Shown here in pieces: positions 1 to 64,000 of a stretch of DNA of 64,000 nucleotides. Made by a program: the position numbers and the translations under genes. The notes beneath the pieces are model-generated. The model was given only the letters and a program-made list of their open reading frames with translations, ran no database searches and had not been told where the DNA came from. This stretch comes from Anaeramoeba ignava BMAN (taxonomy: Eukaryota; Protista; Anaeramoebae). Where the stretch lies: positions 62,001-126,000 of the forward strand of contig JAPDFW010000111.1 of the NCBI GenBank assembly GCA_028826165.1, read 5' to 3'. How positions within the stretch are numbered: position 1 is the stretch's first letter; each line of letters opens with the position of its first letter.

Positions 1-2
1 TT

Positions 3-371
3 ATTCGATCCGGAAGAATAACTGACCGAGATATGGTCAGTTGGGCAAATAAAAAAGTGGAATCAGCAGGAAAAAAATCCAAAATTGTCAGCTTTAAAGA
101 TCGTTCACTTAAAACTGGCGTTTTTTTGATTGATTTGGTTTATTCGGTTTCTCCTAAAGCTGTCAATTATAATTTTGTTCAAAGTGGAAATTCTGATGAA
201 GAATGCATGAATAATGCTCTTTATGCTATTTCTCTTTGCAGAAAACTTGGTGCTTCTATTTTTGTTTTGCCTGAAGATATTGTTGAAATTAAACCGAAAA
301 TGCTTTTAACTGTTGTTGGAGAATTGATGAGAATTGATAAGTTAATTAAGAGCAAAATGGAACAAAAATAA
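3..371 (+). CDS. Fimbrin/plastin, C-terminal CH domain (5' partial)
   Basis: WANKKV...SFKDRSLKTGVFLIDL...NALYAISLCRKLGASIFVLPEDIVEIKPKMLLT matches the last calponin-homology domain of fimbrin. The frame is open to the window edge. Confidence 0.88.
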   Translation: MRSGRITDRDMVSWANKKVESAGKKSKIVSFKDRSLKTGVFLIDLVYSVSPKAVNYNFVQSGNSDEECMNNALYAISLCRKLGASIFVLPEDIVEIKPKMLLTVVGELMRIDKLIKSKMEQK

Positions 372-543
372 TTAATTAACTTCATTTTTTTCTTTTCTTT
401 TCTTTTCTTTTTTTCAAAATTGATTTAAAATTGATTTAAGATTGAAATCAATTTTTCTATTAAAAAAATTCGGAATAAAACTTAAAATTTAAAACTTAAA
501 ATTTAAAATTATTTTTTTTTCATTTTTTTCTTTTTAAAAATAA

Positions 544-1125
544 ATGGAAGAATTACAAAAAATTTTTCAATTAATTCAACAAAAAGCAAAAATAATATAT
601 GAAGAATTCAAAAAATCAGATTGGGATGATGATTTCAAGTTAATAGGAAAACACTATTTTGCAGGAATAGGATTTGGAATTTTAGAAGGAACAAGAAAAA
701 CATTTCTAACAAATCAAGTAAAAAAGGGGGTTTTCTTAGATCATACATTTGAATCTTGTTTACATTTCAGTCAAAAATTAGCGGGATTATCATTTATTTA
801 TTTATTAATTAAAAACACAATTGAAAAACAAAGAGGAATAAAAGATGAATATAATCATATTGTTGCTGGTGCAGGAACTGGTATTTTATATAAGACTTTC
901 ACTTCAAAATCTTCTACTTCTAAACTTTTTGGTGCTGCTTTTGGTGCTTTAACTGGTTATTTAATTGCTAGAAAAGATGAAATTAATTGGAATAATTTGC
1001 CTTCTGAATTTAAAAAAGTTTATTCAAAAACTTCTTCTTATTTAAAAGATTTCAATTCAAAATTAAATTTAAATTTAAATTTAAAAGATTTAAATCAACA
1101 AAAACAAATTCCAAAAAAGAAATAA
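544..1125 (+). CDS. Tim17/Tim22/Tim23-family membrane translocase
   Basis: Glycine-rich hydrophobic segments (AGIGFGILEG, AGAGTGILY, GAAFGALTG) and a PRAT-like IEKQRGIKDEYNHIVAG motif. Confidence 0.72.
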   Translation: MEELQKIFQLIQQKAKIIYEEFKKSDWDDDFKLIGKHYFAGIGFGILEGTRKTFLTNQVKKGVFLDHTFESCLHFSQKLAGLSFIYLLIKNTIEKQRGIKDEYNHIVAGAGTGILYKTFTSKSSTSKLFGAAFGALTGYLIARKDEINWNNLPSEFKKVYSKTSSYLKDFNSKLNLNLNLKDLNQQKQIPKKK

Positions 1126-1300
1126 TTGATGAAAAAAAAAACAAAAGGAAATTTAATTAAAAAGGAGAAAAATTTATTATTTTTATTTTTTCGCTTTTTA
1201 AAAAAAAATTTTTTTCTTTTTTTATTTTTTTTTTCATTTTTCATTTTTCATTTTTTTAATAAAAAAAAAAAAATTATTATTAAAAAACATAATAAAAAAA

Positions 1301-3434
1301 ATGTCTATTTTTGATGATAAACAAGATGAACTTCTTGAAATGATTGCAGAACAAAAACAAACAACAACTCCAAGTTTAAATTTAAGTTTAAATTTAGGAA
1401 AAAAAAAGAAAAAGAAGCAAACACAACCAAAAAAGAAGTCAACACAACCAACAACAAAGAAAACAACAACAACAACAACAACAACAAAAACAACAGAAAA
1501 AAAAGAAGAAGTTGAAAAAAAAGAAGAAGTTGAAAAAAAAGATGAAGTTGAAAAAAAAGAAGAAATTGAAAAAAAAGAAGAAGTTGAGAAAAAAGAAGAA
1601 ATTGAAAAAAAAGAAGAAGTTGAAAAAAAAGATGAAGTTGAAAAAAAAGATGAAATTGAAAAAAAAGAAGAAGTTGAAAAAAAAGATGAAGTTGAAAAAA
1701 AAGATGAAATTGAAAAAAAAGATGAAGAGAAAAAAGTTGAAGAGAAAAAAGTTGAAGAGAAAAAAGAAAATCAAAATAAACCGAAAAAAGGAAAATCAAA
1801 AAAACCACAAAGAACACAAATTAATCCTGAAGATTTTTTTCAAGATTCAACACAAGATAGATTCAAAAAATTTGAGAATATAGATAAATTATCACAAGAA
1901 GCATTTGATTCACCAAGAAAATTTGATAATAGAAATCAAGGCTATAGAAATAATTATAGAGATAAAGACGATGGAAACAATGATAGAAGAAGAAATTTTA
2001 GAAATGATAATGATAACAATAATTGGAGAGACAATAAAAACTATGAAAGACCTCAAAGAAATAATTTCGATAATAGAAATAAATTTGATAATAGAAATAG
2101 ATATAATGATAGAAATAAACCTGAGGATAATTGGAGAAATTTTGATAAATCTAATTCAAATTTCCGTTCACAAAATTTAGATTCAAAAAGAGATTATAAT
2201 AGAAATTTTTCAGACAGAAGAAGGTAAATTATAATTAAATCAAAAATTAATATTAAAATTAAAATTAAAATTAAAATTAAATATTAAAATTAAAATTAAA
2301 ATTAAAATTAAAATTAAAATTAAAATTCATTTAAAATTAAAATTAAAATTAAAATTAAAATTAAAATTAAAATTAAAATTAAAATTAAAATTAAAATTAA
2401 AATTAAAAATTAAAATAATATTAAAATTAAAATTAAAATTAAAATTAAAATTATTTAAAATTTAAAATAATATTAAAATTAAAAATTGAAAAATTTTAAA
2501 AAAAAATATCCTCTTCATTTATAAAATTAATATTAAAATTTTTAAAATCAAAATTAAAATTATTTAGTCCCTGAAGAGGAAATGAAAACAAAACTTAAAG
2601 ATTTAAAAGTAAATAATTTCTATAATCAAAAATTATTTTAATAAATTTTATTTTAAAAAAAATTTTAAATTTTAATTTATATTTTTAGCCAAAAGATTTT
2701 GAATTTCCAAGAAGTTATGAACAGAAATTATTTTTTTTTGCAGAATTTGAAACTCTTGAAGAATTAAAGAATTTAGTAGAAGGAAATCCAAAAGTTTGTA
2801 TTAAAAATTTAAAATTAAAATTAAAATTAAAATTAAAATTAAAATTAAATTTAAAATTTAAAATTAAAATTAAAATAAAAATCAAAATTAAAATTAAAAT
2901 TAAAATTAAAATTAAAATTAAAATTAAAATTAAAATTAAAATTAAAATTAAAATTAAAATTAAAATTAAAATTAAAATTAAAATTAAAAATTAAAATTTA
3001 AAATTAAAAATTAAAATTTAAAATTAAAATAGGATATTGATGAATCAATTGAAAATATTTCACCAGCAGAACCAAAAAAAGAATTTCAACCAAGACAAGA
3101 TTATAATAGACGTGATAGATTTTCACCAAAATATTCAAGAAATGATAGATATTTATCAAAATCAGATAATTTTGACAAAAGATCACCAAAAAGAGAATTT
3201 CCTAAAGAAAGACCTCGTTTAAATCTTCAAGAAAGATCAAAAGATACAACTCAAAAAGGATATCGTGATCCTAATATTTTTGGAAAAGCAAAACCTATTG
3301 ATAATAAACAAAAGGAAAAAGAAATAAAAAAAGAAAATAAAGAAAAAGCTAAAATACGTCAACTAGAAAATCAACCAAAAAAACAAATTCCTCAAAATAA
3401 ATTTGCACTTCTTTCAGATAAAATTGATAAATAA
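1301..3434 (+). CDS. eIF4B/eIF4H-like translation factor (multi-exon; middle part poorly resolved)
   Basis: Exons about 1301-2223, 2567-2608, 2689-2793 and 3033-3434. R/D/N-rich region, RRM-like FAEFETLEELK, then RPRLNLQERS, NIFGKAKPID and a terminal NKFALL typical of eIF4B/H. Confidence 0.6.
1495..1765 (+). repeat. Coding 18-bp tandem repeat (EKKEEV/EKKDEV)
   Basis: gaaaaaaaagaagaagtt-like units are directly visible. Confidence 0.85.
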
Positions 3435-3740
3435 ATCAATTTCAATTTTCAAATCAAAATCAAAATCAAATTTCAAAATCAAATTTAAAATCAAATTTAA
3501 ATCAAAATTCAAATCAAAATCAAATTACATTTTAAAATCAAATTTAAAATCAAATTTAAATCAAAATCAAATTACTTTTTTTTTAATCCTTTTTACTTTT
3601 TTCTTTTCTGAATGATTTTTTTTTTTAATCCATTTCTTTCTTTTTTTCTTTTTTTTTTCAAATAAATTTTTCACTTTTTTGATTAAAAAAATTTTTTTCA
3701 TTTTTTTCATTTTTTTAATTTTTTAATTTAAAATTTTAAA

Positions 3741-9916
<6,176 letters not shown>

Positions 9917-10204
9917 AAAGAATTAGTTCTATCAAAAATTAAATGAAATTACCAAATGAAAGTTATTGAAGAAAAATATCAAAATAAAATTAAATTTTAA
10001 TTTCAAATGAAGATTTAATTTCAAAATCAAAATTAATTTCCGAATTTTAATTTCAAAAATCAAAATCAATTTTAATTTCAATTTTAATTTTAATTTTAAT
10101 TTCAAAATAAAAAATTAATTTCAATTTCAATTTTAATTTCAAAATAAAAATTAATTTCAAAATAAAAATCATTTTTTCATTTTTTCATTTTTATTTTCAT
10201 TATT

Positions 10205-13200
10205 ATGACAGATAATAAAAAAAAATCACAAATTGGAAAACCTTGTTTAACTAAAGATGGAAAAAGAGGGAAAATTCAATTTATTGGAACTCTTCAAGGA
10301 GATACACAAAAATCTGTTGGAATAGAACTTGAAAAACCAGGTAAAAAATTAAATTAAAAAAATTAAATTAAAAAATTAAATTAAAAAAATTAAATTAAAA
10401 AATTAAATTAAAAAATTATTAATATTTTAGAGGGAAATAATGATGGTTCTTTAAATGGAAAAAGATATTTTACTTGTAAACCTTCTTATGGAATTTTTGT
10501 TCCAATAAAAGAAGTTACAATTACAAAAGTTTGTTTATAAAATTTTTTTATCAACAAAACAAAAAAATTTATTAATTTTTTATTTATTTATTTATTTTTT
10601 TATTTATTAAAGCCAAAAACAGGTGATTTTTATTTAAATTATTTAAATTATTTCATTAAAACTTAATTTAGAAATACCAAAAAAAAAATACAGAAAAATC
10701 TCCAAAAATTTCTGGAAAAGAAGATTCTCAAGATAAAACAGCAAAACCAAAAAAAATTCAATCATCAAATTTGAAAACAAAACCAACAAAAAAATTAGAA
10801 CCAAAATCTAATTTATTTACAAGTCAAAAACTTCAAGACAAAAACAAAGAAAAGAAAACAATCAAAAATCCAAAAAATTTGACACAATCTTCAAATTTAA
10901 ATGAAAAGCCTAAAAAAATTGTGAAAAAATTAGTTAAACCTGAAAAAAAATCTTCACAAACTCCAACTCCAAAAGAAGATGAAAAAAAATCTAAACCTTC
11001 TAATGTGAAAGCTATAAAAACAAATTTAAAAACAAAAAAAACGGATTCAGGTAAAGAATCTGTTAATCAAGATAAAAAAAAGATCGTTTCAAGTAAAAAA
11101 TCAACAAAAAAAAGAAAATTTAAATTTAAATTTAAATTTATTAAAAAAAAAAATTTAAAGATAAAACAAAAATTATTAAGAGAAAATCTACAGTAGAAAA
11201 AAAGAAAGATTCAAATGAAGATGATCTTTTAAAGCAAGTCGATAGTTTACTTCAAGGAAAAACAGAACCAAAAGAAGAAGAAGTAAATCAAAAAATTGAA
11301 AAAGAAAAAAAAGAAGAAGTAAATCAAAAAATTGAAGAAGTAAATCAAAAAATTGAAGAAGAAAACCAAGAATCAAAACTTCTAAATGATTCAGAAATCC
11401 AAAAGAAAATTGAAGAAGATATCCAAAAACAAACTCAAGAACGTGAAAAAATGAACGAAGAAATGAAAATACAACTTCAAGAGCTCAAAGAAATGTTTGA
11501 AACACTGCAAAATAAAAAAAAGGATTTGGAAAAAGAAAAAGAAAATTTATTATTGAATAACGAAGAAAAACTTATTACAGCAGAAGAACTTGAATTCGAA
11601 ATTGAGTCTTTAAATCAAGAATTACGAACAATCAAGGAATCAGATAAAAACCAAAAAATGATTACTAAAACAAGAAACGAAACGAAAATCAACGAAAAAG
11701 AAATTGGGAAATTACTCACACAAAACGAAAGACTCAAAGAAGCTTTGCTTGAATTGGATAACCAGATTAAACAAGAAGAAACAAATGAAGAAGAAACAAA
11801 GAAGCAATTCCAAGAAATTAAAGAAATTTATGAAGAAACAAATACAGACATCGAAACTCTGAATGAGAAAATTAATGAATTGAATCAAAACTCAGAAAAA
11901 TTGAAAAAAATTGTGGATGAAAATAATGATAGTGAAAATATAATCGAAGAACTGGCACATAAAAATTTGGAGCAAGACGATACAATCAAAGAAATGGAGG
12001 CAGAGATCCAAGATCTCGAAGAACTTCTCCAGCTCTCAAAACAGATGGAAGAGGAGCAAAAAGATATTGAGCAACGCTTAATCACCGAAAATGAAAAAAA
12101 AAGATCCGAATTGAAAAATCATCAACAAGAAACAGAAAAATTGCGCAATCAACTCAAGGATTTGAAACAAGACACAACCCAGTACAAAATGTATGTGATG
12201 GGATTGGAACATGAAAACACCCGTCTTAACAAAACAGAATCTTTTCGTGAAAAAGATATCATCGGTTTCGATGAGAAAACAAAAATTCTCCAAGCTCTTG
12301 ACCACGAACAAAAAAATCTTCTTTTCAACAACTTTTCGCTTCAAATGGACCTTGAAATTTCAGACTCCCAAATCAACGAAAGTCATATCATTTCAAATTT
12401 ATTTGCAAAATCCATCCCAGACTCTTTTCTTCACAAAGAAATGCAGCATTTCCAAGTGTTTTTATTCTCGAAAAGAATCACTTTAAAACTTCAAATTATC
12501 GACAAATTTCTTGAAGAGATTCTCCCAACAGAAACCTTTATCATAAACTCTCTTTCCAAACTAATCACAGAGCAAATCACAGACCAATCGGAAAAAGATC
12601 CCTTTCAACAGGAAACACAGAAAAAATCCTTGAATTCTTTGCCAGTTACAGAAATCACAAATTCCCTCAAACTCAAAAACATCATCGAAATCATCCGATA
12701 TTTAATTTATGAGCTCGAGTTCATTCTCAACAACACAGAAGTTTCTCATCTCAACTCTATTTATACTGATTTCTCAAAGGTCTTCAAAATTGAAAAAGTT
12801 GTCGATAATGCTCTTGATTATCTCAAAAAGGCAAATCTCAATGAAAATCTCAGAACTGGCTCTTTCGGAGAAACTCTGAAATTGTTCCAGAGAATCGCAG
12901 ACAAATATCTTCTCACAAACCCTATTCCTGATTGTGAACGCACTAGATATCTTCTTTGGAAATGTCTTTTTCATCACTTAATGATTCTCTTTGTTTTCCA
13001 GAACTCTCTTCGCATTTTGATTTCAACTTCAAATATAAGTCCCACAACTTTGGATTTTGAACTGAATTTGGATCGAGATAATACCCAGAATATCCAATTA
13101 GATCCACAAAAATACGAGTCATTCCTCATTCAGGAATTAATCAAAGCTCTTCAAATAAACTCTTCCGCAATAACCTCAATCCGGAATATAAGAACTCAAT

Positions 13201-14418
13201 TAAAAGAGAAGATTTCCTTCGCTTTAGAAACAGAACAAAACCAACAAGTACCATTTTCATTTCTCAATAATTTTTCATTTTTTAATAATTTTTCATTTTT
13301 AATTTTTAATTAATTTTTTCAAGATCAAAAAAATTTCACAACTTCTAGCAAGTTCAAACCAAAAAATGGAAAGTTTTATCTCAATATTCAGAGAAATTGA
13401 AAAATCAGAAGAAAAAGAACCCAGAATTTCAGAGCAAAATTGCCAAAATCTAATCAATATTCTTTGTTATCATTCAAACCAAAATCAACCTCCAAACATA
13501 AGTGTGAATTTAACCCCAAATTCTAAAATAATTGATATCATCACTTATTCACATTCTAAAATGGAGGCTTTCAACAACTTTTTAAACGAAACAATTTTCT
13601 ACGACCAAAGACAAAAGGAACCTCCAAAAGAACTTTCCATATGGGAAGATATTGCGTCCCAGAAAAAAGCTCTGATTGTCGAGAACTTCAATCTCAAAAA
13701 GCATCTGCAATCATGCAAAGACGATAATGAAGAGCTTTTGTTGGCAATCGGGAAAAAGAAAAAGGATATCGATTCGATCGAAAAAGAGATTGAAGAAAAC
13801 AAAAATAAGCTTGTCGAGTTGTCAAACCAATCCAAAACTGCCGAATTACAAAAACAAAAAGTTGCTCAATATCAGCAAATTCTTCTTTCTTTAGAAGAAG
13901 AAAAGGGACAACTTTTCTCCCAAATGAACTTGTATGAACAAAAAATTAACAAATTCAAACAGCAGATCCAGGAATACACAACAAACGAATCTATCAATGT
14001 TTTCACAGGTGTTCATCAGGATTCACCAAGTTTCTCTCTGAGTCAAAACGAGTTGGTTACAAAAAGAAACCAAATTTTTAATCTTTTGAAACAAAATTCC
14101 ATTTTGCATCGAAACGTCAATCATGATGACAAACAAAATGAATTCTTGTTTCTTCAGAAAGACCATTGGGCAAATTCCTTGTTAAACAAAACTGAGAAAA
14201 AATCATCTCAAAGTTCGCTTGTTTCTTCTGAAAATATTCAGAATCTCAAAAATCAAACAAGACATTTATTAACTTCAAGAAAAGTTGTTAATTTATCAAG
14301 TCAAAAGAAAATTAAAAATTATTTTGAAGAAAAATTTGCTGAAGAAACTCAAGCTAAAAAACTTTCTTTGTTAATGATTATGGTTCAAGATCTGAATTTG
14401 ATCTCAAAATTGAATTAA
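10205..14418 (+). CDS. DCTN1: Dynactin subunit 1 (p150Glued)-like
   Basis: CAP-Gly VGIELEKP/EGNNDGSLNGKRYFTCKPSYGIFVP (exons 10205-10340 and 10431-10528), a 10-nt exon 10613-10622, a K/P-rich basic region, then long coiled coils (NERLKEALLEL, IIEELAHKNLE). Intron about 13248-13323. The 11110-11200 stretch is poorly resolved. Confidence 0.8.
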
Positions 14419-14566
14419 ATTTCAATTTCAATTTAAATTTCAATTTAAAATCAAAAACAAAAAAAAAGATGAAAATGAAAATGAACATTTATTTTTTTTT
14501 TTTAAATATTTTTTTTTTTTTTTGGATTGATCCCGGCAAAAAAAAAAACAAAAAACAAAACAAAAC

Positions 14567-14648
14567 ATTAACATCAAATTAAAAGAAAAAAAAAACAATC
14601 AAAATGAATTCAATTTTTTCTTTTTTATATTTTTTAAAATGAATTCAA
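14567..14648 (+). repeat. Direct repeat copy 1 (copy 2 at 18134-18239)
   Basis: attaacatcaaattaaaagaaaaaaaaaacaatcaaaatgaattcaattttttcttttttat (~61 bp), followed by tttttaaaatgaattcaa, occurs at both loci. Confidence 0.85.
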
Positions 14649-17600
14649 TTAAATCTTTTATCATTTCTTCTCGTTTCGAAGATATTGAAAATGATCCAAA
14701 TTTGAAACAATTTTTTGAACAAAAATCAAATTCCAAAAAAAGAAAGAAAAAAAAATTGAAAAACAATTCCACTTTTCATTTTAATATAAAAAAGAAATTA
14801 AAACTTGAAAAACCAATAATTTTTAAAGAAACCTATTTTCAAATCAAAAATATTAATGAAATGAACAAAAAAAATGAAAGTTATTTAGTTGAAAATCTTA
14901 TTAAAAATTTGCAAGATCTCAATTCAAATAATTATTTCAAATCCAAAAAAAAACAAAATTTTAATCAAAATGATCTGATCAATTTATTAAAAATTAATTT
15001 TTTCTTTTTAATCCATTATTTTCAAAGAAAAGAATCCCTTTCAAAAATGAATCAAGAAAAAAAAGAAGGAAAAGAAAAAAATTTAAAGGAAAAATTTTCA
15101 TTATCTTTTGAGAAAAAAAATCAAATAATCCAAATTATTGATCAATTTCCCTTTCAAAATTGGAATTTTCAAGATCAAGAAAAAATCAAAGATCTGATTA
15201 TTATTTTGATACTTTCCATTTTCCAAAACAAAGAAAATTTTCAAATTAAATCTAGAAATTTCCAACAAGATTACAAAAATTTTCTTGTTTCTCTTCAAAA
15301 TTTATTAATAGATTCATTATCAACTTCTTCTTTTAATGAAATTACTACAGTTTTTTTGGAGAATTTTAATCAATTGAAAGAATGGATTTTGGAATTTTCT
15401 TATCGATTAATTGTTGAAAAAAAAACATTATTTTTTTTCTGGATAAATCAAATGATAGAGAACATAATTGAAAAAGGATCTGAATCAGGAAATTCTTTGA
15501 TCTCTCCTTGTTTAAATTTTTTGGAAATGATTTCTTCAAAATTTTCTTTAGATTTTTCAGTTTTCATTTTTCCTCTTTCAAAAACTTTAACTTTCCCAAA
15601 AGCAAAAGATCGAAGATGTTTCCTCAATATTTGCTTTAATATTTTAATTTCTTTGCAAAGCACACAAATTCCACCAGAATTAATTGCCATTTTAATATCA
15701 AGAGTAAGAGATAAAGATGCAAGAAATAGAGCTAGAGCTGTTTGTTTAACAGTTGATCTTCTTTCTTATCATGTTTTTGATGAATCAATTTATTCGTTAA
15801 TTTTTAATGAAGTTGTTGCAAGACTTTCTGACAAAAATCAAGTTGTTCGTTTGCAAACATTGAAGAAATTACCTTTATTATGTGAATCTAATCCATTTAC
15901 TCATACTTTTGATATGGAACAAATTAACAAAATTTATGAAAATGAGCTTTCAAAATTCAACCAAAACCAAGATGATCCTTTATTTATTCAAAAATTTCAA
16001 AAAATTCAGCAAACAAAAAAATTTATTGAACAAAATTTTTATCAAACTGTAGTTTCCAAATTGTATTCAATGCTTCAAATTCCAAAAACTTCTCCATTTT
16101 ACTCAGAAAAAATTCTTATCGAAGTCAAAACATTTTTTATCCAAATGAAAACTATCAATTTTAATTTTCAAGAACTTATTCGTTCTTTTGGAATCAATTA
16201 TACTTCTGATTCTGTTCGTGAAGTTGTCACACAAATTTTTCGGGAGGAATTTTATATTTTGAAAAACACGAAAAAAGAAATTGAACAGGAAATTTCTCAA
16301 ATACCGTTTATTGCAATGAGATGGATAAATCTTGCAAATTTATGTTTGAATTCACAAATTGAAAAGCATTCATTCATTAAATTAGTCGATTTTTTATCTA
16401 GAGAAGAAGGCTTCCAATTTTCTCAACTTTTGGATATTTTTTTCACTATTCTCACTTCAGCAACTTTTTCGACAAGAACATTAGGTTCTGCGTTTCTCAT
16501 TTCAATCATTGCAAATCATTTCCAATCCAAAATAAAAATTCATTTACCTGAAATCATATCTTTAATTTCTCAACACAATGACTTGAACAACCAAGAAGAT
16601 TTTGATCGTCAAATATCATCTCAAATAATTTCCTATTGTTTCTCGATTCTGAATTCCTTTTCTTCCTCGATTTCTTTCGAAATTACAAAATTTCTTTCAA
16701 AAAACAACCTTCTTTCTTTTATCAGAAATGGATTTGCTCAAGAATGCTTGCAAATTATTGAGAAAGTTCAAAATCCAAGAAAACTTCTATTTGAAGCATT
16801 ACTTGATTTAGAATATTCATGTTTTGGAAATTTAGATTTTAAATCAAAAGAATCTTTTTCTTCATGTTCAGAAAATGATTTGGTTCTTTTTCTTGAATTT
16901 ATTGGTCATTCTGCATTGTACATTTCGGAAATTATTCGTCAAAAATCTGTCAATCAATTCCAAGAAGAAGCAAATGAAAAAAACGAGAAAATATCACAAA
17001 ATTGGGAAAGCCAAGAAAAAAAGAAAGAAGATGAAAATACAAATGAAATTGAAAAAGAGAACAATATTCCATTTGAAGAAAATGAAAGAAAAAATGAGAT
17101 TGTGAAGATTATCATTAATGATTTTCTCGAAAACTCAAATATTAGTCGATATATCCCGCTTATGAAATATATTTGCGAGAATTGCGAGGATTTTTCTGAT
17201 AAAATTCTATATTCCACTTTGATTTCTTTAGCAAAATTGATGGTTCTTTCTCCACAAAAATTTGGAAGTGACAATTTAGAAGTTGTAATTAATGTTCTCG
17301 AAAGAAAAAAAGCAAGTCAGAAAATTTCACTTTCAATATTGATTCTTCTGACTCAATTCCAGAAATATTTACCTGAAAATTCACGAATTATGGATCTTCT
17401 TTATAAATCGGTTTATAATCAAGAAAATGATATTGAATTAAGAAAGCAATCGTTAAGAAGTATTTATCATTTAATTTCAAGTAAAATTGTGAAAATGGAT
17501 CTTCCAATTTACCGTTTAGTTTCTTGTTTAATTGAACCAGATCTTTTCGAACTTACAAAATTATTTTTCAACAATTTTTTAACTCAATCCGCAAATTATT

Positions 17601-18097
17601 ATCAACAATTTTTCTTCAATTGTTTTCTTGTCCTTGAAGGGAATTCACAAAGAAAACTAATTATGGAAAAAGTTATTGATTCATTTTCTCAAGAATTAAG
17701 AGAAGGAGAAGTTTCTTCTGCAATTCTTGAAGCAACTTTTTTCAAAATTGAATCTTCAAATTCTCCCAAAAAACGTTTACAAGAAGGATTTTTTTTATTG
17801 TCTCATTTACAACCTTCTTCAAGAAGTCTTGATGAACTTTTAAAAAAGATTCAACAATTTGATTCATTTCCCAAGATTATTGATAAAAAGATTTTCAATT
17901 TCATTTTGGATCATTTAAAAATGAAAAAAAGGAAATATCTTCTTGATGAAAAATCCAAAATTGATGAATTAATTAAATTAGTTGAAAGTTTTTACAAAGA
18001 AAATTCAAAAGAAAATTCAAAAGAAAATTCAAAAGAAAATTCAAAAGAAAATTCAAAAGAAAATTCAAAAAGAAGAAATGGAATTGACAATTTTTGA
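14639..18097 (+). CDS. HEAT-repeat condensin non-SMC subunit-like (CAP-D2/CAP-D3, Cnd1)
   Basis: Intronless 1152-aa ORF with LISRVRDKDARNRARAV, ARLSDKNQVVR and a C-terminal LISLAKLMVLS segment resembling Cnd1 HEAT repeats. Confidence 0.6.
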   Translation: MNSIKSFIISSRFEDIENDPNLKQFFEQKSNSKKRKKKKLKNNSTFHFNIKKKLKLEKPIIFKETYFQIKNINEMNKKNESYLVENLIKNLQDLNSNNYFKSKKKQNFNQNDLINLLKINFFFLIHYFQRKESLSKMNQEKKEGKEKNLKEKFSLSFEKKNQIIQIIDQFPFQNWNFQDQEKIKDLIIILILSIFQNKENFQIKSRNFQQDYKNFLVSLQNLLIDSLSTSSFNEITTVFLENFNQLKEWILEFSYRLIVEKKTLFFFWINQMIENIIEKGSESGNSLISPCLNFLEMISSKFSLDFSVFIFPLSKTLTFPKAKDRRCFLNICFNILISLQSTQIPPELIAILISRVRDKDARNRARAVCLTVDLLSYHVFDESIYSLIFNEVVARLSDKNQVVRLQTLKKLPLLCESNPFTHTFDMEQINKIYENELSKFNQNQDDPLFIQKFQKIQQTKKFIEQNFYQTVVSKLYSMLQIPKTSPFYSEKILIEVKTFFIQMKTINFNFQELIRSFGINYTSDSVREVVTQIFREEFYILKNTKKEIEQEISQIPFIAMRWINLANLCLNSQIEKHSFIKLVDFLSREEGFQFSQLLDIFFTILTSATFSTRTLGSAFLISIIANHFQSKIKIHLPEIISLISQHNDLNNQEDFDRQISSQIISYCFSILNSFSSSISFEITKFLSKNNLLSFIRNGFAQECLQIIEKVQNPRKLLFEALLDLEYSCFGNLDFKSKESFSSCSENDLVLFLEFIGHSALYISEIIRQKSVNQFQEEANEKNEKISQNWESQEKKKEDENTNEIEKENNIPFEENERKNEIVKIIINDFLENSNISRYIPLMKYICENCEDFSDKILYSTLISLAKLMVLSPQKFGSDNLEVVINVLERKKASQKISLSILILLTQFQKYLPENSRIMDLLYKSVYNQENDIELRKQSLRSIYHLISSKIVKMDLPIYRLVSCLIEPDLFELTKLFFNNFLTQSANYYQQFFFNCFLVLEGNSQRKLIMEKVIDSFSQELREGEVSSAILEATFFKIESSNSPKKRLQEGFFLLSHLQPSSRSLDELLKKIQQFDSFPKIIDKKIFNFILDHLKMKKRKYLLDEKSKIDELIKLVESFYKENSKENSKENSKENSKENSKENSKRRNGIDNF

Positions 18098-18133
18098 AAA
18101 ACAATTAAATCAATTTAAAAAAAATCATAATCA

Positions 18134-18239
18134 ATTAACATCAAATTAAAAGAAAAAAAAAACAATCAAAATGAATTCAATTTTTTCTTTTTTATTCTTC
18201 TTTTCTTTTTTAGATTGAATCTTTTTAAAATGAATTCAA
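18134..18239 (+). repeat. Direct repeat copy 2 (3' end of the ankyrin-BTB gene)
   Basis: Matches 14567-14648 apart from an internal length difference. Confidence 0.85.
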
Positions 18240-21200
18240 AAAGTGAAAATATCATCATCAAAAATTTTGAATAATGAATTTTTTTCTTCAAAAACTTCTT
18301 CTTCTTTATAAAAATTATCGAAATAATCTTTTCTGATAAATTGTTCATCTTTTTTAATAAATAAAGCTTTTTCTCTATCATAAAAATTCAAATAATAACC
18401 CAAAGAAGTGCTAGTGTTTAATTGATAATAATCATGAGCATCACTCAATTCCATAACTAAAGTGCTAGTAGAAAATTGTTCAATTTCATCAAAATAAAGA
18501 AAACGGACAAATTGGCGAATAGTTTCTGGTTGTTTTCCACTATAATCTTGGACTTGATTCGATTCATCTTTAACAGCCATAAACATTCCTCTAAACAAAT
18601 CACTTCGAATTCCAAGAAGATCTTTATGAACCTTGATTTCTTCTTCTTGGCAAATAATGGTGAAATTTTTGGATTCTTCATCTTCAAAAATTTTTGCCAA
18701 ATCAGAAATAAGTCCTTGTCTTCCAATTTTTCTATTAAAATCAAACCATCCAATTTCTTGTGCAATTTGTTGAATGATTAAACGATCTTCTTCTTTTTCA
18801 ATTATTCCTGAATAAACAAATCCAAGAAATATTTTTGCTTCTTCGATTGTTTTGTCTCGAATTTTAAGAAGAACTTTTTGGACAGAATCTTTTCCAAATC
18901 GTAATTTGAGAATAAAAGAATGGAGTTGAATATTTCCTCCAATTACATGTAAATCAATATCAGTAAATTCTTTTCTTTCAAAATAATTTTTAAAGTCTTC
19001 AGATAAACTATTATATGTTTTGAGCAATTCATTTAAATTTGGATCAAAATTCCTTATTGGATCATGAATTGGATCCTTTTTTTTATTTATAATAAATTTA
19101 TTATTAATTTATAAATTCCATTTTGTTTTGTTTTTTAAATTGAACAAAAAAAATTTATTAACTTGTGCTAATTTTTCATTAAATCCTGTATTTAATAAAA
19201 TTCTAAGTGATTCCCATGCATTTTTTTGAAATAAAACTGTAAGAAGTGAAACCTTTTTCAATATAAAATTACAATTAATTAAAAATTAAAAATTACAAAT
19301 TACATTAAATATTAAATTAAATACTCCCTATTTTTTCAAATCAACAAATTAATTAATTTCTTTTTAAATATTTTATTTATTAATTAAATTGTTTTTTTTT
19401 TTACATCCTAAAATAATTTTTAATTTAAAAATCATAAATTTTTTTTTAATTAACTAAAAATACTTTCACAAAATTACAATTTGCTCCATTAAGAATTAAT
19501 TCTCGAATAATTTCAGGTGGAGAATTAATTGAGCAAGCAAAAAATAAAACCTAAATTTAAAAATTAAGGAAAAAAGTTGATTTTTTTAATAATATATAAT
19601 TACATCCTTAAAAATTAAAAATTAAAAATTAAAATTAAAATTCATTTTAAAATTAAAAATTAAAAAAATTACATTTAAAGATGAAATATTTGCTCCTTCG
19701 GAAATTAAAGTACGAATTAATTCAGGATTTTTAGAATATTCACAAGCAATATATAATGGTGTAAAATTCTATAAATAATTCAATTCAATTCAATTAAATT
19801 CAATTAAATTCAATTAAAAAATAAAAATTTACTTTTGACTAAATTTATAAAAAAATTTATAAAAAAATTTATTAAAAAATTTGTTTTTGTTTTTGTTGTT
19901 TTTGTTATTTCTACATTTTTTAGATTAATATCATATCCAGATTCGACTAATACTTCTATATATTTTGGTGAACTATCATATCCACAAACAATATGAATAG
20001 GAGAATCTCCCTTTTATATTTATATTTATATTTATATTTATTTATTTAAATATTTAAATTTATAAATTAAAAAAAGATTTTTACAATCTATTTTTTATAT
20101 CAAAAATTTTTTTTAGAATAAATCATCTTATTTTTTATATAAGAAAAAACAAATTTTTACAGTCTTTCAAATTCAAATTTTAAATTCAAATTTTAAATTT
20201 TAATTTTAATTTTAAATTCAAATTTTAATTTTAAACTAACATTAATAACAAGATTTGATGAATGATTTAAAATGAGTTTAATTTTTTCTTCATTCTCTTT
20301 CCTCATACATAAAAAATGAAGAGGTGCATTTCGCTAAAAAAATAGAAATAAAATTAATTATTTATATTTTTTTGAAAAAAAAGGAATTATTACATTCTAT
20401 TTTAAAAATTAATTTTCTATAAAATGAAAGAGAAAAAAAAATAATCAAAATATTATTTACAATATCCTAGTTAATAAATTAATTAATAAATTAATAAATA
20501 AAAATATTTCCTTTTTTTTTTTCGGAAATAAATTATTTATAAATTGTTTTACTCCAATTTCACTCATTTCTTTATTAAAAGAAAGTAGAATTTGTAACAC
20601 TCTAATATCTGTTTTTCCTTGTAAACAAGCTAAATGTATTGGTAAAATATTCTTTTCAAAAGAAAAAAAATTTAAAATAATTTTGTTTAGAAATTCTAAT
20701 AAAGAAAAATAATTATTTAATTTTACTTTCTTTTGTATTTTTAAAATATTTTTTTTTGGTGTTAGAATTTTTTAAATCAAAAAAAACATCAATATCAATA
20801 CATTCTATTTTATTTTTGGAAAATTATTTATTTATAATTTAATTTTTAATTTTTAAATTTAAATTTACATCAAAATTCATAGGATTTTCTCCATATTTAA
20901 TTAATTCATTAATAATTTCTGGATTTTGTTTAGAGTAACAAGCATAATGCAAAGGTGTTCTATCTTTATTATTCTAAAAAAAAAATAAAATAAATCAATT
21001 TATTATCAAATAAATTATTCCATTTTTATACTCTTTGATTTTTTAATGGATTAAATTTTAAAAGTTCTTTCAATGAATCCAATCTAATTCCATATTTCAT
21101 AGCTAAATGTAATGGGGTTTCATTCTAAATTAATCATAAATAACTATTTAAAAAAAATTTATTGTTTTAAATTTTAAAATTTTACTTCCTTCATTTTCAA

Positions 21201-24200
21201 TAAAAATATTAAATAATAATAATAATAACAATAAAATAAATTTAATTATTTCTTCTTACATTCTTTTTATTTTAAATATTTTTATTTTAAATATTTTTCT
21301 TTTTCTTTTCAAAATATAATTACATTTTTTGAATCTACTGGAATATAATTTGCAATTTTTGATATTGAACTTGGATTTGGATTACTTTTACAAACTAAAT
21401 GAAGACATGTTTCTGAATTCTTTTTTTTTGTTAAAGAAAAAAAAATAATTTAATTTAATTTAATTTAAAATGAGTAAATTCCGAAAATTCATTCCAAAAA
21501 AAAAAAATTTTTTTTTACTAATAAATCTTTAATTTTTGCTCCTTGTGAAATTAGAAATTCTAATATATCAGAATTTGTTTGATTTAAACATAATAAATGA
21601 AGTGGTGTTTGATTCTAAAATTGAAAAAATTTAAAATCAATTTTGTTTTCTAAATGGAAGTAATTTTTTTATTACATTCTTTTTTATCAATTAAAATAAT
21701 TATAATTCCAAAAAAAAAAATAATCAATAATTTTAATTTTATTTACAATCTAAATCCAAAAATATTTTTGTTTTAAAATTTTTATTTGAAAAATTAATTT
21801 CAAAAATCTCGTTTTACATTTTTAATATGAACTCTTGCTCCTTGTTTTATAAGTCTTTCAAAATATTCTTTTGGAAATGAATTCCAACTCAAATAATGTA
21901 ATGGTGTATTTCCCTATTAATTTAAAAAAGAAAAGAAATGATTTTAATTTTAATTTTAATTTCAATTTTAATTTTAAATAATTTACATTCTAATATTTCT
22001 CTTTTAAATGAATATTATTCTAACAAAAATTATTTAATAATCAATTTTACTTTCTATTAAAAGGAAAAAAAGTTATTTTGAATTTATTTTTATAAAAGGA
22101 AAATTTATTTACATCTATTGGAGATGGTTTTGCTCCTTTTGATAATAATAAATTGATACTTTCTAATCCAATTTTTTGATTTTGACATGCAAAATGAAGA
22201 GGAGTAAGTCCCTAAAAAAAAAACAATATAATTTCAAACTTAAAAATTTATTTTCTCATTTTTTATTTTTTACATTCTAAATTTTTTTTTTTAAAAATAA
22301 CTTTCAATTCTCAAAAATTAAAAATATAAATTTATATACAATCTATTTTATAAAATTTTTTTTTTAAAATTTAATCTTTTCAAAAATATAAAATTATAAA
22401 ATTATACAGTTTCACAATTTGGATCAGAAGAAAAATTTAATAAAGTATTAAGAATTTTAGTTTGTGAATGTTTTAAGCAAGCAATATGAAGAGGTCCAAA
22501 TTTCTAATATTTTTTAATTTTATATTTAATTTAATTTAATTTAATTTAATTTAATTTTTTGAATAAATAGAAATAATCCTCACTTTCTAAAAAAAAAACA
22601 ACAACCAAAAAATTTTTAAAATTAAAAATAAATAGAGAATAGATTATAGAATAATTTACTTTCTTTATTATTTTTTGATACAAATTAAAATTATTAAAAT
22701 GAAATTGTTTTTGTTTTTGAATTCAAATACAGTTGTAATTCTATAATTTGCTCCTTTTTGAAAAAATAATTCAATAACATCTTCAGGATAATCATTATAA
22801 ATTGCATAATGAAAAGGAGTTTCATTCTTAATTTAGAAATAAAGATTAATTAAAAATAAGAAATGAATCAAAATCTTAAAATTTATTTTACACTCTTTTT
22901 TTTTGATTATCAAAATAAAACATTTTTGTTTAAAATATTGTTTAAATAATGAATACAAACTATAGTTTATTTTTAAATTATTTTAAAAATGTATATAAAT
23001 ATAAAATAAACAATTTTAAATGAAATAATAATTTTGATACATTCGTAGCATTAGGATTTGCATTATTATTTAACAGGAATTTAATAGTTTCTGGTAATAA
23101 TTTTTTCAAACAAGCATAATGTAATGGAGAAAAACCCTAAATTAATTTTTTTCACCAAAAATAATTGATTATTAAATTCTCTAAAAAACAAAGGGAAAAT
23201 TATTTATTTCTTTTTTTATTTCAATTACATTCTTTATAAAAGAAAATATTCAAATTAAAATTGTGAATTTTCTTCTACAAAAGATGAATATAAATATAAA
23301 TCTTACGTTCTAAATAATAAATATCATAATAAATATCAAAATGAAGAAATGATAAAATTTACATCAAAATCATTAATTTTAGCACCTAAAGAAATTAATT
23401 TTTTAATAATTTCAAGATTATCAATATTATTGGATTCACAAATGAAATGTAAAGGTCTTTTTCCCTATTATAATATTTGAATATATTTAATAAAAAGGAT
23501 AAAAATGAGAAATTATTTACTTTCTATATTTATTTTTTCCCAATTAAATATTAATTAAAAAAAGTGTTTTGTTTTGTTTTGTTTTTATTGAAATAATTTT
23601 GTACAATATTAATATTTGGATTTGCACCGAAATCTAATAAATTAATTGCATTTGATTGATCCCATAATTTTTCATTAACGTTTTGAATCAAAAGAGAAAA
23701 TAATCCATTTTTCTATAAATATAAATATAAATATAAATTAATTGAAAATAAAAACAGAAATATTTTACATTCTTTTTAATTAAAAAATATTTAATAAATT
23801 TCTTAATAATTCTTAAAAAAAAATAAGAAAAAAAATAACACAATTACTCCCTGAAAATTAATATAAAATAATAATGATAATAATAAAAATAAAAATAAAA
23901 AATTCTTTCTTTTCAAATTACAAATTGTCGATCTAATTCAAATTTAGAAAGTAATAAAAAAGTAGTTTTTGGATCATTTTTTTCAAGAATATAATAAAGT
24001 GGTGTATGATTCTAAAATCAAAATAAAATAAGTATTATTCAAAATTAAAAAAAAAAAGACAAAATTTACAAACTATAAATTATCATTTTTTTTAAAATTA
24101 ATAAATATTAAATTTCTTTCTAATTATTTTTAAAGAGAAAAAATTAAATCAACTTTCTATTTAAATTTAATTTTTCCAAAAGAAAAACAAAGACAATTAT

Positions 24201-27200
24201 TAATAAACTATCCTTTTTCTTTTTAAAACAAAAATAAGAATAATAAATTTACATTTTTCAGATTAACATCAGATTCTTTTTCTAATAACAATTTTATTAA
24301 TTCAAATTCTGGATAAAATTTGCATGCATAATGTAACGGTGTCCATTTCTAATAAAATTATAATTTAAAATTTGTTTATTTTTTTTTTATTTCTCTTTCA
24401 AAAAAAAAATGAAAATGAAAATGAATCAAAAATACTTTCTAAAATTATCAAAAACAAACAAATTTCAATATATATAAATCATTAGTTAAATAAAAGTTTA
24501 TTTTACATTCTATATATAAATCCAAAAAGAATATAAAATTAAATAAAATTTTTATCAATTAATGAAACTTATTACATCAATTTCATTAATTGAAGATCCT
24601 GATTCTAAAAGAAATTTAATAGATTCTAAATTTAATTTCTTCCAACAAGCAATATGAAGAGGTGTATGTCCCTTTATTAAATTTAAATTTTTAAATATAT
24701 AAATATATAAATTTAATTTTATGAATTTTGATGTTACATCCTTTTTTGTTTTTTTTTTGTTTAAATTTTAGTAAATTAAAAAACAAAAGAAATAAATTCA
24801 AAAATTAAAAATTTTACTTTCTAAAAAAAAAGAAAATTTATATTTAATAATTAAAATAAAAATTAAAATTAAAATATTCTTCTTTTAAATTAATTTATAA
24901 TTAATTTACATTTTTTGAATTAATTTTTGATCCATTTTGAATAAGTAATTTCAAAATTGAAAGCTCTGTTTTATTTTTTGCTGCTATATGTAATAATGAA
25001 TTTTTCTAAAAATATAAACAAAACAAATTTTTTGTTTTTCAAAATTATTATTCTAAATTTATAAATAAAAAATTTTTACAGTCTTCATTTAAAAAAGAAA
25101 AGAAAAGAAAAAATTGGAGTTTAAATGATAATTATTTTTAATAAAGATGAACAAAAATACTTTCTAAATATAGAATAAATATTTTCCTTTTTTTTTTTTT
25201 CAAAAATAAAACATAAATAAAATACATTTAATATATTAAGATCTGCTCCATTTTGAATCAAACATTTAATAACATCAAAACTACATTTTTTTTTAATTGC
25301 AATAAAGATTGGTGTTTCTCCCTAAAATATTTTCAATATATTAATTAATATCAAAAAAAAAGCAAAAAAATAAAATGATTGAAAATATTGTTTTATTCTT
25401 ACAAACTATTTTTTAAAGAAAATGAATTAATTTTATTTCTAAAAGGAAAAAGTGGAACAACAAATTTACTTTCTAAAAAGAAAAAATAATTAATAAAAAA
25501 TTTTTGTTTTGATAAATGAAAATATTTACATCAATCAAATTAATTGTTTCTTTATCAATTAGAACACTTATTTCCAGAAAACTTAAACGAAAAGAAACTG
25601 CAATATGAAGAGGAACTTGATTCTATAAAAATTAATTATAAAATTCAATAATCAACATTTATAACATTTTATCTTTCATTTTTAATATTTACATCCTTTA
25701 AAATAATAGCATCAATGGAAAATATGAATAATAAATATTTTTTTTTTTATTCTTTAATAAATTTAATTTTGAATTACTTTCTATATTTTTTTTTTGAATA
25801 AAATGTAAAAATATTTGAAATATTAAATTTTAAATACATTTAAAGAATGAATATCAGCTCCTTTGTTTATTAAAAGATTAATGATTTGTGATGAAGATCT
25901 TTTTTTACAAGCTAAATGAAGCGGAGTGTTTAACTTTTTTTCAAAAATAAATTATAAATTTTCTACTTCAAAAAAAATATTAATTTGATTCAAATTACTT
26001 TCTATAAATAAACAAATAAATTAATAATTTTTCATATTAAATGAAAAAAGAAAATGTTAAATACATTCTAAATTAAAAATTAAAAATTAAAAATTAAAAA
26101 TAAATTAAAAATTAAAAATAAATTAAAAATTAAAAATTAAATTAAAAAAGCAACATTTTGTTCATTAATTTTAGCACCAGCTTCAATAATCTTCTCAATG
26201 AAAATATAATCATTTTTATGTTCACAAGCAATATGTAAAGGAGTATCTCCCTTTAAAATACAAATATTGGGAATTAATACAAGAAAATTTATTTTATTTT
26301 CTTTTTTACATCCTTTTTGAAAAATGATTAAAATTAAACTTAAGCAATTTTAAATTTCTAAAATTACTTTCTAAAAAAAGGTTTATTTTATTTTGTTTTT
26401 TTGAGGGAAATTTTCAATTTAATAATAAAATAATAATAAAAATATAAATTTCATTTTTAATTTACATTTTTCAAATTAACATCTGCTTTTTCTGAAAGTA
26501 GAAGATCTAAAACTGAAATTGGAACCCAATTTTTACAAATTAAATGTAAAGGAGTATCTTTCTATAACATAAAAATAAAAATCAATCCAAATGTTTAAAG
26601 ATAATAATTTTAATCTTTCTTTCTTTCTTTCTTAAATAAAAATTTAAAAATTTACTTCCTAAATTTTTGGATTTTTGATAAATTTTGAATTAAAAAAAAT
26701 TGATAATAATTATTTACGTTCTAAATTATATATTTTTTTTAATAAATTTTAAATAAATTTTAAATATTTTCATTTACATTCGTTGTATTAACAAGAGCAC
26801 CTGCATTAATTAAAAGTTGAATAACTTCAAAATCTTGTTGAAATGAACAAGCAATATGAAGAGGAGTAAAATTCTTTTAAAAGAAAAAAAAGGTAAAATA
26901 AAATTATTTTTATCAAGAAAATTATTTACATTCTTTATATTAATTTTAATATTAATATTAATTTTAATTTTAATTTTAATTTTAATTTTAATATTAATTT
27001 TAATATTAATTTTAATTTTAATTTTAATTTTAATATTAATTTTAATTTTAATTTTAATATTAATTTTAATTTTAATTTTAATTTTAATATTAATTTTAAT
27101 TTTAATTTTAATTTTTTACAAACTTTTTTTTATTTTTAAATTTAAATAAATAAAATAGATAAATTAAAAAATTAAATTTACATCCTTTTTTAAAACAAAA

Positions 27201-27431
27201 ATAATAAGAAATTTAAATTGAAATTGTTTAAAAAAAAATAAATATTACAATCTAAAAAAAAAAAAGAAAAAAAACCAAAATTTATTTTTATTTTAATTTT
27301 TATTTTTATTTTTATTTTTTTGAAATTATTATTTTTTGAATTACAAAATGTTGATGAGCATTTTCTCCTTGTTGAATTAATTTAGTAATTGTTTCAAAAT
27401 CTCCATTCATAAGTGATTGAAAAAAAGACAT
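18236..27431 (-). CDS. Ankyrin-repeat (~27 repeats) plus tandem BTB protein, about 78 exons including about 49 microexons of 3-6 nt
   Basis: ATG at 27431 (exon 27345-27431, MSFFQSLMNGDFETITKLIQQGENAHQHF). About 27 repeat exons, mostly 96 nt (e.g. 26778-26873 NFTPLHIACSFQQDFEVIQLLINAGALVNTTN; 26466-26561; 26155-26250), separated by AG-NNN-GT exons. Last exon 18236-19075 encodes two BTB-like domains (FTDIDLH...LHSFILKLR; KNFTIIC...KVHKDLLGIRSDLFRGMF). All introns are phase 0. Confidence 0.9.
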
Positions 27432-27500
27432 TATTGTTTTTTAAAAAAAAAAAAGGAAATTGAAAAATAAAAAAATGAAAAAAAAATTTTGCCATTTCTT

Positions 27501-29817
27501 TCAATTTTTTTCCAAATACAAATTTTTAATAAAAAGAAGAAAAGCTTGAGAGGAAACATCAAGTAAAATTTTGCGAAATCTTTTTTGAGAACGATGAAGT
27601 TTTTTCATTTTTTTAAGTAATAGATCAGTTTTTTGAAAAGAAGAAATATTTTTAGTATGTTTAAGTGAAATTTTTTCAGCTTTAATTTGAAGAATTCTTT
27701 TAGTTTCTAGTCTCATTTCCAACCAAACTAATAATATTTTAACTTGATTTATATTTTGGATTTGAGAATTTGAATCAAAAGAAGAAGTGATATTTTTAAG
27801 AACAAGTGATTTTGAGAATTGATTAAAAATTGAGTCATTAATGATTGAAGTAAATGATTCAATTCCACAAGCAAGATTGATTGATGTGTTTAGAGCTGTC
27901 AATATTATATCAAAATAATCTAAAAGCCATTCCTTTTCAAATTTTTTGTTTTTTTTTGAACCGAATTTTTGGATTGTTTTATTTTTGAGAAATAATTTCA
28001 AGGAATCATCAAAAATCGAAAAATTATAATCTGCATAAAATAAATGTGATTCAGTAATCTTCAATTTGGGTAATTCAGATTCGGGAATATTTTTAATTCC
28101 ATTTTTTTGTAAATTTTCTTGTAATTGAAAATTTGCAAAAAATGAAATTTGTTTGAATTCATTGATCCATTCAATTATTTGTTGTGGTGAAATTATCGGC
28201 ATCGAATTCAATATCATTATTTCATATTCTATTTTGTTTGAATGAAGATCATTTTTCATTTGGTTTGTTTCTTCAATTATCATTTGATTTTTTTCTTCTG
28301 TTATTGTTTGATTTTCTTGAGGAAATAAAGGAGAAATATTTTGATTATTTTGATTTTTTGATTTTGTTCGTTTTCTTTTGATTTTTTGATTTTCATTTTC
28401 ATTTTCATTTTGATTTTCATTTTCATTTTCATTTTGATTTTGATTTTCATTTTCATTTTCATTTTGATTTTCATTTTCATTTTGATTTTCATTTTGATTT
28501 TGATTTTGATTTTGATTTTCATTTTCATTTTGATTTTGATTTTGATTTTGATTTTGATTTTGATTTTGATTTTGATTTTGATTTTGATTTTGATTTTGAT
28601 TTTGATTTTGATTTTGAATTTGATTTTGATTTTGATTTTGATTTTGATTTTGATTTTGATTTTAATTTTGATTTTGATTTTGATTTTGATTTTGATTTTG
28701 ATTTTGATTTGGTTTTGGTTTTGATTTTGATTTTCCTTTTTCTTCATTTTCACTTTTTACTAGGCCAAGTGCAGAAGAAAATAATTCTTTTCTTTTTTGA
28801 TAATATAAATTTTTTACTTGAGTTGTACTTTTAGATCCTCCTAATAAAATTGCGACTTGATCCCAATTTCTACCGAAAGCAAGAACAAATTCATGAAATA
28901 GAATAATTTCTTCATCTCGCCAAATTAATTGATCAAAATGTTTAATTTGATCATCTTGCATTGCAAATCTTTTCTTTTTTCTTTGTTTGTTTTCAAATAT
29001 TCTTGGTTTATTTGTTGATTCATTTATCATTTTAGCTTTAATTTTTGGATCACGTGGTATTTTTGATCTTTCTTTTAATGATTTCCAAAAATTACTTAAC
29101 GCTTTGAGACCAAATTTAATATTTGGTTGAAGAAAAATAATTTTTTTATCTGTAGTTGATTTTTTGGGATTTTTTGGATTTCTTGGATTTTTTGGAGTTT
29201 TTGGAGTTTTTGGAGTTTTTGGAGTTTTTGGATTTTTTGGAGTTTTTGGATTTTTTGGATTTTTTGGAGTTTTTGGAGTTTTTGGAGTTTTTGGATTTCT
29301 TATTCTTTCCTTTTTCGGTTTTTTTTCTTTTGGTTCTTTTTTTCCTTTTTTTTTTGTTTTTTCATCAACTTGATCGAATTTGATTAGATTTTGTCGATTT
29401 TCAATTTTTCCTGTTTGTAAATTTATTAATACTAAACCTTTTTCATAAAATTGAAAGAATTCTTGAGTTGAATCTTGATTAAAATGTTTTTCTATTTGTG
29501 GTAATTCATGAAAAGGAGGTAAAATTATTTTGGAAGAAATTTTTGATAAACTTGATTTTTTAGTGTGTAAAAAAGAATGATCAAATTTAATTGGTTTTCC
29601 TGTTTTGAAAGCATTCCAAAGATCGATCTTGATAAAAGCATTAAATTGATTTGTTTTTTTCTTTTGTTTTTGTGTTTTTTTTAGATTGAAGACTTTTTGA
29701 TTTGCTTTTTTTGATTTTTGTTCAAATATTTTAAGGAAAATTTCTCTTTCAAATTTTTCATTTTTGAGACGAGATTTCATTTCTTTCTGGTTTATTTGTT
29801 CAATTTCTTCTTCTCTG
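27501..29817 (-). CDS. SANT/Myb-domain protein (5' end unresolved)
   Basis: WRDEEIILFHEFVLAFGRNWDQVAILLGGSKSTTQVKNLYY is a SANT domain; PKT/PKN repeats are present. ORFs 28662-29780 and 27501-28283 are in the same frame, separated by a TAA in a CAA-AAT tract. Confidence 0.7.
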
Positions 29818-31119
29818 TTTAATTTATTTATAAAATTATTTATAAAATTATTTATAAAATTATTAATAAAATTATTTATAAAATTATTAATAAAATTATT
29901 TATAAAATTATTTATAAAATTATTTATTTAAAATTATTTATAAAATTATTTATAAAATTATTTATAAATTATTTATTAAATTATTTATAAAATTATTTAT
30001 TAAAATTATTTATAAAATTATTTATAAAATTATTTATAAAATTATTTATAAAATTATTTATTAAATTATTTATTAAATTATTTATTAATAAAATTATTTA
30101 GATTTAAATGAATTAAAATTACAAAGTTAAAGGATTATTTTAAAAAATTAAAAATTATTTGTTGAATCTTGATTATAAAAATTATTTATTAAATTATTAA
30201 TAATTATCAATATATAAAATTATTTATTAAATTATTTTCAATATCAATATTAAAATTCATTTATCAATTTATAAATATTTATTAAATTATCATTATCATT
30301 TATTTCATTATTATTCATTAATAAATTTTTCATTTTCATGAATTAAAATTTTAAAGGATTATTTTATCATTTGTTCATTATCATTTATCATTATCAATTA
30401 TCATTATCATTATCATTTATCATTATCATTATTATCATTATCATTTTATCATTATCATTATCATTTTCATTATCATTATCATTATCATTATCATTATCAT
30501 TATCATTATCATTATCATTATCATTATCATTATCATTATCATTATCATTATCATTATCATTATCATTATCAATATCATTATCATTATCATTATCATTATC
30601 ATTATCATTATCATTATCATTATCATTTTCATTATCAATATCATTATCATTATCAATAATATTTGAAAAATTTTTAATATTATTCTCTATTAATTCTAAT
30701 TTGATAGATTTTAAAAAGAAAAGAAAAGAAAAGAAAAAAAAATTTATAATTAAATTAAATAAGGAACGTTAAATTTTAAATTGTTTTTTTTTTTTAATTT
30801 TGTTATTTTTTAATTTTAATAGATAAAATAATTAAATTAATAAATAAATATTATTAAATTTTCTTATTATTTTTTTTTAAAAAAAGAAATAAAAAAAAGT
30901 TGTTTTTTACTTTCATTTTTTAAAGTTTCTTTATCATTTAAATTTGTATTTAAGTTATCATTTGAGTTTTTTAAAGGAATTAAAACATTTTCTTTTATTG
31001 GATTTGTCATTTAAAAAAAAAAATAAGAAAAAAAAAATAATAAAAAATAAAAATGAGAAAAATAAAAAAATAAAAAATTAAATTTAAATTTTTTTTTCAT
31101 TTTTTTCATTTTTAAAATT

Positions 31120-32537
31120 ATGGAAACAAACAATCAAAATTCAAAAGAAAAATTCAAACCAAAATTCGAAGAAAATTCAAAAAGAAATTTAAAGAAAATT
31201 CAAAAGAAAATTCAAAGAAAATTTAAAAGAAAATTCAAATCAAAAAAAAAAATGAAAATTCAAAAAGAAAATGAAAAGAAAATGAAAAAGAAAATGAAAA
31301 TGAAAAAAATCAAAATTTAAAAGAAAATTTAAATCAAAATCAAATTCAAATAAAAAAACAAACAAATTTTCATTTTGAAGAAAATACAGAAGAAAATATT
31401 GAGATTCAAACATCAAATTTACAAAAGAAAAAAGTAAAAAGATTAGCCTCAATAACAGGAATGAAAAAATTTGAAAATTTTTCTTTTGAAGAATTAAGAT
31501 ATTTTTATGAACAAACATCCAATTTAAGTGATCTTTTGAACAAGAGTGTAAATTTAGATAATGATAGCTTTGAATCTGAACAATTAACACCACTATTTCA
31601 CAGTTCAAAATCAATGACAATTCCAAGAGGATCAAAAATAGAACAAAATTCAATCAAAGAAAAAAAATTAAAAAGATTAAGAACTTTTTTAACTCAAAAT
31701 ATCAATGAATCCTTTAGGAAAACAAAAGAAGAAGAAAAATCAGAAAACGATCCAAAACCAACTGAAGCAATTCAAAGAAATGATAATTTTTCTGAACAAA
31801 AATTTAATAACCAAGAAAACAATCAAAACAATTTCCAATATTTTCCAAGAGAAAGATCAAAAACTATTAATGTACCTCAAAGGCATCAATTTGTCAAAAG
31901 AATAATGACAGAACCTCGAAATCAAATTAGTCCATTTCAAGAACAACAACAAAAAGAAGAACAAGAACAAAAAGAACAAGAAATATTAATTCCTCAATTA
32001 TCTCAACAATCAAATCAATTATTTCAAAAATTATTTAATGAAATTCGACAAGAATCTCAATTTGATAAATTATCTCAACAAAAACAACAATATCTAAGAA
32101 ATCAACCATTTAGATTTCAAACAACAAGATTTGGAAATGAAAACAAATTTGATTCTTATTTACAAAATCCAATTCAAAATCCAAATCAAAATCAAAATCA
32201 AAATCCAATTCAAAATCCAATTCAAAATCAAAATCAAAATCCAATTCAAATTCAAAATCCAATTCAAAATCCAATTCAAAACCAAAATCCAATTCAAAAT
32301 TCAATTCAAAATCAAATCCAAAATCAAAATCCAATTCAAAATCAAATTCAAAATCAAATCCAAATTCAAAATCAAATCCAAAATCAATCAAATCCTTCTT
32401 TTTCTTCTGAACTTATTCATCAACTTATCCAAGAAAATGAAAGATTAAAAAGAAAAGTTAAAACTTTATCAAATGCTTTTTGGTCTTTATTTTCTATTGT
32501 TGAAGAATTTCGAAATGATTCTAATAATATGTTTTGA
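31120..32537 (+). CDS. Hypothetical protein with a GLEBS-like motif, Q/N tract and C-terminal coiled coil
   Basis: The frame of ORF 31461 extends upstream to give RLASITGMKKFENFSFEELRYFYEQ. The 5' part from ATG 31120 is disrupted in A-runs. Confidence 0.5.
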
Positions 32538-32640
32538 TTTCGTTTTTTTTTTCAAAATTTTTTTTTTTCAATTTTTAAAAAGTAAAAATTCGTTAAAAAA
32601 ATTTATTTCATTTTTTTTTTCAATTTCTTTTAAAAATAAA

Positions 32641-35226
32641 ATGGAAAAACAAAAATATCTTGAATTTATTGATTATTATAATGATGTTGTAATGAGTTTA
32701 TTTCAAAATTCTGGTTGTGGTTTGTTATTATCGATTTATATTATTTTTTTAAAATAAATAATAAATAATTTTTCTTTTTAAAATAAAAATTTTTTTTAGA
32801 AAGAGATGCACATGATAGGATTTTTAATCTTCTTAAAGCAGATATTGATCCTTCAAAGTTTTTATTAAATCAATTTTAAATCAATTTTAAATCAATTTTA
32901 TATCAATTTTAAATCAATTTTATATCAATTTTAAATCAATTTTATATCAATTTTATATCAATTTTAAATCAATTTTAAATCAATTTTAAATCAATTTTAA
33001 ATCAATTTTATATCAATTTTAAATCAATTTTAAATCAATTTTATATCAATTTTAAATCAATTTTATATTAATTTTATATTAATTTTATATTAATTTTAAA
33101 TCAATTTTAAATCAATTTTAAATCAATTTTAAATCAATTTTAAATCAATTTTAAATCAATTTTAAATCAATTTTAAATTAATTTATTTAAATCAATTTTA
33201 TATTTTTTATATCAATTTTAAATCAATTTTAAATCAATTTTAAATCAATTTTAAATCAATTTTAAATCAATTTTAAATCAATTTTAAATCAATTTTAAAT
33301 CAATTTTAAAAATCAATTTTTAAATCAATTTTAAATCAATTTTATATTAATTTTAAATCAATTTTATATCAATTTTAAACCAATTTTTAATCAATTTTAA
33401 ATCAATTTTAAATCAATTTTAAATCAATTTTAATTTAATTTTAATCAATTTTATATCAATTTTATCAATCAATTTTAAATTAATTTTATATCAATTTTAT
33501 ATCAATTTTAAATTAATTTTATATTTTATATCAATTTAAATCAATTTTAAATCAATTTTAAATCAATTTTAAATCAATTTTAAATCAATTTTTAAATCAA
33601 TTTTAAATCAATTTTTAAATCAATTTTAAATCAATTTTAAAATCAATTTTAAATCAATTTTATATTAATTTTAAATCAATTTTAAATCAATTTTAAATCA
33701 ATTTTAAATTAATTTTTAAATCAATTTTAAATCAATTTTTAATCAATTTTAAATCAATTTTATATTAATTTTATATTAATTTTAAATCAATTTATATCAA
33801 TTTTAAATCAATTTTAAAACCAATTTTAAACCAATTTTAAAACCAATTTTAAATCAATTTTAAATCAATTTTTAAAATCAATTTTAAATCAATTTTAAAT
33901 CAATTTTAAATCAATTTTTAAATCAATTTTAAATCAATTTTAAATCAATTTTAAATCAATTTTAAATCAATTTTATATCAATTTTAAATCAATTTTAAAT
34001 CAATTTTATATCAATTTTATATCAATTTTAAATCAATTTTATATCAATTTTATATCAATTTTATATCAATTTTATATCAATTTTAAATCAATTTTAATTT
34101 AATTTTATATCAATTTTATATCAATTTTAAATCAATTTTATATCAATTTTATATCAATTTTAAATCAATTTTATATCAATTTTATATCAATTTTATATCA
34201 ATTTTATATCAATTTTAAATCAATTTTAATTTAATTTTATATCAATTTTATATCAATTTTAAATCAATTTTATATCAATTTTAAATCAATTTTAAATCAA
34301 TTTTAAATTAATTTTAAATCAATTTTAAATCAAATCAATTTATAGAGAAATTGGTGATGAATTGATAAAATCATTATTAAATCCTCCAAATTATGAAATT
34401 GCAATTGATTCTTATAATTTACTTATGAAAATTTTAAAAAATAAAAAAGTATCATCATTTTAAAAAAAATTCATTTATAATTTAAAATTTATAATTTAAA
34501 AAATTTAAATTTTGAAAGTTAAACGATTTTGTATTAGAAAAAACTTTAATTAACCCATTCAATATTTTAAATATTATCAACAAAATCATTGAGAATATTA
34601 AAGATGAAACATTGATTCACGGATTGATTTTATTTCTTAAATTATTATTCCAATTTATCAAAACAAAAGAAATCAAACTTCCAACAAAACTAAAAACACA
34701 AATGATTCCAAAATTATTTAAACTTAAAAGAGTTTTGAAAAAAAAAAAAAAAGGATTTAGTTCAGAAATATTAGAATTTATTGCGATTATTACAAATTTA
34801 TCAACACATTCAAGCAATATTTATGAAATTATAAAAAATTTTGATAATTTAGATGATGAAATGATGTTTATTTTCCAAAAATTAGAAAATGAATCAAAAT
34901 TTAATTTTTCAATTTGTTTTTTAGCTCATAGATCAAATATTTATAAAACAAAATATCCAAGAATAACTGATGTTTCAAAAGATTTACCTAAATTTATTTG
35001 CCAAATTCATTTTAAATTAAGTGAATCTAATTTGTTCCACTTTTATATTTTATTATGGTTTATTGTTTTTTGTTTAAAAAGCAATAAATTAGAGAATTCT
35101 CCAAAATTGAAAAAAAGATTAATTAAAATTGAAAAAGAGAGTTCTAAAACTGTTTCAAATTCTTTATTTCAATCATTTTTTATTGAAAAGAATTTAGAAT
35201 TAAATTCTTTAATAAAAGATTTTTAA
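32641..35226 (+). CDS. Hypothetical multi-exon protein
   Basis: ATG at 32641, small exons (~32641-32715, 32800-32857, 34347-34448) and a terminal exon ~34519-35226. No domain recognised. Confidence 0.5.
32858..34346 (+). repeat. Intron filled with an 11-bp (atcaattttaa/atcaattttat) satellite
   Basis: About 1.5 kb of tandem repeat between GT and AG. Confidence 0.88.
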
Positions 35227-35291
35227 ATTAAAAATTTTTTTTTTTCTTTTTTTTTTTTCATTTTTTTTTTAATTTAATTTTTTTTAATTTA

Positions 35292-38200
35292 ATGTCAGAT
35301 AAAGAAGAAAATAAAGAAGAAAAAAATAACGGAAAAAATAAAGAAAATGATTCTAAAACAGAAAATGATATAAAAGAAATAATTGAAAATCAAGAAGATG
35401 TAAAAAAAAAAAACAAAAAAAAATTTTTTATAATTAAAAATAATAATTTAAATAAAACAAACTTTATTTAGGAAACAAAAAACCAAGAAATGAATCTTAA
35501 TTTAGTAAATTCAATTAAAAAATTTAATTAAAAATTTAAATAAAAATTCAATTAAAAAATTTAATTAAAAAATTCAATTAAAAAATTTAATTAAAAATTT
35601 AATTAAAAATTTAAATAAAAATTTAATTGATTACTTATTAAATAGCATCAAAATGAAAATCAACAAAAAATTATTTATGAAGAACAAACTCTTATAGAAG
35701 GAGAAGTTGAAATTACTCTTATTGATAAGATTATTTATATTTTTCCTCAAGATCAAGATGAAAAAAAACAACATTTTTATGGTGTTCTTCGTTTAACAAA
35801 TTATCGTCTTTATTTTATTCCAACTGAATTAGATTCTATAGTAATTTATTCTTCTTATTTTCTTATTATTTATTTATTTATTTAAAATACTTTTTTTTTA
35901 GAAATTTATTCCTTCTCAAAATTTTCCTGAAATTACTCTTGGAAATATTGCTTCAATTGAAAAATTTGGTGGAATTAAAAGCAAAAGTAAAAATTAAAAT
36001 TAAAATTAAAATCAAAATTAAAATTAAAATGAAAATTTAAATTAAAATTAAAATTCAAAATTAAAATCAAAATTAAAATCAAAATAAAAATTAAAATTAA
36101 AATTAAAATTAAAATAAAAATTAAAATTAAAAATTAAATTAAAATTAAAATTAAAATTAAATTAAAAAAAATTAAAATTAAAATCAAAAATTAAAATTAA
36201 AATTAAAATTAAAATTAAAATTAAAATTAAAATTAAAATTAAAATTAAAATTAAAATTAAATTAAAATTAAAATTAAAATTAAAATTAAAATTAAAATTA
36301 AAATTAAAATTAAAATTAAAATTAAAAATCAAAATTAAAATTAAAAATTAAATTAAAATTAAAATTAAAATTAAAATTAAAATTAAAAATTAAAATTAAA
36401 TTTAAAAAATTAAAATTAAAATTAAAATTAATATTAAAATTAAAATTCATATTAAAATTAAAAATTAAAATTAAAATTAAAATTAAAATCAAAATTAATT
36501 TATAAAATTAAAATTAAAATTAAAAATTAAAATTAAAATTAAAATTAAAATTAAAATTAAAATTAAAATTAAAATTAAAAATGTTTTTTCAGATATTTTG
36601 GGATTCGGATTTGAAATTTTGCATAAAGAATTTAAAAAAACTAAATTCTATATTCCATATAAAAGGATAATATCAAAAAATTTTATTGAAAGTTTAGAAC
36701 AATTAATAACACCAACTAAAATACAAGATACTTTTGCTTTCTCACATAAAAAACAAAAAGATATTGATGATGGTTGGCAAATTTATAATCCTATTGAAGA
36801 ATTTAAAAGATTTGGTAGAAAATTTAAAATTAAAATTAAAATTAAAATTAAAATTAAAATTAAAATTAAAATTAAAATTAAAATTAAAATTTAAAATTAA
36901 AATCAAAAATTAAAATTTAAAATTAAAATTAAAATTAAAATTAAAATTAAAATTAAAATCAAAATTAAAATTAAAATTCAAATTAAAATCAAAATTATTA
37001 TTAAAATTAAAATCAAAATCAAAATTATTATTAAAATTAAAATTAAAAATTAAAATTAAAATTAAAATTAAAATTAAAATTAAAATTAAAATTAAAATTA
37101 AAATTAAAATTAAAATTAAAATTAAAATTAAAATTAAAATTAAAATTAAAATTATTAAAAAAAGAAATTCCAAATGATTCCTGGAGAATTTCTCAATATA
37201 ATGATGAATATAAATTATCTGAAACATATCCTTCTCATTTAATAATTCCAAATGATTTAAAAGATGAAGAATTAACTAATATTGCTTCCTCAAGATTTTT
37301 AAACAGAATTCCAGTATTAGTATGGAAAAATAATTCAGATACAGTTTTTTTATTACGAGGAGCACAATCTAAACAAGGTTTTTTTTTTAAAATTAAAATT
37401 TTCATTTTAAAATTAAAATTTAAAATTAAAATTAAAATTAAAATTAAAATTAAAATTAAAATTAAAATTAAAATTAAAATTAAAATTAAAAATTAAAATT
37501 ATTAAAATTAAAATTAAAAATTGAAAAAATTTATTTTAAAAATTAAAATTTAAAAATGAAAATTAAAATTAAAATTCAAATTTTAAAACAGAAAATTAAA
37601 AAAAAAATTCAGAAAATTAAAATTAAAATTTATTTTAAAATTAAAATTAAAATTAAAATTAAAATTAAAATTAAAATTCAAATTCAAATTAAAATTAAAA
37701 TTAAAATTAAAATTAAAATTAAAATTAAAATTAAAATTAAAATTAAAATTAAAATTCATTTTAAAATTAAAATTAAAATTCATTTTGAAATTTAAAATTA
37801 AAAATTCATTTTAAAATTAAAATTAAAATTAAAATTAAAATTAAAATTAAAATTCATTTAAAATTTAAAATCAAAATTAAAATTCATTTGAAATTGAAAT
37901 TAAAAATTGAAATTAAAATTTTGAAATTAAAATTCATTTTAAAAAACTAGAGAAAAAAACAGCATCTTATGATGAAAAATACATCAAAGAAATAATCGAA
38001 CTTACAAAAAACAAAGGAGATTTTATAATCATAGATTGCCAAAACAAAAAAAACACATCCAAAAACAAAAACAAAAACAAAAACAAAAACAACAAAAAAG
38101 AATTAACAAAAATAGAAAGTGATTACGGATGTAAAATTGAATTTTTAGGGATAAGTGCCAAAAAAGTTATCGAAGAAAGTATAAACAAACTAAGAAACTT

Positions 38201-40767
38201 ATGCCTATTTTCATCAAACCTATTCAAACTATCAAACGAAAATAAGAAATGGTACAGTTCACTTGAAGAAACAAATTGGATCAATCATTTAAAAACTATC
38301 ATTTCATCATCAATACAAATTGGAAATTACTTGAACAACAACACATCAGTATTGATTCAATCAGCAAACGGAAGAGATCGGAGTGTTACAAGCGATACTC
38401 CAATATTATGTCGTTTAGAAGGAGACTCAAATGTGTTTATACGGCGAATAGAAGAACTTTATAATAATCAAAATGAATGGGTTTTAAATTCAAGAATAAA
38501 AAATAAGGAAACTTGTTTTCCTTTGAATAATTTGGAAGTTTGGACAGAAGATGGATTTGTCAAAGTTTATCAAATCGTTCGCCATAAAACTTGCGAGGAA
38601 ATTGTAAGAGTCGTGACAGACTCAGGTTCTGTTGATGTGACAAAAGGTCATAGTTTGTTGGATTTAAATGGAAATTGTGTTAAAATTGATAATGTTGATT
38701 TGGGTCATCCAATTCTTCACCATAAATTCTCTTCTTATCACCAAAAAAATACCAATTCTTCCCTCAAAATATCAGATAATTTAAACGCGCTTTTTGTGAA
38801 TAACCAAATTGCTTGGAGTTTTGGTTTTTTTGCTGCTTTTTCTCAGTGCGAATCTGGAAATAATTGGAAAATTACTCATTTTGATCACAATTTAATATTA
38901 AAATTCAAAAGTATTTTCGAGAATATTTTCATCAATTTAAAGGATAAAAACCAAAATATCAAGATGTCAAAAAATAGCAATCAAAGCATTTTTAAAATCA
39001 CTTTCAACATCGAAAATATCAATAATCGAAAATATGAATTATCATTAAATAACCCATTTTCTTCAAATCAAAAAACACTTTCAGAGCAATTCAATAAGTT
39101 TTTATGCAATCAATTTTTCCATTTTTCAGGAGAAAGAAAAATTCCTGATTTTGTTTTGAATTGGAATTCTCAATTTCAAAAGTCATTTTTTGATGGATTA
39201 GTTGGAAATAATTTATCAAAACCCAAAAAATTACAAAATCAAAAAATCAAGATTAACTCAAAAAGCAAATTATATATTTCAGGAATATATCTTCTTGTTG
39301 AAGAAATTGGGGAAATGAATATAAAAATAGAATTCAATGAAAAAAGTGAAGAATTTGAAATTGAAGTTTCAAAGAAAAAGGAAACAGAAAGAAATCAAAA
39401 GAAACCAAATCTATCAAGTTGCGTGAAACAAAAAATAAAAATAGGAGTTTCAAATCAATATGTATATGATTTGTCAACAAGAAACGAGCATTTTCAAGCA
39501 GGAATAGGAAATATTATTGTTCACAATACAGCACAATTATCATCATTAACACAATTACTTGAGGATCATTTTTATCGAACAATTCGAGGATTTGAAATTT
39601 TAATTGAAAAAGAATGGATTAGTTTTGGGCATGATTTTGGAATTTTTCGAAATTTTTCCAAAAAGAAAAATAATGAAAAACCAAGTTATTCTATTTTTAT
39701 TCAATGGATTGATTGTGTTTATCAAGTTCTTCATCAATTCCCAAATGCTTTTGAATTTAATGAAGATTTACTGATTAATATTCTTGAAAATCTTTTTAGT
39801 CTTAAATTTGGAACATTTATTTTTCCTTTTGAAAAAGATCGAAAGGAAAATAATATTCATTTAAATACTTATTCACTTTGGACTTCTATTAATGAGAATT
39901 TGGATTTATTTGTTAATCCTATGTATCAACCTGTTAAAGAACCTCTTAGACCAAGTGTTTTTACTCGACATATTGCATTTTGGGAAAGGTAGATAAATTA
40001 AATTAAAATTCATTTATAAAATTAAAATTAAAATTAAAATTAAAATTAAAATTAAAATTAAAATTAAAATTAAAATTCATTTATAAAATTAATTTTTAGA
40101 TATTATATGAAAAGTTTATTTTCTCAAAAAATTCAAGAAGAAACAAAAACAATTCAAAGAATTCTTCAAGAATGTTCAAAATTATCTCAAGAAATGAGTT
40201 TATTTGAAAAAGAAAATATTAAAGCATTAGAATATCAAAATAGATTATTGAAAGAATTAGAAGAATTAAAAAAACAACAAAATGATGAAACTCCTTTAAA
40301 TTTTTCAAGTTCAGATGAAGATGATGAAAAAGAAAAAGAAAAAGAAAAAGAAAATGAAAATAATAAAGAAAATGAAAAAGAAAAAGATAAAAGAAAGTGA
40401 TAATGAAAATGATAATGAAAAATGAAAATGAAAAATGATAAAAGAAAATGATAAATAAAAAATGATAAAGAAAATGAAAATGAAAATGAAAAAGAAAAAG
40501 AAAAAGATAAAGAAAAAGAAAAAGAAAATGAAAATGAAAATGAAAATGAAAATGATAAAGAAAATGATAAAGAAAAAGATAAAGAAAATGATAAAGAAAA
40601 TGATAATGAAAATGATAAAGAAGATGATAAAGAAAAAGATAATGAAAATGATAAAGAAGATGATAAAGAAGATGAAAAAGAAAAAAAAGATAAATAATTT
40701 TGTTCGTTTTAAAATTATCTTTTCAAGATTTTTTTTAAAACAAATTCTAATTTCATTTTTAAGTTAA
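35292..40767 (+). CDS. Myotubularin-related (GRAM + PTP-like) protein with an intein, probably a pseudophosphatase
   Basis: GVLRLTNYRL (GRAM), DGWQIYNPIEEFKRF, WRISQYNDEYKLSETYP, SRFLNRIPVLVW, FYRTIRGFEILIEKEWISFGH, FIQWIDCVYQVLHQFPNAFEFNE and a C-terminal coiled coil. The 3' end is uncertain. Confidence 0.92.
38382..39527 (+). mobile_element. Intein 3 (382 aa) in the myotubularin P-loop
   Basis: GRDR|SVTSDTPILCR...VDVTKGHSL...YVYDLSTRNEHFQAGIGNIIVHN|TAQLSSL: Ser1, block B, His-Asn end and +1 Thr. Confidence 0.95.
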
Positions 40768-40854
40768 TCATATTTCAAATTAATAAAATCGTTTTTAATT
40801 TTTATTTTTTAATTTTGAATTAATTTTTAATTAAATTTTAATTAAATTTGAATT

Positions 40855-43800
40855 TTAATTTTCTTTCTTTTTTTCATCATTTTCTTTTAAAATTTCGATT
40901 TGAGTTTCAACTTCTTTTTGTTCTTCTTTTTGTTCATCTTTTTTTCTAATCCAAACTTTTGGAGATTGTTTTTTAATTAAATTATTCTTTGAATTTTGAT
41001 TTTGATTTTCAATTTGATTTTCAATTTGATTTTCAATTTGATTTTGATTTTTCTTTTTTGTCCAAATATGAGGAGATTTATTTAAATTTTGTTTCTGTTT
41101 CTGTTTTTTCTGTTTTTGATTTTCATTTTGATTTTTATTTTCATTCTGGTTTTCATTTTTTCTAATCCAAACTTTTGGAGATTTATTTTGATTTTCATTT
41201 TCATTTTGATTTTGATTTTGATTTTGATTTTGATTTTGATTTTCATTTTCATTTTGATTTTCAATTTGATTTTCATTTTCATTTTGATTTTGATTTTGAT
41301 TTTGATTTTGATTTTGATTTTGATTTTGATTTTCAATTTTGATTTTGATTTTGATTTTGATTTTGATTTTGATTTTGATTTTGATTTTGATTTTGATTTT
41401 GATTTTGATTTTCAATTTGATTTTGATTTTCCTTTTTCTTTTTTGTCCAAATATGAGGAGATTTATTTAAATTTTGATTTTGATTTTGATTATCATTTTT
41501 CTTGAAATTCTTTGGAGATGAAATTTTTTGAACTTTAATTTTATTTTCTGGAATATTATAATTATAATTTATATTATTCAAACTAATTAAATCTCGAGTA
41601 GATAAACGAGCACCTTTTCTAAACAAAGATCTTCCACCCAAATTAGTAGCACCAACAAATTCATTTTCAAAAAGAACATCTGCAGTTTTTGTTGTTTGAT
41701 TAATTTGAATAATAGTTCCACGAGATCCAAAAGGAGGAATTCCTGTTTTGTTAACACTAATTACTTTCTCTCCAAGATCTAAATATTGTTGAGATGTTAT
41801 TGAATCAGTTTGCTGATTTCCACGAATTAATAAACTTTCATTCACATTATCAATTCTCAATTTGGAAAGTTTTCGAAATTTTTTTGGATTGTAAAAATTA
41901 TCCAAATTTCTCACTTGAGATTTCATTAAACAAAAATCATTCGATGAAACATGTTGCAATTCTATTTGCGAAGATGGAAGTGATTGAATCCATTCAAAAA
42001 CAACTTTAACATATTCATTTTCACGCATTGGAAGCTTGATATTATTAAAAAATTTAAAGTGCGAATCATTTTGAGGTTTTAATCTATTCAAAGCATAAAA
42101 AACTTGTGGGAATTTCCTTTTATAATTTTGAAGAATATGAAATGCATCAGGACTCAAGAATAAATCGTTATTCCGTGTTTGCCAACTATTTGAATATGAA
42201 ATTAAACCTGGTTTTAATAAAGATTCCTTATAGAAATAGAAATTCAATCCAATATTATATTTTCCAATATAAATACTTCGAAGAATTTTTTGAAGAACAC
42301 TTAATCTTGTTCTCATTATTTTGGCAACTGTTAGTATTGAGATCCATTGAGATCTCAATTTATTGTGTCGAAATTGATGGAAAGAAGATAATTCAATCGA
42401 AAAAGTATGTTTTTCAGGAAAAGATTGAATGATTTTTCCTGTTGCTCCATAATATTTTTTGCCAATATAAATCACATTTTCTTCATTTAGAATTTTGTAA
42501 TCAATTTTTCTTTTATTTGTTACATTGAATAAATCAAAAAGAACAAGATCTAAAGGAACTTGAAATGAAACTGAATTTGGATTTGAATTGTAATTAGAAT
42601 CTAAATTTGAATTTGAGTTTGAATTCCATAAATCTAAATTTTGATTTGAATTATAATTATAATTATAATCTGAATTTGAATTATAATTATAATCTAAATT
42701 TGAATTATAATCTGAATTTGAATTGTAATTATAATTGTAATTGTAATTATAATTGGAATCATTTTGAAAATTATAAATTGTTTCTTCATTTTCACTTGAA
42801 GCATAAACAATTGCTATTGGATTGTTTTGTAAAGTTACTCCATTTTGTTTCGATAATATACCTAATGTTTTTTCAACTTCTTCTTCATAATTGATCTGAT
42901 AAGATTCAGATTGATTATAATACCATCCATTATTAAAAACAATTCCAGTTATTCTTGCTTTGAAAAAAAATGGATAATTGATAAAACATGGAACTCCAAT
43001 ATAATCAAGATGATTTGTTGAATAATTAAAATCTCCATTTAAAACACGAATAGTAACCATTGGATAATATCTATTTGTTGATGATTGAAATTGCAAAAAG
43101 GAAAAAGATGGAAATCCATAAGGAATATAACTGGAAATATATTGATTTTCTTGATTAGGAAATTGGATTGTTTGCTTTTTTGGTTCAAATTTTCTGATAA
43201 TTTTTTGGATTTCTTTTGTACTTTTGCATTCTTTCAAATCTTTAAAACCTGGAATATTAGAATGAATAATTTCTCTGGATATTTTCTGACTGAATTTAAA
43301 CACCAAATTATCCCAATTATATTGATTTAATTCCTTTTCTTTTTTCTTTAATTTGTTTTCAAGATCAGCTTCTTTAATAGCTTTTACAACAGTTTCAACA
43401 TCAATAATTGGGACATAATTTGCAAAATTAATCCGAGCTTCTCTTGTGCTAAAATCATCAATTTCCAGAATATTTTCAGGGAAAAAATGCTTAATTGGTG
43501 ATTCTTTGCTTGTCAATAAAGACCGAAAAGATTCAGGAAGAAGAGAAGCACTTTGAGGCGGCAAAACCATAAGTAATGAATATAAAATTGGAAGTGGCTC
43601 AGTTGATCCAAAATTAATATTATCAAAAAACTCTTGATACCCTGATAAATCCTTTAGAAAAGGTGAGAAGCAATAGGGATATTGCCAATCCCAAGAAGGT
43701 GTTCCATAATAATAATATGAAGTGCAAAATGCTAATCCTTGTAAATATGATTGAAATACTTTTTCGATATGATTTGATGAGTATTCTTGTTGAAATAATT

Positions 43801-46800
43801 TTGAATAATATTCCTCTTTTAAATCATAAAGAGTATCATCTGATACTTGTTCATCTTGATCATAAATATTCATATTTGGTGGTTTTTCAAAATCATATTC
43901 GTTATTCATTTTATCTTCTGAGTTTTGATCATTAAAATGTAGTTCATCTTGAGGATCTTCTAAATAAGAAAAGGTTTCTGAATCATTTTGTGAATTTTCC
44001 TCAAGATTTGAATTTAATGAAGAATTATTTGGAGCATCAGAATCTTTTTCTTCAATATCATTGTTTTGTGAATCTATAAATTCATCAATTTTTTCAAATT
44101 CTATAACAGTATCTTCCATATTCAAAACATGTTTACTATCATCAAAATTTTGACTTTCGTTTTGACTTTCATTTTGACTTTCATTTTCATTTTCAATTTC
44201 ATTTTCAATTTCTTTTTCATTTTCAATTTCTTTTTCATTTTCAATTTCAATTTCCTTTTCATTTTGACTTTGATTTTGACTTTGACTTTGATTTTGATTT
44301 TGATTTTGATTTTCATAAAATTTTATCGTTTTTTGGAGAAATTTTGGATTGTTTTTTAAAAATTCTTCTTGATATTCCTCAATTAATGAAAGGAAAATTT
44401 GTAATTGTTCATAATTGATTTTATCTTTGTTAACTAAATAACCAAATTTTGATTTGAATTCACAATATTTTTCAAACAAAATATTCAAGCCACCTTTATC
44501 AATTTCAAATCCAATCATAGTAGGAAGAAAATCATTTCCAAGAAACAAACAAACAAAAATAAAATCATCAATCAATCTTTCGAAATCATTTTTAACAAGA
44601 TCCAATTTTTCTTGGAAATCAAAAATTAAATATTCTCTCAATAAATTGATAAAAATGAACTGATATTTTTCTTGATTTGTTTTTGATTGAAGTTTCAAAT
44701 TTTTAAAATAGTTTCCGCTATAAATGTTTGAAATTAAAACAATATTTTTATGATGAGTTGCTAATGATAAAAGAACCATATCTGAATCAGGAGAATAAAT
44801 ACAATAAGTATCATTTATTGAATAATCATTTGATTGTTTTTTCAATTTAATATCATCAAATATCTTGTGTTCTCCTTCGCCAGGAACAGAAGAATTACTG
44901 AAAACTACTTTGATTTTTTGCCAAAGAGGATGATTATTGATTTTTTCTCGAATTAAGTATTCAATTGATTTATCTAATTTTTTCATAAATTGAGTTCCTG
45001 GAGTGATTGAATTTGGATCAAATTTTAGTTTTTGGATTCTTGGATTTTTTGGGTTTAATTTTGCTTTTTGAACAGAAGCAAATCGTCTTTCTCTTTGTTC
45101 TTTTAATTTTGCAAGAGGTGAAATACCTAAATCAATTCAAATCAATTAAAAAAAAATTTAAATCAATTCAATTAAACAATTTAAATCAATTCAATTAAAT
45201 CAAAATTTAAAATTTAATTTAATATTTAATTTAATATTTAATTTAATATTTAATTTAATATTTAATTTAATATTTAATTTAATATTTAATTTAAAATTTA
45301 ATTTTTAATATTTAATATTTAATTTAATATTTAATTTTTAATATTTAATTTAATGTTTAATTCAATTCAATTCAATTCAATTCAATATTTAATTCAATTC
45401 AATTCAATTCAATTCAATTTAATATTCAATTCAATTTAATATTTAATTTAATATTTAATCTTAATTTAATATTTAATTTAATATTTAATTTAATATATTT
45501 AATTCAATATTTAATTCAATATTTAATATTTAAATTCAATTCAATATTCAATTCAATTTAATATTTAATATTCAATTCAATTTAATTTTAATATTTAATA
45601 TTCCATTCAATTCAATATTCAATTCAATATTCATTCAATTCAATATTTACTAAATTAAATTTATTCAAATTCATTCAATTCAATTCCAATTCAATTTCAA
45701 ATATTCCAATTCAATATTCAATTCAATTTAATTCAATTCAATTCAATTCCATTCCAATTCAATTCGATTCGATTCAATTCGATTCAATTCAATTCAATTC
45801 AATTCATTTTTATTCAATATTCAATATTCAATTCAATTTATTAAATTTAATAAATATTCAATATTTAATATTTTATTATTTAAATATTATTCAATATTCA
45901 ATTTCAATTCGATTAATTCGATTTAATTATTCAAATTCATATTAAATATTCATTCCAATTCAATTCGAATTATTTCAATTTAATTCAATTCAATTCCAAT
46001 TCTATTCAATTCAATTCCAATTCAATTCAATTCCATTCAATATTTATTTAATATTTATTATTCAATTCAATATTTAATATTCACCAAATATTCATTCAAT
46101 TCAATATTTAATATTTTTCCAATTTAATATTTTCAATTCCAATTATTCAATTTCAATTCAATTCAATATTTAATTCAATTCAATTCAATATTTAAATATT
46201 CAATTTAATATTCAATTCAATTCAATTCAATTCAATATTCAATTAATTGATTCCAATTTCAATATTATTCAATTTAATTTAATTCAATTCAAATTCAATT
46301 TTAATATTCGATTCAATATTATTATTCAATTTTAATATTTCAATTCAATTCAATTCAATTTAATATTCAATTTAATTTCAATTCAATTTCAATTCAATTT
46401 AATTCAATTCAATTCGAATTTAATATTCAATTCAATATTCAATTCAATTCAATTCAATTCAATTCAATGTTAATATTCAATTCAATATTCAATTCAATTT
46501 TTATTCAAATTCAATATCAATATTCAATTCAATATTCAATTCAATATTCAATTCATTCCATTTTAATATTCAATTCAATTTAATATTAATTCAATTCAAT
46601 TCAATATTCAATTCAATTTAATATTTAATTTAATTCAATTTAATATTTAATTTAATATTCAATTCAATATTCAATTCAATTATTTAATATTCAATATTCA
46701 ATTTAATATTCAATTCAATATTTAATTCAATTTAATTCAATTTAATTCAATTCAATTCAATTCAATTCAATTCAATTCAATTTAATATTTAATTCAATAT

Positions 46801-47363
46801 TCAATTCAATTCAATTCAATATTCAATTCAATTCAATTCAATTCAATATTCAATTCAATTCAATTCAATATTCAATTTAATTCAATTCAATTCTATTCAA
46901 TAATTTTTTTTCAATTAAAAATTAAATTAAAAAATTTTTCTCAATTAAAATTAAAATAAAATTTAATTAAAAATTTAAAAAAGAAATGTAAATTTAATTA
47001 CCATCAAATCCAAGATATAATTCTTTCTTAGGTTCAATTAATTCTACTAAATTTATTATTGAATTTAAAACTTCTCTAATGATGTCATCTTCAGAAATAT
47101 AAAAAAAAGGATTAATTTCTTTTTCTTCTGGATGTGAAACTTGATGTACAATTGCATTTAAATCAATATAAAAATAATCTTTAAAAAAAAGAAAATAATT
47201 TTAAATTTAATTTAATTTAATTAAAAAAATTTTTTTTCTTTCATTTTCTTTTTTAATTTTAATTTTAATAAATCAAACCAATATCTGGTTGAATAAATCC
47301 AACTGATTGAAAAATAGCTGGATATCTTTTTTTTAAAGTTGAAATAAAACGAAAAATTCCCAT
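40855..47363 (-). CDS. XRN1: 5'-3' exoribonuclease XRN1-like
   Basis: MGIFRF (ATG 47363), YIDLNAIVH, LGFDGISPLAKLKEQRERRF, FNSITPGTQFM, PGEGEHKI, SPDSDMVLL, LGNDFLP, SWDWQYPY and C-terminal KOW/SH3-like VLFENEFVGA. Frameshift in the NQ tract near 41340-41415. Confidence 0.92.
45128..47001 (-). repeat. XRN1 intron filled with degenerate (ttcaa)n / (tttaatat)n satellite
   Basis: About 1.9 kb of simple repeat between exon boundaries. Confidence 0.8.
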
Positions 47364-47528
47364 TTTTAATAAAATTGTTTTTTTAAAAGAAAAAATGAAA
47401 AATGAAAAAAATAAAAAGAAAAATAAAAATAAAAAGTGGAATGTTTTTTATTTCAAAAATAAGAAATGATTTAATTTATTTAAATATTAAAAATTTTATT
47501 TTAAAATTTTATTATTAAAAATTAAAAA

Positions 47529-49870
47529 TTAAAATCTTTTTTTTCTTGAAATAAATTTTAAATCTTCATCTTCTTCTGAACTTCCATCTTGTTGAACATA
47601 ATAAGCAACATTTCCTTCAACAACTCTAATTCTTCTTCTTGTTTTTTTACCTTTTTTTTTTAAAAATTCCTTATATTTTTGTTGTTTTTGATAAATTGTT
47701 AAATTTGGATCAGAAAAAAAATCAAATTCTTCAATTTTTTCATTTTTTTCTTCTTCTTCTTTTGTTTTCCAAAATGTACAATTTTCAAATCCAAAAGATA
47801 CTCCATCAAGTATTAATTTAACTATAACTCTTGCTGTATTTTTTGCATCATCAAAACCTGAATGAAAATTTCCTTCCATTTCAATTTCCATTTCTTTAAT
47901 CATACTATAAAAAATTTTTATCCGATTTTAATTTTAATTTTAATTTTAATTTTAATTTTAATTTTAATTTTAATTTTAATTTTAATTTTAATTTTAATTT
48001 TAATTTTATAAATGAATTTTAATTTTAAAATGAATTTTAATTTTAATTTTAATTTTAATTTTAAATTTAATTTTAATTTTAAATTTAATTTTAAATTTAA
48101 TTTTAATTTTATTTTATAAATGAATTTTAATTTTAATTTTATAAATGAATTTTAATTTTAATTTTAAAAATTTTAATTTTAATTTTAATTTTAATTTTAA
48201 TTTTAATTTTAATTTTAATTTTAATTTTAATTTTAATTTTAATTTTAATTTTGATTTTAATTTTAATTTTAATTTTAATTTTAATTTTAATTTTAATTTT
48301 AATATCTACTTTTTTAAAGATTTTGGATTATTAAATCCATAAAAATCAGAATAAATTTTTTGTAAATCAATCCATTTATTAAAATAAGAAGGTCTTTTAA
48401 TATTTTTTTCAACTTTTAATTGAGATTCAAGAAGAGTTTCAAAATCATTATCACTACAAGTTAAAAAAACCCAATTTCCAATAACATTTTTATCTTTATC
48501 TAAAAATTCATTTTCAATTAACCATTTCTCAAATAATTCTAAAACTTTTGGAAATTTTGGAGCAAAATCTACTTGTTGCTTTTGAATTAAAAGATTTCAA
48601 TTAAAAGATTTCAATTAAAAGATTTGAATTAAAAGATTTGAATTAAAAGATTTGAATTAAAAGATTTGAATTAAAAATAAAAATTTGAATTAAAAGATTT
48701 GATTTAAAAATTTGAATTAAAAAAATTTTTAAATTAAAAATTTCAATTAAAAAATTTCAATTAAAAAATTTGAATTAAAAGATTTAAATTAAAAAATTTG
48801 AATTAAAAGATTTAAATTAAAAGATTTAAATTAAAAGATTTGAATTAAAAGATTTAAATTAAAAAATTTAAATTAAAAGATTTGAATTAAAAGATTTAAA
48901 TTAAAAAATTTGAATTAAAAGATTTGAATTAAAAGAAATTTGAATTAAAAGATTTGAATTAAAAGATTTGAATTAAAAAATTTGAATTAAAAAATTTGAA
49001 TTAAAAAATTTAAATTAAAAGATTTGAATTAAAAAATTTGAATTAAAAATTGAATTAAAAAATTTGAATTAAAAAATTTGAATTAAAAGATTTGAATTAA
49101 AAGATTTGAATTAAAAAATTTCAATTAAAAAATTTGAATTAAAAGATTTGAATTAAAAGAAATTGAATTAAAAAATTTGAATTAAAAGATTTCAGTTAAA
49201 AGAAATTGAATTAAAAAATTTGAATTAAAAAATTTGAATTAAAAGATTTGAATTAAAAGATTTCAATTAAAAGATTTCAATTAAAAGATTCGAATTAAAA
49301 GATTTGAATTAAAAGAAATTGAATTAAAAAATTTCAATTAAAAGATTTGAATTAAAAAATTTGAATTAAAAAATTTGAATTAAAAGATTTGAATTAAAAA
49401 ATTTAAATTAAAAGAAATTGAATTAAAAGAATTTGAATTAAAAGATTTAAATTAAAAGATTTGAATTGAAAGAAATTGATAAGAAATACTTGAGTTATTC
49501 CAGTTAAAGATGTACAAAATTTTGAAATTTTTTGATTAGAAATTGGTTGAACTAAATTAATTAAAAATTAAAAATTAAAAATTAAATTGAAAAAATATAA
49601 AAATTTTTTGTTTAAAAAAAAAATTAACCATAAGAATGAAAAAATCCTTCAATCATTAAATTTTGTGTATTTAAAATAACAACAGGAAATTCTATAATTT
49701 CAGGTTCATAAATTTCATAACCACACTTTAAATAAAATTAGAAAATTAAAAATTTAAATTTAAAAAAATTAAATTAAAATTGAATTTGAATTTGAATTGA
49801 AATAATTAAATGTTTTTTTTACTGTTGCTTCAAAATCTAAAATTAAAATTTTTTCAATAATAGAATTCAT
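47529..49870 (-). CDS. ERI1-family DEDDh 3'-5' exoribonuclease
   Basis: ILDFEAT|C...EIIEFP...VQP...SKFCTSLTGITQ|QQVD...WIDLQKIY...HSGFDDAKN across five exons; ATG at 49870. Confidence 0.9.
48581..49489 (-). repeat. Intron filled with a 14-bp (tttgaattaaaaga) satellite
   Basis: Tandem units between ERI1-like exons. Confidence 0.85.
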
Positions 49871-49962
49871 TTTTAAAAAAGCAAAAAAAAAATGAAAAAA
49901 AAAAAAGCAAAAAAAAATAATTTTTTTAATTTCATTTTTTTCCTTTTTATTTTTTAAAGAAA

Positions 49963-52869
49963 ATGAATGATTCAGAAACTAATTTAACAAAGTTTATTCA
50001 AGTTTCAAAAATTTTACAAAATCTTTCACAAAAATCTTTAACTAGAATTAGATCAAAATTCAAACAAATAAGAAAAATTCTTTCTGAACCAATTAATTTA
50101 TATAAAATTTATCAAAATTCATTTGATTTAAATCCTCTTATTGATTTACTTCAAAATTTAAAAGATTCTGATTTGAAAGATGAAAAAATTCATTTTACTT
50201 TAAATCGTTTTTTACTTGAATCTGATTTGAATATTTCTTTTTATTATTTAATTCATATTTTAGCTTCTTCACCAAATACAATTGAAATTGAAAATGAAAA
50301 TGAAAATGAAAATGAAAATGAAAATGAAAATGAAAATGAAAATGAAAACGAAAATCAAAACGAAAATGAAAATCAAAATGAAAATGAAAATCAAAATCAA
50401 AATCAAAATGAAAATCAAAATCAAAATCAAAATCAAAATCAAAATCAAAATCAAAATCAAAATGAAATTGAAAATAATGAAAATTTAAATCAAATTGAAA
50501 ATGAAAATAAAATTCCAAATAAAATTCCAAATAAAAATCCAATTGAAAATTCAAAATTATATAAAATCGAAATCAAATTTCAAAATGAAAATCAAAATCA
50601 AATTGAAAATGAAATTGAAAATGAAAATGAAAATCAAAATGAAATCGAAATCAAATTTCAAAATGAAAATCAAAATGAAATTGAAAATGAAATTGAAAAT
50701 CAAAATCAAATTTCAAAATGAAAATCAAAATCAAATTGAAAATGAAATTGAAAATGAAATTGAAAATGAAATTGAAAATGAAATTGAAAATCAAAATCAA
50801 ATTGAAAATCAAAATCAAAATAAAAATCAAAATCAAATTAAAAATCAAAATGAAAATTTAAATCAAAATAAAATCGAAAATAAAATTGAAAATCAAATTG
50901 AAAATCAAAATCAAAATCAAAATCAAAATCAAAATCAAAATCAAAATCAAAATCAAATTGAAAATCAAAATAAAATTGAAAATCAAAATCAAAATCAAAA
51001 TCAAAATCAAATCAAATTGAAAATCAAATTGAAAATCAAATTGAAAATCAAAATGAAAATCAAAATGAAAATCAAATTGAAAATCAAAATAAAAATCAAA
51101 ATGAAAATCAAAATAAAATTGAAAATCAAATTGAAAATCAAAATAAAATTGAAAATCAAAATAAAATTGAAAATCAAAATCAAAATCAAAATCAAAATAA
51201 AATTGAAAATCAAAATCAAAATCAAAATAAAATTGAAAATCAAAATCAAAATCAAAATCAAAATCAAATTGAAAATCAAAATAAAATTGAAAATCAAAAT
51301 AAAATTGAAAATCAAAATCAAAATCAAAATCAAAATCAAATTGAAAATCAAAATCAAAATAAAATTGAAAATCAAAATAAAATTGAAAATCAAAATCAAA
51401 ATCAAAATAAAATTGAAAATGAAAATAAAATTCCAAATGAAATTGAAATTCAAAATAAAATTCAAAATCAAAATCAAATTGAAATTAAAAATAAAGTGGA
51501 AAATGAATTTGAATTCGAAATTGAAAATGAAATTTATTCCTCAAAAAAAATCCATTTAACAAAAGTTCTTTGGTTTTTAGAACAAAATTCTGAAGTTGAA
51601 AAAGATATCCAATTAGTTTCTCAAATAATAGGAATTAGATTTGTTTTGATCAAAGATTTCAAACATTCACCAGAAGAAATTTTCAGAAAATATTTCAAAA
51701 ATAGTTATTCTGGAATGATTAGAGTGATAATTTCATCACCAAAATTTTATGAATTAATACTATCAATTCAACACAGTTCCAAAAAAGTTTCATTTCCAAC
51801 TTTGATATTTGATCCAGAAGATGGATTCAAATCAAAATACACACATTTTTTTGATAATCTCAAAAATATTTGGAAAACAAATAATTTTGTTACTTTGAAA
51901 AAATATTGTTCATTCAAAAAAATTATTCACAAGAAAAATTACAATTTTTTCATTGAAAAATTAAACTTAATAATTCAACGCGTTCATGATAAGGAAAAGA
52001 GGAAAATAATACCAAAAACAAAAATTAGAGATAAATTAAGGGATATTTCTAAGCTCAATTTTAACAGAGTTTCTTTAAATACTTCAACAAAACCACAAAA
52101 TTTGAAAAATGTTGATTTAGTTTATTCAAATGAAGAAAAAGAAATCAAAATTGAAGACGATTTTCAGAAACAAACGAAAAAACTATCAATAAATTATGAA
52201 AGCTTTTTGTTTCTTTTCACAGAACTTCTAGATATGCTTAAAAGTATTTCTCAAGAATTAAATCAAGAAAATCCAAATATCAAGCAAATTGAAAAGATTG
52301 TTAACATGATAATCCAAAATTCACTTCATTATTCAACAACAACATCACTTGAATCATTCTGTAATTTGACTCATCAAATCACAATAAATAAGCCTCAAAT
52401 ATTCTGGATTGATTTACCGCATCAAGACAACAAGAATATTTCTGAATATTTGCAAAAATACGGAATCAAAACTTATTTTCCTCCAACAAAAATGGAAAAA
52501 ATAGACAACAAAAATATGGAAGTTGTTGATATCCAAACTGCAAAAGCTGATGTTCTTGCCTGGTTTTGTGATCATGATGTGCAAATTTTTGATAATCCAA
52601 CTTTTTTTATTGATAAATATCAATCTTTTAACAAAAAGTGTCAAAATTATCAACTCAATGAATTCTCACTTAGATTTGTTTCAAATAGTCATACTTGCTA
52701 TCCAATGCTTTCCTTTTTGAGGAGAATTCTTTTTTCTAATGCTCCTTTCTTGATTTATTGCAGTAAAAATTCGGCTAATTCACAAAGAGTTCAATCTTGT
52801 TTATCTTCTTTTTCAAATGTTTGGATTACTTGGCACTTACAAATTGCTAGAAAATTTATGTTGATGTGA
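49963..52869 (+). CDS. Hypothetical protein with a long N/Q/E tract (frameshifts inside the tract)
   Basis: ORFs 49963-50721 and 51496-52869 flank a low-complexity tract. No domain recognised. Confidence 0.55.
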
Positions 52870-52975
52870 TTTCGTTCCTCTTTTTTTCCTTTCAAAAAAA
52901 CAAAAATCCAAAAAATTAAAAAAAAAAACTCAAAAAAACTTTTTTTCATTTTTTTCATTTTTTTTTCTTTTTAAA

Positions 52976-54892
52976 ATGTCAAATGAAAATAAAAATCAAA
53001 ATTTAAATCAAAATCAAAATCAAAATTTAAATCAAAATCAAAATTTAAATGAAAATAAAAATCAAAATGAAAATGAAAATCAAAATCAAAATCAAAATGA
53101 AAATCAAAATGAAAATCAAAATGAAAATCAAAATTTAAATGAAAATCAAAATGAAAATTTAAATGAAAATGAAAATGAAAATGAAAATCAAAATCAAAAT
53201 CAAAATCAAAATCAAAATCAAAATCAAAATCAAAATCAAAATCAAAATCAAATTCAAAATCAAAATCAAAATCAAAATCAAAATCAAAATGAAAATGAAA
53301 ATCAAAATCTAAATCAAAATTTAAATGAAAATCATAATGAAAATTTAAATGAAAATCAAAATCAAAATCAAAATCAAAATCAAATTCAAATTCAAAATCA
53401 AAATCAAAATCAAATTCAAAATCAAAATAATTCATTAGAATTACAAGAAAAATTAAAAGAATTACAACAAAATTATCTTAATATTCAAAAGGAAAATCAA
53501 AAACTTAAAGAAAACTCTCCAACTCATAAATTAGAATTAAAAATTAAAAATTTGGAAAACTATTTGCAACAAATCGAACAAGAAAAAACAAGAATTGAAA
53601 CAGAAAAAACTTCACAACAAAATAAAATTATGGAATTTGAAGAAAAAATTGGTCAAATTGGAATTCAACTTGCACAAAAAAATCAAGAAGTCGATGATTT
53701 GGAAAAAAAATTAAATCACTTTAAAATTCTTCTTAAAAAAGCTAATGATCATATCCAAGAATTGAAAAAAAAAAACGAATCAAAAAATTCTGAATCAAAT
53801 TCATTGAATCAAAATTATCAAGAATTGAAAAAGAAAAATGAGGATTTGGAAGCCAAACTAGAAACATTTACAAAATCAAAAACAGAAGAAAAGGAAGAAA
53901 TTATAAAATATCAAGATGAATTGAATCAACAAAAAGAATTAGTCAATCAACTTCAATTCAAAACGCAAAATTTTGAAGAAGAAATCAAAAAAAAGGATTT
54001 AATGATCCAAAATTTAGAATCAATCAACAAAAAACAAGAAGAAGATTTTACAGCTTATAAATCACGTGCTCAAATTGCTCTTGCTCAAAAAATGGAAGAA
54101 AATAGCCAAGCAAACAAGCCCAATCCAGAAATGGAATATTTCAAACAAGAAATCCAAGAATTGAATCAAAAAATCAAAAAAATTCAAACACTTAATGAAA
54201 AACTCCAGAAAAAACTTCAGAAAAAACAAATCCAATTCGAATCAAATATCCCTCAAATTTCTTCCACAGAAAACAAGGAATATGAAAAGAAAATTAAGCA
54301 AATCGAAACTCAATGGTCTCAAAAATACGACCAATTAAGTCAAGAAAGAGAAAATTTAACAAAACTTCATTTAAAAAAAAACCAAGAAATGAATTTCAAA
54401 CACAAAAAAATTCTCGATGAAATGACTAAGCAAATCCAAGAATTGCAACAAGAAAAATTCTCAATTTCACAAAACCATGAAAATCAAAAATCACAAAATG
54501 AAATGACTATTCAAAATTTAAACAATGAAATCCAATCTCTTAAAAAACAAAACCAAGAACTACTTTCAGAATCTCAATTAAAATTCTCAAAACAAATTTT
54601 TCAAAATCAAAATGAAAATCAAAATGAAAAAAATAAAACAATTTTAATTCAAAAACCTAAAGAATCTCCAAACCAAACTTTAATTAATTCAGGAAATCAA
54701 TCCAAAACTAAAGAAATTAAATTTGATCCAACTCAATTTAATTATTTGAAAAACATTATTATGCAATATATGATGGATAATGAACAGCATGAAAAACTAA
54801 TTCCTGTAATTGCTGCTCTTTTGAAATTAACCAAGAAAGATCTTCAAAAAATTGAAGATGCAAGATCTAAAAAAGGATGGGGATTTTGGTGA
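52976..54892 (+). CDS. GRIP-domain golgin
   Basis: Long coiled coil ending NYLKNIIMQYM...LIPVIAALLKLTKKD...KKGWGFW. Confidence 0.85.
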   Translation: MSNENKNQNLNQNQNQNLNQNQNLNENKNQNENENQNQNQNENQNENQNENQNLNENQNENLNENENENENQNQNQNQNQNQNQNQNQNQNQIQNQNQNQNQNQNENENQNLNQNLNENHNENLNENQNQNQNQNQIQIQNQNQNQIQNQNNSLELQEKLKELQQNYLNIQKENQKLKENSPTHKLELKIKNLENYLQQIEQEKTRIETEKTSQQNKIMEFEEKIGQIGIQLAQKNQEVDDLEKKLNHFKILLKKANDHIQELKKKNESKNSESNSLNQNYQELKKKNEDLEAKLETFTKSKTEEKEEIIKYQDELNQQKELVNQLQFKTQNFEEEIKKKDLMIQNLESINKKQEEDFTAYKSRAQIALAQKMEENSQANKPNPEMEYFKQEIQELNQKIKKIQTLNEKLQKKLQKKQIQFESNIPQISSTENKEYEKKIKQIETQWSQKYDQLSQERENLTKLHLKKNQEMNFKHKKILDEMTKQIQELQQEKFSISQNHENQKSQNEMTIQNLNNEIQSLKKQNQELLSESQLKFSKQIFQNQNENQNEKNKTILIQKPKESPNQTLINSGNQSKTKEIKFDPTQFNYLKNIIMQYMMDNEQHEKLIPVIAALLKLTKKDLQKIEDARSKKGWGFW

Positions 54893-54964
54893 TTAATTTT
54901 TAAAGAAAACATTTTAATTTTAATTTTTTCCCATTTAAAAAACAATAAAAATTTTTCAAAGCAT

Positions 54965-55950
54965 TTCAAAAATAAGAATAGATTTAAATTTAATATTTAA
55001 TTTATAAATTAATTTAAAAATATAATTTCTAAATGAATTTTATTATTAAAATAATAATTTTATGTTTTAGATTTAAATATTTTATTATTTAAATATTTAA
55101 CATAAAAATATAAAAAATAAGAATAGATTTAATTTAATATTTAATTTATAAAATAATTTAAAAATATAATTTAATATTTAAATCTATGTTTAAAATAATA
55201 ATTTATTGTTTTAGATTTAAATATTTTATTATTTAAATATTTAACATATAAATATAAAAATGAAAATTGATTTAATTTAATATTTAATTTATTAATTAAT
55301 TTAAAAATATAATTTAATATTTAATTTTATTATTAAAATAATAATTTAATGTTTTAGATTTAAATATTTTATTATTTAAATATTTAACATAAAAATATAA
55401 AAATGAAAATAGATTTAATTTAATATTTAATTTATAAAATTAATTTAAAAATATAATTTAATATTTAATTTTATTATTAAAATAATAATTTATTGTTTTA
55501 AATTTAAATATTTTATTATTTAAATATTTAACATAAAAATATAAAAATGAAAATAGATTTAATTTAATATTTAATTTATAAATTAATTTAAAAATATAAT
55601 TTAATATTTAATTTTATTATTAAAATAATATTTTAATGTTTTAGATTTAAATATTTTATTATTTAAATATTTAGCATATAAATATAAAAAATAAGAATAG
55701 ATTTAATTTAATATTTAATTTATAAATTAATTTAAAAATATAATTTATTTAATTTTATTATTAAAATAATAATTTATTGTTTTAAATTTAAATATTTTAT
55801 TATTTAAATATTTAACATAAAAAATATAAAAATAGATTTAATTTAATACTTAATTTATAAATTAATTTAAAAATATAATTTAATATTTAATTTTATTATT
55901 AAAATAATAATTTATTGTTTTTATATTTAAATATTTTATTATTTAAAAAT
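54965..55950. repeat. Tandem array of about 7 copies of a ~143-bp unit
   Basis: The unit aatagatttaatttaatatttaatttata...gttttagatttaaatattttattatttaaatatttaacata recurs at ~143-bp intervals. Confidence 0.85.
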
Positions 55951-56339
55951 ATTTTGAAAATTGATTTTTGAAATTAAAATTTTATCTTTTTGAATTAAAT
56001 TGAATTAATATTAATTTGGAAATTTGTTTTAAAATTTAAATTTATTAATAATTTTTAAATTCCAAAAAAAAAAATTAAATTAAAAATTAAATTAAAATAA
56101 TTTTCCTTTTTTTTTAATAAAAAAAATTAATAAAAAATAATAATAATTTATTAATAAATTAATTTAAAATAATAAATTAAAAAGAAAATTAAATTAATTA
56201 TTAATTTAAATTTTTCTTTATTTTAAATTTTTATTTATTTTCAAAATTCATTTTTATTCATTTTTATTTAAATTTTTCATTTTTCCTTTTTAAAAAACAA
56301 AAACAAAAACAAAAACAAAAACAAAAACACAAAAACAAA

Positions 56340-59300
56340 ATGGATAATGATAATAATAATAACCAAATTGAAAATGCAAATCAAAATCAAAATGAAAATG
56401 AAATGAAAAATTTAGAAAAAAAAGTAACAAAAAATTTAATTAAAAATTATTCAAACCTTTTAAATGGAAATTCATTTAAAGATTTTTCAATTTTTGTTGA
56501 GAATAAATCAAATCCTTTTGAAATTAAAGTTCATAAATCAATTTTATCTTCAAGATCTCCTTTTTTTAATGAGTTTTTAAGGCAAGAATCTCTTTTTATT
56601 TCTTTAAATCAATTTAATAAAAAAGAAATGGAATCAATTTTGAGTTATATTTATTATGGAAATATTTCTTTTGAGAATCAAGAAAATCTTTTTCAATTAT
56701 TAGAAATTTCAATTTATTTTAAATTAAATTTATTGAAAAGAAATTATTCAAAAATTTTAAATTCAATTAATTATTCAAATTTTTCCAATTTTTATTCCAA
56801 AATCGAAATTTAAATTCAAATGAAATTGAAATAAAATGTTTTGAATTAATAAATCAAAATTTTTCCCAAATTCAGAATAATGAGAATTTATTCAATTTAA
56901 CTAAAGAAGAAATTATCAAATTTATTCAATTTAAACAAGAAAAAAAAGAAATTTTTCAATTTGATTTTTTTCAATTTTTAAATAATTGGATTAAAAAAAG
57001 AGTTAATTCATTAAGATTAAGGAAATTTAAGAACAAAATGAATGCAAAGAAAAGATTATTTCATTCTTTTTTTTCATTATTTGATAAAGATTCAATTTCA
57101 AAACAAGATTTTGATAAATTAAAACAATTTGAAATTTTTCTTCCAAATTCTTTTTTAATTCATTTTGAAAGAACTATTTTTCAAATTCAAGATCAAGAAA
57201 ATCAAACAAAAATCAAAGAAAAAGAAAAGGAGAATCAACAGATGAAAATTGAAATTGAAGAGAAATTGAAGAAAGAAAAAAAAGAAATTGAAGAGAAATT
57301 GAACAAAGAAATTGAAGATAAAAACAAGGAAATTGAAAACAAAGATGAAGAAAATCAAAATCTTAAATCTGAAAATGAAAAGAAAGATAAGATTCTCAAA
57401 CAAAAAGATGAAGAAATCCAAAATCTTAAATTATCATTTGAAAAAGAAATTGAAAAAGAAAATCAAATTCAAATTCAAATTGAAAATCAAAATCAAATTC
57501 AAAATCAAAATCAAAATCAAAATCAAAATCAAAATCAAAATCAAAATGAAAATGAAAATCAAAATGAAAATGAAAATGAAAATGAAAATGAAAATGAAAA
57601 TGAAAATCAAAATCAAAATCAAAATCAAAATCAAAATCAAAATGAATTGTTGAAGATTTTTTCAGATTCAGAAATTATTACAGAAGAAGAATATGTTAAG
57701 AAATTACAAGAATGGATAAATGATAATGAATTCTTTTCTAAAATGAAAAAAGGATTTTCAGCAAAAAGAGATGGATTTAATTCTCAAAATTGGCATAATA
57801 AAGTTGATGGGAAAGGAAAAACATTATTTATTATCAAAACAAAAGATAACTTTATTTTTGGAGGTTTTACTCAAGTTGGATGGACAAATGATAAATCAAA
57901 ATGGAGTGTTAAAGGAGGAAGTTATGGATTTATTAATGATCCAAATGCATTTATTTTTTCATTAAGAAATGATAAAGGGGATAGAAAACCAGATAAGTTT
58001 ACAATTAAAAAAGGAAAAGAAAAATATGCAATTAAATATGATTTAAATTGTGGTCCAAGTTTTGGATGTAAAAATAAATAATTTATATTTAATAAATATT
58101 TATTATTATAATTAAAATTAAATTAATAAATAATCCAAAATATTAATATAATCAATAATATTATTATTTCAATTTAAAATAAAATTAATTTTAAATTAAA
58201 TTATTATTAATTATTATTAAAATTAATTATTTATCTTTATTAAAATAGTGAGTAAATAATTTATATTTAATAAATTATAATTAAAATTAAATTAATAAAT
58301 AACCCAAAAATATTAATATAATAAATAATATTATTATTTCAATATAAAATAAAATTAATTTTAAATTAAATTATTATTAATTATTATTAAAATTAATTAT
58401 CTTTTATTAAAATAGATCGTAAATAATTTATATTTTAATAAATATTTATTATTATAATTAAAATTAAATTAATAAATAATCCAAAATATTAATATAATAA
58501 ATAATATTGTTATTTCAATTTAAAATAAAATTAATTTTAAATTTAATTATTATTAATTATTATTAAAATTAAATATTTATCTTTATTAAAATAAATAATT
58601 TATATTTAATAAATATTTATTATTATAATTAAAATTAAATTAATAAATAATCCAAAAATATTAATATAATAAATAATATTGTTATTTCAATATAAAATAA
58701 AATTAATTTTAAATTAAATTATTATTAATTATTATTAAAATTAATTAATTATCTTTATTAAAATAGTTGGTAAATAATTTATATTTAATAAATATTTATT
58801 ATTATAATTAAAAATTAAATTAATAAATAATCCAAAAAATATTAATATAATAAATAATATTATTATTTCAATTTAAAATAAAATAAATTTTAAATTAAAT
58901 TATTATTAATTATTATTAAAATTAATTATTTATCTTTATTAAAATAGGGGAGTAAATAATTTATATTCAATAAATATTTATTATTATAATTAAAATTAAA
59001 TTAATAAATAATCCAAAAATATTTATAATCAATATTATTTCAATTTTAAAATAAAATAAATTAAAAATTATTATTAAAATTAATTATTTATCTTTATTAA
59101 AATAGTTAGTAAATAATTTATATTTAATAAATATTTATTATTATAATTAAAATTAAAAATTAAATAACCCAAAAATATTAATATAAAAACAATAATTTTA
59201 AAATAAAATAAATTTTAAATTAAATTATTATTAATTCATTAAAATTAATTATTTATCTTTATTAAAATAGATTGTAAATAATTTATATTTAATAAATATT

Positions 59301-60340
59301 TATTATTATAATTAAAATTAAATTAATAAATAATCCAAAAATATTAATATAATAAATAATATTATTATTTCAATATAAAATAAAATTAATTTTAAATTAA
59401 ATTATTATTAATTATTATTAAAATTAATTACTTATCTTTTATTAAAATAGATGGTAAATAATTTATATTTAATAAATATTTATTATTATAATTAAAATTA
59501 AATTAATAAATAATCCAAAATAATATAATAAATAATATTATTATTTAAAATTTAAAATAAAAATAAATTTTTAAAATAAATTATTATTAATTATTATTAA
59601 AATTAATTATTTTATCTTTTATTAAAATAGTTGGTAAATAATTTATATTTAATAAATAATTATTATTATAATTAAAATTAAATTAATAAATAATCTAAAA
59701 TATTAATATAATAAAATAATATTATTATTTCAATTTAAAATAAAATTAATTTTAAATTAAATTATTATTAATTATTATTAAAATTAATTATTTATCTTTA
59801 TTAAAAATAGTTCGTAAATAATTTTATATTTAATAAATATTTATTATTATAATTAAAATTAAATTAATAAATAATCTAAAATATTAATATAATAAATAAT
59901 ATTATTATTTCAATTTAAAATAAAATTAATTTTAAATTAAAATTATTATTAATTATTATTAAAATTAATTAATTATATTTTATTAAAATAGCTCGTAAAT
60001 AATTTATATTTAATAAATAATTATTATTATAATTAAAATTAAATTAATAAATAATCTAAAATATTAATATAATAAATAATATTATTATTTCAATTTAAAA
60101 TAAAATTAATTTTAAATTAAATTATTATTAATTATTATTAAAATTAATTATTTATCTTTATTAAAATATTTATAGGTGATCTTCTGTTAAATTCTAAATT
60201 ACAATCTGGTTATTCAAATTTTGGTTTTACTTATAATCTACCTAATGGAATTAAATATGGAACAAATGAAGCTCAAAAGTTATTTAGCTGGTTCTTTTAA
60301 TAAATGGATTGTTGATGAACTTGAGACTTATTTCATTTAA
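56340..60340 (+). CDS. BTB-BACK-coiled coil-TLDc protein whose TLDc domain is interrupted by a microexon array
   Basis: BTB (KDFSIFV...IKVHKSILSSRSPFF); TLDc (FSAKRDGF...HNKVDGKGKTLFIIKTKDNFIFGGFT...AFIFSL...GPSFG); donor GT at 58068; last exon 60176-60340 (DLLLNSKLQSGYSNFGFTY...YLAGSFNKWIVDELETYFI). Single-base indels near 56740-56785 and 60278. Confidence 0.88.
58068..60175 (+). repeat. Array of about 12 near-identical ~175-bp GT...AG intron units separated by variable 3-nt exons
   Basis: Junction pattern aaaatAG-NNN-GTaaataat: TGA 58249, ATC 58416, none ~58592, TTG 58767, GGGA 58948, TTA 59106, ATT 59271, ATG 59451, TTG 59631, TTC 59811, CTC 59992. Confidence 0.93.
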
Positions 60341-60488
60341 AAACTTTTTTTTCATTTTTTTTTCAAAATTTAATTCAATTTTCATTTACTTTCAATCAAA
60401 TTAATTTCTTCAAATCAATAAATAAGGAAACAAATTTAATTTTAATTTAAAAATATTATTTAAAAGAAGAAATAATTGAAATTAAAAT

Positions 60489-61428
60489 TTATTTTTTTTC
60501 TTGAAGTAAATAATGGAATAATTGGAAAACAATTGGAAAAGGTTTTCCTTCATCAAGAGGATCAATTTGCATTCCTAAAAGAAAGGATAAAGAAGTAATA
60601 TTATGGATTAACATTTGGAAAGCATCAGGAAAAATTTGATTTGGAGAATTTTGAGATGAAAAAGAAGAATGTTTAATTGAATAGTCATCTTTTTTATTTT
60701 TATCTTTTTGGGAAGATTTAGCAAAAGGTTCTTCATAAATTTCTTGACAATTCATTTTATAAGGAAGACCCAAATCAAAAATTCTTGCCAAATTATTGAC
60801 CAAAATGACAAGAAATTGAAGCGCAATAATATTTTCAACACTATAATTTCCACTTAAATTTGAATTTGGAAATTTTAATAATTTTTCATCAATAATTGCA
60901 TATTCAATTTTGGATATTTGATAAATTGGAATAATTTCAAACAATTCTTTACAAAAACGAATTCTTTTTTGATATAAATTATCAGAAACTGTTGAATAAA
61001 GTTTTTCCAAATTTTCTTGTTGTAAATTTTGTGATTGATTGATATCATTCTAAAAAATTGAATTAAAAAATTGAATTAAAATTTATAATTTAAAAATTTG
61101 TTTTTATTTTATCAACTTTTTTAAATTGGATTTCTTGATCCATTTTTTGAATAAGTTTTTTTGTTTTTGTTAATAATTTCTGTTTTTTGTTTTCTTCTTG
61201 TTTTTTGATTTCTTCAATTTCTTTTTTTGCTTCTTCAATTCTATTAAGAAGATATTCTTTTCTTGTTTTAAATAAATGAATATTTTGTGATTTTTTTGTT
61301 TTTTTTGAATGTTCTTGAATTTTTTCTAATGCTTTTTTTCTTAATTCATTTGCTTCTTTTTTTAATTCTTTTAAATTTTGGAAATTAATTTGAACTTCTT
61401 CAAAATCATATTGATTTTGATTTATCAT
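60489..61428 (-). CDS. Atg14/UVRAG(Vps38)-like coiled-coil protein
   Basis: Two exons (61117-61428 and 60489-61049). Coiled coil, then ELFEIIPI...ALQFLVILVNNLARIFDLGLPYKM...AFQMLIHNITSL. Confidence 0.55.
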
Positions 61429-61545
61429 TTTATAATTGAAATAAAAATGAAAAATGAAAAATGAAAAAAATGAAAAAAATGAAAAATAATTTTTTCCGAT
61501 TTTTTATTTTTATTCTAAAAAAATAATTATTATTATTCTTTTTAT

Positions 61546-63790
<2,245 letters not shown>

Positions 63791-64000
63791 TATAATTTAA
63801 TTTTTAAAAAAAAATTATAAAAATAAAAATGGAAAAAGTTGTTTTGAAAATTTATTTTTTTTTGTTGATTTCAAAAAAAGAGAAAAATTTTTTTTAAGTT
63901 TTCCAATTCTTCTTTTTCTTCTTTTTTAATTTGAATTTAATTTTGATTTGATTTTAATTTTGATTTGATTTTAATTTTGATTTAATTTTGATTTAATATT

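Follow-up and report, generated by a model that had tools for sequence, protein, structure and literature searches.

Results

An ankyrin-BTB gene with 46 predicted exons of three nucleotides

The window, by which we mean the whole 64-kb stretch of Anaeramoeba ignava BMAN DNA that was analyzed (genome size 43 Mb), contains an intact ANK-BTB gene on the minus strand at 18236-27431, which we model as 75 exons, 29 of them large and 46 of 3 nt, encoding 1219 amino acids. Exons were searched individually, and joining was used to check the reading frame. All borders of the model are AG/GT, there are no internal stops, and the 74 introns are 53-187 nt long, mostly 55-95 nt; the single open frame of 1219 aa is obtained only when the 46 tiny exons are included. 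These exons span 19325-27251 of the minus strand in the coordinates of the gene model. Exon 1 is followed by four serial 3-nt exons (27251, 27184, 27122, and 26932), after which there are usually two 3-nt exons in each gap between 96-nt, phase-0 ankyrin exons, and the AG-NNN-GTAA motifs on the minus strand between 19.3 and 27.3 kb are mostly paired, with a spacing of 58-85 nt. The triplets are mostly AAA, AAT, GAT, AAC, and GAA, none is a stop, and the last base is G or C in 2 of 46. The last exon (18236-19075, minus strand) carries the BTB domain (Pfam BTB E 1.2e-12 to 1.6e-12; E 1.2e-12 for the open reading frame 18236-19027), and no BACK domain was seen in this gene in the Pfam scan. The gene is a single-copy sequence with diverged introns.

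The Pfam Ank profile has 33 residues, with the TPLH helix-turn-helix and a hairpin, and nine exons individually match it with E values of 8e-8 to 3e-4, covering positions 2-32 of 33. Because the main exons cover only these positions, the two tiny exons would supply positions 33 and 1, which form the hairpin tip and correspond to positions 2 and 3 of D-x-x-G-x-TPLH; indeed, the number of profile positions left over per repeat (2) equals the number of tiny exons between main exons. In the case of a 105-nt ankyrin exon (20869-20973, minus strand; Pfam Ank), there are no tiny exons upstream and the hairpin residues are fused into the exon itself, residues 4-31 matching Ank 2-28, which leaves three extra residues before position 2.

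Across the window, AG-NNN-GTAA occurs 59 times, compared with 8.7 +/- 2.8 expected from 100 dinucleotide shuffles, none of which reached 59, and 48 of the 59 matches lie inside the ANK-BTB gene and a BTB-BACK-TLDc gene described below. Beyond these two genes there are 14 matches to the looser motif AG-NNN-GTA[AT], all of which are ordinary exon ends or lie within coding sequence, and inspection of these matches gave no credible micro-exon in the remaining genes of the window. A sequence-only reading of this DNA had claimed that runs of single-codon exons are absent from the housekeeping genes of the window, and this claim holds; its observation of single-codon exons in both BTB genes is likewise confirmed at the sequence level.

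A BTB-BACK-TLDc copy with a tandem intron array

The second gene lies on the plus strand at 56340-60340. It begins with a BTB exon (open reading frame 56340-56813; Pfam BTB E 1e-13) whose frame is lost near 56800, followed in a different frame by a BACK-like stretch at 56798-57040 (Pfam BACK E 0.0018, 18.8 bits against a cut-off of 20.9). The next exon (57038-58067) combines a coiled-coil, N-Q-E-rich region with two thirds of a TLDc domain, the N-terminal part (profile 2-120 of 170; Pfam TLD E 1.1e-16). It stops in phase 1 behind the residues ...GPSFG, and 152 of 152 scored paralogs share this end point. There follows a tandem array at 58068-60175 of about 12 intron units of ~178-181 nt with 90-93% matches, which contains nine 3-nt exons (58249-58251, 58416-58418, 58767-58769, 59106-59108, 59271-59273, 59451-59453, 59631-59633, 59811-59813, and 59992-59994), a 4-nt spacer at 58948-58951, and a junction near 58590 at which the exon is lost. 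No two of the nine 3-nt spacers and the 4-nt spacer are alike. Read in phase 1, the array gives an open frame of NNT codons when the 4-nt exon is left out and a stop when it is included. The last exon (60176-60340, plus strand) encodes the C-terminal third of TLDc (54 aa), and contains a frame change at 60270-60285, where paralogs read ...NEA.SYLAGS... in one frame and the window copy needs two. The two frame breaks relative to paralogs, near 56800 and at 60270-60285, together with the 4-nt spacer, suggest that this copy is probably a pseudogene, or else that it carries assembly errors.

The TLDc family and ankyrin relatives across the genome

In a first look at the A. ignava genome we found at least 594 candidate TLDc copies, of which 152 paralogs were scored. 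The BTB-TLDc family accounts for ~4% of genes and is mostly fused to BTB-BACK, BACK domains being precomputed for many of the paralogs; it is unmentioned in the literature searched. Exons of 3 nt, 1-25 per gene, are found in 29 of 40 sampled paralogs, and of the 30 paralogs that have an intron at the loop site, 23 keep the frame and meet no stop when every tiny exon is included, which adds up to 25 codons. Paralogs whose arrays are wholly different are only 3-4% apart in exon 1. A predicted structure of one paralog (pLDDT 93.6) matches NCOA7, OXR2, TBC1D24, and mEAK7 best in Foldseek (TM 0.68-0.73, probability 1.00), in agreement with the Pfam TLD match of the window exon, and it places the micro-exon site in a surface loop of low confidence, which we take as a predicted flexible loop.

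The intron unit of the TLDc arrays is present in at least 549 copies with 91-95% identity, and the copies listed all belong to tandem arrays, on contigs where TLDc matches occur too, with no stand-alone copy seen among them; only the sampled arrays were placed at the TLDc loop site. The unit gave no Rfam match and its fold is not unusual (z 0.59), and on these two grounds the idea that the arrays host a noncoding RNA was rejected. As a raw number, the genome count of paired motifs (1316 vs 1044 in a reversed control) is uninformative, and their clustering alone counts.

Ankyrin genes with tiny exons occur at no fewer than five further loci on one contig, and the ankyrin loci L004, L026, L027, and L029 retain the paired tiny exons despite different introns. 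Because the layout is kept in paralogs whose introns have diverged, the ANK-BTB arrangement appears to be old. An ANK-BTB homologue in A. flamelloides has a repeat period of 34 aa, as does an intronless ankyrin family of A. ignava itself, and the public A. ignava model P0122 has a period of 32 aa. A genome search for the locus of P0122 was dominated by intronless ankyrin families.

The sequence-only reading had proposed that two recognition folds are fused to BTB, that the 3-nt exons fall at variable loops, and that the layout is genome-wide. The first is borne out by the BTB, ankyrin, and TLDc domains found here, the second by the hairpin-tip positions 33 and 1 of the Ank repeat and by the low-confidence loop of the TLDc model, and the third by the recurrence of tiny exons in TLDc paralogs and on a 1.8-Mb contig (C1). 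In this sample the layout goes with BTB genes, the micro-exon loci of C1 comprising TLDc genes, three ANK+BTB genes, two other BTB genes, and one Ras-like+ANK gene. A restriction of such exons to these gene classes is a statement about one window and one 1.8-Mb contig.

Composition and divergence of the predicted codon-sized exons

Base composition differs with reading phase. G or C is found as the last spacer base in 3 of the 112 exons in phase 0, compared with 125 of the 258 in phase 1 (Fisher p 3e-21), and none of the 112 is a stop triplet. In the TLDc arrays, pairwise divergence is 0.66, 0.23, and 0.67 at spacer bases 1, 2, and 3 (codon positions 2, 3, and 1, respectively), and the base at codon position 3 is T in 85%. 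Aligned intron units differ by 1-7%, so that codon positions 1 and 2 of the micro-exons are ~20 times more diverged than the introns around them. These two positions are near saturation, and exon 1 has a pN/pS of 1.4 (pS 0.075), which together support the view that the TLDc family bears marks of diversifying evolution. The ~20-fold excess at two bases is large for point mutation and selection alone, and the TLDc arrays, taken by themselves, may reflect a mutational process linked to the junctions. Avoidance of T before exons starting with AA, AG, or GA was not significant (3/17, p 0.13).

Spacers with exact flanks (n = 367) are 3 nt long in 352 cases, 4 nt in 13, 2 nt in 2, and 6 nt in none. 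The 15 spacers of 2 or 4 nt are no rarer than indels within introns, which suggests that spacer length is not under purifying selection, unless the odd ones are homopolymer assembly errors or belong to pseudogene copies; all 4-nt spacers are homopolymer +1 forms. The length census does not separate the competing readings considered below. In recursive splicing, a 3' splice site abuts a regenerated 5' splice site, leaving an exon of zero length. Ratchet points of this kind were rejected for the arrays, since 352 of the 367 junctions have three bases between AG and GT. Neighboring spacers have the same sequence in 17% of cases, compared with 12% for spacers that are not adjacent, which is weak support for a duplicated 3-bp target.

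Discussion

The reading we prefer, with a probability of roughly 0.6, is that these are real codon-sized exons carried in cassettes of one intron plus one codon, which duplicate and turn over and so generate hypervariable loops in the germline. An ANK-BTB repeat would then consist of a 96-nt exon and two 3-nt exons encoding two hairpin-tip residues, and in the BTB-TLDc genes a single phase-1 intron in a surface loop would have been multiplied as a cassette of ~178 nt of intron plus 3 nt, every copy adding one residue to the loop. Cassettes could be gained and lost by tandem duplication or by unequal recombination between near-identical introns, and the two bases that fix the amino acid would then diverge quickly, either by selection or by exchange from a shared cassette pool. 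The result would be hundreds of germline paralogs with Asp/Tyr-rich loops, varying in length and in sequence, on proteins resembling CUL3 adaptors. We infer that the tiny exons are included in mRNA. The short introns would most likely be removed singly by intron definition, and exon definition would then not be required for a 3-nt exon.

The best-surviving alternative, which is the view of the sequence-only reading and which we nevertheless regard as unlikely, is that diversification occurs by splicing, with tiny exons variably included or skipped to give many loop variants from each gene. In Dscam-like arrays exactly one exon is chosen, through pairing of docking and selector RNA, and the TLDc intron unit has no special fold with which to serve as a selector. 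Any subset of 3-nt exons would keep the frame, the phase-1 arrays consist nearly entirely of NNT codons, and in 16 of the 22 arrays with at least three exons no combination yields a stop; in the other 6, however, exon skipping could form stops, and the variation visible here is between germline paralogs. Tuber melanosporum offers a precedent, alternative splicing being reported for its mini-exons in PMC9815663 and PMC4986451, both of which cite Iotti 2012.

A different possibility, and in our view an improbable one, is selfish proliferation, in which an introner-like intron copies itself beside itself and the added codon is merely tolerated in loops and tails, with no adaptive diversification. 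The high copy number and identity of the unit would fit such an element, as would unit consensuses that are only 1.1% apart between arrays on different contigs, compared with an exon-1 pS of 7.5%. The arrays are moreover confined to loops, hairpin tips, and one C-terminal tail, and spacer length is 3 nt, with no case of 6, in no fewer than three array types that are unrelated, which hints that the mechanism advances by a fixed step of 3 nt. Against this, the copies listed all lie in tandem arrays on contigs with TLDc matches and not one lone copy was seen among them, duplication of a 3-bp target is by itself insufficient for the spacer variety given the 17% and 12% identities, and variable codon positions 1 and 2 beside a fixed position 3 would require an additional assumption.

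Introners are near-identical introns spread through a genome. The TLDc units share with them the hundreds of near-identical copies and an apparent age younger than that of the surrounding coding sequence, but differ in being tandemly arrayed at a single homologous site within a single family and in carrying three coding bases each; among the matches listed, no spread of the unit to unrelated genes was seen.

Doubtful to a slightly greater degree is the notion that the TLDc arrays are noncoding, spliced out whole as a single long intron or in steps that skip the 3-nt pieces, the AG-NNN-GT junctions being by-products of tandem duplication. Public A. ignava models do join TLDc exon 1 directly to the last exon, and this join is in frame as well; even when array residues are left out the Pfam TLD profile is more or less complete, exon 1 running to position 120 of 170 and 54 aa being added by the last exon; and 4% of spacers break the frame. 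Protein word searches found no transcriptome-derived TLDc protein, though the database includes A. ignava EukProt proteins, and in the same searches the TLDc matches were all genome-model proteins, with one BTB-only EukProt protein; the contig encoding P0063 was not found. A neutral spacer would, however, be expected at the divergence of the introns (1-7%), compared with ~0.66 at bases 1 and 3 and the preponderance of T at codon position 3, and composition tracks reading phase in independent array types. Skipping would also leave loops of 1-2 residues, shorter than the 2-8 residues at the same site in intronless TLDc paralogs, and it would leave the ankyrin gene unexplained, as the Ank profile needs both residues. 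An artefact of long-read assembly in very A+T-rich repeats we discount almost entirely: array copy number and the 4-nt spacers may be assembly errors, and the one public run found, of unknown kind, contains only 31% of words, but dozens of loci, distributed over many contigs, show the architecture, every one with a spacer series of its own, and the ankyrin gene is single-copy with diverged introns.

Codon-cassette turnover, as we propose it, can be set beside several known systems. Among animal and plant micro-exons, for example neural ones or the three consecutive micro-exons of 3, 18, and 22 bp in RPS24 (PMC12207440), even exons of 3 nt can be spliced in, and residues of surface loops are often what they encode. 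They come one or a few to a gene and depend on regulated exon recognition, in contrast to the predictions here of 46 for one gene and of series of up to 25, with introns of 55-180 nt. OXR1, NCOA7, TBC1D24, and mEAK7 share the TLDc fold with the A. ignava family, and the best-matching chains represent a few conserved proteins, several of which have been solved bound to V-ATPase; the A. ignava family departs from them in its at least 594 candidate copies, its fusion mostly to BTB-BACK, and its hypervariable loop. The WD40, ANK, and TPR repeats of fungal NLRs have high internal identity and are reshuffled by unequal crossing-over (PMC9815663), and they resemble the A. ignava arrays in this identity, in having few hypervariable, positively selected positions, and in the fast gain and loss of units, although in the fungi the element gained or lost is an entire protein repeat within an exon, and in A. 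ignava an intron plus a single codon.

The closest parallel is the NLR-like "nank" (NACHT-ANK) family of Tuber melanosporum, with dozens of 3-bp mini-exons (Iotti et al. 2012, as described in PMC9815663 and PMC4986451). According to these accounts, nank is, like the A. ignava genes, an expanded paralogous family with many 3-bp exons within a recognition domain, which in the truffle is the C-terminal ankyrin domain and in A. ignava is seen at the sequence level, and the truffle mini-exons have been proposed to diversify that domain. The same accounts concern a fungus and a NACHT NTPase, whereas A. ignava is a metamonad amoeba with BTB proteins of the CUL3-adaptor type, and Pfam found no NACHT in the long ORFs scanned from its micro-exon genes. 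Relative to nank as described there, A. ignava has the same device on a second, unrelated fold (TLDc), where the exons form tandem arrays with near-identical introns and codon positions 1 and 2 show a measurable excess of change. Reports of alternative splicing concern the truffle, the A. ignava exons being predicted from genome sequence. What is new is the TLDc arrays and their selection signature, the single-codon ankyrin exons having a precedent in truffle NACHT-ANK.

More tentatively, and as something we hold possible rather than probable, the intron-plus-codon units may constitute a diversification system in which they act as modules for recombination, and perhaps for alternative splicing, by which hundreds of BTB (CUL3-type) adaptors on two unrelated folds acquire hypervariable binding loops. 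Such a system could provide an innate, ubiquitin-based recognition repertoire for a protist living with symbionts, inteins of giant-virus origin, and a large amount of foreign DNA, convergent with the mini-exons of truffle NLRs. CUL3 binding, a role in immunity or surveillance, and a specialized spliceosome are at the level of inference.

If confirmed by RNA, this would be the most extreme use of codon-sized exons reported, as far as we found, with dozens per gene, and it would imply a spliceosome able to remove long series of introns only 3 nt apart. Public A. ignava models of these families would then be systematically wrong, with ankyrin repeats two residues short and TLDc loops missing. 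A single codon would prove able to serve as a unit of duplication and shuffling, a very large BTB-TLDc family would be under diversifying selection, and A. ignava would provide a second independent case after truffle NACHT-ANK, so that giving each codon at binding positions an exon of its own would be a recurrent route to recognition repertoires.

Probable serial 3-nt exons in two genes of the window

The Anaeramoeba ignava genome is 80.65% A+T overall, with introns of 91.86% A+T and 15,022 predicted proteins (PMC11550330). The assembly totals 42.8 Mb and has 147 contigs; the window is C112:62001-126000, and its composition, together with TAA as stop, fits a standard-code, intron-rich eukaryote. 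The window contains 59 occurrences of the motif AG-NNN-GTAA, where 100 dinucleotide shuffles give 8.7 ± 2.8, and 48 of the 59 lie in two places, 19.3-27.3 kb on the minus strand and 58.2-60.0 kb on the plus strand. The sequence-only reading had assigned runs of single-codon exons to the ANK-BTB and BTB-TLDc genes and to none of the others; both parts are borne out, the first by this concentration and a motif count far above chance, and the second by the 14 occurrences of AG-NNN-GTA[AT] outside the two genes, which are ordinary exon ends or lie within coding sequence. Elsewhere in the window, a 1152-aa ORF (14639-18097), for which Pfam gave no match, carries a 12-nt tandem repeat at its 3' end (17990-18075), and putative inteins were flagged in V-ATPase subunit A and a myotubularin (5543-8721, 38331-39992), a massive intein content of A. 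ignava being already published (PMC10710043).

The ANK-BTB gene

The ANK-BTB gene (27431-18236, minus strand) was modeled as 29 large and 46 three-nt exons, all with AG/GT borders, forming a single open frame of 1219 aa interrupted by 74 introns of 53-187 nt, most of them 55-95 nt. The model was assembled locally, and databases were searched by single exon, never with the joined model. Between phase-0 exons of 96 nt, which read x-x-TPLH...GA..N..N, lie pairs of AG-NNN-GT motifs spaced 58-85 nt from each other, and Pfam places the BTB domain in the last exon. Nine main exons match Pfam Ank (E 8e-8 to 3e-4), with residues 1-32 of the main exons covering profile positions 2-32 of 33; each repeat therefore leaves exactly two positions uncovered, 33 and 1, and it is there that the two 3-nt exons of each repeat are located. 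We take their residues to be positions 2 and 3 of D-x-x-G-x-TPLH in designed ankyrin library numbering, both of them target-contact positions. No tiny exon lies upstream of the exon at 20973-20869 (minus), which carries three additional residues before Ank position 2 and looks like a fusion intermediate. The four longest introns (24253-24072, 20553-20396, 19915-19768, and 27120-26932; 180, 156, 146, and 187 nt) have roughly double the typical length. Of these, the first three are each at a site without its tiny exon and the fourth is inside an N-terminal run of four tiny exons; all four are possibly relics of lost micro-exons.

The repeat period is 34 residues in P0123, the A. flamelloides ANK-BTB homologue, and likewise in a large intronless ankyrin family of A. 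ignava, whereas in P0122, a public A. ignava ankyrin model, it is 32, each repeat thus being two residues short. Very large intronless ankyrin families, with open frames up to 2684 aa, exist in A. ignava alongside the intron-rich ANK-BTB family. Four loci on contig C1 (L004, L026, L027, and L029) keep the paired tiny exons with different introns; three of the four end in a BTB domain, and L029 begins with a Ras-like one. In L029 (C1:1606000-1613000) the Ras-family ORF precedes the ankyrin exons and their paired 3-nt exons, and in L028 (C1:1793000-1800000) a BTB ORF precedes six serial 3-nt exons (P-P-K-E-E-P), after which comes an ankyrin exon.

The TLDc family and its arrays

In the BTB-BACK-TLDc gene (56340-60340, plus strand), a Pfam BTB domain (56340-56813, plus) precedes a BACK-like stretch, a low-complexity coiled-coil region, and a TLDc exon that ends at 58067 and matches Pfam TLD at profile positions 2-120 of 170. 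A tandem array of ~12 units of ~178 nt follows (58068-60175, plus), with nine 3-nt spacers, all different, and one of 4 nt, and then the last exon (60176-60340, plus). The 4-nt spacer leads to a stop and two frame changes are needed relative to paralogs; this copy is probably a pseudogene.

The genome holds at least 594 first-look candidates for the TLDc exon, and 152 scored paralogs have E < 1e-38, 150 of them < 1e-51; in almost all, the exon ends at or near one common residue. We sampled 40 paralogs: 29 carry an intron or array at the loop site, with 0-25 tiny exons each, nine are intronless there with a loop of 2-8 residues, and two are ambiguous. With all tiny exons included, 23 of 30 genes (the 29 plus the window copy) are in frame and stop-free, and in the predicted array loops Asp (19%) and Tyr (13%) are the most frequent residues, followed by Gly, Phe, Ser, and Asn. 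In the public models exon 1, which encodes the N-terminal two thirds of TLDc, is joined straight onto the last exon, leaving a loop of 1-2 residues. In an AlphaFold model of one paralog domain (pLDDT 93.6), whose fold matches the TLDc domains of NCOA7, OXR2, TBC1D24, and mEAK7, the array site is a loop between two short strands and lies within the block of lowest confidence. The locus L025 (C35:694000-698000, 1540-3531) encodes a U-box + TPR + TLDc protein (Pfam) with an intronless loop site; TLDc fusions therefore extend to another ubiquitin-ligase module.

The unit is present in at least 549 copies, and among the matches listed all lie in arrays, on contigs that also have TLDc matches. Its consensus differs by just 1.1% between arrays on separate contigs, which indicates either that units are swapped between loci or that expansion was very recent. 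The commonest spacer form, N-T-G (37%), is shared by the opening triplet of the last exon, suggesting an initial duplication of the intron plus 3 nt and then duplication of units. Of 367 spacers with exact flanks, 352 are 3 nt long, 13 are 4 nt, and two are 2 nt; there is no spacer of 6 nt. Each 4-nt spacer (58948-58951 in the window and 12 other genomic sites) is a common triplet lengthened by one base in a homopolymer, and the two 2-nt spacers both read GA; these forms reflect either slippage mutations in copies that are decaying or homopolymer errors of long-read sequencing. The fixed 3-nt step recurs in at least three array types that are unrelated to one another: ankyrin, TLDc, and the tail of L001 (C1:405000-414999, minus, about 9779-4250). 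In this third architecture a BTB ORF (Pfam E 1.3e-18) and a coiled coil precede about 35 single-codon exons, which are separated by near-identical ~73-nt introns of a different family and encode a C-terminal tail in which R, N, Y, D, Q, and P are abundant, with a two-codon last exon (F-K, then stop); one array intron contains a ~1-kb pure (TTA)n expansion (about 5920-6950).

Signs that the tiny exons are translated

The phase-0 set of 112 triplets, from ankyrin genes and the L001 tail, includes no stops, and its last base is G or C in 3 of 112, versus 125 of 258 in the phase-1 TLDc arrays (Fisher p 3e-21). In the latter, T occupies the middle base, at codon position 3, in 220 of 258. In pairwise comparisons of units within TLDc arrays, 66-67% of pairs disagree at spacer base 1 and likewise at base 3 (codon positions 2 and 1), 23% disagree at the middle base, and aligned intron units diverge by 1-7%; as a neutral yardstick, pS in exon 1 of 18 array-bearing paralogs is 0.075, with a pN/pS of 1.4. 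Arrays also turn over, since paralogs only 3-4% apart in exon 1 carry unrelated ones. This pattern of phase, divergence, and turnover would not be expected of a neutral, skipped spacer. Variable columns of exon 1 in 18 paralogs (L005-L046) cluster at model residues 85-93 and 126-164, and by this clustering and the pN/pS of 1.4 over 132 codons the TLDc domain is evidently diversifying outside the array loop too.

The Anaeramoeba genome papers, the intein paper, and the A. pumila preprint do not mention tiny exons or TLDc or BTB expansions, and full-text searches on serial 3-nt exons returned nothing comparable; passages in two papers citing Iotti et al. 2012 (PMC9815663, PMC4986451) describe dozens of 3-bp mini-exons in NACHT-ANK genes of Tuber melanosporum, said there to be alternatively spliced. 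Splicing-based shuffling of the tiny exons in A. ignava would, judged from sequence, be unlikely. Selfish spread of an intron accounts for intron identity and loop location and leaves the codon-position pattern unexplained, and we consider it improbable. That the TLDc arrays are non-coding is contradicted by the phase and divergence of the spacers and is quite improbable. The 3-nt exons are very probably genuine in the ankyrin genes and probably so in the TLDc genes, and the comparison of paralogs supports diversification at the germline level, from one gene copy to another.

Follow-up and report, generated by a model that had tools for sequence, protein, structure and literature searches.

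Whether a single codon can serve as an exon of its own, and do so dozens of times in one gene, is the question raised by an ankyrin gene in the 64,000-nucleotide window of the anaerobic amoeba Anaeramoeba ignava analysed here. Consecutive 3-nt exons approach the physical limit of splicing, and the known cases are scattered. We consider it likely that the single-codon elements of this ankyrin-BTB gene are real exons, normally included, separated by short introns and varied at the DNA level.

Structure of the gene

The script-built model of the whole gene spans positions 18236–27431 of the window on the minus strand, to which all the features below belong. It comprises 78 exons and 77 GT-AG introns, every one of them in phase 0 as an earlier note had proposed, and the resulting frame of 1224 amino acids contains no internal stop. 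The same note had counted about 49 one-codon exons; the number of microexons is indeed 49, although 47 of them measure 3 nt and two measure 6 nt. All are flanked by canonical AG and GT and by introns of spliceable length, 53–187 nt. The range of about 55–100 nt given before fits nearly all introns (53–99 nt, median 68 nt, 76 of the 77 below 100 nt), the exception being a single one of 187 nt. No prominent branch-point motif was found in the introns of the model.

The first exon (27345–27431) supplies the ATG and the N-terminal capping repeat in 29 codons. Past the cap stand four consecutive 3-nt exons (26930–27251; first bases 27251, 27184, 27122 and 26932, encoding I, D, F and N), whose third intron is of 59 nt while the following one, the 187-nt intron, holds a simple-repeat expansion. 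The 27 repeat exons, of 87–108 nt and in 16 cases of 96 nt, are distributed from 19163 to 26873; they start at G-x-TPLH, or one residue ahead of it, and stop where the repeat ends. Compared in pairs, the 96-nt exons are on average 50% identical in DNA sequence, so the duplications are old.

Two one-codon elements had been described between almost every pair of repeat exons. This holds for 20 of the 27 junctions; the other seven comprise the four-triplet run, one 6-nt plus 3-nt combination, one single 6-nt exon, two lone triplets and two junctions with none. Ten pairs occupy 23769–26720, with first bases at 26720/26658 (residues NE), 26370/26312 (KD), 26067/26001 (NK), 25780/25695 (KD), 25472/25405 (KF), 25163/25082 (KT), 24820/24740 (KD), 24509/24438 (NK), 24156/24072 (KF) and 23850/23771 (GN). 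After a single 3-nt exon (K, 23521–23523), lying in a gap of just 140 nt with two introns, come six more pairs (21676–23309) at 23309/23231 (NN), 22959/22894 (FS), 22662/22586 (KK), 22342/22276 (IN), 22053/21989 (KN) and 21749/21678 (IN). The remaining four pairs are found at 21262/21188 (N, E; 21186–21262), 20804/20729 (N, K; 20727–20804), 20163/20087 (T, I; 20085–20163) and 19407/19327 (D, G; 19325–19407), and among them lie a 6-nt exon (D-I, 20461–20466) followed by a 3-nt exon (N, 20394–20396), and a single 3-nt exon (D, 19604–19606) ahead of a degenerate repeat. All ten triplets singled out in the earlier note lie where it had located them, with AG ahead and GT behind, and the five junction peptides that it quoted are recovered from the spliced model.

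The deviating junctions provide internal controls. At 20974–21031 a single 58-nt intron is found, the microexon is absent, and the hairpin residues are encoded within the next 105-nt exon; at 19833–19838 a single 6-nt exon (S-K) replaces the two 3-nt exons. The second junction devoid of microexons consists of one 99-nt intron (21420–21518), and the exon that follows has one additional hairpin residue. At sites that lack the one-codon exons the intron is short, and the hairpin codons are found in a neighbouring exon or in the 6-nt exon.

The boundary of the gene had been set at 19161, but the gene runs on past this point, via an 87-nt intron, into the last exon (18236–19075). There, 279 codons plus a stop encode a BTB/POZ domain (Pfam PF00651, E 1.2e-12), with acceptor and frame in agreement. 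The product consists of 33–34-aa TPLH-type repeats followed by BTB, and its relatives are annotated as Ank plus BTB. Judging from this pair of domains, the protein is probably a Cullin-3 substrate adaptor.

Excess over chance and coding signal

On the minus strand, between 18900 and 27500, AG-NNN-GT elements number 53, compared with 1–9 for each of the other spacer lengths from 0 to 9; four of the 53 are chance matches within large exons or their coding sequence. When only elements with a GT(A/T) donor in the gaps between large exons are counted, 46 are found versus 1.4 ± 1.2 (maximum 6) in 1000 dinucleotide shuffles. Stop trinucleotides make up 10% of the gaps, yet none of the 47 triplets is a stop codon (P about 0.007), and the third base is A or T in 45 of them.

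The triplets encode both hairpin residues that correspond to DARPin positions 2 and 3, the most variable positions of the hairpin, in line with the earlier proposal. With the microexons the repeat period of the model is 34 aa, and without them 32. In intronless paralogs a period of 34 predominates, with 83 out of some 180 spacings, and 32 is absent among the ten commonest values. The number of triplets in the window gene is what the 34-aa period needs, and surplus alternatives are not present.

Inclusion in the transcripts of paralogs

Neither a transcript nor a protein product of the window gene was retrieved in searches that had single exons or natural paralogs as queries, one of these searches being limited to 0.55–1.75 times the query length; the joined spliced model served for local scripts alone. 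Evidence was obtained from paralogs of the same layout, whose NCBI models omit every triplet. EukProt proteins are derived from transcripts, one assembled transcript per paralog, and report on the major splicing path. The EukProt protein P0368 exceeds the NCBI model P0009 by two amino acids at 7/7 hairpins, and P0151 exceeds P0048 by two at the one junction available. Combined, the two paralogs gain two residues at all eight junctions where the NCBI models lack them. These residues, carried by the transcript-derived proteins and missing from the public models, are a new observation.

The origin of the residues was traced with junction patterns of the form "exon end GT..AG codon GT..AG codon GT", which were derived from EukProt proteins and run together with a control over 42.8 Mb. 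Four of six patterns, from three paralogs, gave a single match, in the correct gene, with none for the control; each match contains two consecutive AG-NNN-GT elements (C93:196019-196164, C56:321375-321535 and 320131-320282, and, for P0269, C101:195438-195598). The two other patterns failed: the P0269 junction Q-K-D/Y/A had no match in the 42.8 Mb, and its junction A-Q-N/D/A was matched in a different gene. Mature mRNA of paralogs with this layout contains 3-nt exons, and the triplets of the window gene itself would be included in the same manner. Shifted donor sites were considered as another source of the extra residues and rejected, as the starts of the introns predict V-C, V-K and V-N and the residues seen are K-S, I-R, R-G and T-V.

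The gene family and a second species

The same architecture, for which the earlier note had proposed to compare paralogs, was seen in paralogs on contigs C83, C66, C65, C30, C24 and C1, the arrays on C1 being in phase 1. Genome-wide, the tandem-pair pattern gives 1310 matches versus 642 for the control, and by this pattern count one-codon exons number many hundreds. The layout is also present in Anaeramoeba flamelloides, where the gene of P0092 contains 23 TAG-NNN-GTA elements compared with 0–6 at other lengths; the runs are located at hairpins and reach six triplets per hairpin. TLDc genes bear arrays of 15–30 triplets. Both these arrays and the A. flamelloides runs possibly hold surplus triplets. 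Near-identical intron-plus-triplet units stand in tandem arrays.

In the C83 duplicates, six substitutions fall in microexon codons, and all six change the amino acid, compared with roughly one to two expected, a comparison based on six events and on tree lengths estimated by hand. One deletion running from intron to intron has removed one codon. Gain or loss of an intron-plus-codon unit is always in frame.

Proposed model and alternative explanations

We propose a model of intron definition, in which each 53–99-nt intron would be recognized as a unit from end to end and the introns would be taken out in turn. With recognition proceeding intron by intron, a 3-nt exon needs no recognition of its own. 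In C. elegans, short flanking introns release microexons from extra regulation (PMC8378409). The usual mRNA would hold both triplets, giving 34-aa repeats with the full D/N-x-x-G hairpin. The layout would have arisen in an ancestral repeat before the split of A. ignava and A. flamelloides and spread through repeat and gene duplication, and the hairpin would vary mainly in DNA, by substitutions in lone codons and by gain or loss of whole intron-plus-codon units. Any benefit of the one-codon layout is something that we infer.

The adaptive part of this model is what a neutral origin would dispute, as full inclusion fits both. According to the neutral reading, to which we grant a substantial though somewhat less than even chance, local duplication multiplied introns in a genome that is AT-rich and has short introns, and only those in the one loop tolerant to indels persisted, with no benefit. 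The tandem arrays of near-identical units speak for ongoing local duplication, and hairpin positions 2 and 3 are also the most variable in the many intronless paralogs, to an equal degree, so that introns are not necessary for variability. The reading accounts poorly for the rapid amino acid change of the C83 triplets and for the occurrence of exactly two triplets at most junctions, across old repeats of 50% identity, in many paralogs and in both species; such wide retention shows selection on inclusion, though not necessarily on the introns themselves. That the triplets are left out of the mRNA, giving 32-aa repeats as in the NCBI models of the paralogs, or that this copy is silent, as the lack of a product in the searches might suggest, is very improbable. 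It is contradicted by the transcript-derived proteins of the paralogs, by a frame open over 78 exons and by the excess of elements over chance.

The earlier note had suggested that skipping and cross-repeat pairing would allow combinatorial binding surfaces; such events, regulated or stochastic, would yield many surfaces from one gene. In its favour, all introns share one phase and the units are in frame, and the runs of six triplets and arrays of 15–30 exceed what canonical loops need. Moreover, the skip-all form of a paralog is predicted by single-sequence AlphaFold2 to fold like the included form (pLDDT 72.5 vs 71.2), which removes the fold as an argument against skipping. However, both residues are present, in genomic order, at all eight comparable transcript junctions on the major path; skipping loses residues and cannot exchange them; it requires introns of 130–215 nt or longer, while 76 of the 77 introns in the model are shorter than 100 nt; and the window gene has no spare triplets among which to choose. 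We regard this reading as quite unlikely for the gene studied. A broader view, rather speculative and still on the unlikely side, is that Anaeramoeba generally diversifies the binding loops of BTB and other ubiquitin-ligase receptors via intron-bounded single codons, at the DNA level and perhaps through combinatorial splicing as well. It would cover ankyrin hairpins and also the TLDc loops, in which Y, W, D and F are frequent. If true, codon units that are gained, lost or exchanged in frame would provide a protist with a receptor library assembled one codon at a time.

Returning to the model of routine inclusion, public Anaeramoeba protein models miss ligand-contacting residues across a large gene family, and these genes offer a natural system for testing the spliceosome on acceptor and donor sites three bases apart. 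They also raise the question of whether enclosing single codons between introns hastens the evolution of binding surfaces.

Comparison with known systems

No published description of the one-codon-exon layout was found in a literature search that covered few subscription journals. Dscam-type genes contain arrays of mutually exclusive exons. They share with the present case the idea of receptor diversity through splicing and nothing more, since the window gene is without alternatives per position and both triplets are present in the transcripts of paralogs.

Plants and animals also have microexons of 1–3 nt, such as the 1-nt exons of APC11 and VPS55 (PMC8831610) and the 3-nt exon of cytohesin-1 (PMC6314551). 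They resemble the exons described here in being of three bases or fewer, with GT-AG introns on either side, missed by annotation and accompanied by intronless paralogs, but they are isolated, one or two per gene, whereas here a single gene has 47, arranged as consecutive pairs at the same structural position of almost every repeat, and the arrangement is family-wide. The MEG genes of Schistosoma have 10–20 exons, mostly of 15 nt (6–81), introns of 0.1–5 kb, secreted products and verified alternative isoforms (PMC10526429). Tiny exons in series, mostly multiples of three and poorly annotated, are common to both systems; here the exons are of a single codon, the median intron is of 68 nt, the product is a folded ankyrin-BTB protein and the one assembled transcript per paralog shows full inclusion.

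Some ankyrin genes, such as vertebrate ANK1, devote one exon to each repeat, and Ank-BTB adaptors are likewise known. Phase-0 exons of repeat size and a BTB domain after the ankyrin array are shared features; unlike in ANK1-type genes, the repeat is here divided into 32 codons plus one plus one. In DARPin and ANK-N5C libraries, positions 2 and 3 are randomized, between the beta-turn residues Asp1 and Gly4 (PMC4308713). These are the microexon positions of the present gene, while positions 5, 10, 13 and 33, also varied in the libraries, are encoded here in the large exon.

Architecture of the ankyrin-BTB gene

The ankyrin-BTB gene (27431-18236, minus strand) was modelled with 78 exons: 28 large ones upstream, 47 of 3 nt, two of 6 nt and, at the end, the exon that carries the BTB domain (19075-18236, minus strand). 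Its product of 1224 amino acids has no internal stops. All introns of the model are GT-AG and in phase 0, with a median length of 68 nt and a range of 53 to 99 nt plus one of 187 nt; their lengths and donors are alike whether they lie before, between or after the triplets. The earlier note had described one-codon AG-NNN-GT elements at the hairpins, and did so correctly: the minus strand from 18900 to 27500 holds 53 of them against 1 to 9 for other spacer lengths, and 46 lie in the gaps between repeat exons, where 1.4 ± 1.2 were expected from 1000 shuffles. No triplet is a stop codon, whereas stop trinucleotides constitute 10% of the gap sequence.

The assembly of Anaeramoeba ignava comprises 42.84 Mb in 147 contigs, the window corresponding to C112:62001-126000, and its NCBI models match loci of the assembly residue for residue. 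GC content in the window is about 18%; strain BMAN has been reported to be 80.65% AT, with introns at 91.86% AT (PMC11550330). An ORF of 260 amino acids with no Pfam match (27501-28283, minus strand) ends 70 nt short of the start codon of the ankyrin gene. Inteins occur in neighbouring genes: two Hint/homing-endonuclease inteins in a V-ATPase subunit gene (5543-8721, plus strand) and an intein in a myotubularin gene (38331-39992, plus strand); inteins of Anaeramoeba have been described before (PMC10710043).

Residues encoded by the triplets

The repeat period is mostly 34 amino acids with the triplets and 32 without them, and mostly 34 in intronless paralogs of A. ignava. Triplet residues sit 4 and 3 residues upstream of the T in TPLH, and the equivalent positions are the most variable of the hairpin (3.4 and 3.8 bits over 142 hairpins of intronless paralogs). 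They coincide, as had been proposed, with beta-turn positions 2 and 3, between Asp1 and Gly4, which are randomised in designed ankyrin libraries (PMC4308713). Two internal controls agree with the triplets encoding hairpin residues: at a lone 58-nt intron (21031-20974, minus strand) the following exon itself holds those residues, and a single 6-nt exon (19838-19833, minus strand) takes the place of two triplets. When a transcript-derived paralog is modelled in AlphaFold2, the inserted residues fall in the loop preceding helix 1, and two bridge positions flank them in one repeat.

Inclusion in mRNA and splicing

The record names of EukProt proteins mark them as ORFs predicted from transcript assemblies, and NCBI models drop the 3-nt exons. 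Compared with the NCBI model P0009, the EukProt protein P0368 has two additional residues at every one of 7 hairpins and no other difference; P0151 differs from P0048 solely by K-S at one hairpin. A pattern for such junctions (exon end, GT, gap, AG, codon, GT, gap, AG, codon, GT) was searched genome-wide against a control. Four junctions gave one genome match each and none in the control, in the expected gene and the right order: K-S at C93:196019-196164, I-R and R-G at C56:321375-321535 and 320131-320282, and T-V of the EukProt protein P0269 at C101:195438-195598. Two further P0269 patterns failed in the genome search, and these junctions may be built otherwise. The transcript-derived proteins, together with the unique genomic matches, indicate that consecutive pairs of 3-nt exons reach mRNA in A. 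ignava and back the reading of the triplets as exons. Searches found no product of the window gene, for which we infer triplet inclusion from a layout identical to that of the paralogs.

The behaviour of microexons in C. elegans, where short flanking introns spare them extra regulation and exon definition across them is thought to be sterically blocked (PMC8378409), suggests that each short intron is most likely recognised end to end and then removed in turn, so that a triplet would first be joined to one neighbour as the introns leave one by one. The earlier note had further supposed that skipping or cross-repeat pairing of triplets could create combinatorial binding surfaces. Phase 0 does permit in-frame skipping, and the triplet-skipped form of a paralog folds equally well in AlphaFold2. 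The combinatorial use itself did not find the same backing, since both residues are present in 8/8 comparable junctions of assembled paralog transcripts; moreover, skipping removes a residue and swaps none, the window gene has no surplus triplets, and introns longer than nearly all in the model would be required. Combinatorial splicing is thus improbable, and it keeps some small weight because assemblies hide minor isoforms.

Hairpin diversity looks instead genomic in origin, as codon substitutions and a one-codon deletion in a paralog on contig C83 suggest. Its recent duplicates show six substitutions in microexon codons, every one of them amino-acid changing; from the divergence of introns and exons about 1-2 would be expected (Poisson P 0.001-0.014, a rough figure from hand-estimated tree lengths). 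One intron-to-intron deletion removed exactly one codon. Intronless paralogs vary at the same hairpin positions as microexon genes. Repeats of the window gene are old (50% DNA identity), so its triplets have long been maintained. In recently triplicated repeat units (L012-L014 and L023, C83:343179-347137, plus strand) nearly all exon base changes alter the amino acid (e.g. 4/4, 2/2), hinting at selection for change over the whole repeat.

Triplet arrays in other genes

Elsewhere in the genome, near-identical introns alternate with variable triplets in tandem arrays. At one and the same phase-1 site, four tandem BTB-TLDc genes (L003-L005, C1:1057851-1073241, minus strand) carry arrays of 15, 25, 30 and 16 triplets. 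Translated, these would give loops without stops in which Y, W, D and F abound; the wobble base is T in 78/86, a pattern of the coding type. A phase-0 array of 32 triplets follows a coiled-coil exon at a gene end (L001, C1:409309-412856, minus strand); all 32 end in A or T, none is a stop, and the locus also contains four units whose donors have decayed, as well as a 1.2-kb ATT repeat. The TLDc and coiled-coil arrays would be better candidates for diversifiers than the window gene.

A shorter array lies at L007 (C1:942330-942795). In the window, a TLDc gene (58068-60175, plus strand) alternates near-identical introns of about 180 nt with variable triplets at a phase-1 site after GPSFG; one 4-nt element (58948-58951), one unit lacking a triplet and an extra base near 60281 in the downstream exon would reflect decay of this copy or else errors in the assembly. 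The transcript-derived P0062 and the genome-model P0361 agree fully up to residue 853, after which their BTB ends differ, owing either to a chimeric assembly or to a genuine exchange among paralogs.

Distribution and relation to known systems

Relatives of the BTB exon, among those looked up, are mostly ankyrin-BTB proteins of A. ignava or A. flamelloides. The search for the same architecture in paralogs found it on at least six contigs, and the genome holds 1310 matches to a pattern of two elements in succession, compared with 642 to the control. The mean identity of A. flamelloides to A. ignava is 37.3% (PMC11550330). In one Ank-BTB gene of A. flamelloides, TAG-NNN-GTA occurs 23 times, compared with 0-6 for spacers of other lengths, and forms runs of 2-6 at hairpins; a second has a single triplet completing N-K-F-G-D-T-P-L-H in both strains. 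At the DNA level, this places the layout before the split of the two species. An unannotated 93-nt ankyrin exon (L047:16091-16184, A. flamelloides) lies within an annotated intron of the gene for P0092, after a long triplet run.

A literature search found no published description of the consecutive one-codon layout or of Anaeramoeba microexons. Exons of very small size have been reported before (PMC8831610), and Schistosoma has families of micro-exon genes (MEG; PMC10526429).

Follow-up and report, generated by a model that had tools for sequence, protein, structure and literature searches.

A gene in the 64,000-nucleotide stretch of Anaeramoeba ignava DNA analyzed here (the window) is interrupted within its TLDc domain by a tandem array of near-identical units that start with GT, end with AG and are separated by variable inserts of about three nucleotides. 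The question this raises is whether the units are introns and the inserts single-codon exons and, if so, whether they supply the protein with a repertoire of loops. A first-pass annotation had suggested such a repertoire, with a Dscam-like choice among the inserts. We find that the array is real, strange, and constrained at its splice sites; the function we propose for it, argued from DNA sequence, is unproven.

The array comprises 12 unit bodies, typically ~178 bp long (range 157–182 bp), from a first GT at 58068 to a terminal AG at 60174–60175 (Table 1). They form only 11 GT-AG introns: where units 3 and 4 meet (58591/58592), 7 nt that include both AG and GT have been lost. The earlier description of about 12 units of ~175 bp, all bounded by GT and AG, therefore holds for the number of bodies and not for the introns. 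The other ten junctions are AG-insert-GT cassettes in phase 1, one of them with a 4-nt insert. The borders agree with the first reading (the TLDc exon ends GGA-T, and the last exon opens GT-GAT-CTT), as do the identity and order of the ten inserts and the nine dipeptides they would encode if included singly.

Table 1. Features of the BTB-TLDc gene and its intron array (window positions).
Feature	Position	Strand	Remarks
Long first exon, BTB-(coiled coil)-TLDc gene	56340–58067	+	ends in phase 1 after GPSFG; one net frameshift as assembled
BTB/POZ domain coding stretch	56454–56750	+	residues 39–137
Indels relative to paralogs	56735–56784	+	+1 A (56735–56738), −4 A (56749–56753), −1 T (56780–56784)
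TLDc domain, up to glycine-rich bend	57662–58066	+	profile positions 2–120 of 170
Intron array	58068–60175	+	12 unit bodies = 11 GT-AG introns; G+C ~2% inside units
Cassette 1	58249–58251	+	TGA
Cassette 2	58416–58418	+	ATC
Unit junction without AG, cassette, GT	58585–58598	+	7-nt deletion between 58591 and 58592
Cassette 3	58767–58769	+	TTG
Cassette 4	58948–58951	+	GGGA; 4 nt as assembled, GGA if G-run error
Cassette 5	59106–59108	+	TTA
Cassette 6	59271–59273	+	ATT
Cassette 7	59451–59453	+	ATG
Cassette 8	59631–59633	+	TTG
Cassette 9	59811–59813	+	TTC
Cassette 10	59992–59994	+	CTC
Terminal intron	59995–60175	+	acceptor 6 nt longer than internal acceptors
Last exon, C-terminal part of TLDc	60176–60340	+	stop 60338–60340; extra A 60275–60278

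The window gene matches both Pfam BTB (E = 3.5e-13, 50.1 bits, cut-off 20.5) and Pfam TLD (E = 1.8e-16, 61.0 bits, cut-off 24.5), its pieces having been searched apart. The TLDc match breaks off at profile position 120, before the array, and the last exon completes the domain. As assembled, the gene carries a net −1 frameshift at 56780–56784 (the two indels before it, +1 and −4, cancel to in-frame) and a +1 frameshift in the last exon, both in homopolymer runs and neither of them noted in the first-pass annotation. Because the assembly is nanopore-based (polished with short reads), these frameshifts may be assembly errors. The same +1, −4, and −1 indels (within 56691–56850) are present in paralog L028, which is 97.6% identical to the window gene over 661 gapless bases, and the pair is the likely product of a recent duplication or conversion; since the first frameshift is common to both, the window gene may also be a pseudogene.

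The predicted structure of one paralog (P0002, pLDDT 96) has the TLDc fold, and Foldseek aligns it to every solved TLDc structure (E 1e-9 to 1e-5). In this model the array site is the turn before strand 144–146, and it aligns with a glycine-rich stretch of Skywalker; in Ncoa7, the glycine-rich bend joins two beta strands (PMC8608904). The array interrupts the glycine-rich beta-bend of TLDc. Loops at this site in annotated paralogs have 1–10 residues (most commonly 2–3), are rich in G, N, S, and Y, and form one of several hypervariable patches, while reading one or two cassettes gives loops with many Y, S, D, N, G, and F residues. The annotated array-gene models omit every cassette, which gives them the shortest loops, and such models are uninformative for 3-nt exons.

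The window array has many relatives. A search of the genome of this anaerobic amoeba (42.8 Mb, 147 contigs) found dozens of other loci with 85–95% identity to it. The junction pattern AAAATAG-N3-GTAAA has 607 matches genome-wide, compared to 95 for a reversed control, 29 for the same pattern with N4, and 29 with N6, so the layout is not due to chance. The first-pass annotation had proposed looking for AG-NNN-GT repeats in other BTB-TLDc paralogs, and there are about 40 or more such arrays, nearly all of the placed ones behind the TLDc motif GPxFG. We read 21 arrays in full, and about 20 more are known from match coordinates only. All 20 arrays whose upstream exon is on the contig start right after GPxFG(G), in phase 1, and all 21 arrays read end directly before D-[ILF]. 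The loci read have 8–27 cassettes, and the last exon is intact in 18 of 20. The TLDc family of A. ignava numbers 556 candidates. Among the best 150 last-exon matches, ~41 have a separate short last exon, and the rest are intronless at the array site. A tree of 148 TLDc domains is poorly resolved, with array genes falling in several groups; in protein searches, all named close relatives were from A. ignava.

Arrays with shorter units also occur. Four tandem BTB-TLDc genes at C1:1057923-1073178 (minus strand) have cassettes spaced 60–110 bp apart, and one more such gene lies at C1:942330-942797 (minus strand, 60–110 bp). By match coordinates, all five short-unit arrays are directly behind TLDc exons, and their triplets are largely those of the long-unit arrays; a GGG cassette is found in the C1 arrays and not in the long-unit arrays read. 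At C87:271577-277248 (minus strand), 3-nt cassettes recur about every 85 bp over ~5.7 kb, which may amount to 60 or more units.

The units are under splice-site constraint. Both AG and GT are kept at 274 of 288 junctions in the 21 arrays (95%), and at most ~6 of 576 splice G's have been lost by substitution (~99% kept), compared to 58% for the internal C's of the same units, 245 of 590 of which (42%) are now A or T. Cassette length is equally regular: 257 of 271 are 3 nt long, and all are in phase 1. Every cassette longer than 3 nt (11 of 11) has a doubled base, and the 2-, 4-, and 5-nt cassettes are probably assembly errors.

Between these conserved sites, the triplets vary widely. The first-pass annotation had called the triplet the consistently variable site, and it is indeed the most variable 3-nt window (within-array diversity of 0.53, 0.33, and 0.66 at the three positions, vs. 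an intron mean of 0.03), but four C positions of the intron unit vary as well (0.26–0.54). Cassettes have a G+C content of 26.6%, compared to 1.9% for unit interiors. Two units with identical introns share a triplet in 9.9% of pairs, as do random pairs, which indicates that triplet and intron vary independently; nearby intron variants likewise showed no linkage to the triplets in the arrays read, nor to one another. Units differ almost as little between arrays (0.034) as within them (0.029), so they appear to have been exchanged or recently spread across the genome. Assembly error is out as a source of the triplets: 25 of them recur across contigs, and they differ by substitutions.

The earlier proposal that the triplets form a selected repertoire is supported only in part. 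The middle base of the cassette, which is the wobble position of the codon, is T in 81%, G in 16%, and A in 3% of cases and never C, in contrast to the intron T's, for which 176 changes to A and two to G were counted. At cassette positions 1 and 3 each of the four bases is represented, while no intron C site has become G. (Simple counting gives a cassette dN/dS of ~11, a value not relied on, as the method is unreliable in this AT-rich genome and yields 1.2–1.7 even in conserved columns.) However, G/C sites are hypermutable in the array repeats and the neighboring satellites (mean diversity 0.25–0.47), and much of the triplet set can be derived, by decay to A/T, from two or three ancestors richer in G/C: ATG, GTG, or CTG (the triplets with which last exons also open) and GGA or GGG. 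Part of the diversity therefore needs no selection, diversifying selection on the triplets is at most suggested, and some arrays are redundant (e.g., 7 ATG among the 12 cassettes of L028).

Stop codons give some indication of how many cassettes a transcript would hold. If cassettes are included singly, 23 of 248 readings from 20 arrays are stops (~9%), vs. 18 expected from pooling, i.e., there is no depletion; all 23 are in genes whose upstream base is T, with 8 of 26 in L023 stopping. The first-pass observation that no insert creates a stop with the upstream T is correct for the window array but does not extend to the others. Forward pairs of cassettes produce 34 stops (2% of pairs) vs. 52.6 expected (p = 0.03, with units that are not independent), and p = 0.065 if order alone is shuffled. 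With all cassettes joined, 17 of 20 arrays are stop-free vs. 13.1 expected (p = 0.03, with units that are related), the stops falling in three arrays, and in the nine arrays whose cassettes are all 3 nt, the loops are open and 9–17 residues long. The pattern points weakly away from the use of one cassette out of many, towards several per transcript.

Intron size is a second indication. Normal introns of this strain are most often 76 nt long and reach at most 4168 nt (PMC11550330). Skipping an entire array would require introns of 1.6–5.2 kb, at or beyond the extreme for the strain, while single units fit the norm; given these sizes, removal unit by unit would be the ordinary route, and it retains the triplets. 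No RNA structure beyond chance was found in a two-unit stretch lying outside the 5′ part of the first intron (fold z = −0.16), and self-complementarity in the units is generic to AT-rich sequence. None of the 165 closest protein hits is transcriptome-derived, though the database has such entries for A. ignava, and one more distant paralog is labeled as such. The array-gene clade may be weakly expressed in culture, or its near-identical paralogs may have failed transcript assembly.

We think it probable that the cassettes are translated in some form. Our preferred explanation, with a probability of roughly 0.45, is a micro-exon cassette system that yields TLDc loops of variable length through variable subsets of cassettes. 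Every unit would be a working intron and every triplet a working 3-nt exon. The spliceosome would run from the first donor to the terminal acceptor by way of a changing selection of the near-identical internal sites, leaving each transcript with zero to several cassettes. Because all junctions are in phase 1, residues would be built across them (the last base of one exon plus the next two bases), and any subset would stay in frame. One gene would thereby specify a set of beta-bend loops differing in both length and sequence; the window gene could make 8 loops with one cassette, 32 with two, and 78 with three. Over evolution, unit duplication, loss, and exchange between arrays, together with AT-biased mutation, would renew the triplets. 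The likely product would be a diversified binding tip on a BTB protein of the cullin-3 adaptor type. The overall interpretation in the first-pass annotation survives in this form, on the strength of complete and conserved GT-AG introns, frame-preserving 3-nt exons, a hypervariable loop, and dozens of paralogs, without its one-of-many choice. More tentatively, and against somewhat longer odds, the arrays could constitute a splicing generator of junctional diversity at single-codon resolution, in which ~40 or more BTB-TLDc genes use random subsets of 3-nt exons; with tens to hundreds of loop variants each, they would supply a repertoire of binding loops that recognizes foreign or symbiont proteins.

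The best surviving alternative, which we nonetheless regard as unlikely, is a spliceable satellite: an AT-rich minisatellite that grew within one intron, in an array mostly skipped whole, with drifting triplets and splice sites that persist from splice-competent templates. Like a minisatellite, the array consists of homogenized head-to-tail units that have relatives outside genes. On the 3′ side of the L026 gene (233–1951 bases after the stop codon) lies a 168-bp sister repeat whose body is the same and whose junction has no splice sites, and three splice-less sister-repeat junctions are inside the L024 array. Membership of the unit in a satellite family explains its amplification and keeps a neutral reading alive. 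A 144-bp satellite adjoins many array genes, including that of the window (54968–55947); G/C sites decay fast, with AGA and TGA possible decay products of GGA; several gene copies have frameshifts; and no transcript-derived isoform turned up in protein searches. However, unused internal splice sites should decay along with the C's of the same units, and they have not. The retained 3-nt spacing indicates site-specific constraint, and a drifting satellite would not be expected to sit at one protein position, to leave 18 of 20 last exons intact, or to show all four bases at cassette positions 1 and 3 when intron C never becomes G.

Constitutive inclusion, which we consider rather more doubtful, would have each short intron removed singly and all cassettes joined into one loop of 8–27 residues. 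Diversity would then come from gain, loss, and exchange of units at the DNA level, as in a contingency locus operating in codons. Genomes with short introns usually splice intron by intron, and the modal intron of this strain is short; the mostly open all-in readings fit as well, as do the range of array sizes and the occurrence of the same units in several arrays (the nearest neighbor of a unit is in its own array in only 21% of cases). Set against this, natural loops stop at 10 residues, the C87 array would add some 60, and three arrays have all-in stops.

Least probable, and in our estimation quite improbable, is the Dscam-like mutually exclusive choice of exactly one cassette to give a two-residue variable loop: the ten single inclusions of the window gene are all stop-free and the resulting loops would fall in the commonest natural length class of 2–3 residues, but single-inclusion stops are not depleted across arrays, some arrays are redundant, no unique docking or selector-like element was seen in the two-unit stretch, which folds like its shuffles, and the introns between cassettes are long enough for splicing, so that nothing forces exclusion.

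Exons of 3 nt exist and are spliced, as shown by the neural microexons of animals (3–27 nt) and by recursive splice sites. Those microexons are single, conserved, and regulated on or off, in contrast to the cloned arrays of A. ignava. The micro-exon genes (MEGs) of Schistosoma have exons of 3–81 bp, and alternative splicing varies their proteins (PMC10526429). Both systems contain runs of very short exons, and the arrays likewise have several 3n exons in one phase. However, MEG proteins are secreted and mostly disordered, and the genes consist almost entirely of micro-exons of unequal size separated by long unrelated introns; in the arrays, exons are uniformly 3 nt long, introns are clones of one unit, and the site is one loop of a folded intracellular domain in a gene whose single long exon holds the BTB domain and most of TLDc. 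In arthropod Dscam1, too, exon cassettes have been duplicated in tandem, at a single position of a protein that serves recognition. Its exons encode half or whole Ig domains and are mutually exclusive through docking/selector RNA pairing (PMC8042237, PMC8791459), while cassettes here are one codon, no such pairing was found in the stretch folded, and exclusivity is unsupported.

The ROCO LRR and NB-ARC-TPR genes of brown algae, an expanded family of candidate immune receptors, have repeat exons in fixed phase that undergo both DNA-level shuffling and alternative splicing (PMC3341825, PMC11378527). Fixed phase, family expansion, and a non-animal eukaryotic host are shared with A. ignava, but the brown algal exon is a whole 72-nt repeat rather than one codon with residues formed across junctions. 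The array proteins have the same fold as the TLDc family (OXR1, NCOA7, TBC1D24, mEAK-7); in animals, TLDc proteins are conserved binders of the V-ATPase and few in number (PMC8608904), in contrast to the hundreds of A. ignava BTB-TLDc paralogs with hypervariable loops. By analogy, the closest working parallels to the arrays would be Schistosoma MEGs and the ROCO arrays of brown algae, with Dscam1 more distant, and the arrays belong to none of the three.

A literature search of incomplete coverage turned up no account of single-codon exons set between cloned introns, and we found no mention of TLDc or microexons in the A. ignava genome paper. If the cassettes are spliced in, they would be the smallest possible block for diversifying a protein by splicing, with residues made at the junctions themselves. 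The arrays would also be a natural assay of how the spliceosome handles runs of 3-nt exons (by intron definition, skipping, or recursive removal), and a candidate repertoire for anticipatory recognition in a non-animal, here a free-living protist with bacterial symbionts. Because standard aligners and gene finders miss arrays of 3-nt exons, similar systems may hide in other AT-rich genomes.

Several smaller observations accompany these results. Repeats 76–83% alike to the array are found at C36:34194-36392, C67:50454-53704, and C137:162103-167451, where they follow TLDc genes with short arrays or with no introns; they are probably the splice-less sister repeat. The last exons of L024 and L026 open at an acceptor of the internal type and carry one additional triplet, ATT (loop YYD). 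This would fit either the joining of a cassette to the last exon through precise intron loss or a terminal intron that was never gained. Upstream of the window gene, the 144-bp AT-rich tandem repeat is present in 6.9 copies, and the same repeat adjoins at least 13 other array loci, on either strand. The neighboring genes are ordinary, encoding an XRN1-type exonuclease (41333–44986, minus strand) and a GRIP-domain coiled-coil protein (52976–54892, plus strand). Long simple tandem repeats are present elsewhere in the window, at 8725–9651 (12 bp), 32865–34333 (11 bp), and 35973–37934 (6 bp).
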